Source of the DNA: a virus
Virus record (IMG/VR): IMGVR_UViG_3300010384_000002
DNA length: 64,000 nt
Reading direction: 5' to 3' (one strand)
Part shown: in pieces, positions 1 to 64,000 of the stretch
Numbering within the stretch: the stretch's first letter is position 1
Layout of the letters: the number at the start of each line of letters is the position of its first letter
Position numbers and translations under genes: made by a program
Notes under the pieces: model-generated
The model's input: only the letters and a program-made list of their open reading frames with translations
Databases searched by the model: none
Told to the model about the DNA's origin: nothing

Positions 1-85
1 TCGGCACCGCCGTGGCCGAGCCGTACGCGCCGGCCGTGACCGCCGTGTTGGCCAGCGCGATCGTGGGGTTGCCCGCCACGCCGTC
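1..85 (-). repeat. Intragenic direct repeat, copy B (identical to 697-781)
   Basis: 85/85 nt identical, offset 696 nt (232 codons), within the tail fibre gene. Confidence 0.9.
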
Positions 86-1309
86 CGGGTTGGTGACACC
101 GATGCCCGTGCCAGCGGCGATCGAGCGCGCAGCCACCGCGCCGGCGCCCGTGCGCGTGACCATGCCGGTCGTTGCAAGCCCGGCCACGGCTGTGAGCGTG
201 GCATTCAGGGTCTGCGCATCCGTGATTCCATAGCCGGCCAGGGTGGTGGGCTTGCTGGTGATGTTGGCGAACGAATGGTTGTGCGAGTCGTCCGCGATCA
301 CCACCGGGATGGTGATGTTTGTCGATCCATCGAAATCGGCCTGCCCGGTGGCATCGCCGGACAGCGAGATGGTTCGCGAGTTGAGCAGGCGCGAGGTGGT
401 TTCTGCATTGCCGCTCAACTGGCCCGTGGTCGCGATCGTGACGCTGTTCGTTGCGGTATCCCACGACAACGAGACGTTCGCCCCAGCCTTGATGTTGAAC
501 AGGGCGCTCGACAGCCAGTCCAGCTTTTTGATCGTGCCGTCACCGATCTGCAGGGTGTGCGTATGCGACGTGGATGCCGCATCCGTGATGCCGTAGCCGG
601 CCACGGTCGTGGGTTTGCTGGTGATCGAGGCCCAGGCCGGCGCGACAGCGACCGAGCCGGCGGCGGTGAGGCGGCCCTGCGCGTCGACCGTGAAAGTCGG
701 CACCGCCGTGGCCGAGCCGTACGCGCCGGCCGTGACCGCCGTGTTGGCCAGCGCGATCGTGGGGTTGCCCGCCACGCCGTCACCGTTCGTGACGCTCATG
801 GCGTTGCCGGCGGTGATGGTGCGCGCCGCGATCACGCCCGCCGCCGTACGGCCGATCAGACCATTCGATGCGAGGTTCACGACGGCCGAGATGATGGCCG
901 GGGTGCCCGTGAGATTGCCGAATGCGTGCTGGTGGCTGTCGTCCACCACCGTAACGGTGATGGCGGCGTTCGAGCTGCCGTCGAAGGACACCGAGCCGGC
1001 GGCATCGCCCGTCAGACTGAGCGTGCGTGCCGTGGCCAGCTTCGTGGCGCTGCCGGCGTTGCCGGTGACGTTGGCCGGCAGCGCCGCATTGGCGTCCAGG
1101 CGCAGGATCTTGCCTGCCGCCGGTGCCGTGACGATATCGGCCGCCGTTGCATCGGCCGTGGCCTTTGCGGCGTTGGCCGTGGTCGTGACGGTGGTCATAT
1201 CCGTGTCGATCATGCCCAGCGCCGTGCGCAGGCGCGGGTTATCGAACGACAGCGCGTTATCCGTATGCGGCAGCGGATAGAGCCGGGTGATGGTGCTTTG
1301 ATCGTACAT
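1..1309 (-). CDS. Tail fibre protein, N-terminal ~436 codons (3' end runs off the window)
   Basis: My own reverse translation from ATG 1309 (MYDQSTITRLYPLPHTDNALSFDNPRLRTALGMIDTD...) stays open to nt 1, so it is absent from the ORF track. Repeated GDAxG..FDGSxN, DDSHxH and ITSKPTTxAGYGITDA motifs are typical of phage tail fibres. It is the last gene of the tail module. Confidence 0.8.
   Translation of the reverse strand, partial: MYDQSTITRLYPLPHTDNALSFDNPRLRTALGMIDTDMTTVTTTANAAKATADATAADIVTAPAAGKILRLDANAALPANVTGNAGSATKLATARTLSLTGDAAGSVSFDGSSNAAITVTVVDDSHQHAFGNLTGTPAIISAVVNLASNGLIGRTAAGVIAARTITAGNAMSVTNGDGVAGNPTIALANTAVTAGAYGSATAVPTFTVDAQGRLTAAGSVAVAPAWASITSKPTTVAGYGITDAASTSHTHTLQIGDGTIKKLDWLSSALFNIKAGANVSLSWDTATNSVTIATTGQLSGNAETTSRLLNSRTISLSGDATGQADFDGSTNITIPVVIADDSHNHSFANITSKPTTLAGYGITDAQTLNATLTAVAGLATTGMVTRTGAGAVAARSIAAGTGIGVTNPDGVAGNPTIALANTAVTAGAYGSATAVP
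697..781 (-). repeat. Intragenic direct repeat, copy A
   Basis: Identical to 1-85. Confidence 0.9.
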
Positions 1310-1324
1310 AGGCCGCCGTCAGAA

Positions 1325-2530
1325 TCAGGTGAGCGAGATGCGCAGGTTGCGGATACGCGGGCGCGCCGCCGGGGTGCCCGTCAGGGTGAGCATGAACCGC
1401 AGCTGCGCCTCCGTGACGTTGGACGCGCGGAACGAGTACTCGTACAGGTTGTCGCCCAGCGGTACCGGCGCCACGTCCTGCGTCAGGTTGATCCAGTTGT
1501 CGCCGGCATCCATGCCCTTGTAGGCTGGAGCTACGCTGGCGCCCGATGGGATGATGGCGTCGAACATCAGATGGATATTCGTGCCGGTGACATCGGCCTG
1601 CATCACGGTGGTGATGTAGGTACCCGAGGCGGCGAGCGAACCGGCGCCCAGGTAGCTGCCCGGCTGGAGCACGCCAGAATGCGATGTCACGGCGTTCAGA
1701 ACCGCCTTGACGTTCACCGCGCCGGTGATCTTACTGGCCAGGGAGATGACCTGGCCCGGACCAGCGTTGTACTGCTTGCCATCCGGCAGCGTGATCAGGT
1801 AGCTGCCGTCGGCACCTGGCAGTGCCGATTCGATCGAGCCTTTCACCTGCAGCTCGGAGGCGTTGGTGACGTTGACGCTGCCCAGGTTGATTTGCCGCGT
1901 CGCTTCGGTGTAACGCATGCCCACCAGACGGAACACCAGATCGCGGTCCTGATGCGCGGTCCAGGTCGAGGCGTTCGACGAGGACAGCATGACACCCACC
2001 GAAAACGGCTGCGCCGACACCCAGCGTTGCGTCGACGAGTCGTATTTGCCCAGCTCGGCCAAGGCGACGGATGCCACGTTGTCGGTGGTGAGCACGACGA
2101 TGGCATATTCGACGTTCGGCGCAAGCGCTTCCGGCGCCGGGAAGGTGAAGCGATTGTAGTCGTTTGCCTTGAGGGAGGCCGGCTGCAGGATCGCCTCGGC
2201 CAGCACCACTTGCGACGGCACCCCGTACCCGGTTTCGCGCAGCTGCACGCGGATCGGTTTCGTGCCCTTGTCGGTCAGGAAGATGTCGACCGCCTTGATC
2301 TGTTCCGGGGCACCGAGCGTGAACGTTTGCGCCACCGGATCGTAGCGCGTGACGATCGTGGTGGAAACGTTCTGCTTTGTCGTCGTGGTGACGGAACCGT
2401 CCCCCACATACACGGCGCCACCACGGCTGCCCTGGTCGCCCAACACCAGAACCTCTTTTTTCCCGGCTGGGACGTTCGCCGGGATGGTGAACTTGCCGTT
2501 GATCTGGCCGTTGCTATCTGCTTGAATCAT
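1325..2530 (-). CDS. Tail/baseplate-associated structural protein (function not recognised)
   Basis: 401-aa ORF with a GGGGAG SD about 7 nt upstream of ATG 2530 and balanced composition. It lies between the DUF4815-like gene and the fibre gene. Confidence 0.7.
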   Translation of the reverse strand: MIQADSNGQINGKFTIPANVPAGKKEVLVLGDQGSRGGAVYVGDGSVTTTTKQNVSTTIVTRYDPVAQTFTLGAPEQIKAVDIFLTDKGTKPIRVQLRETGYGVPSQVVLAEAILQPASLKANDYNRFTFPAPEALAPNVEYAIVVLTTDNVASVALAELGKYDSSTQRWVSAQPFSVGVMLSSSNASTWTAHQDRDLVFRLVGMRYTEATRQINLGSVNVTNASELQVKGSIESALPGADGSYLITLPDGKQYNAGPGQVISLASKITGAVNVKAVLNAVTSHSGVLQPGSYLGAGSLAASGTYITTVMQADVTGTNIHLMFDAIIPSGASVAPAYKGMDAGDNWINLTQDVAPVPLGDNLYEYSFRASNVTEAQLRFMLTLTGTPAARPRIRNLRISLT

Positions 2531-2547
2531 TTATGTTCGCTCCCCGG

Positions 2548-4533
2548 TTAAACGGCGACCGGCGTAACCGGGACGCCGTCGAAAGTCATGGTTTGAAGGT
2601 TTTCCAGCGGGCTGAAACCGTCGATCGTGAACAGCACGTCGATCTGGCGCACGTACTGGAGGGGCTTCGTCGTGGTCGAAATCACTTTCGTGGTGGTGGT
2701 GGTGGTCGACGACGTGAGAACCCCGTAGCCTTGGTACATGGTCGACGTTTCATCGCTGGTGAACGACGTGACGGACTGGGTATAGTGGTCCGCCGGCGGA
2801 TTCAGCGCGACCGAAGCCGGGATCGGGTCGAAGGCGGCATAAGGGTTGATCTGCATGTCCCCCGTGCGCGCGCTCTGCTCCATCACGGTAGTCAGGGTGG
2901 CATTCAGCACCACCGGCACGTTCGTGTCGCTCGGCAGGCGGGTCATCGTGGCCGCAATCGGCAGCACGAGCTCGCCATCGACAATCGCGGCGGTCTGTGC
3001 CATGCCCGCGTCGCGCAGGCCGTCGCCGGTGAATGGGTCCACGAACAGGCCCTTTTTCGCGGCGGACGAGCGCGAGTTCGCATCGGACGTCAGGCGCTGC
3101 TGCGCGATGAGATCGGTGAGCACGTCCAGGCGCGTGTTCATGCTCTCGATGTCGCTCATGGACATCACACGCGAGCCATCCTGCGTGAGGGTGGTCGTGT
3201 TATCCCAGTTCTGGTAGACGCGGGCCAGGGGCAGGTAGAGATTCGGCACTTGCGGCGCGATCGGGTTGAAATCCGTCGACGTGCCCGTGATCCACTGGAA
3301 AGCGCCGTCTTGCGTGAGGCACAGACGATCGATGCGCGGCATTTTGACGTTGTAGGACGTCTGGATCAGCGTGCCGACCACGGCGCCCGTCACGGTAAAG
3401 CCGATGGCGTCCACGGCCGTGGGCGTGACCGACGTGATGTACTGATAGATGACCTTGTAGGTCGAACCGATATCCACCTCGGCGCCGGACAGGGACCAAT
3501 CGATTTTCTGGCCGGTGAGCTTGAAGTCGACGCCATCCACGAAGTTCACGCCGCCAGTGAAGCCGGACAGGTCGCCCTTGACCGTGCCGCCCTGGTTGAT
3601 CGCCACAATCTTGACGATCGAGCTATCGGGGATCGGGTCCTGCGCGCCGGTGAATGAACCGTGCACGATGTCGGCCGACTTCTGCGCCGTGATGCGCACC
3701 TGCGTGATGTTCGCGACCGGCGTGCGGTCGAACGTGACGCGCTGCGCGCCGATGGTGGTCGACAGCCAGGGCTCGGAATCGATGAAGCGCAGAACGGGCG
3801 TGGCCGCGTAGGCCAAGCGCCGCGCGGTGGCCATGTCGACGGCAAAGCCGTTCACGCGCGCCGAGCCGGCGTCCACGCTGTATTGCTGCGCGCCACCGCT
3901 GTCGGCCAGCTTCGTGACTTTCAAGCCCGAGACGACGTAATCGCCGCCCGTGGAATCGCGGTCGTAGCGGGCGATCGCCTGCGACACGGAGTCCAGCTGC
4001 GGCGGCGTGGTCTTGATGCGCAGCACGCCATAATCCGACGTGTAGACCGGGTAGAACTCGCCGGTTTGGCCATCGGACGCGCCAGCGGCCTGCCAGCCCC
4101 AGGAAGTAGTCACCTGCAGGCGGCCCGCGCCCGGCTCCTGATAGTTGCGCACTTCCGTGGCCGGGTCGCGCAGGTTCGGGTCCTGCAATTCGGTGATCGT
4201 GGTTTCGATCAGGTAGATGCCGATGACGACGGTTTTGTCGATCGGGATGGTGAAGTTGCGGGCAGCGACGGTGCGCACGGCGCCGCGCAGGTACACCGAG
4301 CCGGCCGCGCACTTGGTAGCGCCGGTGGTGGACGTGATGACGACGCCGGCGTCCTTGATCAGGTCACCGTCCTTGAACAGCGCATCGGACACGCCCTTGA
4401 GGCGGTCAATGATGGAGGACTGAATTTCGTTGAGCTCGGCGCCCTGCAGCACATAGCCCGAGCGGAACAGATGGCGCTCGTACTTCTTCGCAGGGTCGAA
4501 GCGGTTGTAGTAGTGAAGGAGATTGTCGGCCAT
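2548..4533 (-). CDS. DUF4815-like phage structural protein
   Basis: 661 aa. The N-terminus MADNLLHYYNRFDPAKKYERHLFRSGYVLQGAELNEIQS matches my recollection of the DUF4815 family. It sits downstream of the baseplate wedge genes. Confidence 0.7.
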   Translation of the reverse strand: MADNLLHYYNRFDPAKKYERHLFRSGYVLQGAELNEIQSSIIDRLKGVSDALFKDGDLIKDAGVVITSTTGATKCAAGSVYLRGAVRTVAARNFTIPIDKTVVIGIYLIETTITELQDPNLRDPATEVRNYQEPGAGRLQVTTSWGWQAAGASDGQTGEFYPVYTSDYGVLRIKTTPPQLDSVSQAIARYDRDSTGGDYVVSGLKVTKLADSGGAQQYSVDAGSARVNGFAVDMATARRLAYAATPVLRFIDSEPWLSTTIGAQRVTFDRTPVANITQVRITAQKSADIVHGSFTGAQDPIPDSSIVKIVAINQGGTVKGDLSGFTGGVNFVDGVDFKLTGQKIDWSLSGAEVDIGSTYKVIYQYITSVTPTAVDAIGFTVTGAVVGTLIQTSYNVKMPRIDRLCLTQDGAFQWITGTSTDFNPIAPQVPNLYLPLARVYQNWDNTTTLTQDGSRVMSMSDIESMNTRLDVLTDLIAQQRLTSDANSRSSAAKKGLFVDPFTGDGLRDAGMAQTAAIVDGELVLPIAATMTRLPSDTNVPVVLNATLTTVMEQSARTGDMQINPYAAFDPIPASVALNPPADHYTQSVTSFTSDETSTMYQGYGVLTSSTTTTTTKVISTTTKPLQYVRQIDVLFTIDGFSPLENLQTMTFDGVPVTPVAV

Positions 4534-4541
4534 GTTTTGCC

Positions 4542-5024
4542 TTAGAAGGTGACGACGAATTCAAACGTCTGCCGGACGGCAGGGTTTCGAGAAAACTTCT
4601 TGATGCGCTCCAGCGCCAGCATCTGGCCGGTGCTTTGCAGCTGGGCCAAGGTGAAATACTTTTGGCCGGCCGGCAGGCCCGGCTTGACGACGGTGCCCAG
4701 GAACACGGCCACCTCGCGGATATCCGAGGCGGATGCATCCGTGAAATCGAAGTTGAAGCGCATGTAAAGATTGTTGGTCGGGTCATCGCTCACCGAGAAC
4801 CGGCCATTGGGGACCACGATGTCGCCGGCCGGATCGGGCGTGCAGTACAGCCACTGGGTCAGCTCGCGGCGGCCAATCTCCGATTCGAGTGCGGTGGCCA
4901 GCAGCGGCTCGGGTTCAGGCGTGGCGTCCCACGAGTCCTTGCCAGTACCCCAGGCCATGTGCAGCGGCATGTTTGCGATTGCGCGCGCGACGGCGGCGCG
5001 GCCAACGTTGACGAGAATTGCCAT
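4542..5024 (-). CDS. Hypothetical tail-module protein
   Basis: 160-aa ORF with an AAGGAG SD 6 nt upstream of ATG 5024. A GTCGTGAC motif lies 29 nt upstream. Confidence 0.7.
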   Translation of the reverse strand: MAILVNVGRAAVARAIANMPLHMAWGTGKDSWDATPEPEPLLATALESEIGRRELTQWLYCTPDPAGDIVVPNGRFSVSDDPTNNLYMRFNFDFTDASASDIREVAVFLGTVVKPGLPAGQKYFTLAQLQSTGQMLALERIKKFSRNPAVRQTFEFVVTF

Positions 5025-5054
5025 AGAAAGCTCCTTTTATGGTTGAGTATGTAG

Positions 5055-6524
5055 TCACGACTGCGGCTGAATACCGCCGCCCCAAGGCGTGACGTCTTGC
5101 CAATCGGTGGTGTCGTCCTGATCCCAAACACCGCCGCCGTAGAAGCCCCACAGGTACGGTTTAGGCTCCAGTACGCCAGCCAGGGTGGTGACTTCGGCGT
5201 GCACTTCCTCGATGCCGAGCACGGCAATGGTGGTTGGCAGGTTGGCCAGGACCGGGCCCATGGAACGGATCTCCTCGATGCCGAACGAGGCCAGCGCGCC
5301 ACCGAAGTCTTGGAATGCCACGGACCCGGCGTACAGCTCGGTGATTTCGTTGACCATGCCCAGGTAGATGCGGCCCTCGTAATCGGACAGGCGGTGTTCG
5401 CCCAGCGTCATGAAGTCGGGAGGCTGAATCCAGTAGGAGCGCGGCAGCACGGCATTGATCGCGCCTACCGGGTCGCCCTCGGACAGCACGATGTTCGCGC
5501 GGCGCACGTTGCGGCGTGTTTCATCGAACGAGCTGGGGTCGGCCAGCGGCGTGACGTTGGAAATGGTGATGAGCTCGGCCATGCTCACCTCCCAGTTCGT
5601 GGCGCTCGGCTCGACCTCGCCCAGCGCAAACGCATCCAGGCGGCCGCCCACGTCGTTGAACGCCTGCAGCGACATCGTGTGCGTGTGCCCGGTCAGAACG
5701 GTCTGCTTGATCTTCGCGTCGACGGACATACGGCCCAGGAACTGCGGCGGCGCCACGATCACGCCGGCGGCGCGGCTGCGCTCCACCACGGTCATGATCG
5801 CGTCCCAATCAGCCTCCTCGGCCGTGACGGGCTGGATCACGTTGTGCGTCCAGTAGGTGCCATCTTCCATGTGATCGTCGCCGGACAGCTGCGACCCGCC
5901 CAGGATGAAGGTGTTGCGCCAGGGCTCATAGATTTCGACGTTGTGCCCGGTGGCCACCTTGACGGCGTTTTCGATCGCGTACTTGCTCACGCGCGGGCGC
6001 AGGGTTTCCGCGATGATGCGCAGCCGGTAGGCCTCGTCCAGCTCGCCGTTCAGGCGCACGAGGCCAAAGTAGTCCCCCCACACGTCCAGCAGCTCGGCGC
6101 TGGCCGTGCCCAGGTACAGCTGCCGCAGTGCAGTTACGCAATCCTCGCGCGCGTCCTCCAGCACGATGGCAAAGGCATCCAGCACCGAAAACAGGATCGA
6201 GTCGTAGGCGCGCAGCACGTCGCCGTTCGCGTCCGACTGGCGCGCGCGGCCCGCCAAGAGCGTATCGGCGGCGCGCTGGGCCATATCCGCGTTCAGGTAG
6301 ACCACGCGGCAGCCAGCGTCCTCGATCTGGCCGGCCAGATCGGTCATGGTGATGCCCCGTAGCGCGATGGTGGCCAGCTGGGCGCCGGCCTCCGTCCCCA
6401 GCGTGAGCACCCGGTCCGCGATCGCCCAGGTGACGCGGCTCGGGTGGGTAATGCGCAGGGCGATTTGCGCGTTCGGGTTCTTGTCGAACGCGCTGTAGGT
6501 GAAGTCGAGGAGGCGATCAAGCAT
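5055..6524 (-). CDS. Baseplate wedge protein (P2 gpI / Mu gp48-like)
   Basis: 489 aa. The LLDVWGDYFGLVRLNGELDEAYRLRIIAE motif resembles baseplate tail-protein-I families. It follows the baseplate J gene. Confidence 0.6.
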   Translation of the reverse strand: MLDRLLDFTYSAFDKNPNAQIALRITHPSRVTWAIADRVLTLGTEAGAQLATIALRGITMTDLAGQIEDAGCRVVYLNADMAQRAADTLLAGRARQSDANGDVLRAYDSILFSVLDAFAIVLEDAREDCVTALRQLYLGTASAELLDVWGDYFGLVRLNGELDEAYRLRIIAETLRPRVSKYAIENAVKVATGHNVEIYEPWRNTFILGGSQLSGDDHMEDGTYWTHNVIQPVTAEEADWDAIMTVVERSRAAGVIVAPPQFLGRMSVDAKIKQTVLTGHTHTMSLQAFNDVGGRLDAFALGEVEPSATNWEVSMAELITISNVTPLADPSSFDETRRNVRRANIVLSEGDPVGAINAVLPRSYWIQPPDFMTLGEHRLSDYEGRIYLGMVNEITELYAGSVAFQDFGGALASFGIEEIRSMGPVLANLPTTIAVLGIEEVHAEVTTLAGVLEPKPYLWGFYGGGVWDQDDTTDWQDVTPWGGGIQPQS

Positions 6525-7632
6525 TCAGCCACTCCACGGTGAGCGTGCCCAGCTTGAGCACTTCGTTGGCGCCGCACACGATGTTCGTGTTGTTGTCGGC
6601 CACCGCCTTGAGCACGCCGGACAGCGTGAGGGCCGCGTTGGTGAGCTGGGCCACCTGCATCGTCTCGCCCGAGGCAATGGAATCGAATTGCGTGGTCAAG
6701 AGCGTGGCAATCTGGTTCTTCATCGCCGTAGTGCCGGCAAGGCCGGACGCCAGCGTGACGTGCAGCGACACGTTCACGATGCGCTCGGACATCGGCAATA
6801 CGCGCCCTTCGACGCCGCCGGCGACGTAGCCCGGCACGGCGGTGCCGTCCGTGTCGCGGTAGCCGTCCACGATCTTCTGCGCGGCCGCCAGAAGGGCCGC
6901 CGACGGAACGCCCGAGCTGCCGTAGATGTAGACGTCAATCCGGCCGGGCACCTCGCTCGACCCCACGCGCGACACGTACTCGATCAGATCGCCCCGGCTG
7001 TTCTTGATCTGCGCCTGCTTGACGGCGTACCGGACCGAAACGCTGGTGCCGCGCGACAGCGACTGGATGAACTCGGCAAAGCGCGCCTTGCGCTCGGATT
7101 CGGTTTGCCCATCGTTGCCGCTCGTGAATGCCGGGTTGGTCAGCACCGACCCGATCGGGAATGAATAGCCCTCCGTGGACGTGATGGCGTTGGCGCTGAC
7201 GTTGCCCACCGCGCCCTCGGTGGCGCACACGACGATGATGTCGACGGCCGTCGCGCCCACGGGCACCAGCTGGGCGGCCAGCGCGGTGAACTTGAGCGTG
7301 CCGGTGCTGGCGGGCGCCACGAACACCGTGCCGGCCGGGACCGTGAATGCGTCCACGATCGGGCCGCCGAATTGCACGTGCACGGTACCGCGCGCGGCAG
7401 CCGGGCCGACCAGGTCGAAGCCGAAGGCCTTGTAGATAGCCGTCGGGATCGCATCGAGCGTGCCGGCGAGCATACGCTGGTACAGCTCCTCGATTTCGAT
7501 GGCGGGGGCCTCCAGCAGCGTGCGGATGGCCGATCCCACCTCGAAGTCGGTAATACGGGTTTGTGAGGCCCGCACCTGATTGGCCATCGAGGCCGTGATG
7601 GAAATGAAGTCTTTAAGCTGGAACGCGGTCAT
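6517..7632 (-). CDS. Baseplate J-like protein
   Basis: The real start is MTAFQLKDFISITASMANQVRASQTRITDFEVGSAIRTLLEAPAIEIEELY at ATG 7632, in an ATGA overlap with the upstream stop. The track ORF 6517..7725 is over-extended. N-terminal pattern is typical of the Baseplate_J family. Confidence 0.75.
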   Translation of the reverse strand: MTAFQLKDFISITASMANQVRASQTRITDFEVGSAIRTLLEAPAIEIEELYQRMLAGTLDAIPTAIYKAFGFDLVGPAAARGTVHVQFGGPIVDAFTVPAGTVFVAPASTGTLKFTALAAQLVPVGATAVDIIVVCATEGAVGNVSANAITSTEGYSFPIGSVLTNPAFTSGNDGQTESERKARFAEFIQSLSRGTSVSVRYAVKQAQIKNSRGDLIEYVSRVGSSEVPGRIDVYIYGSSGVPSAALLAAAQKIVDGYRDTDGTAVPGYVAGGVEGRVLPMSERIVNVSLHVTLASGLAGTTAMKNQIATLLTTQFDSIASGETMQVAQLTNAALTLSGVLKAVADNNTNIVCGANEVLKLGTLTVEWLNA

Positions 7633-8243
7633 CAGAGCACCGTAGAAAAATTGAGGGGCCGGCCAGAGATGGGCACCACCTGCGACACGATGCGCAGCGC
7701 TGTGCCCTCGATCGTTGCCGTGCACGAGGCCTCGGCCACGCGCGAGTCCTCCAGCAGAGAGGATTTGGCGTACATGGCCGCCAGGGATGCCACGGCCGGG
7801 CTGAGCTTGCCGCCCTTGAGCTGGGGCGCGAAGTTGCCGTATTCCGGGTGGTAGGCCAGCTCACGCTTGACCACCTGCAGCCGGGTCTTGAGCGCTTGGA
7901 GTAGGTTGTCCATGCCGCCCACGATGGCCAGATCGCCACCATCGGCGCCCAGCTGGCCGCGCTCGATCAGGAGGTCGCGCCCGAACACGCCGTCCGGATC
8001 GGCGTCGGCGCTGACGTAGGCGGACTGGGAGGGCACCTTGATCAGGTCCCCGGCCACCAGCACGCCGTCGACGCGCTCGGTCTCGGTCTGGACGATGTAG
8101 GGCGGGCGTAGGCTGTTCAGGGTGGCCAGCTCGACCCAGCGCGCGGCCGTGCCCAACTCGCGCAGCGACAGGCGGCGCAGGTCGTCGCCGTAGCGGATCT
8201 CCGACAGGCGGACGTTCGGGGCGTCTTTCTCAAATGTAGGCAA
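7632..8243 (-). CDS. LysM-like + gp25/GpW-like baseplate protein
   Basis: The C-terminal two thirds of track ORF 7632..8426 has real composition: SEIRYGDDLRRLSLRELGTAARWVELATLN (LysM-like), then GGMDNLLQALKTRLQVVKRELAYHPEYG (gp25/W-like). The proposed TTG start at 8243 has a GGGGG run 6 nt upstream. The exact start is uncertain. Confidence 0.6.
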   Translation of the reverse strand: MPTFEKDAPNVRLSEIRYGDDLRRLSLRELGTAARWVELATLNSLRPPYIVQTETERVDGVLVAGDLIKVPSQSAYVSADADPDGVFGRDLLIERGQLGADGGDLAIVGGMDNLLQALKTRLQVVKRELAYHPEYGNFAPQLKGGKLSPAVASLAAMYAKSSLLEDSRVAEASCTATIEGTALRIVSQVVPISGRPLNFSTVL

Positions 8244-9435
8244 CGGTGGCCCCCATGATCTTCGTTTGGCCAGCGCCGGCCGCCGCGATCGCCGCGTTGA
8301 CGGCTTCGGTCGAGATGGCGGCACCCGCGCCGATCGATTCGAGCAGGCCGGCCGTGGTGGTGGTGCTGGGCGGGTTGAGCAGGTCGACCGACGACAGCGT
8401 GTTGACGGCCGCCTCTGCCTGCGCACTCATCGACACGGGCGAGGCCTGCGCCGGGAACAGGGACGGGAACACGTTCACGTCCGCATACGGCGACGCCGGG
8501 CGGCCGCCAGCCGTCGAGGAGCAGTTCGAGGCGCCATACAGGGCCGAGTAGTCCGGCAGCGTGGTGGGTGCCTTGATCGCGTTGTGCAGGAGGCAGTTCG
8601 CGTTGTTCAGGGCGGCCTTTACCTCGATGAAGTCGCGCTTGACCGACAGCGGCAGCGAGCGCGAGGACGAGGCGATCGCCATCACGTTGGTCGACACCTT
8701 CGTGAGGTCGCGCGCCACCTCCAGCACCGGCGCAAAGGCGCTGCTGGAGACGTTCTTGCCGGCGGCGGCAAGCGCGCGCACGTTGGTGAGCGCCGTGCTG
8801 GTGAGGCCCAAGACCTGCTTGACGCCGCGCGAGAGTGGCCCGAGCGCGGTGGAGATATCGGCCTTGATGTTGGCGGCGAACGTGTTGATCTTGGCGATCG
8901 AGCCGGCCAGCGAGGAGTCCGCGGCGCCGATGTTGGTGCTCTTAGCCGGCTGGATCACGACGTCATCGGCCAGCTTGGTCAGGCTGATCTGGTACTGGGA
9001 CAGCAGCGGCCGCGAGCGGTTGCGGCGCAGGTTGAACACCTGCGGGCCGACCACCCAGGCGAAGTCGTTGAGGCCATCGGAAAAGATCAGCTTGACGCCG
9101 TCCGGGTCCTTGCCCTCCTCCACGGCCTTCGCGCGCAGCTCGTGGTAGCGCTGGAACACGGTCTGGTGCAGCTTCTGGAACTGCTCGAAGCCGTCAGGCA
9201 GGCCGCCGGCGCCCCAGCCGGTGGTGCCGGAAATCGTGCACGTGGCCAGGCCGGGGCCGGCCGTATCCGCCCAGGCGCCGCCGAGAGTCTGGACCACGGC
9301 CATGTTGGACGGCTCGGACCGCACCAGATCCTCGGGGCGAATCGAGAGCGTGAAAACCTCCGTCGGCGCGCCGTGAACAGTGTCGTTCAGGGCGAACGCG
9401 ATGGGGCGAAGTTCGGGGGCTTGGGATCGTGGCAT
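8230..9435 (-). CDS. Tail/baseplate hub-region protein (unassigned)
   Basis: 401-aa ORF between the spike and W-like genes. A GTCGTGAC motif lies 14 nt upstream of ATG 9435. Confidence 0.65.
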   Translation of the reverse strand: MPRSQAPELRPIAFALNDTVHGAPTEVFTLSIRPEDLVRSEPSNMAVVQTLGGAWADTAGPGLATCTISGTTGWGAGGLPDGFEQFQKLHQTVFQRYHELRAKAVEEGKDPDGVKLIFSDGLNDFAWVVGPQVFNLRRNRSRPLLSQYQISLTKLADDVVIQPAKSTNIGAADSSLAGSIAKINTFAANIKADISTALGPLSRGVKQVLGLTSTALTNVRALAAAGKNVSSSAFAPVLEVARDLTKVSTNVMAIASSSRSLPLSVKRDFIEVKAALNNANCLLHNAIKAPTTLPDYSALYGASNCSSTAGGRPASPYADVNVFPSLFPAQASPVSMSAQAEAAVNTLSSVDLLNPPSTTTTAGLLESIGAGAAISTEAVNAAIAAAGAGQTKIMGATVAYI

Positions 9436-9480
9436 GATCCCATCGTGCTGTCACGACCAGGGGCCGGGAAGGCCTCGAAA

Positions 9481-10254
9481 TCAGCCGGGCGGGCCTGATT
9501 TATCCGTGCCGGATTTGACCAGCGTGTGCTTGTGTCCGGACAGCGAGACGCCCGAGCCGACCACGTCGCCCCCGGCATGCACGCCATCCCCGACGTCGAC
9601 GCCCTGCCCCACCGTGAGGCCGCCATCAATCCCCACGTTCCCGGTAAAGCGGGAATCCGGCACGTCCACCAGCAGGTCGGGCGCCTTGAGCTCGGCACCG
9701 CCGCCCGCCAGCACGCGCACCTTGCCGTCCGGGTCGATGTCGACGGATGCCACGCCGCCGGCCTGCTCGATGTGAATGTGCACGCGCTGGTCGGTGTTGC
9801 GGCGCACCTTGAACCGGCCTTGGAAGTCCTTGCCGGTCAGGTCCTCGTGCGTGGGATCGGTGGCAATGCGCACGAACGCGCCGGATGGGTGGAACCACTC
9901 GGCGTTCCCCTGCCCATCGATCGTGTGATAGAAGTCCGACGGCGAGCGGTCCATGACGCGATCGGCATCCGGAAACAGCAGCTCCGAATCGGTGCCGTGC
10001 AGGAAGCCCTGCACGACCGGCACGCCGTCGTAGAAGGCCACGCACGCGATCAGCTTGCGCTCGCCGGTGGCCGGCACCGCGTACGGGTCGCCGCCGTCCT
10101 GCCCGGCCGGGATGGCGTGCCCGCTGCGGCCCGAATGGCTGCTCGCATGCTCGGCCATGACGCGCACGCCCGGCACGCGCTTGCCGCTGACCAGGAACAG
10201 CAGATCGGCCTTGCCGGTTTCAGGGTGGTACGCGGTAACGCGCGCGAGATTCAT
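9481..10254 (-). CDS. Baseplate central spike (gpV/gp5-like)
   Basis: The real start is MNLARVTAYHPETGKADLLF at ATG 10254, in an ATGA overlap. The C-terminal GVSLSGHKHTLVKSG motif (HxH apex) and beta-helix-like G-rich repeats are typical of spike proteins. The track ORF is over-extended to 10548. Confidence 0.7.
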   Translation of the reverse strand: MNLARVTAYHPETGKADLLFLVSGKRVPGVRVMAEHASSHSGRSGHAIPAGQDGGDPYAVPATGERKLIACVAFYDGVPVVQGFLHGTDSELLFPDADRVMDRSPSDFYHTIDGQGNAEWFHPSGAFVRIATDPTHEDLTGKDFQGRFKVRRNTDQRVHIHIEQAGGVASVDIDPDGKVRVLAGGGAELKAPDLLVDVPDSRFTGNVGIDGGLTVGQGVDVGDGVHAGGDVVGSGVSLSGHKHTLVKSGTDKSGPPG

Positions 10255-11729
10255 AACAGGCCTTTCATGTTGCGCTCGGCGTAGTAGCCGCCATCGTCGC
10301 CGGCGGCGCGCAGGGCGAAGCCGGTGCCGCGCTCGAACGAGAGCGTGGTCTTGAACGTGCCGTTGGGGATGAACTGGTGCGACACGGCCGTGACGTAGTG
10401 CAGCGCCGGCGCCAGGGTGCCGATCGCCGCGCTCACGTACATGCCGCGCTTGATGCGCTCGTTGCCGGCGACCACCATCTGCCCGTCTTCGAGGATCGAG
10501 TTGTCCTTGTTCTGCTCGGCCAGGACGCGGCGCCGCTCGGTGAGCCATGCGATCAGCCGGTCCGTTTCCGCCTGCGACTGTTCCGCCTTCATGGCGTCGG
10601 AATAGTCCTGTTCCGGCGCGCCGAGGGCGCTGGACACCTCCATTTTGCGAAAGCCGAAGCGCGCCGGGTGCGCGTTCACGTAGTCCATCAGAGCGTATTG
10701 CTCCACGTTGCTGGTGGCGGCCAGCTGGCTCACCTCGATGGTGTCCTGAATCTGCCAGCCGTAGTTACTGACCCAAAAATAGTTGGCCACGCCGGCATCG
10801 CTGCGGCCCTGCGTGATGCTTTCGATTTCCGTGGCCGGGATCTCGACGATGGAGTCGTTGGCTTCCTGCTGCGCGGCGGCATCGCCTTGGATCAGGTTGC
10901 CGTCCAGGTCCATGAAGCGGTTGGGCCGGATCACCAGCACCGACGTGCTGTCGCGGTCATCCACGAACATCTCGTTGAAGGGGCCGATGTCGAGGAACTG
11001 GGACAGCAGCTGCCGCACCGAGCCGTCGCTGAACAGCGACACCGACAGGGGCGACACGGTGCCGGCAATGGTCACTTCGGATTCCAGCTGGCCCAGCACC
11101 TGCGCGCCGACCAGGGCGCCGGTCGAGTCTCGAGTCAGGCGCGCCAGGAACGGGTTGATGACCTTTTCCAGCACCAGCTCGGCAAACTCCTTGGCGCTCA
11201 TGATCTTCGCGTCCGCCAGCTCGGCATATTTCTGGAAGAACCGGAACTCGGACATGATGTTGTCCCCGATCACCGAGTTGTTCAGGTAGTAGATGCGGAT
11301 GATGTCGAGCACCTTGCTGAAATCGGCGCCGCCCACGTGCACGCGGCGGTGCAGCTGGCCGCCCATGTTCGCGCGCGAGCGGTCCACGCTGGAAACGAAC
11401 CCGCGCAGCACCACGGGCAGGCCACGCGAGTACTCATGCGGCGAGCGCGCCATGCGGATCTCGATGATGTCGTTCGGCTCGATCAGGTAGCACAGCGATT
11501 CGCCATACTCGGACACGACGCGGTCGACCAGCGCAAGGTTCCACGTGCTCGCGGCGCCCAGCTGGTGCCGGATCGTGACCGGCTCGCCGGTCACAAGGTA
11601 GGCCGTCAGGTCCAGGCTCGTGAGCTCCTGATACCGCGCGGCCGCCTGCTTGCCGGTGGCCAGCGCACCGCGCCGCGCCGTCTTGATCAGGCGCACCTCG
11701 ATCTTCGGCGAATAGGTCCGGATCGTCAT
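10251..11729 (-). CDS. Tail hub/distal tail protein (unassigned)
   Basis: 492-aa ORF immediately after the tape measure gene, with overlapping stop-start signals at both ends. Confidence 0.6.
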   Translation of the reverse strand: MTIRTYSPKIEVRLIKTARRGALATGKQAAARYQELTSLDLTAYLVTGEPVTIRHQLGAASTWNLALVDRVVSEYGESLCYLIEPNDIIEIRMARSPHEYSRGLPVVLRGFVSSVDRSRANMGGQLHRRVHVGGADFSKVLDIIRIYYLNNSVIGDNIMSEFRFFQKYAELADAKIMSAKEFAELVLEKVINPFLARLTRDSTGALVGAQVLGQLESEVTIAGTVSPLSVSLFSDGSVRQLLSQFLDIGPFNEMFVDDRDSTSVLVIRPNRFMDLDGNLIQGDAAAQQEANDSIVEIPATEIESITQGRSDAGVANYFWVSNYGWQIQDTIEVSQLAATSNVEQYALMDYVNAHPARFGFRKMEVSSALGAPEQDYSDAMKAEQSQAETDRLIAWLTERRRVLAEQNKDNSILEDGQMVVAGNERIKRGMYVSAAIGTLAPALHYVTAVSHQFIPNGTFKTTLSFERGTGFALRAAGDDGGYYAERNMKGLL

Positions 11730-14623
11730 TGGCGCGCCCCTGCCGGCACCGGGCCGCCGCCGATGTGCACGCGCGCGGGCGCGGCCAGCGGCTCGCCCGT
11801 TTTTTCGCTACGCACGATCACGTCCACCACGTGGGATTGCGTGCCGCCGCCGGCGCGCACGTTCGAGCTGCCGGCCGCTGCCGGGATGCTGCCGAACGCG
11901 GCGTCGTACAGCGCCATCGAGTTGTCCGCGTACTGCTCGGCGCTTTTGCCGCTGCCGTTGTAGTTCCGGAAGGCGCCGCGCAGGCTGCCGCCCGATCGCC
12001 GCATGGCATCCGCGAACACCTCGGCGCCGGCCATGATGTTCGTTTCCGGGTCCTCCACGTTGTCATCGTTGATGCCGCGCGCCCCATCATAGCGGCTGTT
12101 GAGCTGCATGATGCCCCGGTCCAGGGTGCCGTTCGGGTTCTTGTGCAGCGCTCGATTGAACAGCCCGGATTCCTTGACGCCGATGAGCTTGAGCAAGCGC
12201 CAGTCGACGCCCGTTTTCTTGCCGGCGCGGCGGAAGATGTCGTCGTACGGGCTCGCGGCGCTCAGCTGCTGGGCCTGCTGCGCGATCTGGCGCGAGGATG
12301 CCTTGCTCAGCCCGCTGGCGAGGCTGCCGCCATTACCAGCGGTGTCCGGCGCCTTGGACGAGATGTCGGCGTATTGCTCCTCCAAGCTGGCGTGAAACTC
12401 TTTCGTGTAGTCGTCCGGATTGGCGCGCACCTTGGCCAGCATGGCGCCGATCGCGGCACGCCGGTCAAGGGGCGTGCCAGCCCCCTGCAGCTGGTTGGTA
12501 AGCACGGCGCGCGCTTTTTCGGTCGCGCCATAGGCGTCCTTGAACTTGCCTCCTGTGAGCGCGTTCGCCACTGCCGCTACGGCCTCGCGGATCGAGTTCG
12601 TCATGGGAATCAGCTTCGTGGCCACGTCGGTAGCCAGATTCTCCAGGCTCGCCATGTTCTTGCGGGAGACGTCGCCGTCCGTCATCTCCATGCCGTACTG
12701 CGGCGCCAGGCGCATGAGCACCGTTTTCAGGTCCTCATTGTTCTCGCCCGGCTTGGCCAGGGCGCCGTCGAGCATCTGGCGATCGCCATCGCTCATGCCC
12801 TGCGCCTTGAACCACGCGGCCTTGCTGCGCAGCTGCGACGGGTCGCCGTACTCGATGTCGAGCACGTTGCGCAGGGAGGTGCCGTTGAGCTTGGACGGGT
12901 CGATGTCGTATTTACGTGCCACGCCCATCATGGTGTCGCTCAAGCTGCCGCCGTGCAGGCTCGTCACCTGTTGCAGCATCGCGGCCTGCGAATCGGACAG
13001 GCCGAACAGACCCATCATGTTCTTGCGCTGCATGTCGCCGCTCATGCCGCCCATCTGGCCCATGGCGAGGTCGAAGAACGTGCGGCTGCCGCCCTGCGCC
13101 GCCAGCTTGCGATAGCGCTCCTGCGTGGCGCCGTCGGCCGCCTCGTAAGCCGCGCTGCCCTTGCCGAACACCTGCGCGGCCGTGCCGAACATGCCGGCGT
13201 CCTGCATGAAGCCCATGTCGACGGACGTCATGCCCGGCATCGCGCGCTGCAGGGCCCCGAGCAGGAAATTGCGCTGCGCTTCGCCGCCGGTGTGGCGGAA
13301 CGAGGCGTCGATGGTGCTCAACATGCCAGCGGCGCCAGCCGGGTCCAGGCCGGCCTGCCGCATGTTCAGCAGGTTGCCCATGGCGCCGACGTACCCGCCT
13401 GTATTCGCTGGCGACAGCGCGGCGCTCGTGGCGATCTTCGTGTACGTGGACACGGCCGACAGCACCTCGTCGGCTTTGCTGAACACGCCGGCGCGCGCGA
13501 TCGCCTCGCCCAGCATCATGGCGATGCGGCGGTTGTCGGCGTCGCCGCTGCTCACTTTTGTGTTACGCATCACGCCAAAGAAGCCGGCGCCGGCCTCCGG
13601 GTCCAGGCCCAGCATGCGCGCGAAGCCGCCCGCGCCGCGCAGCTCGGACGTGAACTGGCGCGAGCTCAGCCCGTCGGCACCGGACGTGTGCAGGTAGGTG
13701 GCGGCCAGCTTCGAGCCGTCGCCAAAGGACAGGTCGAGGTTCTTGGACGCGCCGCGCACGGCCTCGCGCAGCTGGTCGAACGTGCTGCTGGTGGCGCCCA
13801 TCTGGCGCAGCATGTCCGAGTAGCCAACGCCCTCCTCCTCGGCCGTGCCGATCTTCGCGCGCGTGGCTTGGATGCCGCGCACGGCCGCATACGCGAGTCC
13901 AGCGACACCCAGGCCGCCGGCGAGGCGCGATATGCCACCGAGCGACAGCAGGCCGCCAGCAGCACCACTTGCCGAGCCCAGCGCACCTTGCGCGATCGAG
14001 CCGCCCACGCCGCTGCCGGCCATGATCGCGCCACCGACGCCGCCGCCCGCGCGCCGCATCATGTCGGCCATGAAGCGCCCGAAATTCTGCTGGGCTGGCG
14101 CCGGCGCGCCACCAGGGGCGTGCAGCCCGAGCTGGCGCATCATGTCGTTGAACTGGCGCCGCGCCGCGACCTCGTTGTTGCCGAGCGATCGCCAGCCGCC
14201 GCCCAGCAGCGATTCCATGCTGACGCCCTGCAGCTTCTTGCGCATGGCCGGGCTGGCGTTGTTGTCGCGCCAGAACGAATAGTCCTTGCCGAACTCGCCA
14301 GCCTGCGCCGCGCTCATGTTGTAGCCGTTCTTGGCCAGGGCCGCCTGCAGGCGCTGGGCCTTGGCCAGCTCGTCGTTCAGCTTCTTGGCGTCGGCGGCCG
14401 CCTTGCCCATACCGGCGCCGGCCTTGCCGCCAGCCGCGCCCAGCGAATCCTCCAGCTTCTTCGCGTTCTTGGCCGCGTCGCCCAAGCCATCGACGAGCTT
14501 GTCGAGGCCCTTGGAATCCAGGCCCTGCCCCAGCGCATCCTTGAGGTCTTTGCCCAGGTCATCGACCTCTTTTTTCACGCCCGAGAGGTCGGCGCTGATG
14601 GGGATTCTAATTCCGCCGGTCAT
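11726..14623 (-). CDS. Tape measure protein with C-terminal lytic transglycosylase (SLT) domain
   Basis: 965 aa. It has a coiled-coil/Gly-Ala-Met-rich body typical of tape measure proteins. The C-terminus GVKESGLFNRALHKNPNGTLDRGIMQLNSRY...AGAEVFADAMR is an SLT-type motif. It follows the chaperone pair. Confidence 0.85.
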   Translation of the reverse strand: MTGGIRIPISADLSGVKKEVDDLGKDLKDALGQGLDSKGLDKLVDGLGDAAKNAKKLEDSLGAAGGKAGAGMGKAAADAKKLNDELAKAQRLQAALAKNGYNMSAAQAGEFGKDYSFWRDNNASPAMRKKLQGVSMESLLGGGWRSLGNNEVAARRQFNDMMRQLGLHAPGGAPAPAQQNFGRFMADMMRRAGGGVGGAIMAGSGVGGSIAQGALGSASGAAGGLLSLGGISRLAGGLGVAGLAYAAVRGIQATRAKIGTAEEEGVGYSDMLRQMGATSSTFDQLREAVRGASKNLDLSFGDGSKLAATYLHTSGADGLSSRQFTSELRGAGGFARMLGLDPEAGAGFFGVMRNTKVSSGDADNRRIAMMLGEAIARAGVFSKADEVLSAVSTYTKIATSAALSPANTGGYVGAMGNLLNMRQAGLDPAGAAGMLSTIDASFRHTGGEAQRNFLLGALQRAMPGMTSVDMGFMQDAGMFGTAAQVFGKGSAAYEAADGATQERYRKLAAQGGSRTFFDLAMGQMGGMSGDMQRKNMMGLFGLSDSQAAMLQQVTSLHGGSLSDTMMGVARKYDIDPSKLNGTSLRNVLDIEYGDPSQLRSKAAWFKAQGMSDGDRQMLDGALAKPGENNEDLKTVLMRLAPQYGMEMTDGDVSRKNMASLENLATDVATKLIPMTNSIREAVAAVANALTGGKFKDAYGATEKARAVLTNQLQGAGTPLDRRAAIGAMLAKVRANPDDYTKEFHASLEEQYADISSKAPDTAGNGGSLASGLSKASSRQIAQQAQQLSAASPYDDIFRRAGKKTGVDWRLLKLIGVKESGLFNRALHKNPNGTLDRGIMQLNSRYDGARGINDDNVEDPETNIMAGAEVFADAMRRSGGSLRGAFRNYNGSGKSAEQYADNSMALYDAAFGSIPAAAGSSNVRAGGGTQSHVVDVIVRSEKTGEPLAAPARVHIGGGPVPAGARQ

Positions 14624-14912
14624 CGATTAAATCCTCGAAATCATCACTTGGCGGGGCGGCATCCGTCGGCTCGGGACGCTCGATCCCGAACAGCTCGTCC
14701 ATCCGCTCCTCGTTTTCATCAAAGTTCTCGTCCACGACCTCATCGGGCACGCCCTTCTCGGCGTAGTGGTGCGCCCAGTACAGGGTCAGGACCTGCTCAT
14801 CATCAAGCGCCAGCCAGCGCGGGTCCGTCGGCAGGACGTTGTAACGGCTCTGCACCGAGAACTGCACCGTCTGGTGCAGCCGGCGCGCCACCTTCTTGGC
14901 CCGCTGCTCCAT
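14607..14912 (-). CDS. Tail assembly chaperone, downstream (T-like) frame
   Basis: 101-aa ORF with near-100% GC3 and an acidic C-terminus. Its reading frame is open from 14945. It overlaps the upstream chaperone ORF by 110 nt and the tape measure gene by 17 nt. Confidence 0.7.
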   Translation of the reverse strand: MEQRAKKVARRLHQTVQFSVQSRYNVLPTDPRWLALDDEQVLTLYWAHHYAEKGVPDEVVDENFDENEERMDELFGIERPEPTDAAPPSDDFEDLIDDRRN

Positions 14913-15258
14913 GTCCTTGAACGACCGGGCGGACTCGAAAGGAGTCTAGTTTTTCCTTCAAGGCGATGTAGAGCTGGAAGATCGAGGTTTCCAGCTCCGG
15001 ATTTTCCGTCAGGTCGATGGCCTCGATGTCTTCCCAGCCGGGCGGGCAATCCACCATCAGCGCGCCATAGCACGCGACCAGATCGGCGTGCGTGCGCATC
15101 ACCTTATCCTGCTCGTCACCCTGACTGTTCGGGCCCAGGATGCGCGAGACGATCGCGTCGATTTTGATCTGCGCGCCGTAGTTCTTGCGGTTGAAGCGGA
15201 ACACGCCGACCCCTTCGAGGGGAACGGTAAAATCATTCGGCTTTGGCTGGTTTTTCAT
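14803..15258 (-). CDS. Tail assembly chaperone, upstream (G-like) frame
   Basis: The real start is MKNQPKPNDFTVPLEG at ATG 15258. The coding signal (GC3) collapses after about 14938 although the frame stays open to 14803. See the frameshift finding. Confidence 0.6.
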   Translation of the reverse strand: MKNQPKPNDFTVPLEGVGVFRFNRKNYGAQIKIDAIVSRILGPNSQGDEQDKVMRTHADLVACYGALMVDCPPGWEDIEAIDLTENPELETSIFQLYIALKEKLDSFRVRPVVQGHGAAGQEGGAPAAPDGAVLGAEPLQRPADGPALAGA

Positions 15259-15275
15259 ATGAATTGGATGGGAAA

Positions 15276-15578
15276 TTAGGGAAGTTGGCGGCCCAGGATG
15301 CGGGCGGCGCGCGCACGGCGCTCCCAGTCCTCGGCGCATTCTTTGCAGCAGAAAACGTCTTCGGATTCGAGGCTCAGCGCCTCGCCGCAGTCGTTGTGAC
15401 AGGACAGGCCGAGCTCTTGCACTTCGGGATCGTCGCGGCCGCGCTGGGCGGCGATCTGGCGTGCCTCGGCCAGCTTCTTGCGCTTGAGGTCGATGACCGA
15501 GACGGGACGGCGCGCGGCGTAGATGTTGGCCTCGCGCTCGATGGCTTCGTAGTTGGATGCGATATCAGTGGTGTCCAT
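15276..15578 (-). CDS. Small Cys-rich protein (possible zinc ribbon)
   Basis: 100 aa with C-terminal CHNDCGEALSLESEDVFCCKECAEDW. No TM segment or lipobox. Its start lies at the foot of an 11-bp hairpin. Confidence 0.6.
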   Translation of the reverse strand: MDTTDIASNYEAIEREANIYAARRPVSVIDLKRKKLAEARQIAAQRGRDDPEVQELGLSCHNDCGEALSLESEDVFCCKECAEDWERRARAARILGRQLP

Positions 15579-15610
15579 GATGGGGTTCCTTTACTCCATG
15601 GAACCCCATC
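15579..15610 (-). promoter_or_regulatory. 11-bp perfect hairpin abutting start codon 15578
   Basis: GATGGGGTTCC-N10-GGAACCCCATC then ATG. The AAGGAA SD lies in the 3' arm. Confidence 0.7.
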
Positions 15611-15616
15611 ATGGCG

Positions 15617-16168
15617 TCACGACCTGACGTACTGGAGGAGGTAAATCAGGCGTTCCAGGGCGCGCCGTGCGGTGAGGCCAGGGAGCACGCGGCCACCGGC
15701 TTTGTTCCAGAGGCAAAAGGCGTCAGCCGCCGCCTGCAGCTGGCCCCGCGTGGTGAAGCGGGCGACGGATGACACGCCGAAGGCGCCCAGGCCGATGTTA
15801 TAGGCGAGGCTCGTGCACGCGGCCGCGCGCTCGGTCTCCAGCAGGTGCAGCGCCGGGCACTTGGCGTACACCTTGGCCAAGAACAGCACCAGCTTGTGGC
15901 GCAGGCGCAGCTCGGCATATTCGGGCGTCCACACGTCGCCCTCGTTGACGCCCTCGGTTTCGCCGTAGCCGTTCGTCCAGGGCTTGCCGGACAGGCCGCG
16001 CAGGTCGGCCGGGATCTCGGCGCGGCCGGCCATGTAGGCCTTGAGCAGGCCAGCTTTGGCCAAGGCAGCGTAGAGCGGCGAGGCCGGGTCCGGGTAGGCG
16101 CGCAGCGCCAGGCCCTCGGACTGCTTGACGAGCCCCACCAGCAGCTCGAAGGCCTCGGACGGCTTCAT
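15617..16168 (-). CDS. Endolysin, lysozyme (GH24-like) family
   Basis: The real start is MKPSEAFELLVGLVKQSEGLALRAYPDP...WTNGYGETEG at ATG 16168, in an ATGA overlap with the holin stop. It has an E-D-T-like lysozyme motif with an insertion. Confidence 0.7.
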   Translation of the reverse strand: MKPSEAFELLVGLVKQSEGLALRAYPDPASPLYAALAKAGLLKAYMAGRAEIPADLRGLSGKPWTNGYGETEGVNEGDVWTPEYAELRLRHKLVLFLAKVYAKCPALHLLETERAAACTSLAYNIGLGAFGVSSVARFTTRGQLQAAADAFCLWNKAGGRVLPGLTARRALERLIYLLQYVRS

Positions 16169-16674
16169 TTCTTGGCCCGCTCGAACGTGCGCCCGACGAA
16201 CCAGAAGCCCAGGATAGCCGACAGGATCGCGGCGTCCTCGGTTGTCCAGCACTGGATGATCGAGGCCCAGGGGTCGCTCGTGCGCAGCGCCACCACGATC
16301 ATGGCCGTCTTGACGATGCCGTAGCAGCCCAGGAAATAATAGGTGGTGAGCGGGCGCACCAGCATGTTGAGGGCGTCAACCCACCAGATGCCGACCTTCT
16401 GCATCTGGCTTTGCAGCGCGGCCGACGTGGCGTCCATCATCTTGAGGGCCGTGCTGATGTCGCCTTGCAGTTGGGACTCGCTCATGGTCGCCGCGTGCTG
16501 GGTGTTGATTTCGGCGGTGCGGTTGGCGCCTTTCAGCGTCTCCAGCTGCACCTGCTTGTCCATCATGGCCAGCTCGTGGCTGTTGTCCGAGCGCTTGTTG
16601 AACAGCGTCAACAGCTCGGGCAGCATGCGCATGAGGCCGCCGCCGAGGGCCGACAGAATCGTGATCAGGGTCAT
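16165..16674 (-). CDS. Holin (3-TM, gene-transfer-release type)
   Basis: The real start is MTLITILSALGGGLMRMLPELLTLF at ATG 16674, with a GGAGA SD 5 nt upstream. Hydrophobic segments at the N-terminus and near the C-terminus. It lies directly upstream of the endolysin. Confidence 0.65.
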   Translation of the reverse strand: MTLITILSALGGGLMRMLPELLTLFNKRSDNSHELAMMDKQVQLETLKGANRTAEINTQHAATMSESQLQGDISTALKMMDATSAALQSQMQKVGIWWVDALNMLVRPLTTYYFLGCYGIVKTAMIVVALRTSDPWASIIQCWTTEDAAILSAILGFWFVGRTFERAKK

Positions 16675-16692
16675 TTGAATCTCCAGGTGGGA

Positions 16693-16717
16693 GCCGCCAC
16701 GGGCGCGCCGTGGCGGC
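16693..16717 (-). other. Stem-loop between the tube and holin genes (no U-tract)
   Basis: 10-bp stem GCCGCCACGG/CCGTGGCGGC with loop GCGCG. Confidence 0.6.
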
Positions 16718-16724
16718 GGGTGGA

Positions 16725-17147
16725 TTACAGGCCGGTACCGCTCACGTCCAGCGCGGCGAACTGCGCGTTGCTCGTGACGATGCGGTGCGCGGAGACTTCG
16801 ACGCTGCCGCCGGTGTAGGTACAGCCCTTGTACTCGCGCAGCACGTCGTTCTCGTCCTTGCCGTAGGTGGTGAACGTGAACACGTTGCCCTTGAGGACGA
16901 CGTCGGAGTTTTCCGCCGTGATGCCGGCTTGACGGCACAGATCCTTGATCAGCACCATCTTGGACACGCTCAGCGAGTGGCGCGCCTGACCGGGCACGTA
17001 CTCGACCACTTTCGCATCACCGATGCCCGACGCCGGCTCGTGGCCGTAGTCGTCGCTCATCTGGACGCTTTGCACCAGCCCGATATCCTTGCCGTCGAAC
17101 GAGACGACGGTGCGATTACCCGAGCGGACTTTCAGATTTTTCTGCAT
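16725..17147 (-). CDS. Tail tube protein
   Basis: 140-aa ORF directly after the sheath gene, with the size and position typical of myophage tube proteins. Confidence 0.75.
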   Translation of the reverse strand: MQKNLKVRSGNRTVVSFDGKDIGLVQSVQMSDDYGHEPASGIGDAKVVEYVPGQARHSLSVSKMVLIKDLCRQAGITAENSDVVLKGNVFTFTTYGKDENDVLREYKGCTYTGGSVEVSAHRIVTSNAQFAALDVSGTGL

Positions 17148-17163
17148 GTTTCACCTTTGAAAG

Positions 17164-18882
17164 TTACGCCGAAGCCGAGCCGCTGTACGGGACAGCGGCC
17201 ACCTCTTGCAGCACATAGTTGGTCGGCAGCACGATGGCCGCCTCGTAGGCGATCCGGATGGCGGTGCCATCGATCCAGCCTTTCAGCTTGCGATACGGCG
17301 GGTTATCCGCATCACCGACGATCACGCCAGGGCCCATCGGCTCAGCCACCGCGCAGGCGTCCAGGGCAGCGCGGACGTACGTCAGCGCGTTGTTCAGGCT
17401 CATCGGCCCGAGCTTCTGGCCGCGCACCTTGTCGGCCGCTTCCTGCGCCGAGCGGCGCACGTAATCGGCGGCAGAGCCGGCCGAGACTTCGGTGCGCAGC
17501 AGGTTGTCCGGGTTCGAGGTGTAGGTCGTGACCGACTGGACCACCTTGACGGTGCCGTTATCGTCTTCCAGCGGCAGCACGCCCGCCTGCAGCAGCGCAT
17601 CGGTGTCGGTCGGGTTAGCCAGCTTGCGCTCGACGCCCTGCACCTTGAGCGACTTGGCGGTCAGCGGGGTGCCCGGCGCCATGCTCGCGGCCATGCCGGC
17701 CAGGATTGCGGCGACGACATACGGCGGGTACAGCGTGAGCTTGTTCTGGCCGTTGTAGTCGTACACGCCCAGGTGGGTATAGGCCGTGCGGTCCGAGTTG
17801 AGCACGGCGGCGGCGGCGCTGGCCACCGCGTCGGTGGTGCCGACATCGGGACCCACGAACGAACGGCGCATTTTCTTGGTGGCGTTCGACATGAACACGC
17901 AATGCGCGTCGACCATGGCGTGCACGGCCGGCAGCGGCGACAGCGCGGCGATCCACTGCACGTCGTCCTTCTTGAGCACGTCCAGGGCGCTCTGCCATTC
18001 CGCGTTCGTGACAACGCCGTCGGATGCGCCGGACAGGTACGTGAAACCGACGTTCGTCGGCGGGGCGCCAGCGCCGACCGGGCGCGAGGCATCCACGAAG
18101 CCCTCGGCAATGCCGTTGAACCAGTCGATGCACGCCTGCAGGTGCGCGGTGACGCTGACGGCTGCGCTCTTGCAATCGGTGGCGGCCATCGTGTCCAGGC
18201 CGTTCAGGGCTGGTTTCGTGCCGTTGTTGTCCAGCACCGACGCGGAAAAGCCCGGCTCGGTGTTGATGCGGTCGACCAGCTCCTGAATCGTCGGGAAGTC
18301 GTTCAGGTCCAGGGCCGTGTTGGTGGCGCCGTAGATCAGCGTGACGGTGGTGTTGGCCACGGCGATGGTGGCGGTTGCCTGCGCGCCCGTGTAGCGCACC
18401 GACAGCGCATTGCGCGCGATGTTGTCGCCGCTGTAGTAGTTGTTGCCGTACTGGGTGGTGAGCTTCTTGCCCGCGATCGAGCCGGATTCTACCTTGTACT
18501 TGATCGAGTTGTTCGGGCGGCCGTAGTCGGTCGACACCAGGGCGATCGATGGCTGGGTCGCCGCGTCCTTGAGCGTGGCCGAGGCCTGCGTGGCCGGGTT
18601 CACGCGCACGAATTTCACCGTCGACGGGGAACCCGCTTCGCTCGACGAGGCAAACGCCTTTTCGATCGCCTTGAGGGTGCTGTCGTCGCCCTTGAGGGTG
18701 TTGCGGGCATCATCCGGCGAGCTGAACGACAGCACCGTGAACGGCTTGCCGCCGGCCGAGCGGCCTAAAATCGCGACGGCGTTGCCGGTGCCGGCGCTCG
18801 CCTCGTACATGGCCGCATCGTTGATGGCCGACGCGCTCGTCGGGGTGATCAGCTGGCGGCCGCCAAAATACACTTTCGACAT
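17164..18882 (-). CDS. Tail sheath protein
   Basis: 572 aa. Position, size and the N-terminal pattern (MSKVYFGGRQLITPTSASAINDAAMYEASAGTGN) are typical of contractile sheath proteins. Confidence 0.8.
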   Translation of the reverse strand: MSKVYFGGRQLITPTSASAINDAAMYEASAGTGNAVAILGRSAGGKPFTVLSFSSPDDARNTLKGDDSTLKAIEKAFASSSEAGSPSTVKFVRVNPATQASATLKDAATQPSIALVSTDYGRPNNSIKYKVESGSIAGKKLTTQYGNNYYSGDNIARNALSVRYTGAQATATIAVANTTVTLIYGATNTALDLNDFPTIQELVDRINTEPGFSASVLDNNGTKPALNGLDTMAATDCKSAAVSVTAHLQACIDWFNGIAEGFVDASRPVGAGAPPTNVGFTYLSGASDGVVTNAEWQSALDVLKKDDVQWIAALSPLPAVHAMVDAHCVFMSNATKKMRRSFVGPDVGTTDAVASAAAAVLNSDRTAYTHLGVYDYNGQNKLTLYPPYVVAAILAGMAASMAPGTPLTAKSLKVQGVERKLANPTDTDALLQAGVLPLEDDNGTVKVVQSVTTYTSNPDNLLRTEVSAGSAADYVRRSAQEAADKVRGQKLGPMSLNNALTYVRAALDACAVAEPMGPGVIVGDADNPPYRKLKGWIDGTAIRIAYEAAIVLPTNYVLQEVAAVPYSGSASA

Positions 18883-18891
18883 GGTTTCTCC

Positions 18892-19128
18892 TTATGCCGG
18901 GCGGTTGATAAATGCGTCGAAGCGCAGCGCGTACGCCGATTCGACGTCCACGACGCGGCCGGCAAGCGCTTCTTCCGCATGAAAGGCGCTGATCAGCTCG
19001 ACGCGGCGGTCGACGGCCGACAGGCGCGTGCAGTACTCCTCCAGCGACAGCGGGATTTCCTCGTTTTCCAGCGCGCCTTGTGCGGCGCCCTCGTCATTGG
19101 TGGCGGTTTTGGGCATCTGTTTCCTCAT
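18892..19128 (-). CDS. Small hypothetical protein
   Basis: MRKQMPKTATNDEGAAQGALENEEIPLSLEEY... The internal ATG 19116 has the better SD (AGGAAA). The track ORF to 19419 is over-extended. Confidence 0.55.
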   Translation of the reverse strand: MRKQMPKTATNDEGAAQGALENEEIPLSLEEYCTRLSAVDRRVELISAFHAEEALAGRVVDVESAYALRFDAFINRPA

Positions 19129-19133
19129 GAAAG

Positions 19134-19967
19134 TCAGAATTGATAAAAATCTGCCTCGGCATCCGTCACCACCGGGGAACGGACCTCCACAGCAGCGGGA
19201 GCGATACAGTTGATCGTGCAAGTGGCCTGATACATCGGCATCTGGTAGGTGTTCATGTCGTCGACGTCCGCGAAGGACGGCTCGATCAGCGACATGCCGG
19301 CATCCTCGAAGATCGGCAGGTTGGCCAGCATCACGGCCTTGAGGGCCTTGCGCAGCGCGATGCGGGCGTCGCCGTTGTTGCTCCACACGATGACGAGGAT
19401 CGAGTGGCGCGACAGCCATCCCTCGCTCGAACCGACCTCGATGTCATCCCCGATCCCCAGCACCTCATCGGGCGCCAGGATCTCGCCCACGAAGCGGTCG
19501 GCCGGGGCATCGTTCTGCTGGTGCACGCTGACGAACGGGAATGAGCAGTCCTCCAGCGCCGGCGTGGCCAGCAGCACGGGAATGTGGTTGTTCGGGTGGC
19601 GCAGCACGCCGCGCGTGCGCAGGGCCTCTAGGCCCGCGTCCAGGCGCTGCTGCACGAGCTCCAGGGGATCGCACGAGATGTCCGCGAACGTGGCCGCCGG
19701 CGTGACGGCGCGCGAGTCGGCGGCGACCCAGGCGTCGTCGACGAGGTAGAACGGGCGATAGAAGTACTGCGTGCCGTTGGCCAGGGCGGCCGTGTCGATG
19801 AACTGGCGCGCCAGGCCGTCGAACACCACGTTCGAGCCCGGATCGTCGGCGGCCGCGATGGTGTCCGCGCGCTTGCGCAGCACGCGGCAGCGCACCGCCT
19901 CGTCGGGCGGCGCCAGGAACACCTGCACGGCATTGCCGGCGGCCAGGGGAGCGATGTACGTGATCAT
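19134..19967 (-). CDS. Hypothetical neck/tail-completion module protein
   Basis: The likely start is MITYIAPLAAGN at ATG 19967, 15 nt downstream of a GTCGTGAC motif. The track start GTG 20021 would place the motif inside the gene. Confidence 0.6.
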   Translation of the reverse strand: MITYIAPLAAGNAVQVFLAPPDEAVRCRVLRKRADTIAAADDPGSNVVFDGLARQFIDTAALANGTQYFYRPFYLVDDAWVAADSRAVTPAATFADISCDPLELVQQRLDAGLEALRTRGVLRHPNNHIPVLLATPALEDCSFPFVSVHQQNDAPADRFVGEILAPDEVLGIGDDIEVGSSEGWLSRHSILVIVWSNNGDARIALRKALKAVMLANLPIFEDAGMSLIEPSFADVDDMNTYQMPMYQATCTINCIAPAAVEVRSPVVTDAEADFYQF

Positions 19968-20039
19968 GGAACGAATGATCCCGTCACGACTCAGCGCGGT
20001 GCTATTGACGAGTCCGCGCACTGCGGATTATTGTCAGGT

Positions 20040-20807
20040 ATGCAATCTGGAATCTACCTCATCACCTGCCGCCGGCCCGGTGCGCTGCCGCTTTACTACG
20101 TAGGACAGTCCCAAGGGTGCGAAAAGCGATTTGCCCAACACCACGCAGACCTCCGAAGCGGCCGGCATGCCAATAAACACATGCAATCGGCTTTTGTTAA
20201 ATACGGAGAGACATCATTCACGATGGAAGTCCTAGAGCATGTGGAGGCCGCTGATCTAAATCATGCAGAACAATGGTGGTTAGACGAAATGGTTGGGTAT
20301 GCGCGAACTCTAAACGTAGGTATTGATGCGACTAGCGGAATGCGTGGAAGATCGCACACTGCAGAATCAAAATACAAATTATCGCAAAAGAGTAAACAGA
20401 AAAAGCTGTCGCCCGAGCATTTGAAGGCGCTCATCTTAGGTGGGGTAAATAGAACCCGGCCGCCAGAAGAAGTTGAGCGGCGACGAATGGCGCAACAAGG
20501 TCGAATATTTTCCGACGAACACAGGAAGCGAATGTCAGCTGCTGCGAAAGACAGGAGGGCCAGCGATGAGCACAGGGAAAATATATCTAAAGCAATGAAA
20601 GCAAACCACCCAATGGCAGGAATAAATCGTTCCAATCACCCCTTATCGAAAAAGGTGATTGGAACGAATAAGCTCACTGGAGAGGAAATAACTTTTGGCA
20701 GCACGCAATGCGCAAAGGATGCCGGCTTTTCTGGATCATGCATTTCATTGGCGTGCAATGGAAAGCTGAAAAGTCACAAAGGATACACGTGGCGCTATGC
20801 TATGTGA
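20040..20807 (+). CDS. GIY-YIG homing endonuclease with NUMOD3 repeats and C-terminal DNA-binding module
   Basis: GIYLITC...YYVGQS...R..H motif. It has three to four SxEHRxK(I/M)S NUMOD3-like repeats and a C-terminal ...SHKGYTWRY. About 45% GC versus about 65% for the flanks. It is on the opposite strand to the surrounding operon. Confidence 0.85.
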   Translation: MQSGIYLITCRRPGALPLYYVGQSQGCEKRFAQHHADLRSGRHANKHMQSAFVKYGETSFTMEVLEHVEAADLNHAEQWWLDEMVGYARTLNVGIDATSGMRGRSHTAESKYKLSQKSKQKKLSPEHLKALILGGVNRTRPPEEVERRRMAQQGRIFSDEHRKRMSAAAKDRRASDEHRENISKAMKANHPMAGINRSNHPLSKKVIGTNKLTGEEITFGSTQCAKDAGFSGSCISLACNGKLKSHKGYTWRYAM

Positions 20808-21606
20808 GATGGGCAATTGCCTGCTCAAAGACTTTCGGCGCATCCAGCGCAATACCATCTCGGACTTTTTTCGCAATATATTGCCCAGGTTGGGCCGGGA
20901 TGATCCATCCCGTGCTTTTCTCCGACATCACCCTGAACGTCATATAGGTTGAAGATTTGCCCTTGCCGGCGGCAGTCGAAAATCTCACCATGCTCGCGTA
21001 CGGGTCCGTGACGTGATACGGCTGGAGCTTCGGTGCGAGGCCCGCCGGCAGCCGTGCGCCCCACGAGTACTGCTGCTGCGGCACCGTGATCGGTTTCTTG
21101 CTCTTGAGGCCGATCGCGCCGGTACCGGACAGCCGCGACACCGTGCCGGTGATGACCGACGGGTCCAGGCGCTTGGCCTTCTTGTACACGTCCGCCGGCA
21201 TGGCTGGCGCCAGCGCGATGTTCCCAGGAGTATTGTGCCGGAATGGGATTATGAGGTAGCGAGTCCCATCCTTTTTCGACACCCTGACCCGGAGCGACGT
21301 GTCGAGCATGCGCTTGAGGTCGCGCGCCGGGCGGCCCGTCTCGATCTCCTCGGCCTTGTCGTACGTGGCCGACACCACTGCCTCGAAATCGCTGGTCATC
21401 AGCCAGTTGATGGACTCGATGTAGGCCTGCTTCTCGCCGTTCCACAGCTTGGCCTTGGCCACGCCGTCCTTCCAGCGGTAGACCGTCTCCGATGCCACCG
21501 CCTTGACGGCCTGATGGACGGTGGGCAGCACGTAAGCGTTGATCGCGCTGCCCAGGCCGCCCATCAGCTCGGACAGGTCGATGCGGATCTGGTACTGGGA
21601 CGCCAT
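20800..21606 (-). CDS. Hypothetical virion-module protein
   Basis: The real start is MASQYQIRIDLSELMGG at ATG 21606, in an ATGA overlap. The last ~65 codons (20808-21000) drop to about 52% GC. Confidence 0.65.
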   Translation of the reverse strand: MASQYQIRIDLSELMGGLGSAINAYVLPTVHQAVKAVASETVYRWKDGVAKAKLWNGEKQAYIESINWLMTSDFEAVVSATYDKAEEIETGRPARDLKRMLDTSLRVRVSKKDGTRYLIIPFRHNTPGNIALAPAMPADVYKKAKRLDPSVITGTVSRLSGTGAIGLKSKKPITVPQQQYSWGARLPAGLAPKLQPYHVTDPYASMVRFSTAAGKGKSSTYMTFRVMSEKSTGWIIPAQPGQYIAKKVRDGIALDAPKVFEQAIAHLT

Positions 21607-22235
21607 CAGCTGTTGGAGTACATGTCGAAGCGGCGCAGCACCACCTTGCGCGGCAGCGCGGCGCCGGCGTGGTGCGGGCGGTCCCACGCCGTGCTCGGGA
21701 ATGCGTAGTACTCGGCGCGGCGCCGGCCGGTGATGGAGAACGTGACGCCGTCGGGCAGCTCGACGCCCGACCAGTCCAGGGTGCCATCGGACATGATCAG
21801 CGGCAGCGGCGCGTCGACGACGTTATCGCCATCGATGTACAGTACGGTCTCGAGCTCGACCACCGCGAACCGGATCACCTCGTTGACGCCCTTGACGATG
21901 TTCTGGCTGAACGGTTCGGTGCGGTTCAGGAACAGCACGCGGTCGAATGGGCCGATCGCGTACATGGGCGAATCCGACGGCACGGATACGACGATGTCGC
22001 CCTCGGCGTACATGCCGAAGTTCACCCATTGCTTCTGCACGCTGCCGCCGGCGACGCCCGTACGCGCCGCGACCTCGGCCATCCAGATGCGCCCCTTGCC
22101 GTCGCAATGCGGGCACGTGAACGCGGCCTGCCCCGAGTTCGGGTTGACGCACGGGCAGGCGCGCGCGCGGCGCCACATGACGTCCTGCCCGATGTTATTG
22201 AGGAAGGCGTTAAATTCGCTCGGCTCGAAGTTCAC
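21606..22235 (-). CDS. Hypothetical virion-module protein with CxC...CxxC motif
   Basis: ARACPCVNPNSGQAAFTCPHCDGKG. The start is either GTG 22235 (GTGA overlap) or GTG 22247. Confidence 0.6.
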   Translation of the reverse strand: MNFEPSEFNAFLNNIGQDVMWRRARACPCVNPNSGQAAFTCPHCDGKGRIWMAEVAARTGVAGGSVQKQWVNFGMYAEGDIVVSVPSDSPMYAIGPFDRVLFLNRTEPFSQNIVKGVNEVIRFAVVELETVLYIDGDNVVDAPLPLIMSDGTLDWSGVELPDGVTFSITGRRRAEYYAFPSTAWDRPHHAGAALPRKVVLRRFDMYSNS

Positions 22236-22987
22236 AGCACACCCCACACCGGACCGTTCATCTTCTGTTTCAGCACCTTCAGTTCCTCGTCCAGCTCCTC
22301 GCGGAATTTGCCGGCGTCCAGGCTCTTGGACTGCGACAGGCCGTCACCGGAGATGGAGGCCGACTGCGGCGCGAATTTCAGGTAGCGCAGCATAGCCATG
22401 CGCATGATCAGGTCCATGATGGCGGGCATGTACGGGCTGTCCGGCGTGAGGCCGGCGCGGTAGCGCACGCGCACCAGCTGCGGCACGTTGCCGCCGCGCG
22501 CCATGATATTGGCCGTAATCAGGGACGGCGCCATGACGCCGGCCATCGTCGGCTGCGGCGCGAACTGAATGATGCCGGCCTTGAGGTCGGGGTAAATCCA
22601 GTCCTTCGGCACCTCGTAAATCGTCTCGTTCAGGCTCGGGTAGACGAACTTGACTGAGACGACCTCGATCAGCGGCCGGCGCGCGATCTTGATGGTGCCC
22701 CACTGGAACGTGCCGAGCATGGCGCTGTCCAGATCGTAGCCGGGTTCCACCTCCCAGCGGCGTCCGCCCAGTGCGGCGATTTCGTCGGACGTGGGCGGAA
22801 CCAGGGGGAACACTTCGACAGGTTCCAGGGACACGCCCAGGCGCGTGGCCACGTCGACCTCGGCCGCCTGCAGATTGCGCCAGATCGAGGATTCGCCAGG
22901 TTTGATGCCGCCCAGCAGGCCGACGATCAGCGGCAGGCGTTCGTTCTGCATCTCCTCGATGGCCTGCTTGGAATCCAGTATTGACAT
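22232..22987 (-). CDS. Hypothetical head-tail connector module protein
   Basis: 251-aa ORF with real composition, located in the structural operon. Confidence 0.6.
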   Translation of the reverse strand: MSILDSKQAIEEMQNERLPLIVGLLGGIKPGESSIWRNLQAAEVDVATRLGVSLEPVEVFPLVPPTSDEIAALGGRRWEVEPGYDLDSAMLGTFQWGTIKIARRPLIEVVSVKFVYPSLNETIYEVPKDWIYPDLKAGIIQFAPQPTMAGVMAPSLITANIMARGGNVPQLVRVRYRAGLTPDSPYMPAIMDLIMRMAMLRYLKFAPQSASISGDGLSQSKSLDAGKFREELDEELKVLKQKMNGPVWGVL

Positions 22988-23006
22988 GTTTTATCCGATG
23001 AGAAAG

Positions 23007-23990
23007 TTACAGAATCAGCGTCTCATTTGCGGCCAATGTTCGAATGTTCCCATTGACCAGCACCAGCGGCACGCCCTCGTCGGCAACACGTTGCTGGATG
23101 CGACCCATGTACAGAACCAGCGGCTTGTTGTTCGTGCCGACCAGCGCGTCGACGATTTGCGTAATCTGCGCCCCCACCATGATCAATGCGCGCTGCGTCG
23201 CGGTCGTATTTGGAATCCACATGCGGCGGGAAGATGCCTTGAACAACTGCCACGGGTTGTCGGCGAGCGATACCATTTCCGCGTCCGTCAGTGCTCTCAC
23301 CCATACCACGACGAGCATCAGCCCGCCGGTGTTCCACAGCTGGGTTCCCGTCTGACGAGACCCGACTCGTAGCGCTATGCTGACAGTGGGGGTAACCGGG
23401 GTTCCCGTCAGCGCAACGCCGGGAATGAGCGTGCCGTTCTGGAAAGCTGCTGTTCTCGTGGGCGAGACCACTCCGCCCATGGTGAAGCCTCGTGACATTT
23501 CTGCCAGCGTCAGAGCCACCGGGGAGGTTGCCCGTCCAGTGGGGGAGTTGCTGGAGTTAAACGGGATCAGGTCTACCTTGCCGCTGTCTACTCGAAACTG
23601 GAAATACCGGCCCGCAGAGTTATCCATGTCCAGTGCAGACTGGGTATTGGAAGTTGATGTGCAGCTTCCTACCGCGAACAGAGAGTAGCTCGGGGAATCA
23701 ATCGCCCCCCTGGTCGTTAAGTCGTACATCGCTCCGGTTCCAGCAGCGATTCGCCCTCCCGTACCGAGGGGTGTGTTGAATTGGACTACATTCGCCGATG
23801 CGTACGGGACGGTAGATCGCGTAACTGTGCCTGCGCTCCCATCCGTAAAGGCGTAGAAGCCATACGCCGCATCCGAGTGCACCAGGCAGACGGTCATATC
23901 CCGTGCGATCGGGTTATCCCAGTCGATGTTCACAGCCTCTCCTGGCAGAGGCTGTGTCGTACGAACACGGCGCTTTACTGGCGTGACCAT
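23007..23990 (-). CDS. LamG/concanavalin-like domain protein
   Basis: 327 aa. The motif VVVWVRALTDAEMVSLADNPWQLF is typical of LamG-type lectin-fold phage proteins. GC is lower here (about 55-60%). Confidence 0.55.
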   Translation of the reverse strand: MVTPVKRRVRTTQPLPGEAVNIDWDNPIARDMTVCLVHSDAAYGFYAFTDGSAGTVTRSTVPYASANVVQFNTPLGTGGRIAAGTGAMYDLTTRGAIDSPSYSLFAVGSCTSTSNTQSALDMDNSAGRYFQFRVDSGKVDLIPFNSSNSPTGRATSPVALTLAEMSRGFTMGGVVSPTRTAAFQNGTLIPGVALTGTPVTPTVSIALRVGSRQTGTQLWNTGGLMLVVVWVRALTDAEMVSLADNPWQLFKASSRRMWIPNTTATQRALIMVGAQITQIVDALVGTNNKPLVLYMGRIQQRVADEGVPLVLVNGNIRTLAANETLIL

Positions 23991-24469
23991 TACGTGTACT
24001 GGGCCGTCACACCCAGGCCTTTAAGCGTCCAGCCGCTGTTGATCGTAACGCCAGAACGATTGATGATATAGACGTTGTACACGAATGGCTTCAGCAAAAC
24101 ATCGCCGGACTGCAGCACGAGCGAAGCGCCGGCCGTCGGTGTTTTTGGGAACACAAATACCCCTGCCCGCAGCTGGAACGGAATGTAGGAGGCACCGGCC
24201 GTCACATCGATGTCCGGGAACGTGACCCCGCCGTCGATGGACGGCACCAGATAGAGGTCAGCCGCAGTGGAGCCCGCCACCAGGCCCGTGGTTGTTGCCA
24301 CCGCTGCGGTCAGGGAAAATGCGGCCTCCAATGCCTGCGCAAACCCGGCAGTACCGCTATCGCGGCAGTCAATTTGAGCCGCAAGACCTGCCGAACCTCC
24401 GGTAAGCGCGGAGCCCGTGGTGGTGAGAACATTAAGCGCGCCCTCTTTCCATTTAATAGTTCCTGCCAT
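23990..24469 (-). CDS. Hypothetical structural-module protein
   Basis: The likely start is MAGTIKWKEG at ATG 24469 (ATGA overlap). The track start is 24481. Confidence 0.55.
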   Translation of the reverse strand: MAGTIKWKEGALNVLTTTGSALTGGSAGLAAQIDCRDSGTAGFAQALEAAFSLTAAVATTTGLVAGSTAADLYLVPSIDGGVTFPDIDVTAGASYIPFQLRAGVFVFPKTPTAGASLVLQSGDVLLKPFVYNVYIINRSGVTINSGWTLKGLGVTAQYT

Positions 24470-24924
24470 CATGCGCTCCAAGCATCGAGGATTTGTCGGG
24501 TAGATGGCACTGGGATACCCAGCGCTTCGGCCCGACTGGCCGGCACCGTGGCCAGCTGATAAAGGGCATCCACTTCCGCCTGCGTCACAATGCCGGACGT
24601 AACCCAGGCAGCCAACATGTCTTGCAGATCCGTGCTTTCAAGATGAATCGGATCTCCGCATGCAAAAGAGTCGCGAATTACCAGACACGAGGCCCGGCAC
24701 GGATGGTCAACACTATTGCCCACGTCGACAATGCGGGCGTACGGTCCGAGCGCCGCCCACGCCTTTGCCGTGGTTGTGCGCAGCGGTCCAACCATGGTTG
24801 TTGACTGTTCAGACAGCAGGTGAACGACGCGCGCAGGGTCGTCCGGGAGGTGAGCTGCGTAACCACGCCCCTCCGGGTCCGCAATCAATTCAGCGCGCAA
24901 GGCGCTTTGCTGTTCAGGCGTCAT
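24469..24924 (-). CDS. Hypothetical protein
   Basis: 151-aa ORF with coupled starts and stops. Confidence 0.55.
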   Translation of the reverse strand: MTPEQQSALRAELIADPEGRGYAAHLPDDPARVVHLLSEQSTTMVGPLRTTTAKAWAALGPYARIVDVGNSVDHPCRASCLVIRDSFACGDPIHLESTDLQDMLAAWVTSGIVTQAEVDALYQLATVPASRAEALGIPVPSTRQILDAWSA

Positions 24925-24927
24925 GAC

Positions 24928-25518
24928 TTAGGCCAGCGTGATCGGATCGAACGACTGGAAGTTGATCGCGGTGGCCGATACAGCAAAGCCGAGCTTCTGC
25001 ACCACGTTGCCCGAGGCGGTCGGCGCTGCGGCGCCCGCTTTGCCTGCGGTGGTCTGCAGGAACACCTTGCCCGCCGTCTGGCCGGTCACCTGCGTGTTGG
25101 TGCCTTCAAAGTAGACGGTTGCCGTCGCGCCCTGTGCAACTGCGGCCAGGACGAAGCCGTGCGCCTCTTTGCCGGCGACAGTTGCATCCGCCTTGCGCAC
25201 CTTCGGGCCAGAGCTGTCGAACACGTTGACGAAGTCGCCGGCGGCCAGCGCCTCGGATGCGGAGATTGCCGCCGTATCGGCACCGATGCCGGTCGGCATG
25301 ACGGTCGGGTCCAGGCGGCCCGAGCCATCCAGCTGGACGATCTTGCCGGCAGCCGAGCTAACGGTTGCGTTCAAGATCGTCGGGTCCAGCACGCCGCTGG
25401 CATTCAGCGCCGGCACCTTGTCCGCATCGCCTGCGCCAGCCGAGGTGATAACGGCGGCCTCCTCCGTGAGTTGGCCACTGACATTTTTCAGAAATTTTTT
25501 GGTCGAATTGGTGCCCAC
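24928..25518 (-). CDS. DUF2190-like (head decoration/cement-like) protein
   Basis: The C-terminal half, AAGDFVNVFDSSGPKVRKADATVAGKEAHGFVLAAVAQGATATVYFEG, resembles the DUF2190 family. Confidence 0.5.
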   Translation of the reverse strand: MGTNSTKKFLKNVSGQLTEEAAVITSAGAGDADKVPALNASGVLDPTILNATVSSAAGKIVQLDGSGRLDPTVMPTGIGADTAAISASEALAAGDFVNVFDSSGPKVRKADATVAGKEAHGFVLAAVAQGATATVYFEGTNTQVTGQTAGKVFLQTTAGKAGAAAPTASGNVVQKLGFAVSATAINFQSFDPITLA

Positions 25519-25529
25519 TTATGGCTCCT

Positions 25530-26003
25530 TTAGGCGGTGAGAACGATTGGCTCGCGAAGATTCACGAGCAGTACGGTGCTGGAGATAGGGAACCCCACCA
25601 CCATGGAAAATTTCGATTCCGGCAGGGCCGGCGCCTGCTGCGTGAGCAAGCCGTCGATGCCCAGGTAGACCGGCTTGCTGGCATCCCAGGCCCATGACGG
25701 CTCCTCGATCTGGTCGAAGTTCTGGACGCGGCAATCCGCGTCGACGTCGACCGCGCCCAGCGTGATGCCGACCACCCGACCCATGTGCGACAGGTCCGCA
25801 GCGCTGGCATACACCAGCTTGCCGGCGGCGTTGAGCGTGACGACGCGGTGCCCGCCGATCGCGATGCCGGCGGGGTATTCGAGGGTCGTGCCGCCGGGCG
25901 CTCCCGGCTTGCCTTGTGGGCCGGCGATGCCCGGCAGGCCCTGTTTGCCACCCTGCGAAACGATGCGGATGCGATCGCGAGCGACTACAAGCAAATTACT
26001 CAT
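25530..26003 (-). CDS. Collagen-like repeat protein with DUF2190-like C-terminus
   Basis: The real start is MSNLLVVARD at ATG 26003. It has a GKQGLPGIAGPQGKPGAPGG stretch (six G-X-Y triplets), then a beta-rich domain. Confidence 0.55.
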   Translation of the reverse strand: MSNLLVVARDRIRIVSQGGKQGLPGIAGPQGKPGAPGGTTLEYPAGIAIGGHRVVTLNAAGKLVYASAADLSHMGRVVGITLGAVDVDADCRVQNFDQIEEPSWAWDASKPVYLGIDGLLTQQAPALPESKFSMVVGFPISSTVLLVNLREPIVLTA

Positions 26004-26370
26004 TGATCGTCTGTGCCCCCTCAAAAGAAACCTTGAACTTGAACAGGCAGTCGGTATCCCCGTTCGGGTAGAGCAGGAAGAAATCGGCCACACCCGCGCC
26101 GGTGGTGAACTGCATGGCCGCCGTCGCCGCGCTGGGAATGTAGAGGTCGATGTCGCCCGGCGCGCCGTTGAGGACGATGCCGCCGTTCTCGGTCGAAAGA
26201 TCGTGGATCAGCGCGCCGTTGAGGGCATCGCGGATCTGCATGTGCGCGCGGAAGCCGGTCAGGTCATACGGCTGCTTGAACCGATCCTGAAAGTTGAACC
26301 ACAGGCGGAACGTCGCCCCCTGCTTGATCAGGATGTCGATGACGGGAATGTCGTTTTCAGAGGTAGGCAT
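25996..26370 (-). CDS. Hypothetical protein
   Basis: 124-aa ORF preceded by a terminator and a GTCGTGAC motif. Confidence 0.55.
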   Translation of the reverse strand: MPTSENDIPVIDILIKQGATFRLWFNFQDRFKQPYDLTGFRAHMQIRDALNGALIHDLSTENGGIVLNGAPGDIDLYIPSAATAAMQFTTGAGVADFFLLYPNGDTDCLFKFKVSFEGAQTINE

Positions 26371-26422
26371 GGCTGTATCCAGGGCTCGCGCGAATCACAT
26401 TGATCATGGCGTCACGACCATG

Positions 26423-26452
26423 AAAAAGGGCGAGCCAACGGCCCGCCCTTTT
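26423..26452 (-). terminator. Intrinsic terminator after gene 26473..27090
   Basis: Minus-sense AAAAGGGCG-GGCCGTTGGCT-CGCCCTTTTT. Confidence 0.7.
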
Positions 26453-26472
26453 CGCCACCCCAGGATCGGGAA

Positions 26473-27090
26473 TTACTTCGTGGCGCCCGGCTTGCGGCCA
26501 GCCTTCTTGGCGGCAGCATCCGCGCCCGCCGCATCGCCGGCGTCGCCCGCATCGCCGGCCGGGCCCTGTTGCGCGTCGCCGCCAGCGCCTGCGGTGTCGC
26601 CCGTCGCACCGGCGCCTTCGCCCGCGCCCTGGTCGCCGCCGACGGCTTCCGTGGTTGCAACAGCCTTTGCGGCGGCCAGCTGGGCCGCCAGCCGGCCGGC
26701 CAAGCCGGTATCGCCCAGCAGAACCGGGTTCGGATCGAACGGGCTGGTGGCCTGCAGGTTCAGCACGCTGCCGTCCGGCAGGGGGATATTCATGCTCAGC
26801 ACGCCGTCATCGCCCACGGTGCCGGTAATCGCCGGGATCGTGCCGCCGAACACCTTGGCGAAGGGGGAAACATCGACGGCCGGGGCGCTCGATGCCGCGA
26901 CCAGCTGGGCCGCGTCGTTGGTGGCTTCCTCGGCGCCCATGATCTGGAAGCCAGGGATGGACAGGAAGATGTCGAGCATGTCGCCTTCGACCGGCTCGAC
27001 GGACACCATGCGGCCGTTCTCGTGGCGTGCGAAGTGGACGCCGTTGACGTTTTCGGAGGTGTTCGGGTGGGTGCTTTCGATGAAATGCAT
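26473..27090 (-). CDS. Hypothetical protein with acidic G/D/A low-complexity tail
   Basis: 205 aa. The C-terminus is GGDQGAGEGAGATGDTAGAGGDAQQGPAGDAGDAGDAAGADAAAKKAGRKPGATK. It lies between two intrinsic terminators. Confidence 0.6.
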   Translation of the reverse strand: MHFIESTHPNTSENVNGVHFARHENGRMVSVEPVEGDMLDIFLSIPGFQIMGAEEATNDAAQLVAASSAPAVDVSPFAKVFGGTIPAITGTVGDDGVLSMNIPLPDGSVLNLQATSPFDPNPVLLGDTGLAGRLAAQLAAAKAVATTEAVGGDQGAGEGAGATGDTAGAGGDAQQGPAGDAGDAGDAAGADAAAKKAGRKPGATK

Positions 27091-27115
27091 TTTTAATTCC
27101 TATGAATTTGGACGT

Positions 27116-27143
27116 AAAAAAGTGGGGCGCGCAGCCCCACTTT
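27116..27143 (-). terminator. Intrinsic terminator after the capsid gene
   Basis: Minus-sense AAAGTGGGGC-TGCGC-GCCCCACTTTTTT. Confidence 0.8.
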
Positions 27144-27159
27144 CACACCGATCAGCCGA

Positions 27160-28620
27160 TTAGAACGGCTTCCACACCTGCGTGCGGCTGATGATGTTTT
27201 TGATCACGATGTGCTGCCGGCGCTTGGTGATGCGCAGGTAGCCGCAGATCATTTGCAGCCACGGATCGATCGGGCTGTTGACGGCCGCCATCGGGATCTT
27301 GATCATCGGCATGAACTGCTTCCAGCTGATCGCGTGGTCCGACGCCGACAGGTTCAGGATGTAGGCGTTGGTCGAGCCCGGAACTTCGCGGTTCTTGTCC
27401 AGGAACACGGTGGTGGCGCCGGTCTTCGGGATGCGGCACATTTCGCGCATGTCCGACAGGGCATTGGTGCCGCCGCGACGCGAACGGTAGATCACGTAGC
27501 CGGTTTCATCGCCGCCGCCAGCAGCGGTGATGGTCAGGGCGACATTGCCGCCGGCGGCCACGGCTGCCTGCGCGGTGGCGATCGCGGTCGACTGGCCGGC
27601 CTTGCTGATGCCCGTGACAGCGTAGTAGTACTGGCCAGCGTTGTCAGCGGTCCAGGCCGAATCGGCGCCGCCCGAAGCGTTCACGGCCACGGCCACGGCG
27701 CTCGGCTTGTTGCCGGCCAGCTTGGCCGCGATCTTGGCGTGTGCACCAGGGCGCAGCTCGAAAACGCGCTTCATCTTCTCGTCGCGGATGAACACGTCCT
27801 GCGAGGTGGCGATGTCGCCCCAGGCGGTCTTGATCGCCTGCACGTGCGCGCCGTAGGTCAGGTTCTTGCCGCTCGAATCCAGCGAAACGCGGAAGGCCGG
27901 GTCCAGGTGCGTGTTCAGGTCGGTCTGCACGGTGCCGGACATGAAGATGTCGGTCGAGGTGCCGAAGTTCTCGATGCCCCACACGGTTTCCGCCGCCTTG
28001 CTGATCGGGTCCATGCCATCCAGGGCGCCGCCTTTCAGGTCGATGATGTGGTCAGCCGAGCCCAGGAGCTCCATCTGCGTTTTCAGGCCGTTGAACTCGG
28101 TCGGCACCACGCGATCGTCACCCTCGAAGGTGAGGTATTCGATGTCGGACAGCAGCTGGCGCGCGCCGTTCGAGGCTTCCACCGCCTTGGCCGACACGAT
28201 GTTGTTCTGCGCGTTCAGGACCAGCGACACTTTGCGGTAGGTCGACAGGTATTTCACCTGACCGACTTGGCGAGCGTAGTCGCCTTCGGCTTCTTCGGCC
28301 TCGCCGGATTCGGTGTTGGTCGAACCACCCAGCACGCCGCCGATGCCGTACTGCTCGGTCCATTCGTCAACCGTTGCGGTTGCCGACGGTTTCGGCAGGC
28401 GGTTGAACAGGACGAAATGCTTGTTGTCCTGCACGGTGGCCTGCATCGTGGTGTCCAGCGACTGGATGCGCAGCGCGGCGCCGCCTTCCAGGCTGGCGGA
28501 ATCCGAGCCGTAGCCCGCTTCCAGGGATTTGTTCAGCGCGGTCAGCTCGGCCATGCCGAAGGCGCCGGTGAGCGTTTCCCCTTGGCCCGCGTTGTTCAAA
28601 ATATTGTCGATAGTGCTCAT
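27160..28620 (-). CDS. Major capsid protein (HK97-fold type)
   Basis: 486 aa. It follows the protease and scaffold genes, has a GGAALRIQSLD-type N-terminal motif, and is followed by a strong terminator. Confidence 0.8.
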   Translation of the reverse strand: MSTIDNILNNAGQGETLTGAFGMAELTALNKSLEAGYGSDSASLEGGAALRIQSLDTTMQATVQDNKHFVLFNRLPKPSATATVDEWTEQYGIGGVLGGSTNTESGEAEEAEGDYARQVGQVKYLSTYRKVSLVLNAQNNIVSAKAVEASNGARQLLSDIEYLTFEGDDRVVPTEFNGLKTQMELLGSADHIIDLKGGALDGMDPISKAAETVWGIENFGTSTDIFMSGTVQTDLNTHLDPAFRVSLDSSGKNLTYGAHVQAIKTAWGDIATSQDVFIRDEKMKRVFELRPGAHAKIAAKLAGNKPSAVAVAVNASGGADSAWTADNAGQYYYAVTGISKAGQSTAIATAQAAVAAGGNVALTITAAGGGDETGYVIYRSRRGGTNALSDMREMCRIPKTGATTVFLDKNREVPGSTNAYILNLSASDHAISWKQFMPMIKIPMAAVNSPIDPWLQMICGYLRITKRRQHIVIKNIISRTQVWKPF

Positions 28621-28635
28621 TTATTCCCTCGTGGG

Positions 28636-29379
28636 TTACTTGGTGGAAAACACTTTGGTGCGGATGCCGTCCGGAACGGCGACACCGCTACCAATGGCAG
28701 CCTCGGCCGTTGCCACTTCCTGCAGGGTCATGCGGCCTTCTTTCTGCAGGTCGAGGCACTTGGCTAGGAATTCGTTCGGGGGCAGACCATCGCCGTCGCC
28801 GCCGTTGTTCAGCGACTTGGCCAGCGGGGTGCCGCCGCCGGCGCCCGCCGGGTTGGTGACGCTCTTGCGGCCAGCCGGCTCGTTGCGCAGCGCGTCGAAG
28901 TCGGCGCGCAGCGTGGTGATGGTTTCGCCCTGCGACTTGACCAGGGCGCCCGCCTCGGTCAGGGACTTGGTGAGCTCAGCGATCTGGCCGTTTTGCGTGC
29001 TCAGCAGCATGATGGTTTGGCCCAGCAGCTTCTTGACGGACTCGCCGTCCGAGTCGACGCGCTCGCTCAGCGCCTTGAGCATTTCGCCGCCGTCGAAGGC
29101 TTCGATCTGGGTGCCGTCTTCCAGCGTGAACGTCATCGACTTGCCCAGCGGCGTGGCACCATCGCCAGTGCCGGGATTCGCGGCAGCGGCCGCCGCTGCG
29201 TCGGCGGCGGCTTTGGCGGCTGCCGCTGCGGCCTCCTTGGCCTCCAGCTCCTCGGGCGTCTTGGTGCCATCCGTGGTGCCGGCCGGCGGATTGGTGACGG
29301 CGCCGTCGGTGGACGTAGCGCCCAGGCCATTCGCGGCCATCAGGGTGGCCAGGGATTTGGCCAGGGTTTGAAAGCTCAT
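28636..29379 (-). CDS. Scaffolding protein
   Basis: 247 aa, Ala/Glu/Lys-rich and predicted helical. It lies between the protease and capsid genes. Confidence 0.7.
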   Translation of the reverse strand: MSFQTLAKSLATLMAANGLGATSTDGAVTNPPAGTTDGTKTPEELEAKEAAAAAAKAAADAAAAAAANPGTGDGATPLGKSMTFTLEDGTQIEAFDGGEMLKALSERVDSDGESVKKLLGQTIMLLSTQNGQIAELTKSLTEAGALVKSQGETITTLRADFDALRNEPAGRKSVTNPAGAGGGTPLAKSLNNGGDGDGLPPNEFLAKCLDLQKEGRMTLQEVATAEAAIGSGVAVPDGIRTKVFSTK

Positions 29380-29382
29380 CGC

Positions 29383-30264
29383 TTATCCTTTTGTGAGTGC
29401 AAGTTGTAGATCGTTGAGGAATCGCTGGACGTACCGGGCCGCCGAGGCGGCCGGGATGCCGAACAGCTTTTGCGCCGCCGCCACCAGCTCGGATTGCGAC
29501 GAAACGCCAACGCTTCCGGACTGAATCGCGTTGGAGAATTGGTCACGGAAATCCCAGTAACTCATCAGCTGCTTGTCGAGCGACTGGACGCGCAGGGCGG
29601 CGCCGCCCGTGAGCGAGGCCGAATCGGTGCCGTAGCCGGCCTCCAGGCCCTTGAGCATCGCGCCCCAGCTCTTGGCCAGCGGACCGAATGCCGTGGTGCT
29701 CACCGTTTGCAGGTGGTCGTTCACCGGGGTCTTGGAAAATCCGATGTTGGTCCAGCGCACGCCAGTGACGACGCCGACCTTGTTGCCATCAGAATCGAGC
29801 TCGACGCTCTTGCCGGTGACGGCGCCACCCACGGACGGATACCAGCGCTCGGGCGGGTTCACATCGGTGAGCGAGGACCAGAACAGATTCGCCTTGAGCG
29901 CCGCCGGGCCTTCGCCGGCCTTGATGTGCCCCTTGACGAACGTGGTGCCCTTCTCGATGCGCACCGACGCCGGCATGCCGATCTCGTAGGCCATGTAATC
30001 GGGAATGCCCCGCTTGGCACCGATCTGCGTGTAATGATCGATGTCCAGGTTCCCGAACTTGAGGTAGTAGTCGGCCGAATTGGCCAGCGCCTTGGCCAGC
30101 ACCTTCTCGCCCTGCTGGTCTTTCACCTCGTTGCTGGCCTCGATGTAGACGAAACGCTCAGCCCCTTCCGTGGCCGGCGTCGCCTTGAGCATCATCCCGC
30201 CCACCGCCAGGTGAGTGGGAAGCGCTTCGAGCAGCAGAGAATCGTCGTCGTGGCTGATGTCCAT
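29383..30264 (-). CDS. Prohead protease (putative)
   Basis: 293 aa, in the protease position of the head module. It shares a 24-aa block with the capsid N-terminus. Confidence 0.6.
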   Translation of the reverse strand: MDISHDDDSLLLEALPTHLAVGGMMLKATPATEGAERFVYIEASNEVKDQQGEKVLAKALANSADYYLKFGNLDIDHYTQIGAKRGIPDYMAYEIGMPASVRIEKGTTFVKGHIKAGEGPAALKANLFWSSLTDVNPPERWYPSVGGAVTGKSVELDSDGNKVGVVTGVRWTNIGFSKTPVNDHLQTVSTTAFGPLAKSWGAMLKGLEAGYGTDSASLTGGAALRVQSLDKQLMSYWDFRDQFSNAIQSGSVGVSSQSELVAAAQKLFGIPAASAARYVQRFLNDLQLALTKG

Positions 30265-30394
30265 GACGCAATCGTGCTGTCACGACTTTTGGCGCGGGGA
30301 AATTTGCAAACGAAAGGAAGGGGTAGCCAAAATTGCCGTAAGGAATCGTGGCTGTGATATTGTTCGATCCCCATGAATTTCACAGGGATAGCGC

Positions 30395-30766
30395 ATGAAC
30401 TGGAAGATAGGGGCCGTTCTGGCTCTGGTGGCAACGGTTTCGCGCGGCTCGGCGGCGGACTCGATGGAGGCGTATTTCGCGTATGCTTATTCGCCAATCG
30501 GCCGGGCTGGCCAATACACATACCTCGCGCATCAGCCTTGCGCCGACAAAGCGGCATCGAAGCTTGGATGGAGCCGGGCCGCCTTTTCCACCGCCGGGGG
30601 GGATCTGCTGCGTGCGTGCTGGCAAGATGTCAGCTCGGACAAGATCGGCAGCGCAGTACGTGTGTGCATGGTGAGCAGCGCCGATAAACTCGGAAACGCC
30701 TGCCGCTACATCAGCAAGCGCTATTTCCTTGACGCTGCCACGCTACCGCGCCGCCCGAAGTTCTAG
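30395..30766 (+). CDS. Exported small Cys-containing protein (moron)
   Basis: Has a signal peptide (MNWKIGAVLALVATVSRGSAA-D) and an AGGGA SD. It is on the opposite strand to the head operon, in a lower-GC region. Confidence 0.65.
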   Translation: MNWKIGAVLALVATVSRGSAADSMEAYFAYAYSPIGRAGQYTYLAHQPCADKAASKLGWSRAAFSTAGGDLLRACWQDVSSDKIGSAVRVCMVSSADKLGNACRYISKRYFLDAATLPRRPKF

Positions 30767-30792
30767 CCGCGTCATCTTACAAATCAACCCAC

Positions 30793-30821
30793 TTGTATCG
30801 TGATGCGATACGCTATACAAT
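30793..30821 (+). promoter_or_regulatory. higBA promoter with inverted-repeat operator
   Basis: TTGTAT-N17-TACAAT. The inverted repeat GTATCG-TGATG-CGATAC (30795-30811) lies in the spacer. Confidence 0.6.
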
Positions 30822-30828
30822 CAATTCC

Positions 30829-31107
30829 ATGATAAAAAACTTCGCTCACAAGGGACTGCAAAAGTTCTTCGAGACAGGCAGCAAGGCAGGCATCAAACCC
30901 GCACACGCCACCAGATTGAACCTGCAACTGGGCGCCCTCGACGCGGCAGTAAAGCCAGAGGATATGAACGTTCCGGGATGGGACTTTCATTCATTGAATG
31001 GTGACTTGAAAGGCCACTGGGCTGTCTCTGTGAACGGAAACTGGCGCGTGACCTTCACATTTGACGGCAAGGACGCTGTCGTTGTTGATTATCAGGATTA
31101 CCATTAA
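30829..31107 (+). CDS. higB: HigB toxin (RelE/ParE superfamily killer protein)
   Basis: [22 protein letters not shown]...[33 protein letters not shown] is the canonical HigB pattern. The track start TTG 30793 is over-extended. Confidence 0.85.
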
Positions 31108-31117
31108 GGAGTTGAAA

Positions 31118-31465
31118 ATGCGTATGCACAATCCCCCGCACCCCGGCCTGCTGGTCAAGGAATATTTGGGTGACGTTACCGTGACGGAGGCGGCCGAGCG
31201 CATGGACGTCAGCCGCGTCACGCTCCAGCGCATCGTGAGCGGTAACGCCGGCATCTCGCCGGACATGGCCTACCGCCTGAGCGATCTGTTTGGCACGAGT
31301 CACGAACTGTGGTTCAACCTACAGAAGAACTATGAGATGCACGTTGCCGGCATGGCCAAGCGGCCGCGCATTGCGCCCATCACCTCGCCGTTCAAGAAAA
31401 AGACGGCCGAGCGTATCGTATCGGCTCGACCGAAAAAGGCTACCGCATCCGCCACAGCAGCGTGA
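31118..31465 (+). CDS. higA: HigA antitoxin (XRE HTH)
   Basis: [17 protein letters not shown]...[58 protein letters not shown] at 31106-31111. Confidence 0.85.
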
Positions 31466-32012
31466 TCGACTTGATCATGCCGGGCCGGTCCCTGCTGGCC
31501 CTCACCTTGCGCACGAACTCGTCCACCGGCATGGCTACGATCCCGCCAAAGAAGCGCGGGTCGTCGTAGTGCCCCAGGTAGGCCTCGCGCGCGGCCTCGA
31601 TCGACGGAAAATCGATCATCACCTTGTCCTCGTCGTACGTGGCCCAGTCCTTGCGGCGCATCTGGCGCACGATGTACACCTCGCGCGCGTCCGCGTACGG
31701 GCCGATGTAGACGTCGACGGGATCGCCGTCGGCGCCCTCGGTACCGGCCACCTCGCCGTAGGCGTAGCGGAACTCCGTTCGCCAGGGCTTGCCACCCTCG
31801 TCCACGCCCTCGCGCACGGTGCCCACCGGGTTCTCGATGTTCAGCTGCAGGCCGTGCCAGGACATGCGCGGCTTATAGTAGTTGCCGGCGGCGGCCTGGG
31901 CGGGCGTAGGCTGCTTCCAGGCCGGGTCGGTTGCGGCCGCCAGCGCGCGATGCGCGGCGGCGCGCAGCTCGGCCTGCGCGATCGCCTTGAGGAACAGGAC
32001 CGGCTTAGACAC
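31440..32012 (-). CDS. Inorganic-pyrophosphatase-signature protein in the head module
   Basis: DGDPVDV fits the family-I PPase signature D-[SGDN]-D-[PE]-[LIVMF]-D-[LIVMGAC]. The likely start is GTG 32012, overlapping the upstream stop by 8 nt. Confidence 0.55.
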
Positions 32013-32268
32013 GATCCGGCCAGAAAGCCACCGGGGCGCTCGACTCCGCGCGCGCGGCCTGCGCGGCTTCGCGCGTCTCGAACATCTGGATCGACATGCC
32101 GTGCATCGGCGGCGCGCCATCCGGCAGCACCGTGCAGTTGATCAGCACGGTCGCCTCGGCGGGCTCCTTGTCGCTCCATACGCGATTGATGAGCGCCGGG
32201 TGTTCGCTGGTGCCGTTGGAACTGATAACGCCCTGCGTGATGACGACACGGCCGATGGATGGTTTCAT
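32005..32268 (-). CDS. Hypothetical protein
   Basis: 87-aa ORF with real composition. Confidence 0.55.
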   Translation of the reverse strand: MKPSIGRVVITQGVISSNGTSEHPALINRVWSDKEPAEATVLINCTVLPDGAPPMHGMSIQMFETREAAQAARAESSAPVAFWPDRV

Positions 32269-32297
32269 ATGATTCTCCTATGGTTTAGGTATGCGCT

Positions 32298-33500
32298 TCA
32301 TTGCGCGTGGTTGCCCTTCGTGGGCGATTCTTTGGCCTTGTGGAAGTGCTGGTCGAGCCACTTCTGGAAATCGGGGTCATCGTGCGGGCCGGCCTCGGGC
32401 ATCGGGGTCCAGCCGCCACGGCAGTGCGGATGCACGGTCCCGGCCGGAACCCACCACATCTCTGACGGCAGCCGCTCGACCAGTTCGTCGCCCACGCGCT
32501 TGCGCGGCGCGGCGCTGCGCCCGATGTTGGTCTTGCCCGGCCACACTTCCTTGTCCCCATCCTTCTCGGGGGCGTCGGCGGGCACCACCTTCATCACCAC
32601 GCCATCGATGCGTTTGCAGAACGGACAGGCGCCCTTGTACTGCTCGATGCGGCGCACGCGCGCGCCGGGCGTGAGCGTGGCCAGGAACCCTTGATTGGCG
32701 TTCTCGCCGGCCTCGGTGACGGCGATGCGGCGCCAGTCTCGGTTCAGGGTGGCGAACTCGTCGAACAGCTTCTGTTGCAGATCCTGCCGCGTAGCCACCG
32801 GGTCGCCGGTCATCTTCTGGAACGTGTGGGCCATGATGGCCTTCTTGAGGCGCTGGCGCGTCGACGCGGCCAGGGCCACGACCTGCTCGGCGCAGCGCGC
32901 GTTCCCGTATTCCATGATGGCGTCCAGGCGGCTGAACTTGAACGCCTTCTGCGCGGCTGCCACGGTGATCGGCATCGCGGCGATGACCGGGTCGAGCTCG
33001 GGCACCGTGGGCGCCTTGCCGGCCATGACGGCCTGCACGCGGCCCAGGATCGACGAGCGCACCGCGAACCACTCGGCCTCGGTGCGCAGCACGGCCTCGG
33101 GCATGTACGTGTGCAGCAGGTAGTCGACCACCAGGGACCAGTCGTCGAAGGCGAAGGCCGCCGGCGGCAGGCTGGTGAGGTACAGGCGCACCAGGGCGGA
33201 TTCCTCGGCCGTCCAGTTCTGGACGAAGCCGGCCGGCTTCACGACCGGCACGGCGGCCGGGTCATGCAGCTTGCCATCGGCCCAGTCCATGAGGCCTTGC
33301 TTGACGTGCTCCAGCATCGTAAGCCCGCGCGCGGTGAACAGCTCGATGATGCGCTGGATGAACGGGTTGTGGTGCGGTTCCCAAATGTCGTGCGGATCGC
33401 CGCCCTCGCCGGAAATGGCCTTGGCCAAGCTCTCCAGCGCATGGTCGGTGCAGCAGGCCGACAGGCCGCCCAGGTCGACCAGCAGCGGCTTATTTCCCAT
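32298..33500 (-). CDS. Head morphogenesis protein (SPP1 gp7 / Mu F family)
   Basis: The real start is MGNKPLLVDLGG at ATG 33500. It has DWRRIAVTEAGENANQG and C-terminal CPFC...VHPHCRGGW motifs typical of Phage_Mu_F. It follows the portal gene. Confidence 0.75.
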   Translation of the reverse strand: MGNKPLLVDLGGLSACCTDHALESLAKAISGEGGDPHDIWEPHHNPFIQRIIELFTARGLTMLEHVKQGLMDWADGKLHDPAAVPVVKPAGFVQNWTAEESALVRLYLTSLPPAAFAFDDWSLVVDYLLHTYMPEAVLRTEAEWFAVRSSILGRVQAVMAGKAPTVPELDPVIAAMPITVAAAQKAFKFSRLDAIMEYGNARCAEQVVALAASTRQRLKKAIMAHTFQKMTGDPVATRQDLQQKLFDEFATLNRDWRRIAVTEAGENANQGFLATLTPGARVRRIEQYKGACPFCKRIDGVVMKVVPADAPEKDGDKEVWPGKTNIGRSAAPRKRVGDELVERLPSEMWWVPAGTVHPHCRGGWTPMPEAGPHDDPDFQKWLDQHFHKAKESPTKGNHAQ

Positions 33501-33873
33501 CGCCCGCCTTCTTCTTGCCCGGCGTGTGCGCCGTGACCTCGTGCCAGTGCACGCGATGCTCGCGGCCGGTGTCATCCGCCACCGTGGCGCCGTGCTCGCC
33601 GGCGGCGGACACTTCGCCCGAGCCATTGAACGCGCCGGCCGTGAACGCGACGTTGTCGCCCTCGGACACGTTGTGCGGGCCGAACTCGCCGCCGGCGGCG
33701 CAGGTCTTGAGCAGCGCCAGCAGTCCCACGAAATTCGGGTGCGACAGATCGACCTGCGGCTGCTTCGCGGCAGGCTTGTCCTGCCCCAGCTGGGCTTTGA
33801 GGTTCTTGTGGAAGTCGTCGGCCGCCTTCTTCTTGGCGCTGGGCGTGGGCAGCGCCTTGAACATCAGCATCAT
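33490..33873 (-). CDS. Hypothetical protein
   Basis: 127-aa ORF with an ATGA overlap with the portal stop. Confidence 0.55.
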   Translation of the reverse strand: MMLMFKALPTPSAKKKAADDFHKNLKAQLGQDKPAAKQPQVDLSHPNFVGLLALLKTCAAGGEFGPHNVSEGDNVAFTAGAFNGSGEVSAAGEHGATVADDTGREHRVHWHEVTAHTPGKKKAGDGK

Positions 33874-35645
33874 GGCATCAGGTCCTTGGGTTGGTAGACC
33901 GGCAGGCCGAACGCCTTGCCGAAATCGAAGTCGTTGCCGACGGCCGTCGGCGGCTCGCTGGTGGCCAGCTCCTTGGCGGCGCGCTTACCGGCGGGCGCCG
34001 GTTTGTCGTCATCGCCATCGGCGCCCTCGCCGTCGCCATCCTCCCCAGGTTGCGCAGCCTCGGGCGGCGTGATCAGGCCTTGCTGCTGCGCGCTGGCCAT
34101 GTACACCTGCATCAGGCTCGGGTTCACCGGCGCCTTGCCGATCAGCGGGTCCTCGTGCTCGGGCTGGCCATCGCGGGCGCGCATCTCGTCCACCGTCATG
34201 GTGAGCTTGCTGCGCTCGTGGCGCTTGTCCAGGTCCTCGGGGTCCAGGCCGGTGAAGCGGAACACCAGATCGGGCGAGAACTCCCCGACGACGTAGTCCG
34301 TGATCAGCTGCTGGAAGTACGACAGCAGAGGGCGCAGGCCGGAATCCTTCGAGGCGGTCAGTTTCTCCTCGGTGTCCGAGCCGGCCAGCGGGCTCGTGCT
34401 GCCGCCGCTGAACGAGTCGAAGTTGATTTCGGCCGGCGAGATCCCGTAAATCGCGCAGATCAGCGACGTGAGGAACGTCATCCACTTCGCGAAATACATC
34501 TCGTTGAACTCGACGTCGAATTTCTCGAACGAGGCCTTGCTTTTCTCGTCGGAGGAAACCATCACCGGCAGCGCCCAGGCGTTGTTCACGCCCTTGCACA
34601 TGGCATTCCAGTAGCGCTTGAAGGCGATGATGTCCTTGTCGTCGTACTTGCCGATGAGGTGCATCATCCCCTTGGGGATCGCGTTCGAGTCGAAGCCCTT
34701 GATGTTGTACGTCATGGCGTTCAGGTAGCCGGTGACGGTCTTCACCAGCAGCTCGACCTCGGAATGGCCATAGCCGGCCACCAGCACGTTGCTGCGCGGG
34801 TTGCGCGGCTCGTAGATCAGGTCGTCATGGGTGTATGGCGTGCAGATGCGGCCCTGCACCACCTGCAGGGCGAAGATGTCCGGGTTGCCTTGGTAGCCCT
34901 TGTCCGTGCACAGGCGGATCGTGGAGCCGTCGACGGCATAGAAGCCGGACACGCCCAGCTTCTTGTCGCGCTTCCATTCCACCTCGATCGCGGCCGAATC
35001 CATCGACAGCGTGTCGCGCGTGAGCTTGCCCATGAACTGGGCGAACGAGTCGCGGCCGAGCGCCTTGCGCAGGCGCGGCTTGAACTCCCAGCCGCAGTTC
35101 GAGATGAAGCGGTTCAGCTGGCGCACCTGCTCCTGCTCGGACTTCGTGAGGTGGTGGTCCTTGTCCATGTGGCGGATCTCGTAGCCGGGCAGGTCGTTGC
35201 CGCACTCGGACACCGCGCAAAAACGCTGCACCTGCCGCATGCGGGTGAGCACGACGGCCGACAGCACCGGGGTCTGATCCACGACCGCGCGCATCGAGTC
35301 GAACGACATCAGGCTGGGACGCTCCCAGTATTCCCCCTGCATGTTCAGCATGAACTCGTCGACCTGCACCGACTGCATGCCCGGCTTGCGGTTGCGCAGG
35401 TTGTTCGACGGGTACGGCACGATGTTGGCGCTCATCGCCTTGTTCACCATCAGGTGCTCGTCGGCCATGGCGAGAAAGTCGCGCAGGTGGCCCATGGGCG
35501 CCAGGTCGTTGGCGGTGGGCATATAGGCCTTTTGGAGCTCGGCAAGCGCATCGTTGCGCTCGTCCTGCGGAGCGTTCTGATTGAATGCCACCACGTCGGC
35601 GCGATCGCGCGCGCGGCCCCGGCGGCGCTGATGTTGGTCGGTCAT
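33870..35645 (-). CDS. Portal protein
   Basis: 591 aa. Size, position upstream of the MuF-like gene, and an acidic C-terminus are typical of portal proteins. It has an AGGAGG SD and a GTCGTGAC motif 32 nt upstream. Confidence 0.8.
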   Translation of the reverse strand: MTDQHQRRRGRARDRADVVAFNQNAPQDERNDALAELQKAYMPTANDLAPMGHLRDFLAMADEHLMVNKAMSANIVPYPSNNLRNRKPGMQSVQVDEFMLNMQGEYWERPSLMSFDSMRAVVDQTPVLSAVVLTRMRQVQRFCAVSECGNDLPGYEIRHMDKDHHLTKSEQEQVRQLNRFISNCGWEFKPRLRKALGRDSFAQFMGKLTRDTLSMDSAAIEVEWKRDKKLGVSGFYAVDGSTIRLCTDKGYQGNPDIFALQVVQGRICTPYTHDDLIYEPRNPRSNVLVAGYGHSEVELLVKTVTGYLNAMTYNIKGFDSNAIPKGMMHLIGKYDDKDIIAFKRYWNAMCKGVNNAWALPVMVSSDEKSKASFEKFDVEFNEMYFAKWMTFLTSLICAIYGISPAEINFDSFSGGSTSPLAGSDTEEKLTASKDSGLRPLLSYFQQLITDYVVGEFSPDLVFRFTGLDPEDLDKRHERSKLTMTVDEMRARDGQPEHEDPLIGKAPVNPSLMQVYMASAQQQGLITPPEAAQPGEDGDGEGADGDDDKPAPAGKRAAKELATSEPPTAVGNDFDFGKAFGLPVYQPKDLMP

Positions 35646-35721
35646 TGGAAATTTCCTCCTGATTCACTCACGCTACCGTCACGACCGGGCGGGGGATTGT
35701 TTCAATCAGGACAAAAAATCC

Positions 35722-35751
35722 TTGCGAAACTAACGCTTAGCGTTATATAGT
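35722..35751 (+). promoter_or_regulatory. Sigma70-like promoter with palindromic operator (cassette promoter 1)
   Basis: TTGCGA-N18-TATAGT. The spacer holds the palindrome TAACGC-TTA-GCGTTA (35731-35745). Confidence 0.65.
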
Positions 35752-35785
35752 CTCTCCATCGAATCACCTCATTGGAAGGCAGGAC

Positions 35786-36280
35786 ATGGACAAGAAACAG
35801 GCAATGGCGTTGGGCAAGGACATGGCGGCGGCGGTCAGCGAGGTACTGACCAAGCACGGGATCACGGGCGGCGTGGTGAGCGCCCTCGCGAGCCCGGCCG
35901 GCATCGGCATCACGGTAAAGCTGGCCGATGAGCAGCCGACCCCGAATGCCGTGTCGCGTTACAAAAAGTTCGGCGCCAAGCTGGGCCTGCCCTCGATCAA
36001 CACCATCATGCTGGTGGCCGACAAAGAATACGTGCTGATGGGCCTGTCGAGCGACGGCGCCCGCGTCAAGGCGAAACTGGCACAGCCGGGCGCCTCCATC
36101 ACCGACCTGCCGCTGGCGGCCGTACAGGCCGCGATCGCCGCCGCCGGCGCCAAACAGGTGGCCGAGCTGGATAAAGCCGAGCAGGCCCAGCCGGATGACG
36201 CGGTCGACCCGGACGTCGCCGCGTGGCTGCACGCGATCGGGAAGAAGGGCGCCGCCAATCCTGCGGAGGGCCAGCAGTGA
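35786..36280 (+). CDS. Hypothetical protein (first gene of the plus-strand accessory cassette)
   Basis: 164-aa ORF with a GGAAGG SD, downstream of an operator-bearing promoter. Confidence 0.6.
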   Translation: MDKKQAMALGKDMAAAVSEVLTKHGITGGVVSALASPAGIGITVKLADEQPTPNAVSRYKKFGAKLGLPSINTIMLVADKEYVLMGLSSDGARVKAKLAQPGASITDLPLAAVQAAIAAAGAKQVAELDKAEQAQPDDAVDPDVAAWLHAIGKKGAANPAEGQQ

Positions 36281-36477
36281 GCGAGCGCAACACCGACCAC
36301 GTGCGCCTGCTTGATGGGTGGTTCACCTGCCTGCACTGTGGCGCGCGCTACCAGATGAACCTGCCATGCCCTATCGACGTGTTCACCGCCGCCTGCAACG
36401 CCTATGTGGCTGTGCACGCGGGATGCACGCCCGGCCAGCAGGCGGCGCCAAGGATTCAATTCACCGCAAAAGGATAG
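36277..36477 (+). CDS. Small Cys-containing protein
   Basis: GTG 36277 is in a GTGA overlap. Sequence: VSERNTDHVRLLDGWFTCLHCGARYQMNLPCPIDVFTAACNAYVAVHAGC. Confidence 0.5.
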   Translation: MSERNTDHVRLLDGWFTCLHCGARYQMNLPCPIDVFTAACNAYVAVHAGCTPGQQAAPRIQFTAKG

Positions 36478-36485
36478 GAAATTCA

Positions 36486-36863
36486 ATGAAAAAAATGACC
36501 CATGCCGAATTCATGGACGAACTGCGTGCGCAGGGCGTCGAGCGCGATCACATGGCCGTGGTCTGCCCCATGTGCGGCACCGTGCAAAGCCCCACGTCGC
36601 TGATCCGCGCCGGCGCTGGCGCCGACTTCGAGGCGGTGGGCCGCTATGTCGGGTTCTCCTGCGTTGGGCGCTGGCGCGAGCCGCGCTTGAGCCCGGCCGA
36701 GGCCAAGGCGCTGGGCGAGCCCTGCAACTGGACCCTTGGCGGCCTGCTCCAGACCCACACCATGGAAGTCGTCACCGATGACGGCCGCTCGCACCCGCAT
36801 TTCGAGCCAGCCACACCCGAGCAAGCCCAGGCGCTGCGCGCCAAGCACGCGGAGACGGTATGA
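36486..36863 (+). CDS. VVA0879-family-like protein
   Basis: MKKMTHAEFMDELRAQGVERDHMAVVCPMCGTVQSPTSLIRAG... resembles the conserved VVA0879 family as I recall it. AGGA SD. Confidence 0.55.
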   Translation: MKKMTHAEFMDELRAQGVERDHMAVVCPMCGTVQSPTSLIRAGAGADFEAVGRYVGFSCVGRWREPRLSPAEAKALGEPCNWTLGGLLQTHTMEVVTDDGRSHPHFEPATPEQAQALRAKHAETV

Positions 36864-37180
36864 CCCAGTTTTACAACTACACGGCCCGGCTCAAGACCCG
36901 CAAGCAGATCGATGTCGAAATCCCGCGTCACCTGCAGGGCTGGTGGGCGGACGTCTGCCCCGGCAAGGTGCTGGAAAACCTGCGTGACGCGACGGCCGCC
37001 GATCTGGCGCGCTGCAACCTGAACGAGCTGGCGTCGCGCGACCCGGCCGATTACCTGTGCGAGGACATCGAGCGCGGGGCGCTGATCAGCCGCGAGGCGA
37101 TCCTGTGGCTGCGCATCAAGGTGCCCACGGCGTTCACCGGCGCCCACAAGCTAGCGGAAATGCTTGCGTCTGACGCTTAG
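36860..37180 (+). CDS. Hypothetical protein
   Basis: 106-aa ORF with an ATGA overlap. Its 3' end carries the second cassette promoter. Confidence 0.55.
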   Translation: MTQFYNYTARLKTRKQIDVEIPRHLQGWWADVCPGKVLENLRDATAADLARCNLNELASRDPADYLCEDIERGALISREAILWLRIKVPTAFTGAHKLAEMLASDA

Positions 37181-37192
37181 CGTTAGTATAGT
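37164..37192 (+). promoter_or_regulatory. Sigma70-like promoter with palindromic operator (cassette promoter 2)
   Basis: TTGCGT-N17-TATAGT. The spacer holds ACGCTTAGCGT (37173-37183). It is nearly identical to the promoter at 35722. Confidence 0.65.
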
Positions 37193-37225
37193 CAAGCTAA
37201 TTCATATTAAGTTCATATTTTAATC

Positions 37226-37924
37226 ATGGGAAAAACGGATGATGCAGTATGCCCGCTTGAGGTGGTTGGGCACGTCGACGTGCCGGCCGCCGTGCTGGAG
37301 CATCGGTTTGTGCGCGAGGCGCTGGCGTGCGTGCGCGTGCTCAAGGAGCGTCGCGACGAGGAGGGCGCCCAGGGCAACGAGGTGGTGGGCACGGAAAACA
37401 CCGGCGAGGTCGAGCTGTATGGCTGGGCCGACAACGTGCCGAACCACGTCGACAACAAGGGGTTCATCTACTTCGTGGCGCTGAACCCAGGCAAGACCAT
37501 GGTCGAATGCATCCGAGGCGAGGAGACGCACGGCGTGATGCTCGCGCAGGGCGCCGTGGTGCGCCTGAACGATTACTGGGAGCACTGGACCATCGATACC
37601 GAGTCGCGCGTGTGCGCGTTCATCGGCAGCTTCGACGAGCCCTGTGAAGAATGGGCGATCAACAGGCTCACGGCCGCCATCGAGGCGCTGGACAATGGCG
37701 ACTACTACGGCGCGCCGCGCGTGGGCAAAGGGTTCCGCGTGTATGGCGACGACGAGTGTCTGGTGCCGTCCGGGCCGGACATGGACGTGCGCCCGATGCT
37801 GCTGGCCGACGCGAAGGCGCAAGGCCTCGATTACGTGCAGTGCAGCCACTGCGACAAGCCGGCTGCAATCATGGATCATCACTGGCCGTACGATACGGAT
37901 TGCAGGTGCTATGGCCACCGTTGA
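37226..37924 (+). CDS. Hypothetical protein with HxD...H pattern and Cys-rich C-terminus
   Basis: 232 aa with PNHVDNKG...EHWTIDTESR and a C-terminal CSHCDKPAAIMDHHWPYDTDCRCYGH. No SD. It has an AT-rich leader. Confidence 0.55.
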   Translation: MGKTDDAVCPLEVVGHVDVPAAVLEHRFVREALACVRVLKERRDEEGAQGNEVVGTENTGEVELYGWADNVPNHVDNKGFIYFVALNPGKTMVECIRGEETHGVMLAQGAVVRLNDYWEHWTIDTESRVCAFIGSFDEPCEEWAINRLTAAIEALDNGDYYGAPRVGKGFRVYGDDECLVPSGPDMDVRPMLLADAKAQGLDYVQCSHCDKPAAIMDHHWPYDTDCRCYGHR

Positions 37925-38006
37925 TTTTATGCAATTCTTTGGTGCAACTAACGCAAAACGTAAGGTCCCCTGCTACAATGCCGCCATCGGATTACAAGGA
38001 CAGGCC

Positions 38007-38258
38007 ATGACGGCAGAAGAAACTCGCGAAAACGACAACGACGGCTTCCCCACGAAAGAGGAAGTGGCGGAAGCACGGCGTATCGCCGGCGTCAGCCAAG
38101 AGCGCGCGGCGCAGTTGGTGGGTCTGACGTCTCATACCCGTTGGAGCGAATACGAGCGCGGCGTCCGCCGCATGGACCCGATGCGGTTCGAGATGTTCAA
38201 GATCAAGACCGGCCAGCATCCCGACTACGTGCCCCGTGGTCAGGCCATCACCTCTTAG
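38007..38258 (+). CDS. XRE/Cro-type HTH regulator
   Basis: MTAEETREND...AGVSQERAAQLVGLTSHTRWSEYERGVRRMDPMRFEMFKIKTG. AAGGA SD 6 nt upstream. The track ORF from 37644 is over-extended. Confidence 0.75.
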   Translation: MTAEETRENDNDGFPTKEEVAEARRIAGVSQERAAQLVGLTSHTRWSEYERGVRRMDPMRFEMFKIKTGQHPDYVPRGQAITS

Positions 38259-40929
38259 GCATCCAGAAAAAGCACGCCACGTCGCGAGCGCGCACCCTTA
38301 GCTCGCGCTCCAGGCAGTACTCCGCATCCGGGTCGAAGTTCTCGCACCCGCCGCAGGTCCCCATCTCCTCCACCATCTGCTGCTGTTCCGCGATCGCCTT
38401 GACCACCGGGCTGTTCGCCACCGCGCCGGCATTGGCCGTCGCCGTTGCCGGCTTGCTCTCCTCGGGGAACAGGAACATGGTCACGCCGTGCGCGCGCGCC
38501 CAGGCCACGTTCAGCAGCATGTAGGCGTACGAAAAGTGCGGGTCGATGCCGACCTTGACCACGCGCCGCGTGTATTTCTTTTCCTCGTCGTCCTTCTCGA
38601 CCACCAGGGCGGTGCGCGTGAAGTGCATGAACACGCGGTCCTTGAGCAGTGCGATGCGCACGCGCTCGCCCTTCGTGCCCTTTTCCAGCACCTCCTGATG
38701 CAGGCCGTCCGGGTTCGGGAACACCGTCACCTTGTTCTGGATGCGCTTCATGGCGACCTGCATGCACTTGTACTGGTCGAGCATGACGCTGTAGCGGTCT
38801 CGATCCTCCTCGTCGGTTTTTCTTTCGGCGTTCGACAGCGCGGCATCACCCCACCGCATCATGTCGTCGTCAATTTTTTGATAGCCGGCCAGGAACACCT
38901 TGCCGGGGTGACGGTTGGCGAAGCGCTTGGCGTCGTTGTAGTTCGGCAGTGTCTCGACCACGCAAACAGAGATGCCGTACTGCTCCATGAGCTCGTCGCA
39001 CCGATCGAACGGGCTGGCTTCCGGGTTTTCCGGCGTGGGCTGCGTCAGGATCTCCTCGACGTGCACGATGCCCAGGTGGCCCGTGGGCATGCGAATACCG
39101 ATGATGGCGACGTTGTACCCGCCCATCTGGTCGATGCCCATGTAGGCGCCGCTCGCGCGCGCCATCCATTGCAGGCCCAGGCGCATGCCCTCGGCCGCGC
39201 AGGCGTTAAGCATTTCGAGGTTCACCGGCACCTGTGACGGGTCGGTGTACGGCTTGCCCAGCACGCGGTTCCAGAAGTTCTTGAGGTCGTCCGCGTTGTG
39301 GTACTTGGTGATGATGTTGCGCGCGCTGATCGTGGGCGACAGGAATTGCGGGAAGTGCAGCGACACCGGCAGGATCGTGCCGTCCGCATCGACCCAGCGC
39401 TGCACCTCGATGGTGTTCTTCTTGTCGGTCGCGATCGTGACCCACTGGAGCGTGCCACGATGCGCGCGCCATTCGCCAATTTGCGGATCGTCGATCCAGC
39501 CATCGCAGCTCTTGCACACGTAGCGGTATTCCCGCGTGTCGTCGTCGTACCGGATGCAGGCAGGGAAGTACGAGTCGAGCGCGTGGTGTTCGCCGCAGTT
39601 CGGGCACAGCGTCCAGAACTGGTGCATCGTGCCCTGCTTGTACAGCCAGTCGATATCCTCGTCCGGCCAGTTCGCGGTCGACCCAGCCAGGGTGAACTTG
39701 ATGCGCGAGCCCGAGAGACGTTCTTTCGTCTTCTCGATCTGCTCCTTCGTCATCTCCTGCACCTCGTCCAGGGACAGGACGTCCAGCGGGATCGATTCGG
39801 TGGCGCCCTTGCCCGAGGTCCACATGAAGTGAAAGCGCGAGCGGCCCATGACGCGCACCAGCACATTGCCCTCGCCCTTGCTGGCGCCGGTGACAGCGTC
39901 GGTGGTGAGCAGCTGGTGGGCGGCCGGGATGGTGCGCAGGATCGGCATGAAGCGAATGGAGGACTTCACGCCGGCGAGGTTCATGTCCGGCAGGTACATG
40001 CCGATCTTGCACGGCATGAACTTGATGGCCATGTAGATCATGGCCAGCATCTCCATGACGGTGAACCCGACCTGCGTGCACTTCATCATCACCACGATGC
40101 GCTCGAACGCTTCCTCGATCGTTCCGGGGATCTGGTCGTACACGAACCACATGGCCGGCCGGTTATCGAGCTCGAACGGCATGTCGTCCACTTGCAGGCC
40201 GCTGGCGGCCAGGCGCAAGCACCAGTCGCGGAACGACTCGTCGGGCCCGATGATGGCCTGTTCGTCGGTGAGCTCGATGCCGTCGACGAAGGCGCCGCAC
40301 CGTTCCTGCTGGAAGGCCTCGGGCTTCATCCGCGCGCGATCGCGCTCCAGGGCCTCCATGTCAGCGTGCGGGTTCTCCTCCGTGGCCATGTGGAACACGG
40401 CGCTGTCCCGATCATCGTCGGCCATCCGGGCCATGCGCGCGAAGTCGTTGAACATGCCGGCCGGCTTGCCGAAGAACCACGCGCGGCCACGGTATCGGGT
40501 CAGCAGCGGTTCGATCGCGTTGGCCCAGGCGTCGGCCAGCTGCTCGATGTGCGGCGCGTCGTCGACGACGACCAGGGCGAACTGGTCCCACAGCCGGAAC
40601 GGCTTGTCCATGGCCACCAGCTGGATGACGCCGCCGCCGGTGCGCAGCACGATGCGATCGCGGTCCATGCGGCTCTGCGCGGAAATCAGCGGCTCGATCA
40701 TGCCGTAGATGCGGCGCTTGACCGCGTCGACCTCGTTTTCGGAGGGCAGCAGGATGGCGACGGGGAAGCCCCGGATGGCGCCGAACTTGGACGCCAGGGC
40801 GATGTCGATGGCCAGGGTCGTCTTGCCCGAGTCAATGCCGCCGGCCACGACGTTGAAGCGCGCCGGCGACGCGGCAATCCGCGCCTGCAGGGGAGTGAGC
40901 TTGGGGAGCTTGATGCGGAGTTCAGCCAC
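38248..40929 (-). CDS. Terminase large subunit: N-terminal Terminase_6-like ATPase fused to a complete GpA-type terminase
   Basis: The first module has Walker A GGIDSGKT, Walker B LVVVDD and ...FQQERCGAFVD. It is followed by the KCTQVGFT P-loop, a CPNCGEHH...CKSCDG zinc ribbon and a nuclease region typical of lambda gpA-like terminases. The proposed start is GTG 40929 (GAGG SD). ATG 41076 would need ~49 low-GC3 codons that contain regulatory motifs. Confidence 0.75.
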   Translation of the reverse strand: MAELRIKLPKLTPLQARIAASPARFNVVAGGIDSGKTTLAIDIALASKFGAIRGFPVAILLPSENEVDAVKRRIYGMIEPLISAQSRMDRDRIVLRTGGGVIQLVAMDKPFRLWDQFALVVVDDAPHIEQLADAWANAIEPLLTRYRGRAWFFGKPAGMFNDFARMARMADDDRDSAVFHMATEENPHADMEALERDRARMKPEAFQQERCGAFVDGIELTDEQAIIGPDESFRDWCLRLAASGLQVDDMPFELDNRPAMWFVYDQIPGTIEEAFERIVVMMKCTQVGFTVMEMLAMIYMAIKFMPCKIGMYLPDMNLAGVKSSIRFMPILRTIPAAHQLLTTDAVTGASKGEGNVLVRVMGRSRFHFMWTSGKGATESIPLDVLSLDEVQEMTKEQIEKTKERLSGSRIKFTLAGSTANWPDEDIDWLYKQGTMHQFWTLCPNCGEHHALDSYFPACIRYDDDTREYRYVCKSCDGWIDDPQIGEWRAHRGTLQWVTIATDKKNTIEVQRWVDADGTILPVSLHFPQFLSPTISARNIITKYHNADDLKNFWNRVLGKPYTDPSQVPVNLEMLNACAAEGMRLGLQWMARASGAYMGIDQMGGYNVAIIGIRMPTGHLGIVHVEEILTQPTPENPEASPFDRCDELMEQYGISVCVVETLPNYNDAKRFANRHPGKVFLAGYQKIDDDMMRWGDAALSNAERKTDEEDRDRYSVMLDQYKCMQVAMKRIQNKVTVFPNPDGLHQEVLEKGTKGERVRIALLKDRVFMHFTRTALVVEKDDEEKKYTRRVVKVGIDPHFSYAYMLLNVAWARAHGVTMFLFPEESKPATATANAGAVANSPVVKAIAEQQQMVEEMGTCGGCENFDPDAEYCLERELRVRARDVACFFWMPKR

Positions 40930-40958
40930 TGGGTGCCTCTGGTAGATCGAGGCACCCA
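40930..40958 (-). promoter_or_regulatory. 10-bp perfect hairpin abutting terminase GTG 40929
   Basis: TGGGTGCCTC-N9-GAGGCACCCA then GTG. The GAGG SD lies in the 3' arm. Confidence 0.7.
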
Positions 40959-41109
40959 GTGTTGCGTCACGACTCTGATTATCAGAGGGAAGTGGCCGAA
41001 CGGACGCTGCAGGGCGGGGCTCGGACCAACTGGGCGAATTTGCGAAATGCCCCTGATTATCACGGACATTTTGCATCTAACCGACGTAACGCCTCCTCTC
41101 CCCTATAAA

Positions 41110-41137
41110 CCCCGGCCACCAGTAACGGTGGCCGGGG
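41110..41137 (-). terminator. Terminator-like hairpin upstream of the terminase leader
   Basis: 11-bp stem CCCCGGCCACC/GGTGGCCGGGG with a 6-nt loop. The minus-sense tail is TTTATAGG, a weak U-tract. Confidence 0.55.
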
Positions 41138-41236
41138 CATGGGAGCAGGCACAACGTGGCGCTCATACGGCGCGGCAACACCGTTCGCTTCGTTGCAAAT
41201 CTAGCATGCCATAAGAGGCATTATCCGCTCAAACCA

Positions 41237-41252
41237 CTGTATGAATATACAG
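41237..41252. promoter_or_regulatory. LexA (SOS) box
   Basis: CTGTATGAATATACAG matches the consensus CTGT-N8-ACAG and lies within ACTGTATGAATATACAGTA. Confidence 0.75.
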
Positions 41253-41315
41253 TACTTCCATTGTATGAGGCAAGGTTTACTGTGATAATCACGGCAATGT
41301 TGACTTGCATCAAAT

Positions 41316-41507
41316 TCAGGCGACGTCGGCATCGTCCAGGTCGATGATCAGCACCGGGAACGCCTTCGCCAGAAGGACCTCGCCGGATTCCTCGATCGCG
41401 GTCTGCCGGTCATCCCACGTTTGCAGGCATTCGGCATCCGGGCCGCTGCCGCCGATGGTGATGGGGATGATATGCGGGCCGCGCTGGATCACTGCAATGA
41501 AGGCCAT
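41316..41507 (-). CDS. Hypothetical small protein
   Basis: MAFIAVIQRGPHIIPITIGGSGPDAECLQTWDDRQ... ATG 41507 is in an ATGA overlap. Confidence 0.5.
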   Translation of the reverse strand: MAFIAVIQRGPHIIPITIGGSGPDAECLQTWDDRQTAIEESGEVLLAKAFPVLIIDLDDADVA

Positions 41508-42361
41508 CACTCGCCCCCGCTCTCGGGCGCGCAGGCGCCGCACGGGCCGCCGTTGAACATCTGGCTGCCGCCGCAGTGTTCGCACACAGGGTCCTGATCC
41601 ACGTAACCAGGGGCGCGCGGCATGCCGTCAACCTGCTCCAACAGGTCGGCGGCCAGCTCCGGATGCGTGTCGGCGCACGCGGCCGCATAGGCGTGAATCG
41701 CCGGGATCGCGTAGGGATCATGGTTCAGGTCCAGCACGAAGTTGAGACAGCCGTGGTGCTTCCCGCCCGGCAGATCGCTGCCGTCGACGCGGTACACGAG
41801 GAACTTGTGGAACAGGCCTTGCTCCTCGGCCGGCCTGTCCAGATCGCGCTCCTGCAACTGGAACGCCTTGTCGTCCACCCGATCCTCATGGATGGCCAAC
41901 GCGACGTTGTGCGCCTCGACGAAGGCCTTGCGCTCGTCCTCGGCGCCGACCACGCGCGCCGCATTGGCTTGGCCGCGCAGCCACGCCAACAGCCGCGACA
42001 TACGGCCCTTGCATGCGCCGGCCAAGCCCGCCCACCGGCCGGATTGTTCGACGCACTGCGCCAGCTGCTGCTCCAGCTCGGCCACGCGATCGCCGGCGGC
42101 GGCGAGATCCAGGCGCGCATGCACGTGCACGGCCGAGACGAACGCCGACAGCATCTCACGCGCGTCGGTTGCGTTGACGCCGTGCAGGTAGCCGCGCAGG
42201 CCGGTGGCGCGTGCAATCTCCAGCAGCTGGACCGGGTCAGGGGCGTGATCGGCGGGCAGCTTGGCCAGGGCTTCCAGCACGTCCTCGACGTTCTCCAGGC
42301 TGGTGCGAGTGAGGCCCTTGGCCGACATCGCGGCCATTACTTTGCGGGTGGTTTCATTCAT
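41507..42361 (-). CDS. Hypothetical protein
   Basis: 284-aa ORF with a Cys-rich C-terminus (CEHCGGSQMFNGGPCGAC). Confidence 0.6.
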   Translation of the reverse strand: MNETTRKVMAAMSAKGLTRTSLENVEDVLEALAKLPADHAPDPVQLLEIARATGLRGYLHGVNATDAREMLSAFVSAVHVHARLDLAAAGDRVAELEQQLAQCVEQSGRWAGLAGACKGRMSRLLAWLRGQANAARVVGAEDERKAFVEAHNVALAIHEDRVDDKAFQLQERDLDRPAEEQGLFHKFLVYRVDGSDLPGGKHHGCLNFVLDLNHDPYAIPAIHAYAAACADTHPELAADLLEQVDGMPRAPGYVDQDPVCEHCGGSQMFNGGPCGACAPESGGE

Positions 42362-42373
42362 GGTTGCTCCCTC

Positions 42374-42895
42374 TTATGCCGAGACAGACAGACCGGCGCC
42401 GAGCAGCGCCGCGCGAGTGATTTCGTCAACGCGATCGTCTTGGCTGGCGATTTCTACGAAATCGTCACTGCGCATCGTGTTGTAGCTCCAGGCCGACCAC
42501 GCGCGGGTGCAATCGTAGGCACAACCACCGATCGCATGCGCGACTTGCGCGGTCGCGGCATCGAACTGGTCCTGCGTGATCTGCGTGACGGTGGCCAGCC
42601 GGGCCAGCTCGGCACCCATGTCGCCGGCCAACTGGATGGCCTGCGGCCCCGTCGGGGCGACTTCGGCGCGCAGCATGCCCGCCTCTCGGGCACCCTGTGC
42701 GATCGCGGTCAGCAGCTGGTCGCGCTGGTGCGCCTGCTCGCGGTTCGCGTTGACCAGCTCCACATAATGGCCCAAGGCCTTGGTGACGGCGCGCAGGGCG
42801 ATGGTGTGCCCCAGCTCGCCGGGCTTGAGGATATTCAAGCCGTTGACCTCGGCCAGGATCGCGGCCGCCTGTTCTTCAATCGTGGTTTCGCTCAT
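42374..42895 (-). CDS. Hypothetical protein
   Basis: 173-aa ORF. Confidence 0.55.
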   Translation of the reverse strand: MSETTIEEQAAAILAEVNGLNILKPGELGHTIALRAVTKALGHYVELVNANREQAHQRDQLLTAIAQGAREAGMLRAEVAPTGPQAIQLAGDMGAELARLATVTQITQDQFDAATAQVAHAIGGCAYDCTRAWSAWSYNTMRSDDFVEIASQDDRVDEITRAALLGAGLSVSA

Positions 42896-43299
42896 TTTTT
42901 GTTCAGCTCCTTTTTTGCGTTGTTGATGGCGGCGTCGATGCGCACCGCGTCGCGTTTGTTGGGAACGCCCGAACGGGCCGACTGGCGCAGCTGGCGGGCC
43001 ACATGCTCCAGCTCGGTGAGCGCTTCCGTCAGGCGGTGCACGCGGCGCGCCAGCACGGTGGCGTCCAGCTGCTCCAGCTTGGAGATTTCAGCGCGCAGAT
43101 CCTTGGTGATGCCCTTGTCGAGCGCCGCGTGCGCGGCCATGCCGTGGGAACGTCCTTCCCTGAACCAGTACTTGGCGATCGCGCGCGCCGGCTTGTTGCC
43201 CGGCAACGTGCGCGCCCATACCATCTCGAATTCGGCCGCCACTACCTCACGTGAGTTGATGTCGGTAGCGTCCATAGGCGTGACGTTGACCGGCTCCAT
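42892..43299 (-). CDS. Hypothetical protein
   Basis: The real start is MEPVNVTPMDATD at ATG 43299 (ATGA overlap). Confidence 0.55.
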   Translation of the reverse strand: MEPVNVTPMDATDINSREVVAAEFEMVWARTLPGNKPARAIAKYWFREGRSHGMAAHAALDKGITKDLRAEISKLEQLDATVLARRVHRLTEALTELEHVARQLRQSARSGVPNKRDAVRIDAAINNAKKELNKK

Positions 43300-43586
43300 C
43301 ACGCGCCCTTGTAGCGCCACACCTCGGCGCGCGCGAACCCGCACGGTACGCGCTCGCCGGTGTCCTCGAACAGGCCCGTGGCCAGGGCTGGCTCGCGCAG
43401 CACCTCGTTTTCCTCCCACATCTTGACGTGGACATGGCCCGGTGCCAGCGGCTGGTCGTGCACGTTGATGGTCAGCTTGGCGAACCGGCCGCCGTCGATC
43501 ACGATGGCCACGCGCCCATTGTCGTAATAGCCCTCGTGCAGATCGCGCACCTGTGCGCCGATGGTGATGGTTCCTACTTTTTTCAT
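43299..43586 (-). CDS. Hypothetical protein
   Basis: The real start is MKKVGTITIGAQVRDLHEGYY at ATG 43586. Confidence 0.5.
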   Translation of the reverse strand: MKKVGTITIGAQVRDLHEGYYDNGRVAIVIDGGRFAKLTINVHDQPLAPGHVHVKMWEENEVLREPALATGLFEDTGERVPCGFARAEVWRYKGA

Positions 43587-43599
43587 ATGACTTTCATCC

Positions 43600-44340
43600 T
43601 TAAAAAATACGCATTTGCAGGCCCTGCTCGCTTTCATCCACGAGCTTGTCCGCCTTGAGGACGTAGTCCCGCACGATGTGCTCGTTGTCCATCAGGCCGT
43701 GCGTGATCGGCGTTTGCCAGCGGTGGTTGATCTTCTGACGCTCGCCCACGAACTCGACCTTGATGTGTAGCGTGCCTTCCGCCGGCGTGCGCACGCGCTT
43801 CGCTTCGGCGTGGTCGACGTCCTGCAGCAGGGTGATCTGGTCGGTGACAGCGCCCATCGGTTCGCGGCGCACGAGCATGTCGCCGGCCTTGAACTGACGG
43901 CCCAGCGTGCGCAGGTACACGCCCAGCTGGCCGCGCTGCTCGCCTATCCCGCCGCTCGTCGCGCGCACGCGGGCATACGCTTCCAGGAAGCGGGCCGTGC
44001 GCAGGAGCGCCACGTAGACGTCCGCCACCGCACGATACAGCGCGCCGCCGGCGATGAACACCTCGTTGAAGGCCTTGCCCTCGAACTGGGCCACATCGAG
44101 GCCCTTGGCGATCAGCTCGCGCTGACGCTCCTCCGTCATGGGCTGCTCGTAGCTCTCGACCAGGGCGTCGGCGTGCACCAGGCCGTGCTTGGCCGAGATG
44201 ATGTACACGTCGGGCTGATTCTCGGCCGGCATCCACTTGCGCAGCACGTCGAACATGACACCCTGATACAGGTCGATCGCGCGGTGCGTGCCCGCCAGCT
44301 TGCGCCCGGAACAGGCAATCAGCAGCAGCGGGCGCGTCAC
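43600..44340 (-). CDS. DUF6884-like protein
   Basis: The N-terminus MTRPLLLIACSGRKLAGTHRAIDLYQGVMF resembles the DUF6884 family as I recall it. Confidence 0.5.
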   Translation of the reverse strand: MTRPLLLIACSGRKLAGTHRAIDLYQGVMFDVLRKWMPAENQPDVYIISAKHGLVHADALVESYEQPMTEERQRELIAKGLDVAQFEGKAFNEVFIAGGALYRAVADVYVALLRTARFLEAYARVRATSGGIGEQRGQLGVYLRTLGRQFKAGDMLVRREPMGAVTDQITLLQDVDHAEAKRVRTPAEGTLHIKVEFVGERQKINHRWQTPITHGLMDNEHIVRDYVLKADKLVDESEQGLQMRIF

Positions 44341-44702
44341 GTCGACACCTTTTTAAGCATGCGCAGGCGCACGACAGCGCCGGCCACCACCGCGATGAGC
44401 AACACGGCTTTGCGATCGCCATCGACGGGCACGGGCTCGCGGTAGCAGACCCAGCCGTCAGAATCGACCACCTCGAACACTGGCCCGGTGGGCGTCTGCA
44501 CCTCGCGCGGCCACACGCCCACCTCAAGCATGAGGTTCAGGTTGTCGGCCACGTCGCGCGCCGGGCGCGGCAGCCACCGCTTATTGCCGTCCGGCTCGCG
44601 CACCCACACAGTGCCGCTCGATCCGACGAACGCCACCTCATGGCCCTGCGCCTCGGCCAGCTGCTTTTCCAGCTCGACGGCGCGCTGGTGCATGGTGCTC
44701 AT
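44337..44702 (-). CDS. Hypothetical protein
   Basis: 121-aa ORF with coupled stops and starts. Confidence 0.55.
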   Translation of the reverse strand: MSTMHQRAVELEKQLAEAQGHEVAFVGSSGTVWVREPDGNKRWLPRPARDVADNLNLMLEVGVWPREVQTPTGPVFEVVDSDGWVCYREPVPVDGDRKAVLLIAVVAGAVVRLRMLKKVST

Positions 44703-45010
44703 GACTGCCCATCCTCCTTGGGGACGTAGAAGAAGGTCAGCATGGCATCGAACCAGGGCTCGCCGTCGTACTGCGTGTCCGTCGACGAGAACCCGGCGCC
44801 AATGCGCGGCTGGTAGAAGAATCGGCCGTTGAAGGTGTTGTACAGGACCGGCACGAGCGTGCCCTGCGGGCCTGGCAGCTCGACGGTCACGAAGTCGCTA
44901 CCGAGGTGGAAGCGCGAGGCATCGACGCGCACGCCCTGCTCTTTGGCATGGGCGATCACCTCGTCGATCGTGCGGTGTCGCGAGAACTGCGGGTCTGGTT
45001 TCTTGGCCAT
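44699..45010 (-). CDS. Hypothetical protein
   Basis: 103-aa ORF with an AAAGG SD. Confidence 0.55.
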   Translation of the reverse strand: MAKKPDPQFSRHRTIDEVIAHAKEQGVRVDASRFHLGSDFVTVELPGPQGTLVPVLYNTFNGRFFYQPRIGAGFSSTDTQYDGEPWFDAMLTFFYVPKEDGQS

Positions 45011-45031
45011 GGTGAACCTTTCTGATAGTTG

Positions 45032-45226
45032 TTATCGGGTGTTGCCGCTGCGGTCGTGCACACCCGGCACGACGCGAACCGGGTTCAGCACCGGCTCGCA
45101 TTCGGTGATCAGCTTGCCGAGGGCTTCCCGCTCCCGGTCATCGAGCTGGTCGCCGCCGCCGGCAACGGTGCGCAGGCGGCGGGCCCAGTGCAGCAGGCGT
45201 CGTTGCTGTATTGCGGTCAGGCTCAC
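45032..45226 (-). CDS. Small hypothetical protein (start reassigned)
   Basis: GTG 45226: VSLTAIQQRRLLHWARRLRTVAGGGDQLDDREREALGKLITECEPVLNPV... It has high GC3. It is only the C-terminal part of the junk-looking track ORF 45032..45652. Confidence 0.45.
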   Translation of the reverse strand: MSLTAIQQRRLLHWARRLRTVAGGGDQLDDREREALGKLITECEPVLNPVRVVPGVHDRSGNTR

Positions 45227-45228
45227 GA

Positions 45229-45933
45229 TTAGGCGGCCTGTTTCAGCTTGGAATCCAGCAGCGTGCGGGCGATCGCCTTGCCGGCCAGCTTGAAGCTGAC
45301 GCGGGCGGCGCCCTTGCGAACGATGCCCATCACGCGGACAGTGCCGGCCGAGGTTTGCAGGCTGCGCTCGACGTCCCAGTCGTTGCTGCCGGCGTGCTCG
45401 CCGCACAGCTTGCGCACGTCGGCCACCAGCTGGTCCAACTTGACGAGCTCGTCGTTCGCCGGCTTCTCGTGCTGGCGGGTGCTGATCGCCGGGCCGAACT
45501 GGCCGGCGGACGCGAACCGCGCCACGGCCGAGGTGCTGGCCGAGGTGCGGGCCGTGCTGGCCATCTCCAGTGAGCGCTGCACGGGCGCCGGGCGGGCGTT
45601 GTGGTAACGCGAGTAGGGACGCTGCGGCTGCAGGCGCGCCATGATGCCCCACACGCTGTTGTACGCCGTATGCAAGCCGTGGTCTCGAGTCGAGCCCTTG
45701 AAGTTGCGGTAGGTGATGCTGGAGAGGTGAGTGGCGATGGTCGCACCCACGAGCTTGCGCGGGATCAGCGCGCGGAACTGGTAGTCGCGGCCGTCCAGGG
45801 TTTCGGCCGTGTGGCCGGGGAAGATGCGCTCGATGTCGCCAGGGCGGCGAGCGCGCACCAGCAGGTTATCGACGTCGCGCAGGTCTTCCGGGCTGACGAT
45901 CGACAGGAATGCGTTGTTGAGGCAGATCCACAT
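45229..45933 (-). CDS. Hypothetical protein
   Basis: 234 aa (MWICLNNAFLSIVSPEDLRDVDNLLVRARRPGDIERIF...). Its GGAAGGAG SD lies inside an 8-bp leader hairpin. Confidence 0.6.
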   Translation of the reverse strand: MWICLNNAFLSIVSPEDLRDVDNLLVRARRPGDIERIFPGHTAETLDGRDYQFRALIPRKLVGATIATHLSSITYRNFKGSTRDHGLHTAYNSVWGIMARLQPQRPYSRYHNARPAPVQRSLEMASTARTSASTSAVARFASAGQFGPAISTRQHEKPANDELVKLDQLVADVRKLCGEHAGSNDWDVERSLQTSAGTVRVMGIVRKGAARVSFKLAGKAIARTLLDSKLKQAA

Positions 45934-45985
45934 GGGTGACTCCTTCCGTTGAAGTGTTGTTCGACGGAAGGAATCATAACCGACA

Positions 45986-46002
45986 CTAACGCTAAGCGCT
46001 AG
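45986..46002. promoter_or_regulatory. Third copy of the operator palindrome
   Basis: CTAACGCTAAGCGCTAG overlaps the Nudix gene stop, upstream of gene 45229..45933. Confidence 0.5.
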
Positions 46003-46961
46003 TCTTTTTTCATATTAAGTTCATCGCCAAGCGATAGGATTTTCCGATCAACTTCCGTGTTCAGAACGGACGGCAATTGGTCCCTCGGAACGAGCTTGAC
46101 GGCCTGCGCTTCCCAGCCCATGTGCGCCGGCGAGCCGCCCACGCGCCGGGCGCGGTAGTAGCGCGCCACGGTGGTGGTGCGCTCGATGTCGCCCCAGTAG
46201 CCGGTGATTTCCACCTGCAGCCCGGTTTCCTCGAACGTCTCCTTGATGGCCACGGCTTGGAACGACAGGCCCGGCTCGTGGCGCCCCTTCGGGAACGTGG
46301 CCTCGTAGCCGCCGAACTGGTTGGTTGGGCACATGACCCACACGCGGCCGTCGGGCTCCTCGATGATGACGCCGGCGGCGCGCTCCTTGGGTTTGCCGCT
46401 CGCGGCCTTGGCCACCTTCATCAGCGGCTCGTCCAGGTCCTGCATCTGGCCGGGGACGTTGGCCCAGCCCTCGGGCGAGGTCGGCGCATCCTCCCACGGC
46501 GCGAACGCGACGCCGCCCAGCTCGGCCGGCACATCGCAATCGGGCACGAACGTGGCCACGGCCTTGGGGTCCGCCCAGGTGTCCGGAGGGCTCTGTTCGC
46601 TCGGCTCGTTGATGGTTATGGTCTCGCCCTTATCGCCCTCCTGCGGGTGCGTGATCGCATTCGGGTATTTGGGCGCCGCCGGCGCCGCATCGAACAGGTC
46701 GTCGGCCCACTTCTTGGCGGCCGGCTTGCCGCCGTACTGCGGACCGACCACGCCCTTGGGCTTCATGAACAGGGCCAGCTGCTTGCCCTTGGCGTGCACC
46801 TTCGTCTCGTGCGCGGGCACGAATGTGCCGTCGCCCTTGGTGTAGGCGGCCACGTGGGCCTTGGCCAGCGGCATGTTCATCTTGACGCTTTGCGCCATGC
46901 CGATCAGTTTGCCATCGAAGAACACGACCACCTTGCCGCTATTGATCATGCCTCCCATCAT
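45999..46961 (-). CDS. Nudix hydrolase with N-terminal extension
   Basis: The real start is MMGGMINSGK at ATG 46961 (ATGA overlap). Nudix box: GRHEPGLSFQAVAIKETFEETGL. Confidence 0.75.
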   Translation of the reverse strand: MMGGMINSGKVVVFFDGKLIGMAQSVKMNMPLAKAHVAAYTKGDGTFVPAHETKVHAKGKQLALFMKPKGVVGPQYGGKPAAKKWADDLFDAAPAAPKYPNAITHPQEGDKGETITINEPSEQSPPDTWADPKAVATFVPDCDVPAELGGVAFAPWEDAPTSPEGWANVPGQMQDLDEPLMKVAKAASGKPKERAAGVIIEEPDGRVWVMCPTNQFGGYEATFPKGRHEPGLSFQAVAIKETFEETGLQVEITGYWGDIERTTTVARYYRARRVGGSPAHMGWEAQAVKLVPRDQLPSVLNTEVDRKILSLGDELNMKKD

Positions 46962-47455
46962 GCCCCCTTGCGTTTCGCCGAGCCGGTCAGCATGCGGATC
47001 AGCTGCTGCACGCGCTGGCCCATCTTCATGTTGGCCATGTCGTCGTCGCCATCCTTGAGCGCGTCGACGACGGCCCACACGAGCCACGCATACAGGACCT
47101 GATACGGATCGTCGCCGTGCTTGGCGCGCTGGCCCTGCCAGTAGTGCCCCAGGTCCGCCTTGATGGTTTCCTGCAGGCCGCCCACGCGCGTGTTCCAGCC
47201 CTCGATCGGCAGGTACGCCGGGTTCTCGCCAGCGAAGTCGCGGGCGAACGCCGCCGCGCGCTCATGCGCACGGGCGGTCATCTCCTGCGCCTCCATCGTT
47301 CCAGCGCTGCGCGCCTTGACCCATTCCAGGATCTCGGTCAGGTAGGGCTGGACGATGCCGGCCACCACGTTCGGGTTGCCCAGGTAGTTGGGGGCCATCT
47401 GCTGCTCGAACGACGGCGGCAGATCGGTGAAACGATCGGTGCGATTTTGGTCCAT
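46958..47455 (-). CDS. Hypothetical protein
   Basis: 165-aa ORF. Confidence 0.55.
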   Translation of the reverse strand: MDQNRTDRFTDLPPSFEQQMAPNYLGNPNVVAGIVQPYLTEILEWVKARSAGTMEAQEMTARAHERAAAFARDFAGENPAYLPIEGWNTRVGGLQETIKADLGHYWQGQRAKHGDDPYQVLYAWLVWAVVDALKDGDDDMANMKMGQRVQQLIRMLTGSAKRKGA

Positions 47456-47456
47456 A

Positions 47457-50400
47457 TCACACGGTCCTTGCGAAAGATTTAACGAATATTACCACCCGCT
47501 TACGCAGAGCGGCAGTTGCTGCTGGGAAAATGACGAGCGATTTCCCCAGCTTGCCCAGGCCTCCCACCTCGGCCACATAGCCCTCGTGCGGCGGCAGCGC
47601 GAGCAGGTCCAGGGTGATACCGTCCGGGCTGGAGGCGTTGCCCTTCTTGACGCCCAGGACGACGAAGCGCTGGCCCATCAGGGTGGTCACCTCCATCTCG
47701 CCCCCGCCGTTCTTGTGCACGTAGTTGCCCTCGGCGTCTTGGCCCGAGCCGGCGAAGCGGCCCGACCCGAGCGACGCCATGGCCTTGGCGCCCTTGGCGA
47801 ACTTGATGTTCAGGTAGGCGCCCGAGCCGAATTTCGCGTTGTCGCCCCAGTCCTTGAAGATCGACGTGCACATGGAGTCAGCATTCTGGAACACCAGGCC
47901 GGCGCCCTCCTTGAGCAGTTGCTGCTTCATCGTGTCCGGCAGGTTCATCCAGCGGCCGACGGTTTCGCCCTCCTCGAACTCATAGGCCTCGTTGTAGATC
48001 GTGCTGGCCAGCTGTTGCGCGCCGCCGCTGTACGAATGGCCCTTCGAGCTGATGCTGATGGTCTTGTCGCCCTTGTTCCAGAAGCGGTTCGCTGCGCCCG
48101 AGTCCTGAATCGAGTTGACCAGGGCCTTGGTGGCCGTGGACACGCCCTGATACCACTTCTTGGCCTTGGTCACGAAATCGGTTTTGAGATAGCTGGTCTT
48201 CGGCGGGACCAGGTCCTTGACCACATCGGCGCCCACGTGGCCGAGCTTCATCCAGAAACCGATGACCTTGTCCGAGGAGATGGTGTTGATGTTCTCGCCC
48301 GGCTTGATGTAGCCGGCCGCCTCCGACACTTCCTCGATCGAGCCGCCGCCGATCGGGGGCAGGTCCAGGCCTTCAACGGGCGGGTGCGCGATCGCGGACA
48401 GCAGGTCGCACAGCGCGGCGTGGTGGTTCTTGATGTCCTTGGACGGGTGCTGTCCGATCGGCTTTTTGCCCAGGTAGGCGCCGGTTTCCTTATCGTAGGC
48501 GTCGTAGTGGTAGTCCTGCAGCGCCTTGAGATTGCCCTGCTTGGCGAACTCGATCAGGGCCGCGTCGTCGACCGTGTTCTGGTCGTTGATGTGCTTCTTG
48601 GACGACAGCGGGCCGCCCTTGCCGGGGTAGTTGTTGAAGTCGATGGGCGGCGGCAGGTCGGACGTGTTCACGGCCAGCTTGGTGATGTCTGGCGCCGGCG
48701 CGTTCCACGGGTCGGCGATGCCCAGCTTTTTCAGGATGAACTCGCGGCGCGCCACCAGCTTGGACGCCAGGGCCTCCTGCTCGGCGCGCGTGCCCGGACC
48801 GAACGTACGGCACAGCTTATCGATCTGGTTCGGGTGCATCTTGGCCAGCACGGCGCCGCCGGTCTCGAGATCCGCCGGCGTGATCTTGCCGAACACGGCG
48901 GCCGAATTCGCGTTCTTGGCCGGGTCCAGCAGCGTGTCCAGCTCGGTGACGGTTTCACCGAAGGCGTCGCCCTTCTTGCTGCCCTGCGCGCGGTAGATCA
49001 GCGAGCCGCCGACGTCGACGCGCACGGCCTTGCCGTCCTTGAGCAGCATGTTGTCGTTGGACAGGCCGACGACGTCCCAGTTGGCCAGCCACGCATCGAA
49101 CACGAACCCTTTGTGCGCGCCCTCGGCGCCGGCCAGCGCGGCCGCGTCACCCTTCGTCAGGCCATCCACCCACTTCGAGGCGATGCCCAGTTGGCCCGCG
49201 CGCTTGACCAGGCGCAGCTCGGGCACGTCGACACCCAGCATCTGGTAGAACTTCGCGGCCAGCAGCTCGTTTTTCACCGTGTCCGGATCGCTCGGGAATT
49301 TGCAGTACCACTCCTGACCCTTCGCGTCCTTGAAGCGGCCGCCGGGGTTGGAACCCTTCTGCGGCCCGGTCTGCTCCCACGTGTCCGCCACCATGGCGCT
49401 GACCTTCCCCACCTTCACGGTGGTGGGCACCGACATCGTCGGCGCGGCGCTGGCCGTCGACGCGGCAGCTGCTGGGGCTGGAGCGGCCGCCGGTGGCTCG
49501 CTGGCGCCCTTCGTGCCATCCATCGCAGCCACGAGATACTTGGCATATTTGGCCATGGCTTGCGCATTGGCGCCATAAGTCGAGCCGTCCGGGTTGATGG
49601 CCTTCCAGCCCACCGCCTTCACGTGCCCAGCTGGAGTCATCTTGACCAGCTTGGCCAAGCCCTCCGCGCCGCCGCTTTCCGCCGCCGCCTTGAGGGCCTT
49701 CATCGTCTTGGTCATCTTGATGGAGTTTTTGCCCGACAGCTTCGGCATGGGCACGCTCGCGGCTTTCTCCTTGAGCACCTTGGGATCGGTACCCATCTTG
49801 TGCCACCGGCCGTTCTCGAACACCAGCATGCCGTCGGCGCCCTGCTTCGTGTCGCCGTCCTTCGGGCCCTGCTCGGCGGCTGCCGGCGCGGTGGCGCCGC
49901 TCTGCTCGGCCTCCAGCTTCGCATACGCCTGCACCGCCCAGGCCAGCACCGGCTCGAAACCCTGCACCTCGTCGATGCCATCGATCAGCTTGCCCAGCTT
50001 CTTGGTCGACTTCTCGGCGTAGGCGGACTGGACCGCCTGCAGCGCCATCTGTGCGCCGCTGCTCAGCTGGGAGACATCGGGCAGCGGAATGTCCGCCGGC
50101 GCGGCGGGCTTGGCTTGCAGGTAGGCCAGCGCCTGCTCGCCATACGCCAGGATCAAGCCGGCGTTCGTGAACGGCGGGATCGGCTTGTCCCCGAATGGCG
50201 CCTTGAGTTCGGCAAGGGCGCTCTCGATCGTCGCGGGGATGCCCTGCTCCAGGCCCACCTCGATCGCATGCGCGTACGCATGGAGGCCGGTTATCTCGGG
50301 CTTTTCTGGCTTCGCCGGCGGCGCGGCGGGCGCGGTACCGGCCAGCGCGTGCTCGTGCAGCTGGACGAGTTTGTTTTCGGCCTTGATCGCGCTCATGTCG

Positions 50401-52634
50401 TCGTCCATGGGCAAGTCCATGTGCATCGCCAAGTCCGCCATCGCCTCGGCCTTCTCGTCAAGCCAATGATCCTCATTCGACAGCTTGAGCGCGTTCATGG
50501 CCTCGGCCTGCGCCTTCGTCGGTACCATGCCCGATCCGATCGCGGCTTTCCATCCGCCGACCAGGGCGTCCTGCTTGTCGGCATCCGACAGGCCCGGCTC
50601 AGCCGCCGGCTCGGCGCCTTCCAGGTGGGCGATAGCGGCCGTGATGTACTGGTGGATCGGCGCGAAGCTCAGCATGCCCTCGGTGGAGGCCTGCATGAGT
50701 TCCAGCTTGGCCAAGTTCCCGGTGGCGAAGTAGTGCTCGACGTCCTTGAGTACTTCGATCTTCGATGGGCTCATACCCTCCGTCGACGGCGGCACCGGAA
50801 CGCTGGCGGCCGGCGCAGCTGCTGGCGCGGGCGCGGTGGCCGGTTCCTTGACCTTGATGCTCACCACCTTGAGTTTCGGGTGCTCGCCGGCCTTCTGCCC
50901 CGGCGCCACCTGATGGCGCGAGCCCAGGAATTCCAAGGCCTCGTTGGCCAGCTTGGCGGCCTTCTTGCCGTAGGTGTTCGTGCCGTAGCTCATGGCCAGC
51001 AGCGCGTCCTTGTCGCCTGCCTGCAGCGCCGCGATGATGGCGTCCACCTTCGGGTTGAACGCCTTGGCGTTCGTGTTCGACAGCGGCACCTTGGCATCGT
51101 GGAAGGCGTCGACCAGCTGCTGCACGGCCTTGCCGTCGTCCGGCTCGGCGGTGGCGGCGGCCACCTTCGCATCGTGCGCCGGATCAGCGGCCGGCGCCGG
51201 CTCGTAGGTGGCCGCGTATTCGTCGTAGCCCAACGTGGTCAGCACCGATGCCAGCTCGGCCTCATGACCAGGATGCGCGGCGATCCATTCCTGCGCGGCC
51301 TCCTTGACCGTCTTCGGGCCGTTGGCGGCGTCTATCACGAACGCCATGGCGGGCGTATCTGCCGCCGACAGGACCCAATGCCCGTCTTTCAGCACCAGCG
51401 TGCCACCCTTGCCTTCCTTGGTGTCGCCTTCCTTCGGACCCGCGTCGACTGGCGCAACAGCGACCGGCGTCACGCCCTTCGCCTGCGCCAGCGCGGCCGC
51501 GTGCAGGTCCACCAGCAGCTTGCTGTTCACCGTCTTGCCCTTCCACGACGCCTTTTCCGGGTTCGGCATGGCCTCCAGGCCTGCGACGTCGCCGGCGGCC
51601 GCCAGGGCGATGATCTTGGCGCTCACGCCCTCGTAGTACTTCTTGACGCCGGTGGTCGTCTTGCCCTCGACGAATTCGGGGACCGTCAGGCCGGTGGTCT
51701 GCTGCGCTGCCGCTGCGGCCTCCATCTTCGGGGCCTTGATGGCGGCCGGGTCGATGTAGTCGCTCATCTGCTTCGGGTAGAAGCCATTCGCCTGCAGGTG
51801 GCCCTGCTCCTTGCTGGCCAAGTGGGCATTGATCTGGCCCTTGGCGTTCGTGGCGCCGGTGTTCAACACCCAATACTCGGTGCCGTGCGCATCGGTGAAC
51901 GTAGGCGTTCCGGCCTTCTCGTGCTTGGTGTTGTAGGCGGCCTTGGCCTCGTCCAGCTTGTCGATGGCAGCGGCCTGCTGCGCAGACAGCGTAGGCGCGG
52001 CGCTGGCGGGCTTTTCTGGCTCGGCCTTGGGCTCGACCTTCGACGCCGGCGCGGAGGCCTTGGCGGGCTCCTGCTGGGCCGGAATATTTTTCGGAATATT
52101 TTGCGGTTCGTTTTGTAGCTCGGCCGGCTTCTCATTCGCCGGCGGCTGCTTCGCCACCCAGGCGGCGTATTCCGCGTCCATCGCGGCGCCCTTGCCTGCC
52201 GCGTGCACGGCCTCGGTGATGGCCTGCTGTTTGTCCGCCGGCGCGGCGTGGAAGTGCTTCCATTCGCCCGCCGTCGGCGCCTGCCCGGCGAGCAGCTTTT
52301 TCTTGAGCGTGGCCAAGCGCGCGGCCGCCGATTCCGCGTCCTGAATCTGCGTCGCGTGATGCATGACCAGGGCGGCCTGATCCTCGGCGCTCATGCCCGC
52401 GAAGCCGGGTTCTTCCTTGAGCGCCGTATGGGCTTTCTTCTGGCTGTACGTGCCGGCGCCGCCGGCAACCTTGTGATGGTCGTGGTCATCGGAGACGTGC
52501 ACCATGGCGAAGTGGCCGCCGACCACCTGCCCGTTTTTCTTGGTGAACTGCGGAATCCAGACCTGCTTTTTGACGGTGGCTTTCAGGAAGAAAACCGGGG
52601 CACCGTAGGTGTGTGCGTGTTGGGTATCGAGCAT
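47457..52634 (-). CDS. Giant polyvalent protein: repeats + atypical protein-kinase-like domain + C-terminal ADP-ribosyltransferase
   Basis: About 1725 aa. The kinase-like region (about 48700-49370) has WYCKF, NELLAAKFY, FDAWLANWDVVGLSNDN and DVGGSL motifs. The ART R-S-E pattern is GRWMNL, DSMCTSIF and GGGEMEV (EME at 47691-47699). ATG 52634 has a GAGG SD. The track start is TTG 52640. Confidence 0.75.
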   Translation of the reverse strand: MLDTQHAHTYGAPVFFLKATVKKQVWIPQFTKKNGQVVGGHFAMVHVSDDHDHHKVAGGAGTYSQKKAHTALKEEPGFAGMSAEDQAALVMHHATQIQDAESAAARLATLKKKLLAGQAPTAGEWKHFHAAPADKQQAITEAVHAAGKGAAMDAEYAAWVAKQPPANEKPAELQNEPQNIPKNIPAQQEPAKASAPASKVEPKAEPEKPASAAPTLSAQQAAAIDKLDEAKAAYNTKHEKAGTPTFTDAHGTEYWVLNTGATNAKGQINAHLASKEQGHLQANGFYPKQMSDYIDPAAIKAPKMEAAAAAQQTTGLTVPEFVEGKTTTGVKKYYEGVSAKIIALAAAGDVAGLEAMPNPEKASWKGKTVNSKLLVDLHAAALAQAKGVTPVAVAPVDAGPKEGDTKEGKGGTLVLKDGHWVLSAADTPAMAFVIDAANGPKTVKEAAQEWIAAHPGHEAELASVLTTLGYDEYAATYEPAPAADPAHDAKVAAATAEPDDGKAVQQLVDAFHDAKVPLSNTNAKAFNPKVDAIIAALQAGDKDALLAMSYGTNTYGKKAAKLANEALEFLGSRHQVAPGQKAGEHPKLKVVSIKVKEPATAPAPAAAPAASVPVPPSTEGMSPSKIEVLKDVEHYFATGNLAKLELMQASTEGMLSFAPIHQYITAAIAHLEGAEPAAEPGLSDADKQDALVGGWKAAIGSGMVPTKAQAEAMNALKLSNEDHWLDEKAEAMADLAMHMDLPMDDDMSAIKAENKLVQLHEHALAGTAPAAPPAKPEKPEITGLHAYAHAIEVGLEQGIPATIESALAELKAPFGDKPIPPFTNAGLILAYGEQALAYLQAKPAAPADIPLPDVSQLSSGAQMALQAVQSAYAEKSTKKLGKLIDGIDEVQGFEPVLAWAVQAYAKLEAEQSGATAPAAAEQGPKDGDTKQGADGMLVFENGRWHKMGTDPKVLKEKAASVPMPKLSGKNSIKMTKTMKALKAAAESGGAEGLAKLVKMTPAGHVKAVGWKAINPDGSTYGANAQAMAKYAKYLVAAMDGTKGASEPPAAAPAPAAAASTASAAPTMSVPTTVKVGKVSAMVADTWEQTGPQKGSNPGGRFKDAKGQEWYCKFPSDPDTVKNELLAAKFYQMLGVDVPELRLVKRAGQLGIASKWVDGLTKGDAAALAGAEGAHKGFVFDAWLANWDVVGLSNDNMLLKDGKAVRVDVGGSLIYRAQGSKKGDAFGETVTELDTLLDPAKNANSAAVFGKITPADLETGGAVLAKMHPNQIDKLCRTFGPGTRAEQEALASKLVARREFILKKLGIADPWNAPAPDITKLAVNTSDLPPPIDFNNYPGKGGPLSSKKHINDQNTVDDAALIEFAKQGNLKALQDYHYDAYDKETGAYLGKKPIGQHPSKDIKNHHAALCDLLSAIAHPPVEGLDLPPIGGGSIEEVSEAAGYIKPGENINTISSDKVIGFWMKLGHVGADVVKDLVPPKTSYLKTDFVTKAKKWYQGVSTATKALVNSIQDSGAANRFWNKGDKTISISSKGHSYSGGAQQLASTIYNEAYEFEEGETVGRWMNLPDTMKQQLLKEGAGLVFQNADSMCTSIFKDWGDNAKFGSGAYLNIKFAKGAKAMASLGSGRFAGSGQDAEGNYVHKNGGGEMEVTTLMGQRFVVLGVKKGNASSPDGITLDLLALPPHEGYVAEVGGLGKLGKSLVIFPAATAALRKRVVIFVKSFARTV

Positions 52635-52681
52635 GTGCAAACCTCATGGGAGATTGCTCTACCGTACCGTCACGACAGGCG

Positions 52682-52709
52682 AAAAAAAGGCCGGCTTTGC
52701 GGGCCGGCC
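52682..52709 (-). terminator. Intrinsic terminator between the phosphatase and giant genes
   Basis: Minus-sense GGCCGGC-CCGCAAA-GCCGGCC followed by TTTTTTT. Confidence 0.85.
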
Positions 52710-52773
52710 AAAATCCAAAACTAGGGATGTCCTGAAAGAGACAGTGCTATGTTTTGGTCACGACTCCATGCGG

Positions 52774-53664
52774 TCAAGCCGCGTTCGCCAGCGCCGGCGG
52801 CCGTACCGCGTAGATGCTGCCGGTGGCCGGCTCCACGCACGTCAGGCCGTGCTGCGCGCTCGCGTTCGGGCGGCTGGCCAGGAAGGCACCCGTGTCGATG
52901 AACACGTGGCTGCCGATGCGGCCGACTTCCTGCACGATCGAGTGGCCCACGAACGTGGGCGACAGGCCCTCGTGCTTCGCCTCGTCGACCTTGCCGTCGA
53001 TGAGGTCGCGGCCCCAGGTGACGCACAGCGGCACAGGATGCGCGGTGGTGATGTTCTCCAGCGCGTCGTCCAGGGCCTCGTCAGGGCCGTGGAATTCGGC
53101 GTGGATCACGTTGAACGTGCGCACGAACTCGGTCCATTCGCCTTTCTGCACGGTCTTGCCCACGACGATGGCCAGCGGCAGTTCGGCCACCTCGGCCGCG
53201 ATGTCCAGCAACTCCTCGCGCGTGATCGTGGTGGCCCAGGCGCCGCCCTGCTGAATCCACGCCTGCCAGTTGAAATTCGGCTGGCACGCGGCATCGAGAA
53301 TGTACTGCTCGTGATTGCCGGCCACCGCCTTGAACCACGGCTCACGGATCAGCGCGAGGCACTTGAGCGAGTCAGGTCCGCGGTCGCCCAGGTCTCCCAC
53401 GGAGAACATGCGATCGCGCTCCTTATCGAAGCTGATCTTGTCCAGCAGCTGCATGAACAGGCCATAGCAGCCGTGCAGGTCGCCCACGACGAAATCGCGG
53501 CCCTCGGTATTTTCTTCGTATCGTTTCAACAGGTTCAACGGTTCAGCTCCGATAGGTGCCGCCGGCGGCGTCTCGGCCTCCTGCTTGGCCGCGAACGCGC
53601 GCGGGTCGGACAGGGCAGCGGCGCAGGCCACGGCGATCAGGGATGGTTTCAGGATGCGGTTCAT
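52774..53664 (-). CDS. Ser/Thr protein phosphatase (lambda PPase-like metallophosphoesterase) with Sec signal peptide
   Basis: The real start is MNRILKPSLIAVACAAALSDPRAFA-AK at ATG 53664. Motifs GDLHGC, GDLGDRG and GNHE. The track ORF to 54264 is over-extended. Confidence 0.75.
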   Translation of the reverse strand: MNRILKPSLIAVACAAALSDPRAFAAKQEAETPPAAPIGAEPLNLLKRYEENTEGRDFVVGDLHGCYGLFMQLLDKISFDKERDRMFSVGDLGDRGPDSLKCLALIREPWFKAVAGNHEQYILDAACQPNFNWQAWIQQGGAWATTITREELLDIAAEVAELPLAIVVGKTVQKGEWTEFVRTFNVIHAEFHGPDEALDDALENITTAHPVPLCVTWGRDLIDGKVDEAKHEGLSPTFVGHSIVQEVGRIGSHVFIDTGAFLASRPNASAQHGLTCVEPATGSIYAVRPPALANAA

Positions 53665-53831
53665 TCGGGACACTTCTCGCAAAAGGGGGCGGTAACGGGG
53701 TTCTTGTGGTTGCAGGTAGCGCAGGTCCAGCCGGGCCGCGCCAGCAGCTGGGCGGCCGGGTGAGCCTTGGCCAGCTGCTCGCGCTCGGGCGCCGGCGCGG
53801 CGGCCGGCTCGATGGCATTGATGTCGAGCAT
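53661..53831 (-). CDS. 56-aa RanBP2-type zinc-finger protein (not in ORF track)
   Basis: Hand translation: MLDINAIEPAAAPAPEREQLAKAHPAAQLLARPGWTCATCNHKNPVTAPFCEKCPE. It fits W-x-C-x2-C-x3-N-x6-C-x2-C exactly. ATGA overlaps at both ends, and high GC3. Confidence 0.65.
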   Translation of the reverse strand: MLDINAIEPAAAPAPEREQLAKAHPAAQLLARPGWTCATCNHKNPVTAPFCEKCPE

Positions 53832-54367
53832 CAGGCCGCTTTCGGCTTGCGGCCAATCTCGGCCGCCGGCGGGAATGGCCAGGGCGCGGGCGGCAGCACG
53901 GTGCGCAGCGGCTGCTCGGGCTCGATCGGGACGGCCGGCGTGACCGGGAGCGCGAGCGGCAACCCCTCGGCCACCAGCTGCTCGTCGATGTTGGCCAGCT
54001 GGGCCTGCAGCGCATGCTTGGCCGGCGCGTCGCCGTAGACCGCGACGGCATCGCCCAGGCCAACGGACTGGCGCAGCACAATCGTGTCGGTGGTCGCCTG
54101 CGTGCCGACGGGCATGCGCTCGACAATGCCGCCTGCAGCTGGCTCATCCGGCAGATCGATGAGCGGGCCACCGGCGTCTCGCGCCTCCATCTCGATGCCC
54201 TCGATGCGACAGGCCTGCGTGATGTTGACCAGGGCGCCGTCGTCGGGCACGCACAGCAGTTCAATTTTCACGATGCCCTCGATCAGCTTGCCGGTTTCGG
54301 CGTCGACGACGCGGATGCCGCGCGCATCCGGACCGCCGGTGATGAGGATGCGGCGCAGCGTGGTCAT
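53831..54367 (-). CDS. Hypothetical protein
   Basis: The real start is MTTLRRILITGG at ATG 54367 (ATGA overlap). Confidence 0.55.
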   Translation of the reverse strand: MTTLRRILITGGPDARGIRVVDAETGKLIEGIVKIELLCVPDDGALVNITQACRIEGIEMEARDAGGPLIDLPDEPAAGGIVERMPVGTQATTDTIVLRQSVGLGDAVAVYGDAPAKHALQAQLANIDEQLVAEGLPLALPVTPAVPIEPEQPLRTVLPPAPWPFPPAAEIGRKPKAA

Positions 54368-54912
54368 GCGCCCTCGACCCACAGCGAACCATCCGCATCG
54401 ACGTGCAGCGTTTCGCCGCGATGGAAGTCCAGTGTCTTGCCTTCCCTCGTGGTGATCAGGTAGCGGTCGTTGTTCTCGTGGCTGACCGGGCGGCCGTGGA
54501 ACGCGAACGACCAGGGCATGCCGTCGACCACGTTGCCGCCGTTTGCAATGCCGTAGGCCACGAACTGATCGAACGTGTAGGTGGTTTCCGGGGATGGTGG
54601 CGTCTCGGGCGCGGCGGTCTTCGGCTCGGAACCCGGCACGTCGCCCAGGTACTCGAACGAGGTGGCGAACGAAGATGCCGGGATGAACACGGCTTGGCCC
54701 TTCTCGTGCTGGCCCAGCAGGCCCAGGTAGCCGCCGGCCTGCACACCCTGCGACGACGCCCAGGCGGCCGGCACGGTGAACTGTTCGCCGGTGTCGACGA
54801 TCAGCAGCAGCTGGTCGGCGGGCGCCGTGGAATCCGGCACGGCCGGCGGCATGGCGATGGAAAGGATCTGTGCGGCGAGGAGGCGCTGGGTCGAGCGGTA
54901 AATACGGTGCAT
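54364..54912 (-). CDS. Hypothetical protein (first gene of the leftward operon)
   Basis: 182-aa ORF with an AGGAG SD. A GTCGTGAC motif lies 45 nt upstream. Confidence 0.6.
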   Translation of the reverse strand: MHRIYRSTQRLLAAQILSIAMPPAVPDSTAPADQLLLIVDTGEQFTVPAAWASSQGVQAGGYLGLLGQHEKGQAVFIPASSFATSFEYLGDVPGSEPKTAAPETPPSPETTYTFDQFVAYGIANGGNVVDGMPWSFAFHGRPVSHENNDRYLITTREGKTLDFHRGETLHVDADGSLWVEGA

Positions 54913-54997
54913 GGGGTGTTACTCCTGTTGGTGGTGAAGATCAGGAGCAACTTTGGCGTCACGACTTTTGTTCCGGCCGTTTTTGCGTACGCGGACC

Positions 54998-55020
54998 CGG
55001 AAATTTCCGTGAAATTCCGG
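54998..55020. promoter_or_regulatory. Palindrome CGGAAATTTCCG plus adjacent GAAATTCCGG half-repeat
   Basis: A perfect 12-bp palindrome at 54998-55009 in the divergent control region. Confidence 0.5.
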
Positions 55021-55111
55021 GCATTTTCGGACGTATGAATGGGGTACACCCTAGCTGAACAATACCGGCGAGCGCGGTTTGTTGTACGAATAGGGTTGTT
55101 TTTGAAATTTC

Positions 55112-55140
55112 TTGACAGATGTGCAGCCAACTCTTAGAGT
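55112..55140 (+). promoter_or_regulatory. Consensus-like sigma70 promoter of the rightward cassette
   Basis: TTGACA-N17-TAGAGT, 32 nt upstream of GTG 55172. Confidence 0.7.
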
Positions 55141-55171
55141 CTAACAACACACTTTTTTGAGGGGATTACCC

Positions 55172-55450
55172 GTGACGAACAACACCAATTCTACACTCTA
55201 CGACGTTGCCCAGGTGGGCGAAGATGTCGACCGCATCTGCATCGTGAGCAATGTAACGGGTCGTATCATCGAAAATTCGCCGTTCTTCGATCGCGATGAA
55301 ATTGATGACGCTCGTGCATTCTGCCGCCTCTTGGAAGCCGCCTACAAATACGGCCGCGACGGGAACTATATGGTGGACGAGCACAAGATTGGTCGCCTGA
55401 TCAATGCGGCGATCGTTTCGGGCGCCGCGCGTAAAGGACGTCGGGCATGA
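55172..55450 (+). CDS. Hypothetical protein (first gene of the rightward cassette)
   Basis: GTG 55172 with a GAGGGG SD. The alternative track start is TTG 55157. Confidence 0.55.
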   Translation: MTNNTNSTLYDVAQVGEDVDRICIVSNVTGRIIENSPFFDRDEIDDARAFCRLLEAAYKYGRDGNYMVDEHKIGRLINAAIVSGAARKGRRA

Positions 55451-55917
55451 ACTACCGCGTCCAACCCACCACCTTGCACCACGGGCCCGGCTTCTTCATC
55501 GTGGACGGCGCTACTGATCAACAGGTCCCCGGCACCGGCTTTTACACCTTGGCCGGCGAGCGCGATGCGAGGAATCTGTGCGGGCAGCTGAACGCTGCCT
55601 ATGCAGCTGGCGCGGCAACCGCACCCAAACTGACTGACTCTGCATTGACCGACCTGCGCGCGTTCCTGCGCCTGCGCATCACCACCACACAGATGTACGG
55701 GAAAGACTTCAACCGCTTGGAGCTTGCCCATAACGATGTGTGGGTGCTGCAGGAACTGGTCGAGCGCGTTGCCGCCCGCGAGCAGCAGCTGGTGGCCGCC
55801 GCCCGCGAGGTGATCCGCACCGAACTGTTCTTTCAGGACCACCCGCAGAAGTTCGCCGCACAGAAAGCGCTGCGTGCCGCCCTCGCCCCGTTCGGCGGTA
55901 CCGGGAGCGATGCATGA
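55447..55917 (+). CDS. Hypothetical protein
   Basis: 156-aa ORF with an ATGA overlap. Confidence 0.55.
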   Translation: MNYRVQPTTLHHGPGFFIVDGATDQQVPGTGFYTLAGERDARNLCGQLNAAYAAGAATAPKLTDSALTDLRAFLRLRITTTQMYGKDFNRLELAHNDVWVLQELVERVAAREQQLVAAAREVIRTELFFQDHPQKFAAQKALRAALAPFGGTGSDA

Positions 55918-56411
55918 AGGCTCTGGATACAATGCGCGCCGCGTTCGAGGCGCACTATTTCGCCGGCGGCAACGAGGAAATCGAGCGCAAGGGCGACGGC
56001 TACGCCCTCGTCGGTGCACAGATCGCATGGGATGCATGGCAACAGGCCTATAACGCTGGTGTCAACGCCATGGCTGAATGCGACCAGATCGTGTTCGAGA
56101 ACGCGGCCACGCGCATGCAGCTGCTGGACGATGCATTGACCGCCTACGTTCTATTCGCCGCGACGCGCCGCACGGAGCTGGGCAGCTTGTCGCCGGAAAT
56201 GGAAGTGGTCGACGCGCAAGCCGTAGCCGCGCTGGCCGGCACTGAGCCCCAGGCGCCGGGCATCGTCGCGTGGTTCCGACAGGAGCAACATGGGCAACGG
56301 TTGGCGCGCTGGGTCGAGTGCACACCATTCCAGCCCGGCGCGGTGCGGTTCGCCGCTAAAGCTTTCCCGAGCCTCCGTTCTCTGGCCAAGCCGACCGGGA
56401 GCACTCAATGA
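55914..56411 (+). CDS. Hypothetical protein
   Basis: The real start is MKALDTMRAAFEAHYF at ATG 55914 (ATGA overlap). Confidence 0.55.
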   Translation: MKALDTMRAAFEAHYFAGGNEEIERKGDGYALVGAQIAWDAWQQAYNAGVNAMAECDQIVFENAATRMQLLDDALTAYVLFAATRRTELGSLSPEMEVVDAQAVAALAGTEPQAPGIVAWFRQEQHGQRLARWVECTPFQPGAVRFAAKAFPSLRSLAKPTGSTQ

Positions 56412-56689
56412 GCGCCGGCGCCAAGCGCCCGACGAAGGCGGACCAGTTCGTCGCGGACATGAAGCGCTGCCGTGGCATCGACTTCGCGCGCATCGGCATG
56501 CAGATCGAGGTCGACGGCGACATGGGCACCATCGTCGGGATGAACAGCAGCGCCAACCTTGACGTGCGTTTCGTGAACGAGCTCAAGTACGGCAAGCACA
56601 CGCACAACTGTCACCCGACGTGGGAAACCTGCTACTTCGACGCCGAGGGCAAGGTGATCGCGGACTATCGCACCCGGAGGGCAGCGTGA
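56408..56689 (+). CDS. Hypothetical protein
   Basis: 93-aa ORF. Confidence 0.55.
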   Translation: MSAGAKRPTKADQFVADMKRCRGIDFARIGMQIEVDGDMGTIVGMNSSANLDVRFVNELKYGKHTHNCHPTWETCYFDAEGKVIADYRTRRAA

Positions 56690-57165
56690 GCGCCGTCATC
56701 AGCCCATGCGGCACGTACCGATACATGCTGTCGCGCGCTGGGGATCTGACTGCGACACGCGGCCCCGCCCTGTTCATCATGCTGAACCCGAGCACAGCCG
56801 ATGCATCGCTGGACGATCCGACGATCCGCCGGTGCCGAGGCTTCGCGGAAACGTGGGGCTGCAACGGAATTCAGGTCGTGAACCTGTACGCCATGCGCTC
56901 CACCGATCCGGATGCTTTGTGGAGCCATCCTGACCCGGTCGGTCCGGACAACGACCAGTGGCTGGTCCGCGCGGCAAACGATGCCGAGGAAATCGTGTGC
57001 GCATGGGGCGCCGATGCCAAGCAATCCCGTGTGCTGGAGGTGATGCGCATGCTGACTTTTGGCGGCGCCCGCCTCAAGTGCCTCGGGACCAACAAGAACG
57101 GCTCGCCGCGCCATCCGCTTTACGTGCGTGGCGACCAGCCGCTGATCGATTGGAGCGCGACGTGA
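56686..57165 (+). CDS. DUF1643-like protein
   Basis: GTG 56686 (GTGA overlap). The sequence ISPCGTYRYMLSRA...LFIMLNPSTADASLDDPTIRRCRGFA...VVNLYA matches the DUF1643 pattern. Confidence 0.65.
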   Translation: MSAVISPCGTYRYMLSRAGDLTATRGPALFIMLNPSTADASLDDPTIRRCRGFAETWGCNGIQVVNLYAMRSTDPDALWSHPDPVGPDNDQWLVRAANDAEEIVCAWGADAKQSRVLEVMRMLTFGGARLKCLGTNKNGSPRHPLYVRGDQPLIDWSAT

Positions 57166-57515
57166 ACGAATGGAAGCTCAAGCGCACCGTGCAATGCAAA
57201 AAATGCCCGTGGCGCGCGGATTGCAACCCGCACGAGATCCCAGGCGGCTACTGCGAGACGAAACACCAGAACCTCGCCGGCACGATCGCAAAGGGCGAGG
57301 TGCTGGAGCAGCTGGCCGTCGACGCCGCGTCCGACGTGCGCCACGTGATGACGTGCCATGAGACGGCCGATGCACACTGCGTGGGCTGGCTGGCCAACCA
57401 GCTCGGCCCAGGCAACAACATCATCATGCGCCTGCGGATGCGCAGCTGCACCAACGCCCACAAGCTGCGCCTCGTCGGGGAGCAGCACGAACGATTCGAG
57501 GACACACTGCCATGA
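57162..57515 (+). CDS. DUF6283-like protein
   Basis: GTG 57162 (GTGA overlap). The sequence CKKCPWRADCNPHEIPGGYCETKHQNLAGT...MTCHETADAHCVGWL resembles DUF6283. Confidence 0.55.
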   Translation: MNEWKLKRTVQCKKCPWRADCNPHEIPGGYCETKHQNLAGTIAKGEVLEQLAVDAASDVRHVMTCHETADAHCVGWLANQLGPGNNIIMRLRMRSCTNAHKLRLVGEQHERFEDTLP

Positions 57516-58051
57516 CCACATTGCCGATCCAGACCACCGACGCGGCCCGCGACTTCCTCATCATGTGGATGCGTCGCTACTTCCCGACCGATCGCACGTT
57601 CGGCCCCTACATCACGGAACACCTCGCCGGCGACTTCGCTTTTCAGCTGGCCAACGCGCTGGCGGTGCCAGTCAGCGGAAGCGCCGGCGATGCACTGGAA
57701 GCCGCCGCCCAGCTGGTGATCCAGCGCACCTCCGTTCCGCGTGACCTTCTCGGGCCCGCGACCGCGCAGATGAAGGCGAAGGCCGCCGCCGGTGAGCAGC
57801 TGGCCGCCGCCATCCGCTCCTTGCGGCCCGCTGCCAGCGGGAGCGACGGAACAGCCGCTGCTGGGGCGGCAGATCAGGCGCCCATCGAGATTACTCCAGG
57901 CATGATCCAGGCGGGCATCGAGGCGCTGGCATTGGTGGCGCAAACAGCTCCGAATGCCGATCTTGCCGTGACCACGATTTACCGTGCGATGCACGCGGCC
58001 AGGGCCTCCAGACTTACCGACATTGCCATCCGAGTAAAGGAACACCCATGA
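57512..58051 (+). CDS. Hypothetical protein
   Basis: 179-aa ORF. Confidence 0.55.
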   Translation: MTTLPIQTTDAARDFLIMWMRRYFPTDRTFGPYITEHLAGDFAFQLANALAVPVSGSAGDALEAAAQLVIQRTSVPRDLLGPATAQMKAKAAAGEQLAAAIRSLRPAASGSDGTAAAGAADQAPIEITPGMIQAGIEALALVAQTAPNADLAVTTIYRAMHAARASRLTDIAIRVKEHP

Positions 58052-58227
58052 GCATTCAAGACATCATGCAACACGCAAACGCGCAGCGCACCGAGGCCAA
58101 GGCCCTGCTGGGCCAGATCACCGTCGACCAGGCCGTGGCTGATCGCATCGTTGATTGCATCATCGGCGCGACCGTGCTGGAAGTCACGGCAATGATGCGC
58201 GACGCCATGCGGGATGCCGCCAAATGA
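58048..58227 (+). CDS. 59-aa hypothetical protein (not in ORF track)
   Basis: Hand translation: MSIQDIMQHANAQRTEAKALLGQITVDQAVADRIVDCIIGATVLEVTAMMRDAMRDAAK. ATGA overlaps at both ends. Confidence 0.55.
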   Translation: MSIQDIMQHANAQRTEAKALLGQITVDQAVADRIVDCIIGATVLEVTAMMRDAMRDAAK

Positions 58228-58793
58228 TGGGGCAACGCATCGGCTACGTGCGCGTGAGCACGACCGACCAGAACACCGACCGCCAGCTGGAAAACATCGT
58301 CCTCGATAGGAAGTTCGAGGACAAAGTGTCCGGCAAGGACACCGAGCGGCCGCAGCTGCAGGAAATGCTGGCGTACGCGCGCGAGGGCGACGTGGTTATC
58401 GTGCACAGCATGGACCGGCTGGCGCGCAACGTCGACGACCTGCGCAAGCTGGTCAAGAGCATGAACGCCCGCAAGATCGTGGTCCAGTTCATGAAAGAGG
58501 GCCTGACGTTCACCGGCGACGACTCGCCCATGTCGAACCTGCTGCTGACCATGCTCGGCGCGGTGGCCGAGTTCGAGCGCGCGCTGATCAACGAGCGCCA
58601 GCGCGAGGGCATCGCGATCGCCAAGACGAAGGGCGTCTACAAGGGCCGCAAACCGGCGCTGACGGAGGCCCAGGCGGCCGAGGCGCGCCGGCTGATCGAC
58701 GTCGACAAGGTGTCCAAGGCCGAGGTGGCGCGCCAGCTGGGCGTCAGCCGCTCGACGCTGTACGCGCACCTCAACGCGGCCGGGGAGGCGTGA
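58224..58793 (+). CDS. Serine recombinase (resolvase/invertase family)
   Basis: MMGQRIGYVRVSTTDQNTDRQ...GDVVIVHSMDRLARN...AEFERALINERQREGIA... plus a C-terminal HTH (VARQLGVSRSTLYAHL). Confidence 0.85.
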   Translation: MMGQRIGYVRVSTTDQNTDRQLENIVLDRKFEDKVSGKDTERPQLQEMLAYAREGDVVIVHSMDRLARNVDDLRKLVKSMNARKIVVQFMKEGLTFTGDDSPMSNLLLTMLGAVAEFERALINERQREGIAIAKTKGVYKGRKPALTEAQAAEARRLIDVDKVSKAEVARQLGVSRSTLYAHLNAAGEA

Positions 58794-59167
58794 CCATGCG
58801 CGTCGTTCTCTACGCCCAAGACTTCGAGCCCATCACCATCATCGAGCTGGAGCCGTGGGCCGTCGACTACCTGCGCGAGCATCGAAGCGTGCGCCTGGCG
58901 GTGGAGACGCCCCCGCCCACCAGCCCGTGCAACGGCCTCTCGAACTACATGACATTCGGGCCGGACATGCGGCAGGTGGAAATCAGGGCTGAGACCATCC
59001 GCTTCTACGGCCGCGACGAACACATGATGCTGTTCACCCGTAACGAGGCGTCGGCCATGCTGCTCAAGGCGGCATTCCTGCCCGGCCAGCGTGTGGCGCT
59101 CCAGGCTGCCGAGCGCGACGCCTTCGCGCGCGGATTCCTATCGGCGCTGGGCCGGATCGGGCGATGA
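58790..59167 (+). CDS. Hypothetical protein
   Basis: 125-aa ORF with a GTGA overlap. Confidence 0.5.
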   Translation: MTMRVVLYAQDFEPITIIELEPWAVDYLREHRSVRLAVETPPPTSPCNGLSNYMTFGPDMRQVEIRAETIRFYGRDEHMMLFTRNEASAMLLKAAFLPGQRVALQAAERDAFARGFLSALGRIGR

Positions 59168-59237
59168 ATTCGCGTTCTTCCCCTTGATTTTCACGGGATT
59201 TCCTTTATTATTCCTACAATTTTCATATTAAAAGGGG

Positions 59238-60044
59238 ATGATTTTGAACTACCTCCGCAAGAAGGCCAAGGTGTACGTTGTGGCGAACACCAAAGGCGGC
59301 GCCGGCAAGACCACGACGACCGTCAACCTGTCCATTCCGCGCGCCATGAAAGGCTTGAAAGTTCTCGACGTGAACGGCGACAAACAGCGCACGCTGAACA
59401 TCGCCATGACCAACCGATCCAATGCCGGCGTGACGCCCACACTCTCCTGCGCCCACTATCCGGACGGCCCCGAGCTGCGCAATCAGGTGATGCATCAGGC
59501 GGATATGTATGACGAAATCTGGATCGACTGCGGCGGCGAGGACAGCCCGTCCATGCGAGCAGCGTTCATGCTGGCCGATACGATCGTCATCCCCTTCCAG
59601 CCGCGCAGCTTCGACGTGTGGGCCATGGAGGACGTCTGCAAACTGCTGGTGGAAGTCATGAGCATGCGCGATGCGCCGCGCGTGGTGGCCTTCATCAACC
59701 AGGCCGACCCAGGCGAGGATGCGTCGGACAACCGCGAGGCTGCCGAATACGTCGACGCCTTGAACAAGAACATGGGCCTGAACATCGAACTGCTGCCCAC
59801 GCCTCTGCGCCGCCGCAAGGCGTTCTCGAACGCCAGCGGACTGGGCCTGTCGGTGCTGGAGCCGCTTCCCAAGGACATGAAACGTCCGCTCGACAAAAAG
59901 GCCATCGACGAGCTGAACAACCTGCTGGCGCGCGTGATTGGCGAAGATGCCCGCATTCAGCCAGCTGCCGGCTTGGCCCTGACGGATACGGTGCCGGAAG
60001 ATTACAAGGCCCCTGCCGCTGGCGCCGCCGTGGAGGCGCAATAA
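59238..60044 (+). CDS. parA: ParA/ParF-type partition ATPase
   Basis: Deviant Walker A: VVANTKGGAGKTTTTVNL. The start is ATG 59238 or GTG 59271 (AAGAAGG SD). Confidence 0.8.
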   Translation: MILNYLRKKAKVYVVANTKGGAGKTTTTVNLSIPRAMKGLKVLDVNGDKQRTLNIAMTNRSNAGVTPTLSCAHYPDGPELRNQVMHQADMYDEIWIDCGGEDSPSMRAAFMLADTIVIPFQPRSFDVWAMEDVCKLLVEVMSMRDAPRVVAFINQADPGEDASDNREAAEYVDALNKNMGLNIELLPTPLRRRKAFSNASGLGLSVLEPLPKDMKRPLDKKAIDELNNLLARVIGEDARIQPAAGLALTDTVPEDYKAPAAGAAVEAQ

Positions 60045-60045
60045 C

Positions 60046-60357
60046 ATGGCCATCACCCCACCATCCCCACCGGCGCTCACTGCCGAGGAAAAGGAACGCG
60101 AGAAAAAGGTCAGTGCGTGGATCAATTCAGCGCCCGACGGGCGCGGCACCGGCAAGCCCGAGCCCAAGCGCGTCATGAAGGGCAAGCAGGCGCAGATTTC
60201 CCACGCCCTGCCACCCGCGCTGCTGGACGAGCTCGACAAGTTCGCGGAGCGTAACGACCTCAAGCGCGCGAACGCCATCAACATCGCCATCCGCCAGATG
60301 CTCCGTCAGGGCATCGTGCTGAACCTGCTGCCGGCCGACCAGGGGGACGGATCGTGA
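60046..60357 (+). CDS. Ribbon-helix-helix (ParG/CopG-like) centromere-binding partner
   Basis: 103 aa, directly after parA. C-terminus: QISHALPPALLDELDKFAERNDLKRANAINIAIRQML. Confidence 0.6.
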   Translation: MAITPPSPPALTAEEKEREKKVSAWINSAPDGRGTGKPEPKRVMKGKQAQISHALPPALLDELDKFAERNDLKRANAINIAIRQMLRQGIVLNLLPADQGDGS

Positions 60358-60554
60358 GCGCCGTCGATCTGGTGCGCGCGGCCCAGCTGCTGGAGGAGGC
60401 AAACAAACTTTCGCCCAAGGATCTGGCCGCGCGCGCCACGTTCGTGATCAAAATGCATGGCGCACCGAGCACACCCGAATATGCCGCCGTAATCGAGGCA
60501 GCGCTGCGCTTTATTGCCGTTGTCACGGGCGAACGTCCCCAGGTGCTGCCATGA
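60354..60554 (+). CDS. Hypothetical protein
   Basis: 66-aa ORF with a GTGA overlap. Confidence 0.45.
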   Translation: MSAVDLVRAAQLLEEANKLSPKDLAARATFVIKMHGAPSTPEYAAVIEAALRFIAVVTGERPQVLP

Positions 60555-60970
60555 AGGTGGCCGAGCTCGAAGGCGAGGCGCTGGCCGAGTGGGTGGCGCG
60601 TGCCGCAGGCTACCCAGTCCAGAAGGATAGCGGTACTCTGACCGTAGAGTTGCCGTTCAATCCGTGGGTTGCATCGTTCGGCCCGCACGGCTTCCGCCCC
60701 GATCTGAATTGGAGCCAGGGCGGGCCGCTGCTCGATCGGTTCGAGGTGTGCATCGGACGCGGCGAGTCGTCCGAATACGAAGTGATCCGCGAGCCCTTCG
60801 ACGGAGATTCCCCGCGCCCAGGCCGCCGCATTGATCGGAGATACGCTATCGCGCGCCTTTTCGGCCGCGAGGACAAGCACCAGGGCGACACCGCGCTGAT
60901 TGCCGGCTGCCGCGCGATCGTGGCCAGCGTCTACGGCGCCGAAGTACCAGACCAACAACAGGAGGGATGA
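60551..60970 (+). CDS. DUF2591-like phage protein
   Basis: MKVAELEGEALAEWVARAAGY...DLNWSQGGPLLDRF resembles DUF2591 (NinX-like). Confidence 0.55.
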   Translation: MKVAELEGEALAEWVARAAGYPVQKDSGTLTVELPFNPWVASFGPHGFRPDLNWSQGGPLLDRFEVCIGRGESSEYEVIREPFDGDSPRPGRRIDRRYAIARLFGREDKHQGDTALIAGCRAIVASVYGAEVPDQQQEG

Positions 60971-61404
60971 TGAGCAACGAGCACCTGAACCTCGGCGCGC
61001 TGGCGCCGCACGAGCTGGCTGTGCACGTCGCGGCCGCAATGGCTGCACAGGCCGCCAGCGGCGCCCAGCTGGACCCGCTGCAGGCGGTGATCTACGAGGC
61101 CGCGAAGCGCTACGCCGAACAGACGGCCACCGGCGCGCGCCATCGCATGGTCGTTATCAGCCCAAACGACAACTCAGACTACTGCTACCTCGACGTCGAC
61201 GAGGAAACGGCGATGAAGCTGTTCAATGAAGGCGAGGACGCCCACCTGTATCAAGAGCAGGCGTTGAAGGTCACAAATATCGACTTCGCCGGCGGCTTCA
61301 TGCTCTGGCGGAACATGGGCAACGACATGGCCGATATCCTCGGCCAGCGCGGCCTGCCGCCCGAGCTGGCGGACCTGCTGCGCGGCCCACAAGATAAGGG
61401 GTGA
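60967..61404 (+). CDS. Hypothetical protein
   Basis: 145-aa ORF, the last gene of the rightward cassette. Confidence 0.55.
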   Translation: MMSNEHLNLGALAPHELAVHVAAAMAAQAASGAQLDPLQAVIYEAAKRYAEQTATGARHRMVVISPNDNSDYCYLDVDEETAMKLFNEGEDAHLYQEQALKVTNIDFAGGFMLWRNMGNDMADILGQRGLPPELADLLRGPQDKG

Positions 61405-61410
61405 TGACGA

Positions 61411-61566
61411 TCACCCGGCGGGCTGCTGCGCCACGTGACGCGCGTGCCAGTCCGCCACCTCGACGCCCAGCAGCGCCCCGATGGCGATGCCGCCCGCCAC
61501 GATCACCAGCGCCACCACCAGATCCGCGACCAGGGCGCAGCGCCGCCCTTTGACGACCCTCGGCAT
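61411..61566 (-). CDS. Small membrane protein (start reassigned)
   Basis: ATG 61566 (ATGA overlap): MPRVVKGRRCALVADLVVALVIVAGGIAIGALLGV..., with one TM segment. Confidence 0.45.
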   Translation of the reverse strand: MPRVVKGRRCALVADLVVALVIVAGGIAIGALLGVEVADWHARHVAQQPAG

Positions 61567-61826
61567 CACCGCACCCACTCGGCCAGCAGCTTCGTGTCCG
61601 CCTCGCCGCGCGACTTGATCCCCAGCGTCTCGCTGTGACCGTGGCATTTGCCGCCGTCGATGAAGCCGGCCGCCACGCACTCGCCGTTCTGCTTATAGAG
61701 GCGATTCCAGTCCCGATGGCCGAAGCGGATGCGTTCGCAAGCCTCGGCCATGCGATCGTGGTCAACCATGCGCGGGAACACGAAGATTTCCTCTTTCCCT
61801 GCCAGGGACATGACGATGTATTTCAC
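61566..61826 (-). CDS. Hypothetical protein
   Basis: GTG 61826 (GTGA overlap): VKYIVMSLAGKEEIFVFPRMVDHDRMAEACERIRF... Confidence 0.5.
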   Translation of the reverse strand: MKYIVMSLAGKEEIFVFPRMVDHDRMAEACERIRFGHRDWNRLYKQNGECVAAGFIDGGKCHGHSETLGIKSRGEADTKLLAEWVR

Positions 61827-62881
61827 GCGGCACCGCCTTTCAAGCAGTACTCGAACATCGCCTTGGCCTGCTCGGCATTGAACAGGTTCGTGCCCGATGG
61901 CATGCCCCACTGCGCTGCATACGTGCGGCTGAACGACACACCCGCGTCCGGATAGAAGTCCACGGGCAGCTTCCAGCCGAGGAAGCGGTTGACCATGGCG
62001 TCCACATCGACCGTGGCGGCCGCTGGCGCCTGCTTATCGGCCCGGTAGCGATCTTCCGCCAGCAGGAAGGCGGCGTAGCCCCATGCCACGCCCAGCGCCT
62101 TCTCATAGGCGTACTGCTGGCCGAGCGTTTCCGAGAAGTCGTCGATGTCGCTGCACGACTCCTCGCCTCGCACGCTGAACCCGTTCTTGAACGTGATTTC
62201 GCACACGGTGGTGCGGCCGTCCGGGCGGATCTCGTGCGTCACCGAGCGGAACATGGCCTCCAGGGCCGCGCGCGCGACCTTCTTTGGCAGCTGCGGCTGC
62301 ACCAGCGCCGGCGGCATCAGGCGCGGGATGATGCGCTCGACGCCATCCGCGTCACGCACCAGCGCGTCGCCGGCCACGGGCTCGCGGCCGCCCAGTTTTA
62401 CGTGATCGTGCTCCAGCTCCTCGGCCGGTGCGCGGTCATAGGTGATGGCATAGGCCAGGATGCCGCCCACCTTCGGCGGCGGTGCCTGATACACCTCGCG
62501 GCGCACGCTCTTGACGCGATCGAGCACGGTGGAGGGCATCGGCGCGGCAGCGGCCGGCGCCACGGGCTCCTCATGCGTGCGGATCGGCCAGGCCGGATGC
62601 TCGCTATCGTCCGCCGGCGAGGCGCGGTGGTACGCGCCCAGGAACAGCGCCTCGGGCACGATCTTGGCGCGGCCTTCGGTGTCCTGCACGAGGTAGTCGC
62701 CGGGCTTCGGCTTGTGCTGCGCCTGCCAGCCCTCGGGCGTGGGCAACGTGATGTTGTGGCCCTGCAGGCGCAGCGCGCGCCACCCGAGCGGGTTATAGGC
62801 GGATGCGACGCCATCGAGCACGTCGATGATCTGCGCGGCGTACACGATGGCGGTGGAGTTGGTCGGGTGGTAGAGCTGCAT
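61823..62881 (-). CDS. N4 Gp49/Sf6 gp66-family domain protein
   Basis: TTVCEITFKNGFSVRGEESCSDIDDFSETLGQQYAYEKALGVAWGYAAFLLAE matches that family pattern. Its start lies at the foot of a 12-bp hairpin. Confidence 0.6.
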   Translation of the reverse strand: MQLYHPTNSTAIVYAAQIIDVLDGVASAYNPLGWRALRLQGHNITLPTPEGWQAQHKPKPGDYLVQDTEGRAKIVPEALFLGAYHRASPADDSEHPAWPIRTHEEPVAPAAAAPMPSTVLDRVKSVRREVYQAPPPKVGGILAYAITYDRAPAEELEHDHVKLGGREPVAGDALVRDADGVERIIPRLMPPALVQPQLPKKVARAALEAMFRSVTHEIRPDGRTTVCEITFKNGFSVRGEESCSDIDDFSETLGQQYAYEKALGVAWGYAAFLLAEDRYRADKQAPAAATVDVDAMVNRFLGWKLPVDFYPDAGVSFSRTYAAQWGMPSGTNLFNAEQAKAMFEYCLKGGAA

Positions 62882-62919
62882 GCTGGAGGCCTTTGACAGT
62901 GATAATCAAGGCCTCCAGC
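62882..62919 (-). promoter_or_regulatory. 12-bp perfect hairpin abutting start codon 62881
   Basis: GCTGGAGGCCTT-N14-AAGGCCTCCAGC then ATG. The loop carries TGATTATCA. Confidence 0.7.
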
Positions 62920-62925
62920 GTGGCG

Positions 62926-63126
62926 TCACGACTTTTGCCAGGGATGGCTTTTCGCTTCCTCTTTCACGATGGCCATGGCCTCGGCCGCCGACTTGCCGTT
63001 GATCCGGATCAGCTGCTTCATGCGCGTGACCATCCACGCCACCTCATCGGCTGGGATGCCGGCCAGCTCGCCCAGCATCGCCACGCCGTTGTATGTGCCG
63101 TCGCCATTGGCCCAGCGCTCGATCAT
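62926..63126 (-). CDS. Hypothetical protein
   Basis: 66-aa ORF. Its stop TGA lies inside a GTCGTGAC motif. Confidence 0.5.
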   Translation of the reverse strand: MIERWANGDGTYNGVAMLGELAGIPADEVAWMVTRMKQLIRINGKSAAEAMAIVKEEAKSHPWQKS

Positions 63127-63338
63127 GGCGCCTCACCGGCGTCGAGCTTCTGGATAATCGTCTGCAGGTAGTTGGCCAAGTCCAGCGCTTCCTCCAGCGC
63201 GTGCTGTAACAGCTGGCGGTGCGTGAGCCCGGAGGCGCCCAGCGTCACACCGTACTTGGCCACGCCCACGCGCGAGCGATCGAGCAGCAGCTGGCGATTC
63301 GCCTCCACGACCGGATCGGGTGCGTGCTCGGTCGTCAT
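63123..63338 (-). CDS. Hypothetical protein
   Basis: The real start is MTTEHAPDPVVEANRQLLLDRSRVGVAKYG at ATG 63338 (ATGA overlap). Confidence 0.5.
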   Translation of the reverse strand: MTTEHAPDPVVEANRQLLLDRSRVGVAKYGVTLGASGLTHRQLLQHALEEALDLANYLQTIIQKLDAGEAP

Positions 63339-63493
63339 TCCCACCACTTCCTCGGCCCCTTACGTTCACGAGGGAACGGGCCACGCGACGTGCGATCGAG
63401 GTGGCGCAGCAGGCGGAACAGCGCCACCAGGGCGGTGCCGACGCCCCAGCCGGCCAGCATCCACAGCAGCGGCGCGGGAATGTGCAGGGTCAT
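63335..63493 (-). CDS. 52-aa membrane protein (not in ORF track)
   Basis: Hand translation: MTLHIPAPLLWMLAGWGVGTALVALFRLLRHLDRTSRGPFPRERKGPRKWWE. ATGA overlaps at both ends. Confidence 0.5.
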   Translation of the reverse strand: MTLHIPAPLLWMLAGWGVGTALVALFRLLRHLDRTSRGPFPRERKGPRKWWE

Positions 63494-63882
63494 GGCCGCA
63501 CCAACAGGTAATGGTGCCAGTCGGACGGCTCGCCATCCAGCCCGGCGCGCGAGGGATGCGGGTCGAAGTGCACCAGGCCGTTCTGCCCCACCACCGCGTG
63601 CGTGCCGCCAGGGTTGCGCGGCGACGGCCCGGAAATCAGGTGGTAGATCACATCATCGGCCCACAAGAACGCGCCGCGCATCATGACGAAGGCGAAGCCT
63701 TGCCGGCGGCAGAACTCGGCCACCAGCAGCCAGAAGTTGCCCTTGCCGTCAGCGTCCAGCTGCGCGAAGTGCGGCACCTCGGCAATCGGAAGATCGAGCA
63801 GCGAAGCCAGCGCGGCGCGCATGCAATCGCCTTGCTGGCCCTGCTCGGGCAGGTGCAGGAACTCTTGATCGACCGGCGTCAT
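63490..63882 (-). CDS. Hypothetical protein with conserved-looking Cys/His
   Basis: 130 aa with QGDCMRAALASLL...HAVVG. It is possibly papain-like, but this is unproven. Confidence 0.5.
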   Translation of the reverse strand: MTPVDQEFLHLPEQGQQGDCMRAALASLLDLPIAEVPHFAQLDADGKGNFWLLVAEFCRRQGFAFVMMRGAFLWADDVIYHLISGPSPRNPGGTHAVVGQNGLVHFDPHPSRAGLDGEPSDWHHYLLVRP

Positions 63883-64000
63883 GCTGCGCCCTCCTGCGGT
63901 TCCCGCTGGACCGGGAACGGCTCGCCCGTCACCGCATGGAAAGGAGCCCGGCCAGTCTGCTCGAAATAGCGCTGACAGGTGACGTCGACGAAGCGCGGGT
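63879..64000 (-). CDS. DNA methyltransferase, C-terminal fragment (5' end off window)
   Basis: Hand translation: ...PRFVDVTCQRYFEQTGRAPFHAVTGEPFPVQREPQEGAA-stop. This resembles the C-terminal tail of phage N6/N4 DNA methylases. ATGA overlap with the next gene. Confidence 0.5.
   Translation of the reverse strand, partial: PRFVDVTCQRYFEQTGRAPFHAVTGEPFPVQREPQEGAA

What the first reader, a model, noticed from the sequence alone, without database searches (positions are those of the whole stretch)
5054..62932. An oriented octamer, GTCGTGAC, marks 12 cistron junctions of the minus-strand operons only
GTCGTGAC, read on the minus (coding) strand and printed as gtcacgac, occurs at these 12 positions:
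- 5054-5061
- 9450-9457
- 15616-15623
- 19983-19990
- 26411-26418
- 30279-30286
- 35678-35685
- 40966-40973
- 52669-52676
- 52757-52764
- 54958-54965
- 62925-62932

All 12 copies have the same orientation. All lie in intercistronic gaps or 5' leaders of minus-strand genes. Eleven copies lie 14-45 nt upstream of the next start codon (5024, 9435, 15578, 19967, 26370, 30264, 35645, 40929, 52634, 54912, 62881). The twelfth copy, at 52757, precedes a terminator. None occurs in the plus-strand cassettes. In three cases the TGA inside the motif is the stop codon of the upstream gene (...TCG TGA at 5055, 15617, 62926).

Subsets share longer cores:
- GTCGTGACAGCACGAT at 9442-9457 and 30271-30286.
- GGTCGTGACGCCATGAT at 15608-15624 and 26403-26419.
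- CAAAAGTCGTGACGCC at 54955-54970 and 62922-62937.
- GTCGTGACGGTA at 35674-35685 and 52665-52676.

My back-of-envelope expectation for this 8-mer at about 65% GC is about 1 copy per strand in 64 kb. I found only one copy in the opposite orientation (1182-1189, inside the fibre gene).

The sequence 20-40 nt upstream of the motif is not conserved and is sometimes coding. That argues against an ordinary bipartite sigma70 promoter. Candidate roles are a phage-specific middle/late promoter core, an RNA-processing or antitermination site, or the binding site of a phage regulator that punctuates the long polycistronic operons.
Basis: seen in the sequence. Interest (0 to 1): 0.85.

Follow-up and report, generated by a model that had tools for sequence, protein, structure and literature searches.

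The report
Conserved phage late-promoter motif, often leaderless
The repeated octamer is real and is most likely the upstream half of a promoter used by a whole family of roughly 90-kb tailed phages to switch on their particle-building genes, often giving messenger RNAs that start directly at the start codon; nobody has yet shown which protein reads it.

Summary
GTCGTGAC occurs 12 times on the minus strand at the stated coordinates, against about 1.5 expected per strand. There are 2 plus-strand copies, not 1. All 12 minus-strand copies fit a longer pattern, GTCGTGAC-NNN-A-NNN-T. One-mismatch versions are at chance level.

The window is part of a 95-kb metagenomic myovirus related to the Dolphis, PHB04 and ECML-606-1 phages. 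The same 16-mer sits on the structural-gene strand in these phages and in most of the 51 IMG/VR relatives (GC 48-66%), at orthologous junctions.

In 38 of 87 pooled sites, an ATG opening a long ORF lies exactly 22 or 23 nt after the first G. That is 7-8 nt after the invariant T. The anatomy therefore reads as:
- an 8-bp specificity element at -22 to -15;
- a minimal -10 element (A-11, T-7);
- no -35 element;
- a start site that often gives a leaderless mRNA.

Every minus-strand operon head that faces a plus-strand cassette carries the motif. Two of the three plus-strand cassettes are headed by sigma70-like promoters.

No phage sigma factor or RNA polymerase was found. A family-specific pair of cysteine-rich proteins is a speculative candidate reader.

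The closest known analogue is the late promoter set of Thermus phage Lalka27a. I rate this a new variant of a known kind. All evidence is computational.

The parts
5046..5061 (-). Motif promoter 1: GTCGTGACtacAtacT. Inferred TSS about 5039. A 15-nt leader with AAGGAG precedes the ATG at 5024 (baseplate-module gene 4542-5024). The motif's TGA is the stop codon of ORF 5055-6524.
   Evidence: orthologous site in ECML-606-1 at 13769
9442..9457 (-). Motif promoter 2: GTCGTGACagcAcgaT. The ATG at 9435 lies exactly at +22, so the mRNA is inferred to be leaderless. The gene is 8230-9435, a homologue of PHB04 gp005, a virion/baseplate protein.
   Evidence: PHB04 orthologue start 4718 is also at +22
15608..15623 (-). 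Motif promoter 3: GTCGTGACgccAtgaT. TSS about 15601; ATG at 15578. An inverted repeat spans the -6 to +20 region. The motif's TGA is the stop codon of ORF 15617-16252.
19975..19990 (-). Motif promoter 4: GTCGTGACgggAtcaT. The ATG at 19967 lies at +23, so the mRNA is inferred to be leaderless. The gene is about 19134-19967, a homologue of PHB04 gp014.
   Evidence: ECML-606-1 orthologue has its annotated start 27248 at +22
26403..26418 (-). Motif promoter 5: GTCGTGACgccAtgaT. TSS about 26396; ATG at 26370. It sits directly after a terminator-like hairpin plus T-run that starts at about 26448.
30271..30286 (-). Motif promoter 6: GTCGTGACagcAcgaT. The ATG at 30264 lies exactly at +22, so the mRNA is inferred to be leaderless. 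The gene is the prohead protease, 29383-30264. This is the head of a minus-strand operon at a divergent junction.
   Evidence: (10-phage alignment with an invariant island)
35670..35685 (-). Motif promoter 7: GTCGTGACggtAgcgT. TSS about 35663. An 18-nt leader with AGGAGG precedes the ATG at 35645 (portal gene 33870-35645). This is the head of a minus-strand operon at a divergent junction.
40958..40973 (-). Motif promoter 8: GTCGTGACgcaAcacT. TSS about 40951; GTG at 40929 (large terminase). A 9-bp-stem inverted repeat spans the start site and the SD.
52661..52676 (-). Motif promoter 9: GTCGTGACggtAcggT. TSS about 52654; ATG at 52634. The gene encodes a giant protein of 1725-1727 aa. The promoter lies directly after the terminator at 52709-52689.
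   Evidence: orthologues in Dolphis (gp117) and L006 are leaderless at +22
52749..52764 (-). Motif promoter 10: GTCGTGACcaaAacaT. TSS about 52742. It would drive only a stretch of about 60 nt that ends at the terminator, with no ORF: a possible small RNA.
54950..54965 (-). Motif promoter 11: GTCGTGACgccAaagT. TSS about 54943; ATG at 54912. This is the head of a minus-strand operon at a divergent junction.
62917..62932 (-). Motif promoter 12: GTCGTGACgccAcgcT. TSS about 62910; ATG at 62881 (gene 61823-62881, N4 gp49-like domain). The motif's TGA is the stop codon of ORF 62926-63126.
52689..52709 (-). Intrinsic terminator (GGCCGGC-loop-GCCGGCC followed by T7) between the tandem promoters 10 and 9.
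55112..55140 (+). Sigma70-consensus promoter (TTGACA-17-TAGAGT, 10 of 12 matches) at the head of the plus-strand cassette 55447-61404. It serves as a contrast class: no motif is present here.
35722..35751 (+). Sigma70-like promoter (TTGCGA-18-TATAGT) at the head of the plus-strand cassette 35786-37924. Contrast class.

Best explanation
Each copy is the core of a phage-family-specific middle/late promoter.

**Anatomy (shown by sequence).**
- An invariant 8-bp element, GTCGTGAC.
- Two variable bases.
- A minimal -10 hexamer, N-A-N-N-N-T, in which only the two bases that sigma70-family factors flip out (A-11 and T-7) are fixed.
- No -35 element.
- By this numbering the octamer occupies -22 to -15, and transcription starts 22-23 nt after its first G.

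**Inferred mechanism.**
- A sigma70-family holoenzyme melts the -10-like half.
- Sequence specificity comes from a phage-encoded factor that reads the octamer in place of a -35 contact. The principle is as in T4 sigma appropriation, or as in a dedicated phage sigma factor.
- That factor is made from an early operon driven by ordinary sigma70 promoters.
- About 14 such promoters, spaced 2-12 kb apart, restart transcription along the structural, packaging and accessory operons of one strand.
- Roughly 40% of these promoters across the family, and 3 of the 12 here, produce leaderless mRNAs that begin at the AUG.
- The plus-strand accessory cassettes (ParA, resolvase, XRE regulator and others) lack the motif; two of the three are headed by host-type sigma70-like promoters.

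**Speculative step.** In this phage they lie just outside the window.
For: **Statistics.** There are 12 oriented exact copies against about 1.5 expected per strand. All 12 extend to the same 16-mer, and no degenerate copies exist.

**Position.**
- All copies lie in gaps or at gene ends.
- All three minus-strand operon heads at divergent junctions carry a copy.
- Two copies follow terminators.
- Two of the three plus-strand cassettes have sigma70-like promoters at their heads instead.

**Conservation in relatives.**
- Dolphis has 10 of its 11 copies on the structural strand, and 8 of them are full 16-mers.
- PHB04 has 11 of 11 on that strand, 10 full.
- E. coli phage ECML-606-1 has 4 of 4.
- Of 95 unique octamer sites pooled from the window, Dolphis and the IMG/VR relatives, 75 are full 16-mers on the main strand and none is a full 16-mer on the other strand.
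- An alignment of the protease upstream region from 10 phages shows an invariant island, TCGTGAC..A...T......ATG, in otherwise diverged sequence.

**Start site.**
- Among 87 pooled sites, an ATG lies at +22 in 24 and at +23 in 16; 38 of these 40 open ORFs of at least 50 codons. About 1 per offset is expected by chance.
- Independently annotated start codons in PHB04 (39176, 20517, 4718, 25654) and ECML-606-1 (27248) fall exactly there.
- The pooled logo shows C at -1, A at +1 and G at -6.

**Cascade.**
- The window's own phage encodes the gp072-like and gp071-like genes in an operon.
- The head of that operon holds all three sigma70-consensus hits found in 12.7 kb.
- Directly downstream of the two genes comes the next motif promoter.

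**Precedent.** Thermus phage Lalka27a, whose portal is 35% identical, has 16 experimentally supported late promoters. They have a special -10 element and no -35. The phage has no sigma factor or RNA polymerase of its own, and most of its transcripts are leaderless (bioRxiv 10.64898/2026.04.20.719267, read).
Against: - There are no transcript 5' ends, binding data or expression data for any phage of this family. Every step is inferred from sequence.
- The -12 position is mostly C or G rather than T, so by sigma70 standards the -10 element is very weak. Recognition by host sigma70 is therefore an assumption.
- No sigma factor, RNA polymerase, MotA/AsiA-like, Q-like or Ogr-like protein was detected. 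This covers the window, the extensions and 61 hypothetical proteins of PHB04.
- The gp072 model (pLDDT 84.5) matches no solved fold. Its link to the motif rests only on co-distribution with the phage family and on gene position.
- Mecenats66 has gp072 and gp071 but no exact GTCGTGAC, only variants.
- Inverted repeats overlap several predicted start sites. These could be operators instead.
- About 12 kb of the source contig was not seen.
Confidence: 0.78

Rival explanations
1. The site is a promoter, but it is read by the host alone: by the host holoenzyme with the primary sigma or an alternative sigma (ECF, sigma28 or sigma32 type), or with a conserved host activator. No phage factor is involved.
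For: - No phage sigma factor or RNA polymerase was found.
- The motif is the same in phages of E. coli, Pseudomonas and Bordetella. These hosts share a highly conserved RNA polymerase.
- The invariant A and T fit the sigma70 pockets.
Against: - There is no -35 element and -12 is not T, so sigma70 alone should bind poorly (established promoter rules).
- The motif does not match the sigma54 (GG-N10-GC), ECF (needs a -35 AAC-type element), sigma28 or sigma32 consensus. This is a comparison from my own knowledge, not a test.
- Divergent subgroups carry altered octamers (TACGTGAC, ATCGTGAC, ATCGTGAT). That fits a co-evolving phage reader better than a fixed host one.
- The early operons of the same phage use plain TTGACx-17-TAxxAT promoters, which implies two classes of promoter and a temporal switch.
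Confidence: 0.12
2. The octamer is the DNA site of a phage regulator that is not itself the promoter determinant: for example an operator for a repressor, or a loading site for a Q-like antiterminator next to each promoter.
For: - The octamer lies where the lambda Q-binding element lies, between -35 and -10 (my own knowledge).
- The outer GTC..GAC is a partial palindrome.
- Inverted repeats overlap several start sites.
- The candidate proteins are zinc-binding, as lambda Q and P2 Ogr are.
Against: - Nothing else that could serve as the promoter is conserved around the sites, yet the operon heads need one.
- The fixed 2-bp spacing between the octamer and the A/T pair makes the octamer and the -10 half behave as one unit.
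- Promoters are dense and terminators precede them, so antitermination is unnecessary.
- No Pfam Q or Ogr domain was found in PHB04.
Confidence: 0.07
3. The signal acts at the RNA level. It would be a processing site, or an SD-independent translation signal placed 14 nt before the AUG in polycistronic mRNA.
For: - Many downstream genes lack an SD and have the ATG at a fixed distance.
- Dolphis carries a mazEF pair. MazF has been proposed to generate leaderless mRNAs (my own knowledge; contested).
Against: - More than half of the sites have their own SD at variable distances of 26-70 nt.
- Site 52764 precedes no ORF at all.
- The sites at divergent operon heads cannot be reached by read-through.
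- The invariant pair A-N3-T with free intervening bases is a DNA-melting signature, not a pairing or cleavage motif.
Confidence: 0.04
4. The pattern reflects chance, sequence composition, or an oriented DNA signal unrelated to transcription (Chi/KOPS-like polarity, packaging, methylation or restriction).
For: The motif is an oriented octamer confined to one strand, as Chi and KOPS are.
Against: - 0 of 100 shuffles reach the observed count.
- All copies are intergenic and carry the A/T extension.
- The motif is conserved at orthologous junctions across phages of GC 48-66%.
- Polarity signals are not excluded from coding sequence, whereas these copies are.
Confidence: 0.01

Closest known systems
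Late promoters of Thermus phage Lalka27a (bioRxiv 10.64898/2026.04.20.719267, read)
   Same: - It is a distantly related myovirus: its portal is about 35% identical to the window's.
- It has many late promoters (16) scattered through the structural genes, with a distinctive -10 element and no -35.
- It has no recognisable phage sigma factor or RNA polymerase.
- The authors infer a phage factor that retargets the host polymerase.
- Most of its transcripts are leaderless.
- It does not rely on antitermination.
   Different: - The sequence differs. Lalka27a has TAGGGT plus a single conserved C at -25. Here the pattern is N-A-NNN-T plus an invariant 8-bp block at -22 to -15, and -25 is not conserved.
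- The hosts differ: Thermus there, Proteobacteria here, where leaderless mRNAs are rare.
- Lalka phages lack gp072 homologues.
- Lalka27a has 5'-end data; this family has none.
T4 late promoters (TATAAATA, read by gp55 with gp33 and the gp45 clamp); own knowledge
   Same: A promoter that consists of an extended -10 region only, with no -35. It is used many times in front of structural genes and is read by the host core polymerase after phage reprogramming.
   Different: - The element here is G+C-rich and bipartite, and it extends to -22.
- No gp55, gp33 or gp45 homologue was detected.
T4 middle promoters and sigma appropriation (MotA box at -30 plus a sigma70 -10; AsiA/MotA); own knowledge
   Same: The host sigma70 -10 recognition is kept. 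The -35 contact is replaced by a phage protein that reads a short asymmetric box as a monomer. This is the logic I infer here.
   Different: - The box here abuts the -10 element (-22 to -15) rather than being centred at -30.
- The -10 half is far weaker.
- No MotA or AsiA domains were found (for PHB04; for the window).
Extended -10 (TGn) promoters, and the middle/late promoters of Thermus phage P23-45 (gp39/gp76) and phiEco32 (sigma gp36, TAATGTATA); own knowledge
   Same: The -35 element is dispensable because of extra contacts just upstream of the -10 element. Phages exploit this class after disabling -35-dependent host promoters.
   Different: - The TG of the motif lies at -18/-17, not at -15/-14.
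- Eight bases are invariant rather than two.
- No homologue of gp39, gp76 or gp36 was identified.

Membership tests
Sigma70-family (-10/-35) promoter | A -10 hexamer with A at position 2 (-11) and T at position 6 (-7) | tested here: met
   A and T are present at the fixed offsets +11 and +15 in 12 of 12 window sites. They are present in 75 of 89 main-strand octamers across relatives, against 0 of 6 on the other strand.
Sigma70-family (-10/-35) promoter | A -35 hexamer (TTGACA-like) 16-18 bp upstream of the -10 element | tested here: not met
   In the logo of 73 sites, no column from -50 to -1 exceeds 0.18 bits. The consensus scanner does not call any motif site.
Sigma70-family (-10/-35) promoter | Transcription start 6-8 nt downstream of the -10 element | tested here: inconclusive
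   Only indirect evidence is available. The ATG of a long ORF lies exactly 7 or 8 nt after the T in 38 of 87 sites, and C(-1)/A(+1) are enriched. There are no 5'-end data.
Extended -10 promoter | TG at -15/-14, one base upstream of the hexamer | tested here: not met
   With T(+15) taken as -7, the motif's TG falls at -18/-17. Positions -14 and -13 are G/C-biased but not TG.
Lalka27a-type late promoter | A TAGGGT -10 element plus a conserved C at -25 | tested here: not met
   The window -10 halves read cACGAT, cATGAT, gATCAT and so on. The column 3 nt before the octamer, which corresponds to -25, is unconserved.
T4-type late promoter | TATAAATA at -13 to -6, and a gp55-type sigma factor encoded by the phage | tested here: not met
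   The sequences differ. No sigma-family Pfam or PHROG hit was found in the window, the extensions or PHB04.
Single-subunit or non-canonical phage RNA polymerase promoter (T7, N4, phiKZ types) | A phage-encoded RNA polymerase present in the genome | tested here: inconclusive
   - None is annotated in the complete relatives Dolphis, PHB04, ECML-606-1 and Mecenats66.
- None was detected in the window.
- The giant 1727-aa protein has no Pfam or PHROG hit, so a cryptic polymerase cannot be excluded.
- About 12 kb of the contig was not seen.
Sigma54 promoter | GG at -24 and GC at -12, spaced by 10 nt (TGGCAC-N5-TTGC) | tested here: not met
   The 16-mer contains no GG-N10-GC.
Leaderless mRNA | The start codon lies at, or within a few nt of, the transcript's 5' end, with no SD | tested here: inconclusive
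   At 9435, 30264 and 19967 the ATG lies at +22 or +23 and no SD can fit in the 14-15 nt between the octamer and the ATG. The transcript ends themselves were not measured.

The most novel reading that the evidence does not exclude
This would be a previously undescribed way of retargeting bacterial RNA polymerase.

- A novel-fold, zinc-binding phage protein (the gp072 family, perhaps together with its zinc-ribbon neighbour gp071) reads an invariant 8-bp element in the promoter spacer (-22 to -15).
- That contact replaces the -35 contact.
- It lets the host sigma70 open a minimal A-11/T-7 '-10' element.
- The same system makes a large, widespread family of proteobacterial phages express portal, protease, baseplate and giant virion proteins from leaderless mRNAs. 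This mode of expression is considered exceptional in Gram-negative bacteria.
Probability: 0.25. Interest if true: 0.85.

Novelty: new variant of a known kind. Interest (0 to 1): 0.66.

Why it matters
- **A testable signal for a poorly annotated family.** The motif gives a precise transcription signal for phages whose genes are mostly 'hypothetical' in GenBank. The family has 9 isolates infecting E. coli, Enterobacter, Yersinia, Morganella, Aeromonas, Pseudomonas and Bordetella, plus dozens of metagenomic genomes.
- **An open question made concrete.** The signal is strict, portable across hosts of 48-66% GC, and not matched by any recognisable sigma factor or polymerase gene. It therefore points to an unidentified specificity factor. 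How host RNA polymerase is switched to late genes in such phages can now be tested directly in E. coli with ECML-606-1.
- **Leaderless translation in Proteobacteria.** If the inferred leaderless starts are real, these phages would be a rare natural system for studying leaderless translation of abundant proteins in Proteobacteria.
- **Practical uses.** The motif corrects start-codon calls, for example the terminase start at 40929 and the gp014-like start at 19967. It could also serve as a tight, infection-dependent promoter part.

Tried and rejected
- **Literature.** Searches for the octamer, for the phage names and for leaderless late promoters found no description of this motif. The only useful find was the Lalka27a analogue.
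- **Reader inside the window.** Pfam and PHROG scans of about 40 window proteins found no sigma factor, polymerase or known late activator. They found only an XRE HTH protein, a serine resolvase, ParA, NUDIX and DUF families.
- **Reader in relatives.**
  - A core-genome comparison singled out PHB04 gp072, gp071, gp068 and gp104; they gave no informative Pfam or PHROG hit.
  - The gp072 AlphaFold model (pLDDT 84.5) has no Foldseek match in the PDB at E <= 0.001.
  - Profile searches against PDB sequences gave only noise from Cys-rich proteins.
  - A batch scan of 61 PHB04 hypothetical proteins gave 14 Pfam families, none related to sigma, Q, Ogr or MotA. Only the first 25 of the 68 PHROG families were shown, so that scan is incomplete.
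- **Walking along the source contig.** I reached record position 83,520 of 95,435. An exact-match scan of metagenome contigs found nothing. The last protein search returned a 99% sibling rather than the exact protein. About 12 kb therefore remains unseen.
- **Rfam.** No family matched in the window.
- **Alternative readings rejected.** I considered an ECF-type reading, with the octamer as the -10 element and the invariant A as the start site. It leaves the invariant T and the ATG spacing unexplained and lacks a -35 element. I also rejected the classical TGn extended -10 and sigma54 readings.

Full report
**1. The observation**

An exact search finds GTCGTGAC 14 times. Dinucleotide-preserving shuffles give 3.0 ± 1.7 copies for both strands together, and none of 100 shuffles reaches 14.

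The motif is longer than reported. All 12 minus-strand copies match GTCGTGAC-NNN-A-NNN-T without mismatch, while both plus-strand copies miss it by two positions. Octamers with one mismatch are at chance: 73 found against 73.1 expected. The relaxed pattern NNCGTGA[CT]NNNANNNT recovers only the same 12 sites on either strand. The signal is therefore all-or-none, with ten invariant positions over 16 nt.

- the TGA stop codons inside the motif at 5055, 15617 and 62926;
- the start-codon distances;
- the shared longer cores;
- the terminator after the 52757 copy.

**2. What the window is**

The window is 64.9% G+C. It corresponds to positions 732-64,731 of a 95,435-bp JGI metagenome contig (3300010231, Ga0136216_1000100).

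It encodes a myovirus. On the minus strand lie baseplate, tape-measure-like, sheath, capsid, protease, portal and terminase genes. The portal is only 50-57% identical to those of a small GenBank family of 86-95-kb phages:
- Pseudomonas phages Dolphis, Jeremy and Touem01;
- Bordetella PHB04;
- Aeromonas ST4;
- Escherichia ECML-606-1;
- Enterobacter phiT5282EW;
- Yersinia fHe-Yen8-01;
- Morganella Mecenats66.

The portal is about 35% identical to those of Thermus Lalka phages. IMG/VR holds 51 further loci with portal homologues.

Three plus-strand cassettes interrupt the minus-strand operons. They encode an XRE regulator, and a DUF1643/DUF6283/serine-resolvase/ParA/NinX set. Sigma70-consensus promoters head two of them, at 55112-55140 and 35722-35751.

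**3. Conservation of the motif**

| Phage | GC | Octamer copies | On the structural strand | Full 16-mers |
|---|---|---|---|---|
| Dolphis | 63.7% | 11 | 10 | 8 (before protease, baseplate J, lysis genes, the giant protein, terminase) |
| PHB04 | 65.5% | 11 | 11 | 10 |
| ECML-606-1 (E. coli phage) | 56% | 4 | 4 | 4 |

Most IMG/VR loci, with GC from 48% to 66%, carry the octamer only on the portal-coding strand. Among 95 unique octamer sites pooled from the window, Dolphis and the IMG/VR loci, 75 are full 16-mers on the main strand and 14 are main-strand copies without the A/T pair. Six lie on the other strand, and none of those is a full 16-mer. The numbers without the A/T pair are about what chance octamers would give.

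An alignment of the protease upstream region from ten phages shows an island of invariance, TCGTGAC..A...T......ATG, inside otherwise diverged sequence. The bases between the invariant positions vary freely.

Divergent subgroups carry altered octamers at the same places:
- TACGTGAC, ATCGTGAC and GTCGTGAT in IMG/VR subgroups;
- ATCGTGAT and GTGAT...TAAT-type sequences in the 49%-GC Mecenats66.

**4. Anatomy and start site**

A logo of 73 sites shows nothing conserved from -50 to -1 relative to the octamer, so there is no -35 element.

Downstream, the invariant A and T are spaced as positions 2 and 6 of a -10 hexamer. These are the two bases that sigma70-family factors flip into pockets (established structural knowledge). 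With T taken as -7, the octamer spans -22 to -15. The logo also shows G at -6, C at -1 and A at +1.

The decisive observation concerns the start codons. In 87 pooled unique sites, an ATG lies at offset +22 in 24 and at +23 in 16, and 38 of these 40 open ORFs of at least 50 codons. Other offsets have 0-5, apart from a trivial peak at +14 created by the fixed T and a broad SD-led group at +38 to +57.

Independently annotated start codons fall exactly at +22 or +23:
- PHB04 portal (39176);
- PHB04 protease (20517);
- PHB04 gp005 (4718);
- PHB04 gp025 (25654);
- ECML-606-1 gene 29 (27248).

In the window this applies to 9435 (baseplate-module gene), 30264 (protease) and 19967 (gp014-like gene). 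In each case there is no room for an SD. I read these as leaderless mRNAs starting at the A of the ATG. This places the start site 7-8 nt after the -10 T, as expected for a bacterial polymerase. It is an inference; no 5' ends have been measured in this family.

**5. Genomic logic**

- All three minus-strand operon heads that face a plus-strand cassette carry the motif (30286, 35685, 54965). No read-through can serve those operons.
- Two copies sit immediately after terminator hairpins (26418 and 52676).
- The copies are spaced 2-12 kb apart along the structural, packaging and accessory genes.
- Extending the contig by 18.8 kb adds two more copies, both full and both on the same strand, giving 14 on the minus strand against 2 incomplete copies on the plus strand in 82.8 kb.
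- The recombination and replication genes seen so far (RecT, PDDEXK nuclease, AAA protein, SSB) lack the motif. They start from a divergent control region that contains all three sigma70-consensus hits found in 12.7 kb.

This fits a cascade. Host-type promoters drive the early operons, and the motif drives the middle/late operons.

**6. Who reads it**

I found no sigma factor, RNA polymerase, or MotA-, AsiA-, Q- or Ogr-like protein in any of the following:
- the window;
- the precomputed Pfam hits of the extensions;
- 61 hypothetical proteins of the complete PHB04 genome.

A core-genome comparison highlights two adjacent cysteine-rich proteins:
- PHB04 gp072, 173 aa, with eight conserved Cys and one conserved His;
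- PHB04 gp071, 97 aa, zinc-ribbon-like.

The gp072 family has more than 220 homologues and no Pfam domain. Among GenBank phages it occurs in exactly the nine family members and not in Lalka. The window's own phage encodes both proteins just outside the window (L062 13094-13657 and 12693-13097). They lie in the early-type operon, directly upstream of a motif promoter that heads an HU-like gene.

The gp072 model is confident (pLDDT 84.5) but matches no solved structure. The pair is therefore a candidate reader on grounds of distribution and position only. I put this at about 0.25. That some phage-encoded factor supplies the specificity I put at about 0.65. The grounds are:
- the -10 half is too weak for sigma70 alone;
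- there is no -35 element;
- the octamer drifts in divergent subgroups.

**7. Comparison with what is known**

The closest analogue is Thermus phage Lalka27a. RNA-seq and short-RNA 5' ends defined 16 late promoters with a TAGGGT -10 element, a conserved C at -25 and no -35. The phage has no sigma factor or polymerase of its own, its late promoters are dense without antitermination, and most of its transcripts are leaderless. The authors infer an unknown phage factor (bioRxiv 10.64898/2026.04.20.719267).

The strategy is the same and the phages are distant relatives, but the sequence signal differs and the defining Lalka features are not met here.

Mechanistically the architecture resembles three known systems (all from my own knowledge):
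- T4 late promoters, which are -10-only;
- T4 middle promoters, where sigma70 -10 recognition is combined with a phage-read box that replaces the -35 element;
- extended -10 promoters.

It is a member of none of these. The TG lies at -18/-17, the box abuts the hexamer, and no homologous factors are present.

My searches found no description of this motif. The Mecenats66 genome paper does not discuss promoters.

**8. Verdict**

The promoter interpretation is supported with confidence of about 0.8 for 'middle/late promoter with start at +22/23'. It is a new variant of a known kind, a phage-specific late promoter class. Its unusual features are:
- an invariant 8-bp element in the spacer region;
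- strict conservation across hosts;
- frequent leaderless starts in phages of Proteobacteria;
- an unidentified reader.

Everything is computational. The decisive experiments are 5'-end mapping and in vitro transcription in the E. coli or P. putida systems.

Noticed in passing
window 52681-52742 (-): The upstream promoter of the tandem pair (52749-52764) would drive only about 62 nt with no ORF, ending at the strong terminator 52709-52689. This is a possible small RNA. Its fold is -20.7 kcal/mol (z = -2.6), and it has no Rfam match. PHB04 has a similar tandem arrangement (sites 25935 and 25677) before its giant helicase gene.
   Followed up: partly
window 15570-15607, 40920-40957, 54904-54949, 62872-62916 (-); also PHB04, Dolphis and several IMG/VR loci: At many SD-led sites, the six bases between the -10 T and the inferred start site begin an inverted repeat whose other arm covers the SD. 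Examples are tcctct...AAGGAGGA and gggtgcCTC...GAGGCACCC; stem energies are -10 to -21 kcal/mol. The hairpin could form only in read-through RNA, so translation would depend on the gene's own promoter. In 47 sites, adding those 6 nt gains a mean of -4.15 kcal/mol, against -2.57 for shuffled hexamers. The gain is at least 5 kcal/mol at 17 sites, against 9 in the control. In Dolphis and Mecenats66 the same place often holds a hairpin plus a T-run that abuts the ATG.
   Followed up: partly
window 47457-52640 (-): A giant ORF (1727 aa; JGI calls 1725 aa from the ATG at 52634) has no Pfam or PHROG hit. It is homologous to Dolphis gp117 (annotated as an ADP-ribosyltransferase), to a 2257-aa ECML-606-1 protein and, weakly, to PHB04 gp027. 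It is probably a virion-delivered polyvalent protein like the Lalka Lvh. Its gene is leaderless in Dolphis and in L006.
   Followed up: partly
window 55447-61404 (+): This plus-strand cassette encodes DUF1643, DUF6283, a serine resolvase (58155-58793), a ParA-type ATPase (59238-60044) and NinX, under sigma70-like promoters. ParA plus a resolvase suggests maintenance as a plasmid prophage. Relatives carry integrases instead, and gp072 homologues occur on contigs of about 93 kb in Paraburkholderia assemblies.
   Followed up: no
L062 12693-13657 (-) (source contig positions about 75,523-76,487, outside the window): Two adjacent cysteine-rich proteins specific to this phage family, homologues of PHB04 gp072 and gp071. 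The gp072 AlphaFold model is confident but has no structural match in the PDB. They lie in a sigma70-driven operon directly upstream of a motif promoter that heads an HU/TF1-like gene.
   Followed up: partly
L062 8540-10001 and 10690-11901 (source contig positions about 71,370-72,831 and 73,520-74,731): Two unusually long stretches (1.46 kb and 1.2 kb) without called genes flank a lone 229-aa plus-strand gene found only in this phage and its sibling contigs. They could hold an origin, non-coding RNAs or decayed genes.
   Followed up: no
window 14803-15578 (-): Overlapping ORFs 15276-15578 and 14803-15339 lie between the tail tube gene and the tape-measure-like gene. This is the usual position of a tail-chaperone pair expressed by programmed frameshifting. 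It was not examined.
   Followed up: no
window 38248-41076 (-): The longest terminase ORF starts at 41076 and would contain motif site 40958-40973. The motif, the SD and the close relative L052 all point to the GTG at 40929 as the real start. Start codons of several genes in GenBank relatives (for example PHB04 gp014 and gp066) could likewise be revised to the +22/+23 ATG.
   Followed up: partly
window 31061-31465 (+): An XRE-family HTH protein is encoded in a small plus-strand cassette inserted between the protease and portal operons. Its role (repressor, or antitoxin of a toxin-antitoxin pair) was not examined.
   Followed up: no

Follow-up and report, generated by a model that had tools for sequence, protein, structure and literature searches.

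Two overlapping open reading frames on the minus strand of the window (the whole 64,000-nucleotide stretch of viral DNA analyzed, IMG/VR record IMGVR_UViG_3300010384_000002) very probably encode the tail assembly chaperone of a ~95-kb myovirus in two forms, a short gpG-like and a long gpGT-like one, with the long form produced by a +1 shift of the ribosome at UCC_UUU_CGA. The +1 recoding is well supported by the comparison of relatives, all of which share the split, with the downstream (T) frame lying +1 in 37/37 and an in-frame TTT_CGN at the junction in 37/37. An earlier, sequence-only reading of this region had placed the downstream frame +1 rather than in the classical -1 register, and this is borne out throughout the set.

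Gene anatomy and chaperone assignment

The order of genes on the minus strand is sheath, tube, two inserted genes, G (15258-14803), T (ending at 14607) and tape measure, with the chaperone pair placed between the tail tube gene and the tape measure gene and the latter lying directly 3' of the pair (Table 1). The inserted genes encode an endolysin and a DksA-like protein; members of the sister clade, the group of Bordetella phage PHB04, have the pair directly after the tube gene. The conserved domain of the zero-frame product comprises residues 1-107 and is followed by a poorly conserved Gly/Ala-rich tail (residues 108-151), and the AlphaFold model of G has pLDDT values >70 across most of residues 9-107 and <50 for 109-151. 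Relative to the upstream ORF the second frame lies at +1 (or, equivalently, -2) and is open from 14945 to its TAG at 14609-14607, terminating 17 nt within the tape measure gene. The two frames overlap by 46 codons, the zero frame running 44 codons past TTT. The TAG that closes the T frame just 5' of the shift site is not kept in relatives, where this frame is open for 2 to 52 codons upstream.

Table 1. Features of the chaperone region and neighboring tail genes, in window positions
Feature	Position	Strand	Remarks
Tail sheath gene	17164-18882	(-)	phrog_279 match, 7.6e-65
Tail tube gene	16725-17147	(-)	syntenic homologues carry PF26461 Phi812_tail_tube
Zero-frame ORF, gpG-like short form of the tail assembly chaperone (probable)	14803..15258	(-)	151 aa plus TGA; start ATG 15258, end TGA 14805-14803
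TAG closing the T frame just 5' of the shift site	14946..14948	(-)	not conserved
10-nt block ACTCCTTTCG	14936..14945	(-)	identical in 9/10 genomes of the window's clade
Proposed +1 shift cassette UCC (E site)_UUU (P site)_CGA (A site)	14935..14943	(-)	comparative; TCC 14943-14941, TTT 14940-14938, CGA 14937-14935
+1-frame T part, C-terminal extension of the predicted 216-aa fusion	14607..14936	(-)	109 codons plus TAG
Internal T-frame ATG, 8 codons past the junction	14910..14912	(-)	start of a 101-aa product under the alternative of independent initiation
Tape measure protein gene	11726..14623	(-)	965 aa, C-terminal SLT lytic transglycosylase domain

The profile phrog_25000, annotated as "tail assembly chaperone," is matched by the fused product at positions 37-218 of 230 (E = 3.4e-12) and by the T part by itself at positions 122-218 of 230, and a match of the fused product to phrog_4988 has E = 0.0065. 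A Pfam search with the chaperone pair gave no match. The top Foldseek match of the G model in the PDB is the HK97 tail assembly chaperone 2OB9, a weak similarity that is not significant (E = 0.064, TM 0.28-0.42). In the alignment of relatives the T part contains a conserved block, RAK..T..FW.R..Y...PTDPRxL.

GC3 of frame 0 in the window falls from 0.8-0.93 to 0.33-0.4 at ~14945, where that of frame +1 rises to 0.87-1.0, so that the coding signal passes from one frame to the other exactly at TCC_TTT_CGA (14943-14935). As anatomy, the two overlapping frames are seen in the window together with the GC3 switch, and the split is kept in 37/37 relatives. From this arrangement we infer that a short protein and an N-terminally identical long protein would be made. 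The collapse of GC3 in the upstream frame and the near-100% values downstream had been described in the sequence-only reading, whose coordinates for the ORFs, codons, TAG and ATG all proved correct on re-examination; the length it gave for the fused gene, 217 aa, is corrected to 216 aa (107 + 109).

Conservation of the junction among relatives

The comparison set comprises 37 distinct genomes or contigs, drawn from both isolates and metagenomes and with identities down to ~30%, and includes nine cultured 86-95 kb myoviruses, in eight of which the site was read directly. Among the relatives are Bordetella PHB04, Pseudomonas Jeremy and Touem01, E. coli ECML-606-1, Aeromonas ST4, Yersinia fHe-Yen8-01 and Morganella Mecenats66. 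Members of the clade infect Escherichia, Pseudomonas, Bordetella, Aeromonas, Yersinia and Morganella.

With the first 31 sequences aligned, TTTCG is the sole invariant stretch. The G following TTTC is invariant, yet the +1-frame residue that it encodes varies (E, A, D, G and V). The 10-nt block differs in the tenth genome of the window's clade, L016, where TCT replaces TCC. Codon bias was assessed against the other codons of the same genes. The Phe codon at the site is TTT in 37/37 compared with 31% of other Phe codons, TCY accounts for 28 of the 30 E-site Ser codons compared with 29% elsewhere, and CGA occupies the A site in 16/37 compared with 7% elsewhere. For TTT, TCY and the invariant G of CGN, conservation at synonymous positions exceeds the demands of the protein sequence. 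Across the family the E-site codon is UCC in 16, UCU in 12 and another codon in 9 (n = 37), and UCC in the E site is a preference that is not absolute, as in PA-X mutagenesis. In the window itself (51 ORFs, 16,201 codons) TTT makes up 10% of Phe codons, CGA 6% of Arg codons and CTA, which lies three codons 5' of TTT, 1% of Leu codons; just one other in-frame TTT_CGN is present in these ORFs compared with 20 TTC_CGN.

The A-site codon is CGC, the commonest Arg codon, in 18/37 relatives. Because half of the family has this common codon, normally decoded well, simple starvation at the A site cannot account for shifting in general, and the conserved requirement is CGN rather than a rare codon per se. 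The rarity of CGA, which the sequence-only reading had judged by eye, is confirmed for the window and extends to the 16 relatives that share the codon but not to the 18 with CGC.

Mean GC3 over the 37 genomes is 0.73 in frame 0 and 0.57 in frame +1 before the junction, compared with 0.47 and 0.76, respectively, after it, with frame +1 above frame 0 in 36/37 genomes. Mean pairwise amino acid identity over the first 30 codons past the junction is 0.43 in one frame versus 0.42 in the other within the window's clade and 0.32 versus 0.32 in the whole set. The frames being equal in this measure, protein conservation alone fails to show that the +1 frame is used directly after the site, and its use there is indicated by GC3, by the block conserved deeper in the T part and by the absence of start codons. 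ATG, GTG or TTG is absent from the first 27 T-frame codons in 17/37 genomes and ATG from the first 42 in 18/37, the first possible T-frame start lying anywhere from codon 3 to codon 44 past the junction. The invariant T residues A120 and T130 are 13 and 23 codons past the junction, and conserved T-part residues precede any possible start codon in about half of the genomes.

Alignment with homologues, which the earlier reading had called for, gave neither an uninterrupted ORF nor a -1 arrangement. Ten protein homologues (56-72% identity) are 134-164 aa long and cover about half of the fused query, and a search of 5.8 billion clustered proteins gave no uninterrupted homologue. A -1 arrangement is present in 0/37 relatives, the -1 frame not leading into the T domain, and a classical slippery heptamer X_XXY_YYZ is rejected with the T frame +1 in every relative.

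The 70 nt downstream of the site have a mean folding z-score of +0.07 over 31 sequences, with no shared hairpin. Upstream of the site the two clades differ. GGAG or GAGG is present with a 5-6 nt spacer in 26/27 genomes of the sister clade, where this Shine-Dalgarno (SD)-like element probably adds stimulation, whereas GGAG, GAGG or AGGA starting at -13 to -8 is found in 0/10 genomes of the window's clade, in which UCC is almost invariant and the A site is mostly the rare CGA.

Proposed shift and alternative readings

In the proposed mechanism most ribosomes would pass UCC_UUU_CGA in frame and terminate at 14803, yielding the 151-aa protein with its 107-aa folded domain and disordered tail. A minority would shift +1 while peptidyl-tRNA-Phe occupies the P site at UUU and the A-site codon CGA has yet to be decoded; the tRNA-Phe would re-pair from UUU (14940-14938) to UUC (14939-14937), its fully Watson-Crick codon. 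Decoding would restart at GAG (14936-14934), giving the 216-aa fusion ...KLDSF-ESARSFKDMEQR... with its C-terminal part in the +1 frame, and the signal would be a short cassette, UCY_UUU_CGN, without downstream RNA structure. That the shift occurs, that it is +1 rather than -2, that a minority of ribosomes make it and that the E-site and A-site codons contribute is what we infer from the sequences compared. The sequence-only reading had preferred the same re-pairing with CGA in the A site and is favored by the comparative evidence. It had also confined any fusion to about 3 codons; the shift would be mechanically possible anywhere in the 46-codon overlap, and its assignment to TTT_CGA comes from the comparison of relatives.

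An improbable alternative is that the frames are two independently initiated genes expressed with no recoding, the T protein starting separately at ATG 14912, in which case the conservation of TTT_CGN would reflect protein-level or other constraints. The 101-aa product would overlap the upstream ORF by 110 nt and, judged from this genome alone, may be made independently. The window does have this ATG 8 codons past the junction with AGGA nearby, a separate short ORF is called by gene callers or GenBank annotators in every relative, and frameshift-free production of the chaperone forms of T4-like phages has been argued for by Vladimirov et al. 2022 (as cited in PMC12846349). However, the AGGA is just 1 nt 5' of the ATG, which is poor spacing, and in 17/37 genomes the first start is at or beyond codon 28, past the invariant T residues. 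GC3 changes frame at TTT and not at the called starts, and amino acid constraint explains neither TTT in 37/37 nor an invariant G encoding five different +1-frame residues.

A very low probability is assigned to the +1 frame being reached in another way, either by a -2 ribosomal shift as in phage Mu or by transcriptional slippage adding or removing a base. A -2 shift leads into the same frame, is documented for phage Mu tail genes (PMC5009743) and is not separable from +1 by sequence alone, but tRNA-Phe would then have to pair with CCU in the window, and in relatives with CUU, AUU, GUU and others, codons that are neither cognate nor conserved, whereas the +1 move lands on UUC in 37/37. A Mu-type -2 site was rejected for the same lack of a cognate codon. 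For transcriptional slippage the T run is 3 nt (4 if the E-site codon ends in T), far below known slippage tracts. A sequencing or assembly indel splitting one gene of ~217 codons, raised in the sequence-only reading and prompted by nothing beyond the frame change in a single sequence, is of negligible probability and is excluded by the same split in 37 independent genomes or contigs over this range of identities, by the window's exact G product being on record from 5 contigs and by the lack of an uninterrupted homologue in the clustered proteins.

Relation to known frameshift sites

Shifts of -1, -2 and +1 are recorded across tailed-phage chaperones (Atkins 2016 review, PMC5009743), and a +1 shift in these genes is unusual but not unprecedented. 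The pair resembles lambda gpG/gpGT, whose frameshift is described by Levin 1993 and by Xu, Hendrix and Duda 2004 (both as cited in PMC5009743), with two predicted products sharing an N-terminal domain, a position directly 5' of the tape measure gene, a long form that would arise by recoding close to where the conserved G domain ends, and an arrangement kept independently of sequence similarity. It differs in that the proposed shift is +1, not -1, and lacks an X_XXY_YYZ heptamer, the zero frame continues for 44 codons past the site compared with a few in lambda, and the endolysin and DksA-like genes separate the tube from the chaperone.

The bacterial +1 site of prfB (release factor 2) and the shift-prone UUU_Y sites share with the proposed mechanism the slip of a P-site tRNA by +1 onto an overlapping cognate codon; a slowly filled A site and an upstream SD-like element are the stimulators there and may act likewise in parts of the phage family. 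In prfB the spacer of this element is 3 nt, compared with 5-6 nt in the sister clade. A prfB-type site was rejected for the window, where a sense codon, CGA, and not a stop is in the A site, and the SD-like element is found in 0/10 genomes of its clade.

The +1 site of influenza A PA-X is UCC_UUU_CGU, verified by mass spectrometry (Firth et al. 2012, PMC3498833). In both cases ORF2 is in the +1 frame with no evident 3' stimulator, the Ser codon is kept as UCC though five synonymous alternatives exist, and the window's CGA, like CGU in birds and mammals, is uncommon in its own codon usage. The phage case involves a bacterial ribosome, a DNA virus and an unrelated protein, its A-site third base varies (A, C, G or T) across the family, and it is known from sequence comparison, whereas PA-X was established by experiment. 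The amalgavirus +1 motif is UUU_CGN (PMC5052127), and the overlap in the window likewise begins with UUU followed by CGN and leads into a +1 ORF2; the E site of the window holds UCC. The predicted phage site is well supported as a further case of this already known cassette.

In the HF1-group haloviruses, Dyall-Smith et al. 2020 (PMC7230728) proposed that the tail chaperone genes have a +1 site at TTT-CGC, and the HF2 site, read directly, is AAG_TTT_CGC_AGA_TAG. Gene function, a position between tube and tape measure in a myovirus, the +1 shift and a TTT_CGN core in a locally conserved block are common to both, and both are comparative proposals. The haloviruses differ in having an archaeal host, with six genomes compared, and HF2 in having no UCC and a site two codons before the zero-frame stop. 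With tblastn at E <= 1e-3 to 1e-2 no halovirus was matched. The 5-9 nt signal, having the same functional position in bacterial myoviruses and archaeal HF1-group viruses, may be either ancient or a product of convergence.

The influenza biases, UCC in the E site and CGN read by tRNA-Arg in the A site, recur independently in the phage clade. A tentative extension is that UCY_UUU_CGN could be a minimal +1 signal on ribosomes of all three domains, with the phage clade the first natural, deeply conserved bacterial example. If so, the recurring biases would point to a conserved ribosomal mechanism and not to host-specific codon starvation, and the two clades would boost the shift in different ways, one with an SD-like element and the other with UCC plus the rare CGA. 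To our knowledge, work on the PA-X-type cassette has been confined to eukaryotic systems, in which it functions inefficiently and is difficult to dissect. A natural conserved case in E. coli and Pseudomonas phages would permit direct genetic and biochemical tests of the reason for the CGN need in the A site and the UCY preference in the E site.

In the nine cultured relatives the pieces of the pair are labelled only "hypothetical protein," and none of the seven records inspected feature by feature records a frameshift. A simple rule for annotation repair, to look for TTT_CGN in frame where the conserved G domain ends and to make a +1 join after it, would mend the cultured-phage records and many metagenomic contigs.

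Gene neighborhood and reading frames of the chaperone pair

A tailed-phage structural module makes up the window, which codes for a large terminase, portal, major head protein, tail sheath, lysozyme, DksA-like zinc-finger protein and baseplate proteins. The upstream ORF of the chaperone pair is termed G and the part in the second frame is termed T. PHROG 25000, "tail assembly chaperone," is matched by T alone over profile positions 122-218 of 230 and by the fused product over positions 37-218 (E = 3.4e-12), so this profile represents proteins with both halves. The fusion is counted here as 216 amino acids, replacing the 217 of the sequence-only reading. Neither chaperone ORF has a match in Pfam. 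In the AlphaFold model of the 151-aa G ORF, confidence is high across most of residues 9-107, residues 109-151 are disordered, and the folded domain of G stops exactly at the proposed shift site. The best PDB match of the model is the HK97 tail assembly chaperone, a weak match (E = 0.064) that agrees with a chaperone and is counted neither as proof nor as a test passed.

Features of the window discussed in the text
Feature	Coordinates	Strand	Remarks
Tape measure-like protein	11726-14623	-	965 aa; SLT domain; directly downstream of chaperone pair
T frame	closed by TAG 14948-14946, open to TAG 14609-14607	-	one base forward of G (+1, equivalently -2)
Proposed shift codon TTT	14940-14938	-	
Leu codon CTA	14947-14949	-	three codons upstream of shift TTT
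G ORF	ATG 15258 to TGA 14805-14803	-	151 aa
DksA-like zinc-finger ORF	15276-15578	-	
Endolysin gene	15617-16252	-	Phage_lysozyme
Tail tube gene	16725-17147	-	assigned from its syntenic homologues with PF26461 Phi812_tail_tube
Large terminase subunit ORF	38248-41076	-	942 aa
1,727-aa ORF	47457-52640	-	no PHROG match at E <= 1e-5

The endolysin and DksA-like genes lie between the tube and chaperone genes in the window's clade (10 genomes), and in the sister clade, the Bordetella phage PHB04 group (27 genomes), the chaperone gene directly follows the tube gene. The tape measure of three close relatives (L001, L006 and L008) has a Glucosaminidase domain (PF01832) where the window has its C-terminal SLT lytic transglycosylase domain, which suggests that this protein has exchanged its cell-wall-degrading domain. 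The large terminase subunit is well over the usual size with its PHROG matches split between residues 58-278 and 278-865, and could have been extended at its N terminus, arisen by fusion or gained an inserted element.

Reading of the frames bears out the ORFs, the stops and the +1 offset of the second frame that had been noted from the sequence alone. The junction reads ...GAA AAA CTA GAC TCC TTT CGA GTC..., with TCC, TTT and CGA as the E, P and A sites, and the terminal TAG of the T frame is placed 17 nt within the next gene. In this sequence of 65% GC, GC3 marks coding frames strongly. At about 14945 the GC3 of frame 0 falls from 0.8-0.93 to 0.33-0.4, as the sequence-only reading had described, and that of frame +1 climbs there to 0.87-1.0. 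Across the 16,201 codons of 51 long ORFs with high GC3 in the window, TTT accounts for 10% of Phe codons, TCC for 22% of Ser codons and CGA for 6% of Arg codons, the last figure agreeing with its designation by eye as rare. Elsewhere in these ORFs an in-frame TTT_CGN occurs only once, compared with 20 occurrences of TTC_CGN.

Three codons before the proposed shift TTT, seven of the 10 genomes of the window's clade (the window, L001, L003, L004, L007, L008 and L009) have a Leu codon of very low usage, CTA or TTA (1% and 0.4%, respectively, of the window's Leu codons), and in five of these seven it creates a +1-frame TAG just ahead of the site. This codon might serve to pause the ribosome or to prevent it from shifting too early, or might simply reflect shared ancestry.

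Conservation of the split and of the proposed shift site

A megablast of window positions 11000-19000 against phage genomes gave no match, and relatives were therefore reached via proteins. When the fused query was run against 5.8 billion protein clusters, every match was an ORF of 134-164 aa that spanned about half of it, with no uninterrupted homologue among them, and the window's own G product is recorded from five contigs, the longest of 95,435 bp. The DNA of relatives comprised eight loci from the protein search, seven cultured phages from GenBank (Bordetella phage PHB04, Pseudomonas phages Jeremy and Touem01, E. coli phage ECML-606-1, Aeromonas phage ST4, Yersinia phage fHe-Yen8-01 and Morganella phage Mecenats66), 24 IMG/VR contigs and three contigs from bacterial assemblies. 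Removal of duplicates left 37 distinct junctions, with protein identity down to about 30% and GC from 49% to 67%.

T is offset by +1 from G at all 37 junctions, and the alignment of homologues proposed as a check gave no uninterrupted ORF. A sequencing or assembly indel in a single gene, put forward as an alternative, is rejected on the basis of this common split, the result of the homologue search and the recovery of the G product from five contigs.

At every junction (37/37) an in-frame TTT followed by CGN is positioned exactly at the end of the conserved G domain and the start of T-frame similarity, and TTTCG is the sole stretch invariant across all 31 aligned sequences. The block ACTCCTTTCG is identical in nine of the 10 genomes of the window's clade, the tenth (L016) having TCT for TCC. 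With other codons of the same genes as controls, the P-site Phe codon is TTT in 37/37 compared with 31% elsewhere, the E-site Ser codon is TCC or TCT in 28/30 compared with 29%, and the A-site Arg codon is CGA in 16/37 compared with 7%. TTTC is always followed by G, although the +1-frame residue begun by this G may be Glu, Ala, Asp, Gly or Val, and the zero-frame tail after the site is otherwise unconserved; the constraint therefore acts on nucleotides. In 36 of 37 genomes the site is where the GC3 signal leaves frame 0 for frame +1. The first 30 codons past the junction are a poorly conserved linker with equal mean pairwise amino acid identity in the two frames (0.43 versus 0.42 in the window's clade; 0.32 versus 0.32 overall). 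This measure does not discriminate, and frame use was judged instead from GC3, from where start codons lie and from the conserved block further on.

Proposed recoding and its alternatives

The change of frame noted earlier is confirmed as an observation, and its preferred explanation, a +1 slip of the P-site tRNA-Phe, is supported at the sequence level by the TTT_CGN site, the common +1 offset and the switch in GC3. The tRNA paired with UUU through a G:U wobble would move +1 onto UUC, a slip that would be favorable because UUC gives tRNA-Phe full Watson-Crick pairing. We infer from sequence comparison which way the ribosome shifts, how efficiently it does so and what the flanking codons contribute.

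One alternative is that T has its own start codon and is made without recoding. For the window alone a separate start is possible, with ATG 14912 only 8 codons past the junction. The explanation fails for the family, however, as the first T-frame ATG, GTG or TTG is found anywhere from codon 3 to codon 44 past the junction, 18 of 37 genomes are without any ATG in the first 42 T-frame codons and in 17 of 37 the first ATG, GTG or TTG lies at or beyond codon 28. The invariant T-frame residues A120 and T130 (numbered in the alignment of fused products) are 13 and 23 codons past the junction, upstream of any start in those genomes, and are therefore translatable there only by ribosomes coming from G. 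A -2 shift and transcriptional slippage were considered and rejected.

Returning to the +1 slip, the rare CGA in the A site holds for the window, but CGC is present in 18 of 37 genomes, and a simple "hungry A-site codon" is therefore ruled out as a general trigger; the kept feature of the A site is CGN. A downstream RNA stimulator is likewise rejected, as 70 nt folded in 31 sequences gave a mean z of +0.07 against dinucleotide shuffles with no shared hairpin. This fits a minimal, low-efficiency cassette of the kind needed for a minor long-form product; for comparison, the lambda G:GT ratio is about 30:1 (PMC5009743). No phage-encoded tRNAs able to modulate the site were found.

The two clades differ in their probable auxiliary signals. 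The window's clade keeps UCC in 9/10 genomes and the rare CGA in 7/10, and has GGAG or GAGG at the Shine-Dalgarno-like position in 0/10, so Shine-Dalgarno stimulation is rejected for this clade. In the PHB04-like clade (among loci L011-L044), GGAG or GAGG is placed 5-6 nt upstream of UUU (positions -12 to -6) in 26 of 27 genomes. This spacer is longer than the 3 nt of prfB, and the element may act by pausing or pushing the ribosome.

Relationship to known frameshift systems

Tail chaperone genes are a classical setting for programmed frameshifting. Versions with -1, -2 (phage Mu) and +1 shifts occur across tailed phages and haloarchaeal viruses (PMC5009743), and the SEA-PHAGES data used for PRFect contain 350 forward compared with 2,368 backward candidate slippery-site motifs (PMC10274946). 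The neighboring family Vandenendeviridae has recently been argued to use a -1 GTTTTT site (PMC12846349). In bacteria, UUU_Ynn is singled out as highly liable to shift +1, with no stop codon needed (Atkins et al. 2016, PMC5009743; Schwartz and Curran 1997 on UUU-pyrimidine sites, as cited there).

In sequence the site matches the +1 frameshift site of influenza A PA-X, whose UCC_UUU_CGU is the same as the phage UCC_UUU_CGA apart from the last base. The PA-X shift was shown by mass spectrometry, mutagenesis supports P-site tRNA-Phe slippage on UUU_C while CGU occupies the A site, and replacement of UCC makes the shift 40-70% less efficient (Firth et al. 2012, PMC3498833). The plant amalgavirus +1 motif is UUU_CGN (Nibert et al. 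2016, PMC5052127), and a TTT-CGN +1 shift has already been proposed for chaperone genes of six haloviruses of the HF1 group (PMC7230728). The proposed +1 site of Halorubrum phage HF2, a member of this group, reads GAG_AAG_TTT_CGC_AGA_TAG (locus L045, 31341-31366, minus strand) and shares the TTT_CGC core; it differs from the window in having AAG rather than UCC before TTT and in lying two codons ahead of the zero-frame stop.

The chaperone site thus belongs to an already known kind of system. In the literature searched, a chaperone-gene cassette with the PA-X-like UCC, conserved over a large clade of 86-97 kb Proteobacteria myoviruses, appears not to have been described. No paper in that literature links Pseudomonas phage Dolphis with "frameshift," and a paper discussing PHB04 (PMC9503643) mentions neither frameshifting nor a chaperone. 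All nine cultured members found have the pieces of the gene pair labeled only "hypothetical protein," and the seven cultured records inspected feature by feature contain no frameshift annotation. The site is of interest for its match to a eukaryotic viral recoding signal, complete apart from the last base, and for the tractable bacterial hosts in which that signal could be studied. Bacterial assemblies also contain relatives of the pair, again with the TTT_CGN +1 site, on contigs of 87-231 kb (L039, a Steroidobacter MAG; L040, Nitrosomonas sp. Nm132; L041, a Paraburkholderia MAG), which could be prophages or phage genomes that were co-assembled, and which give a hint of the hosts that the group infects.
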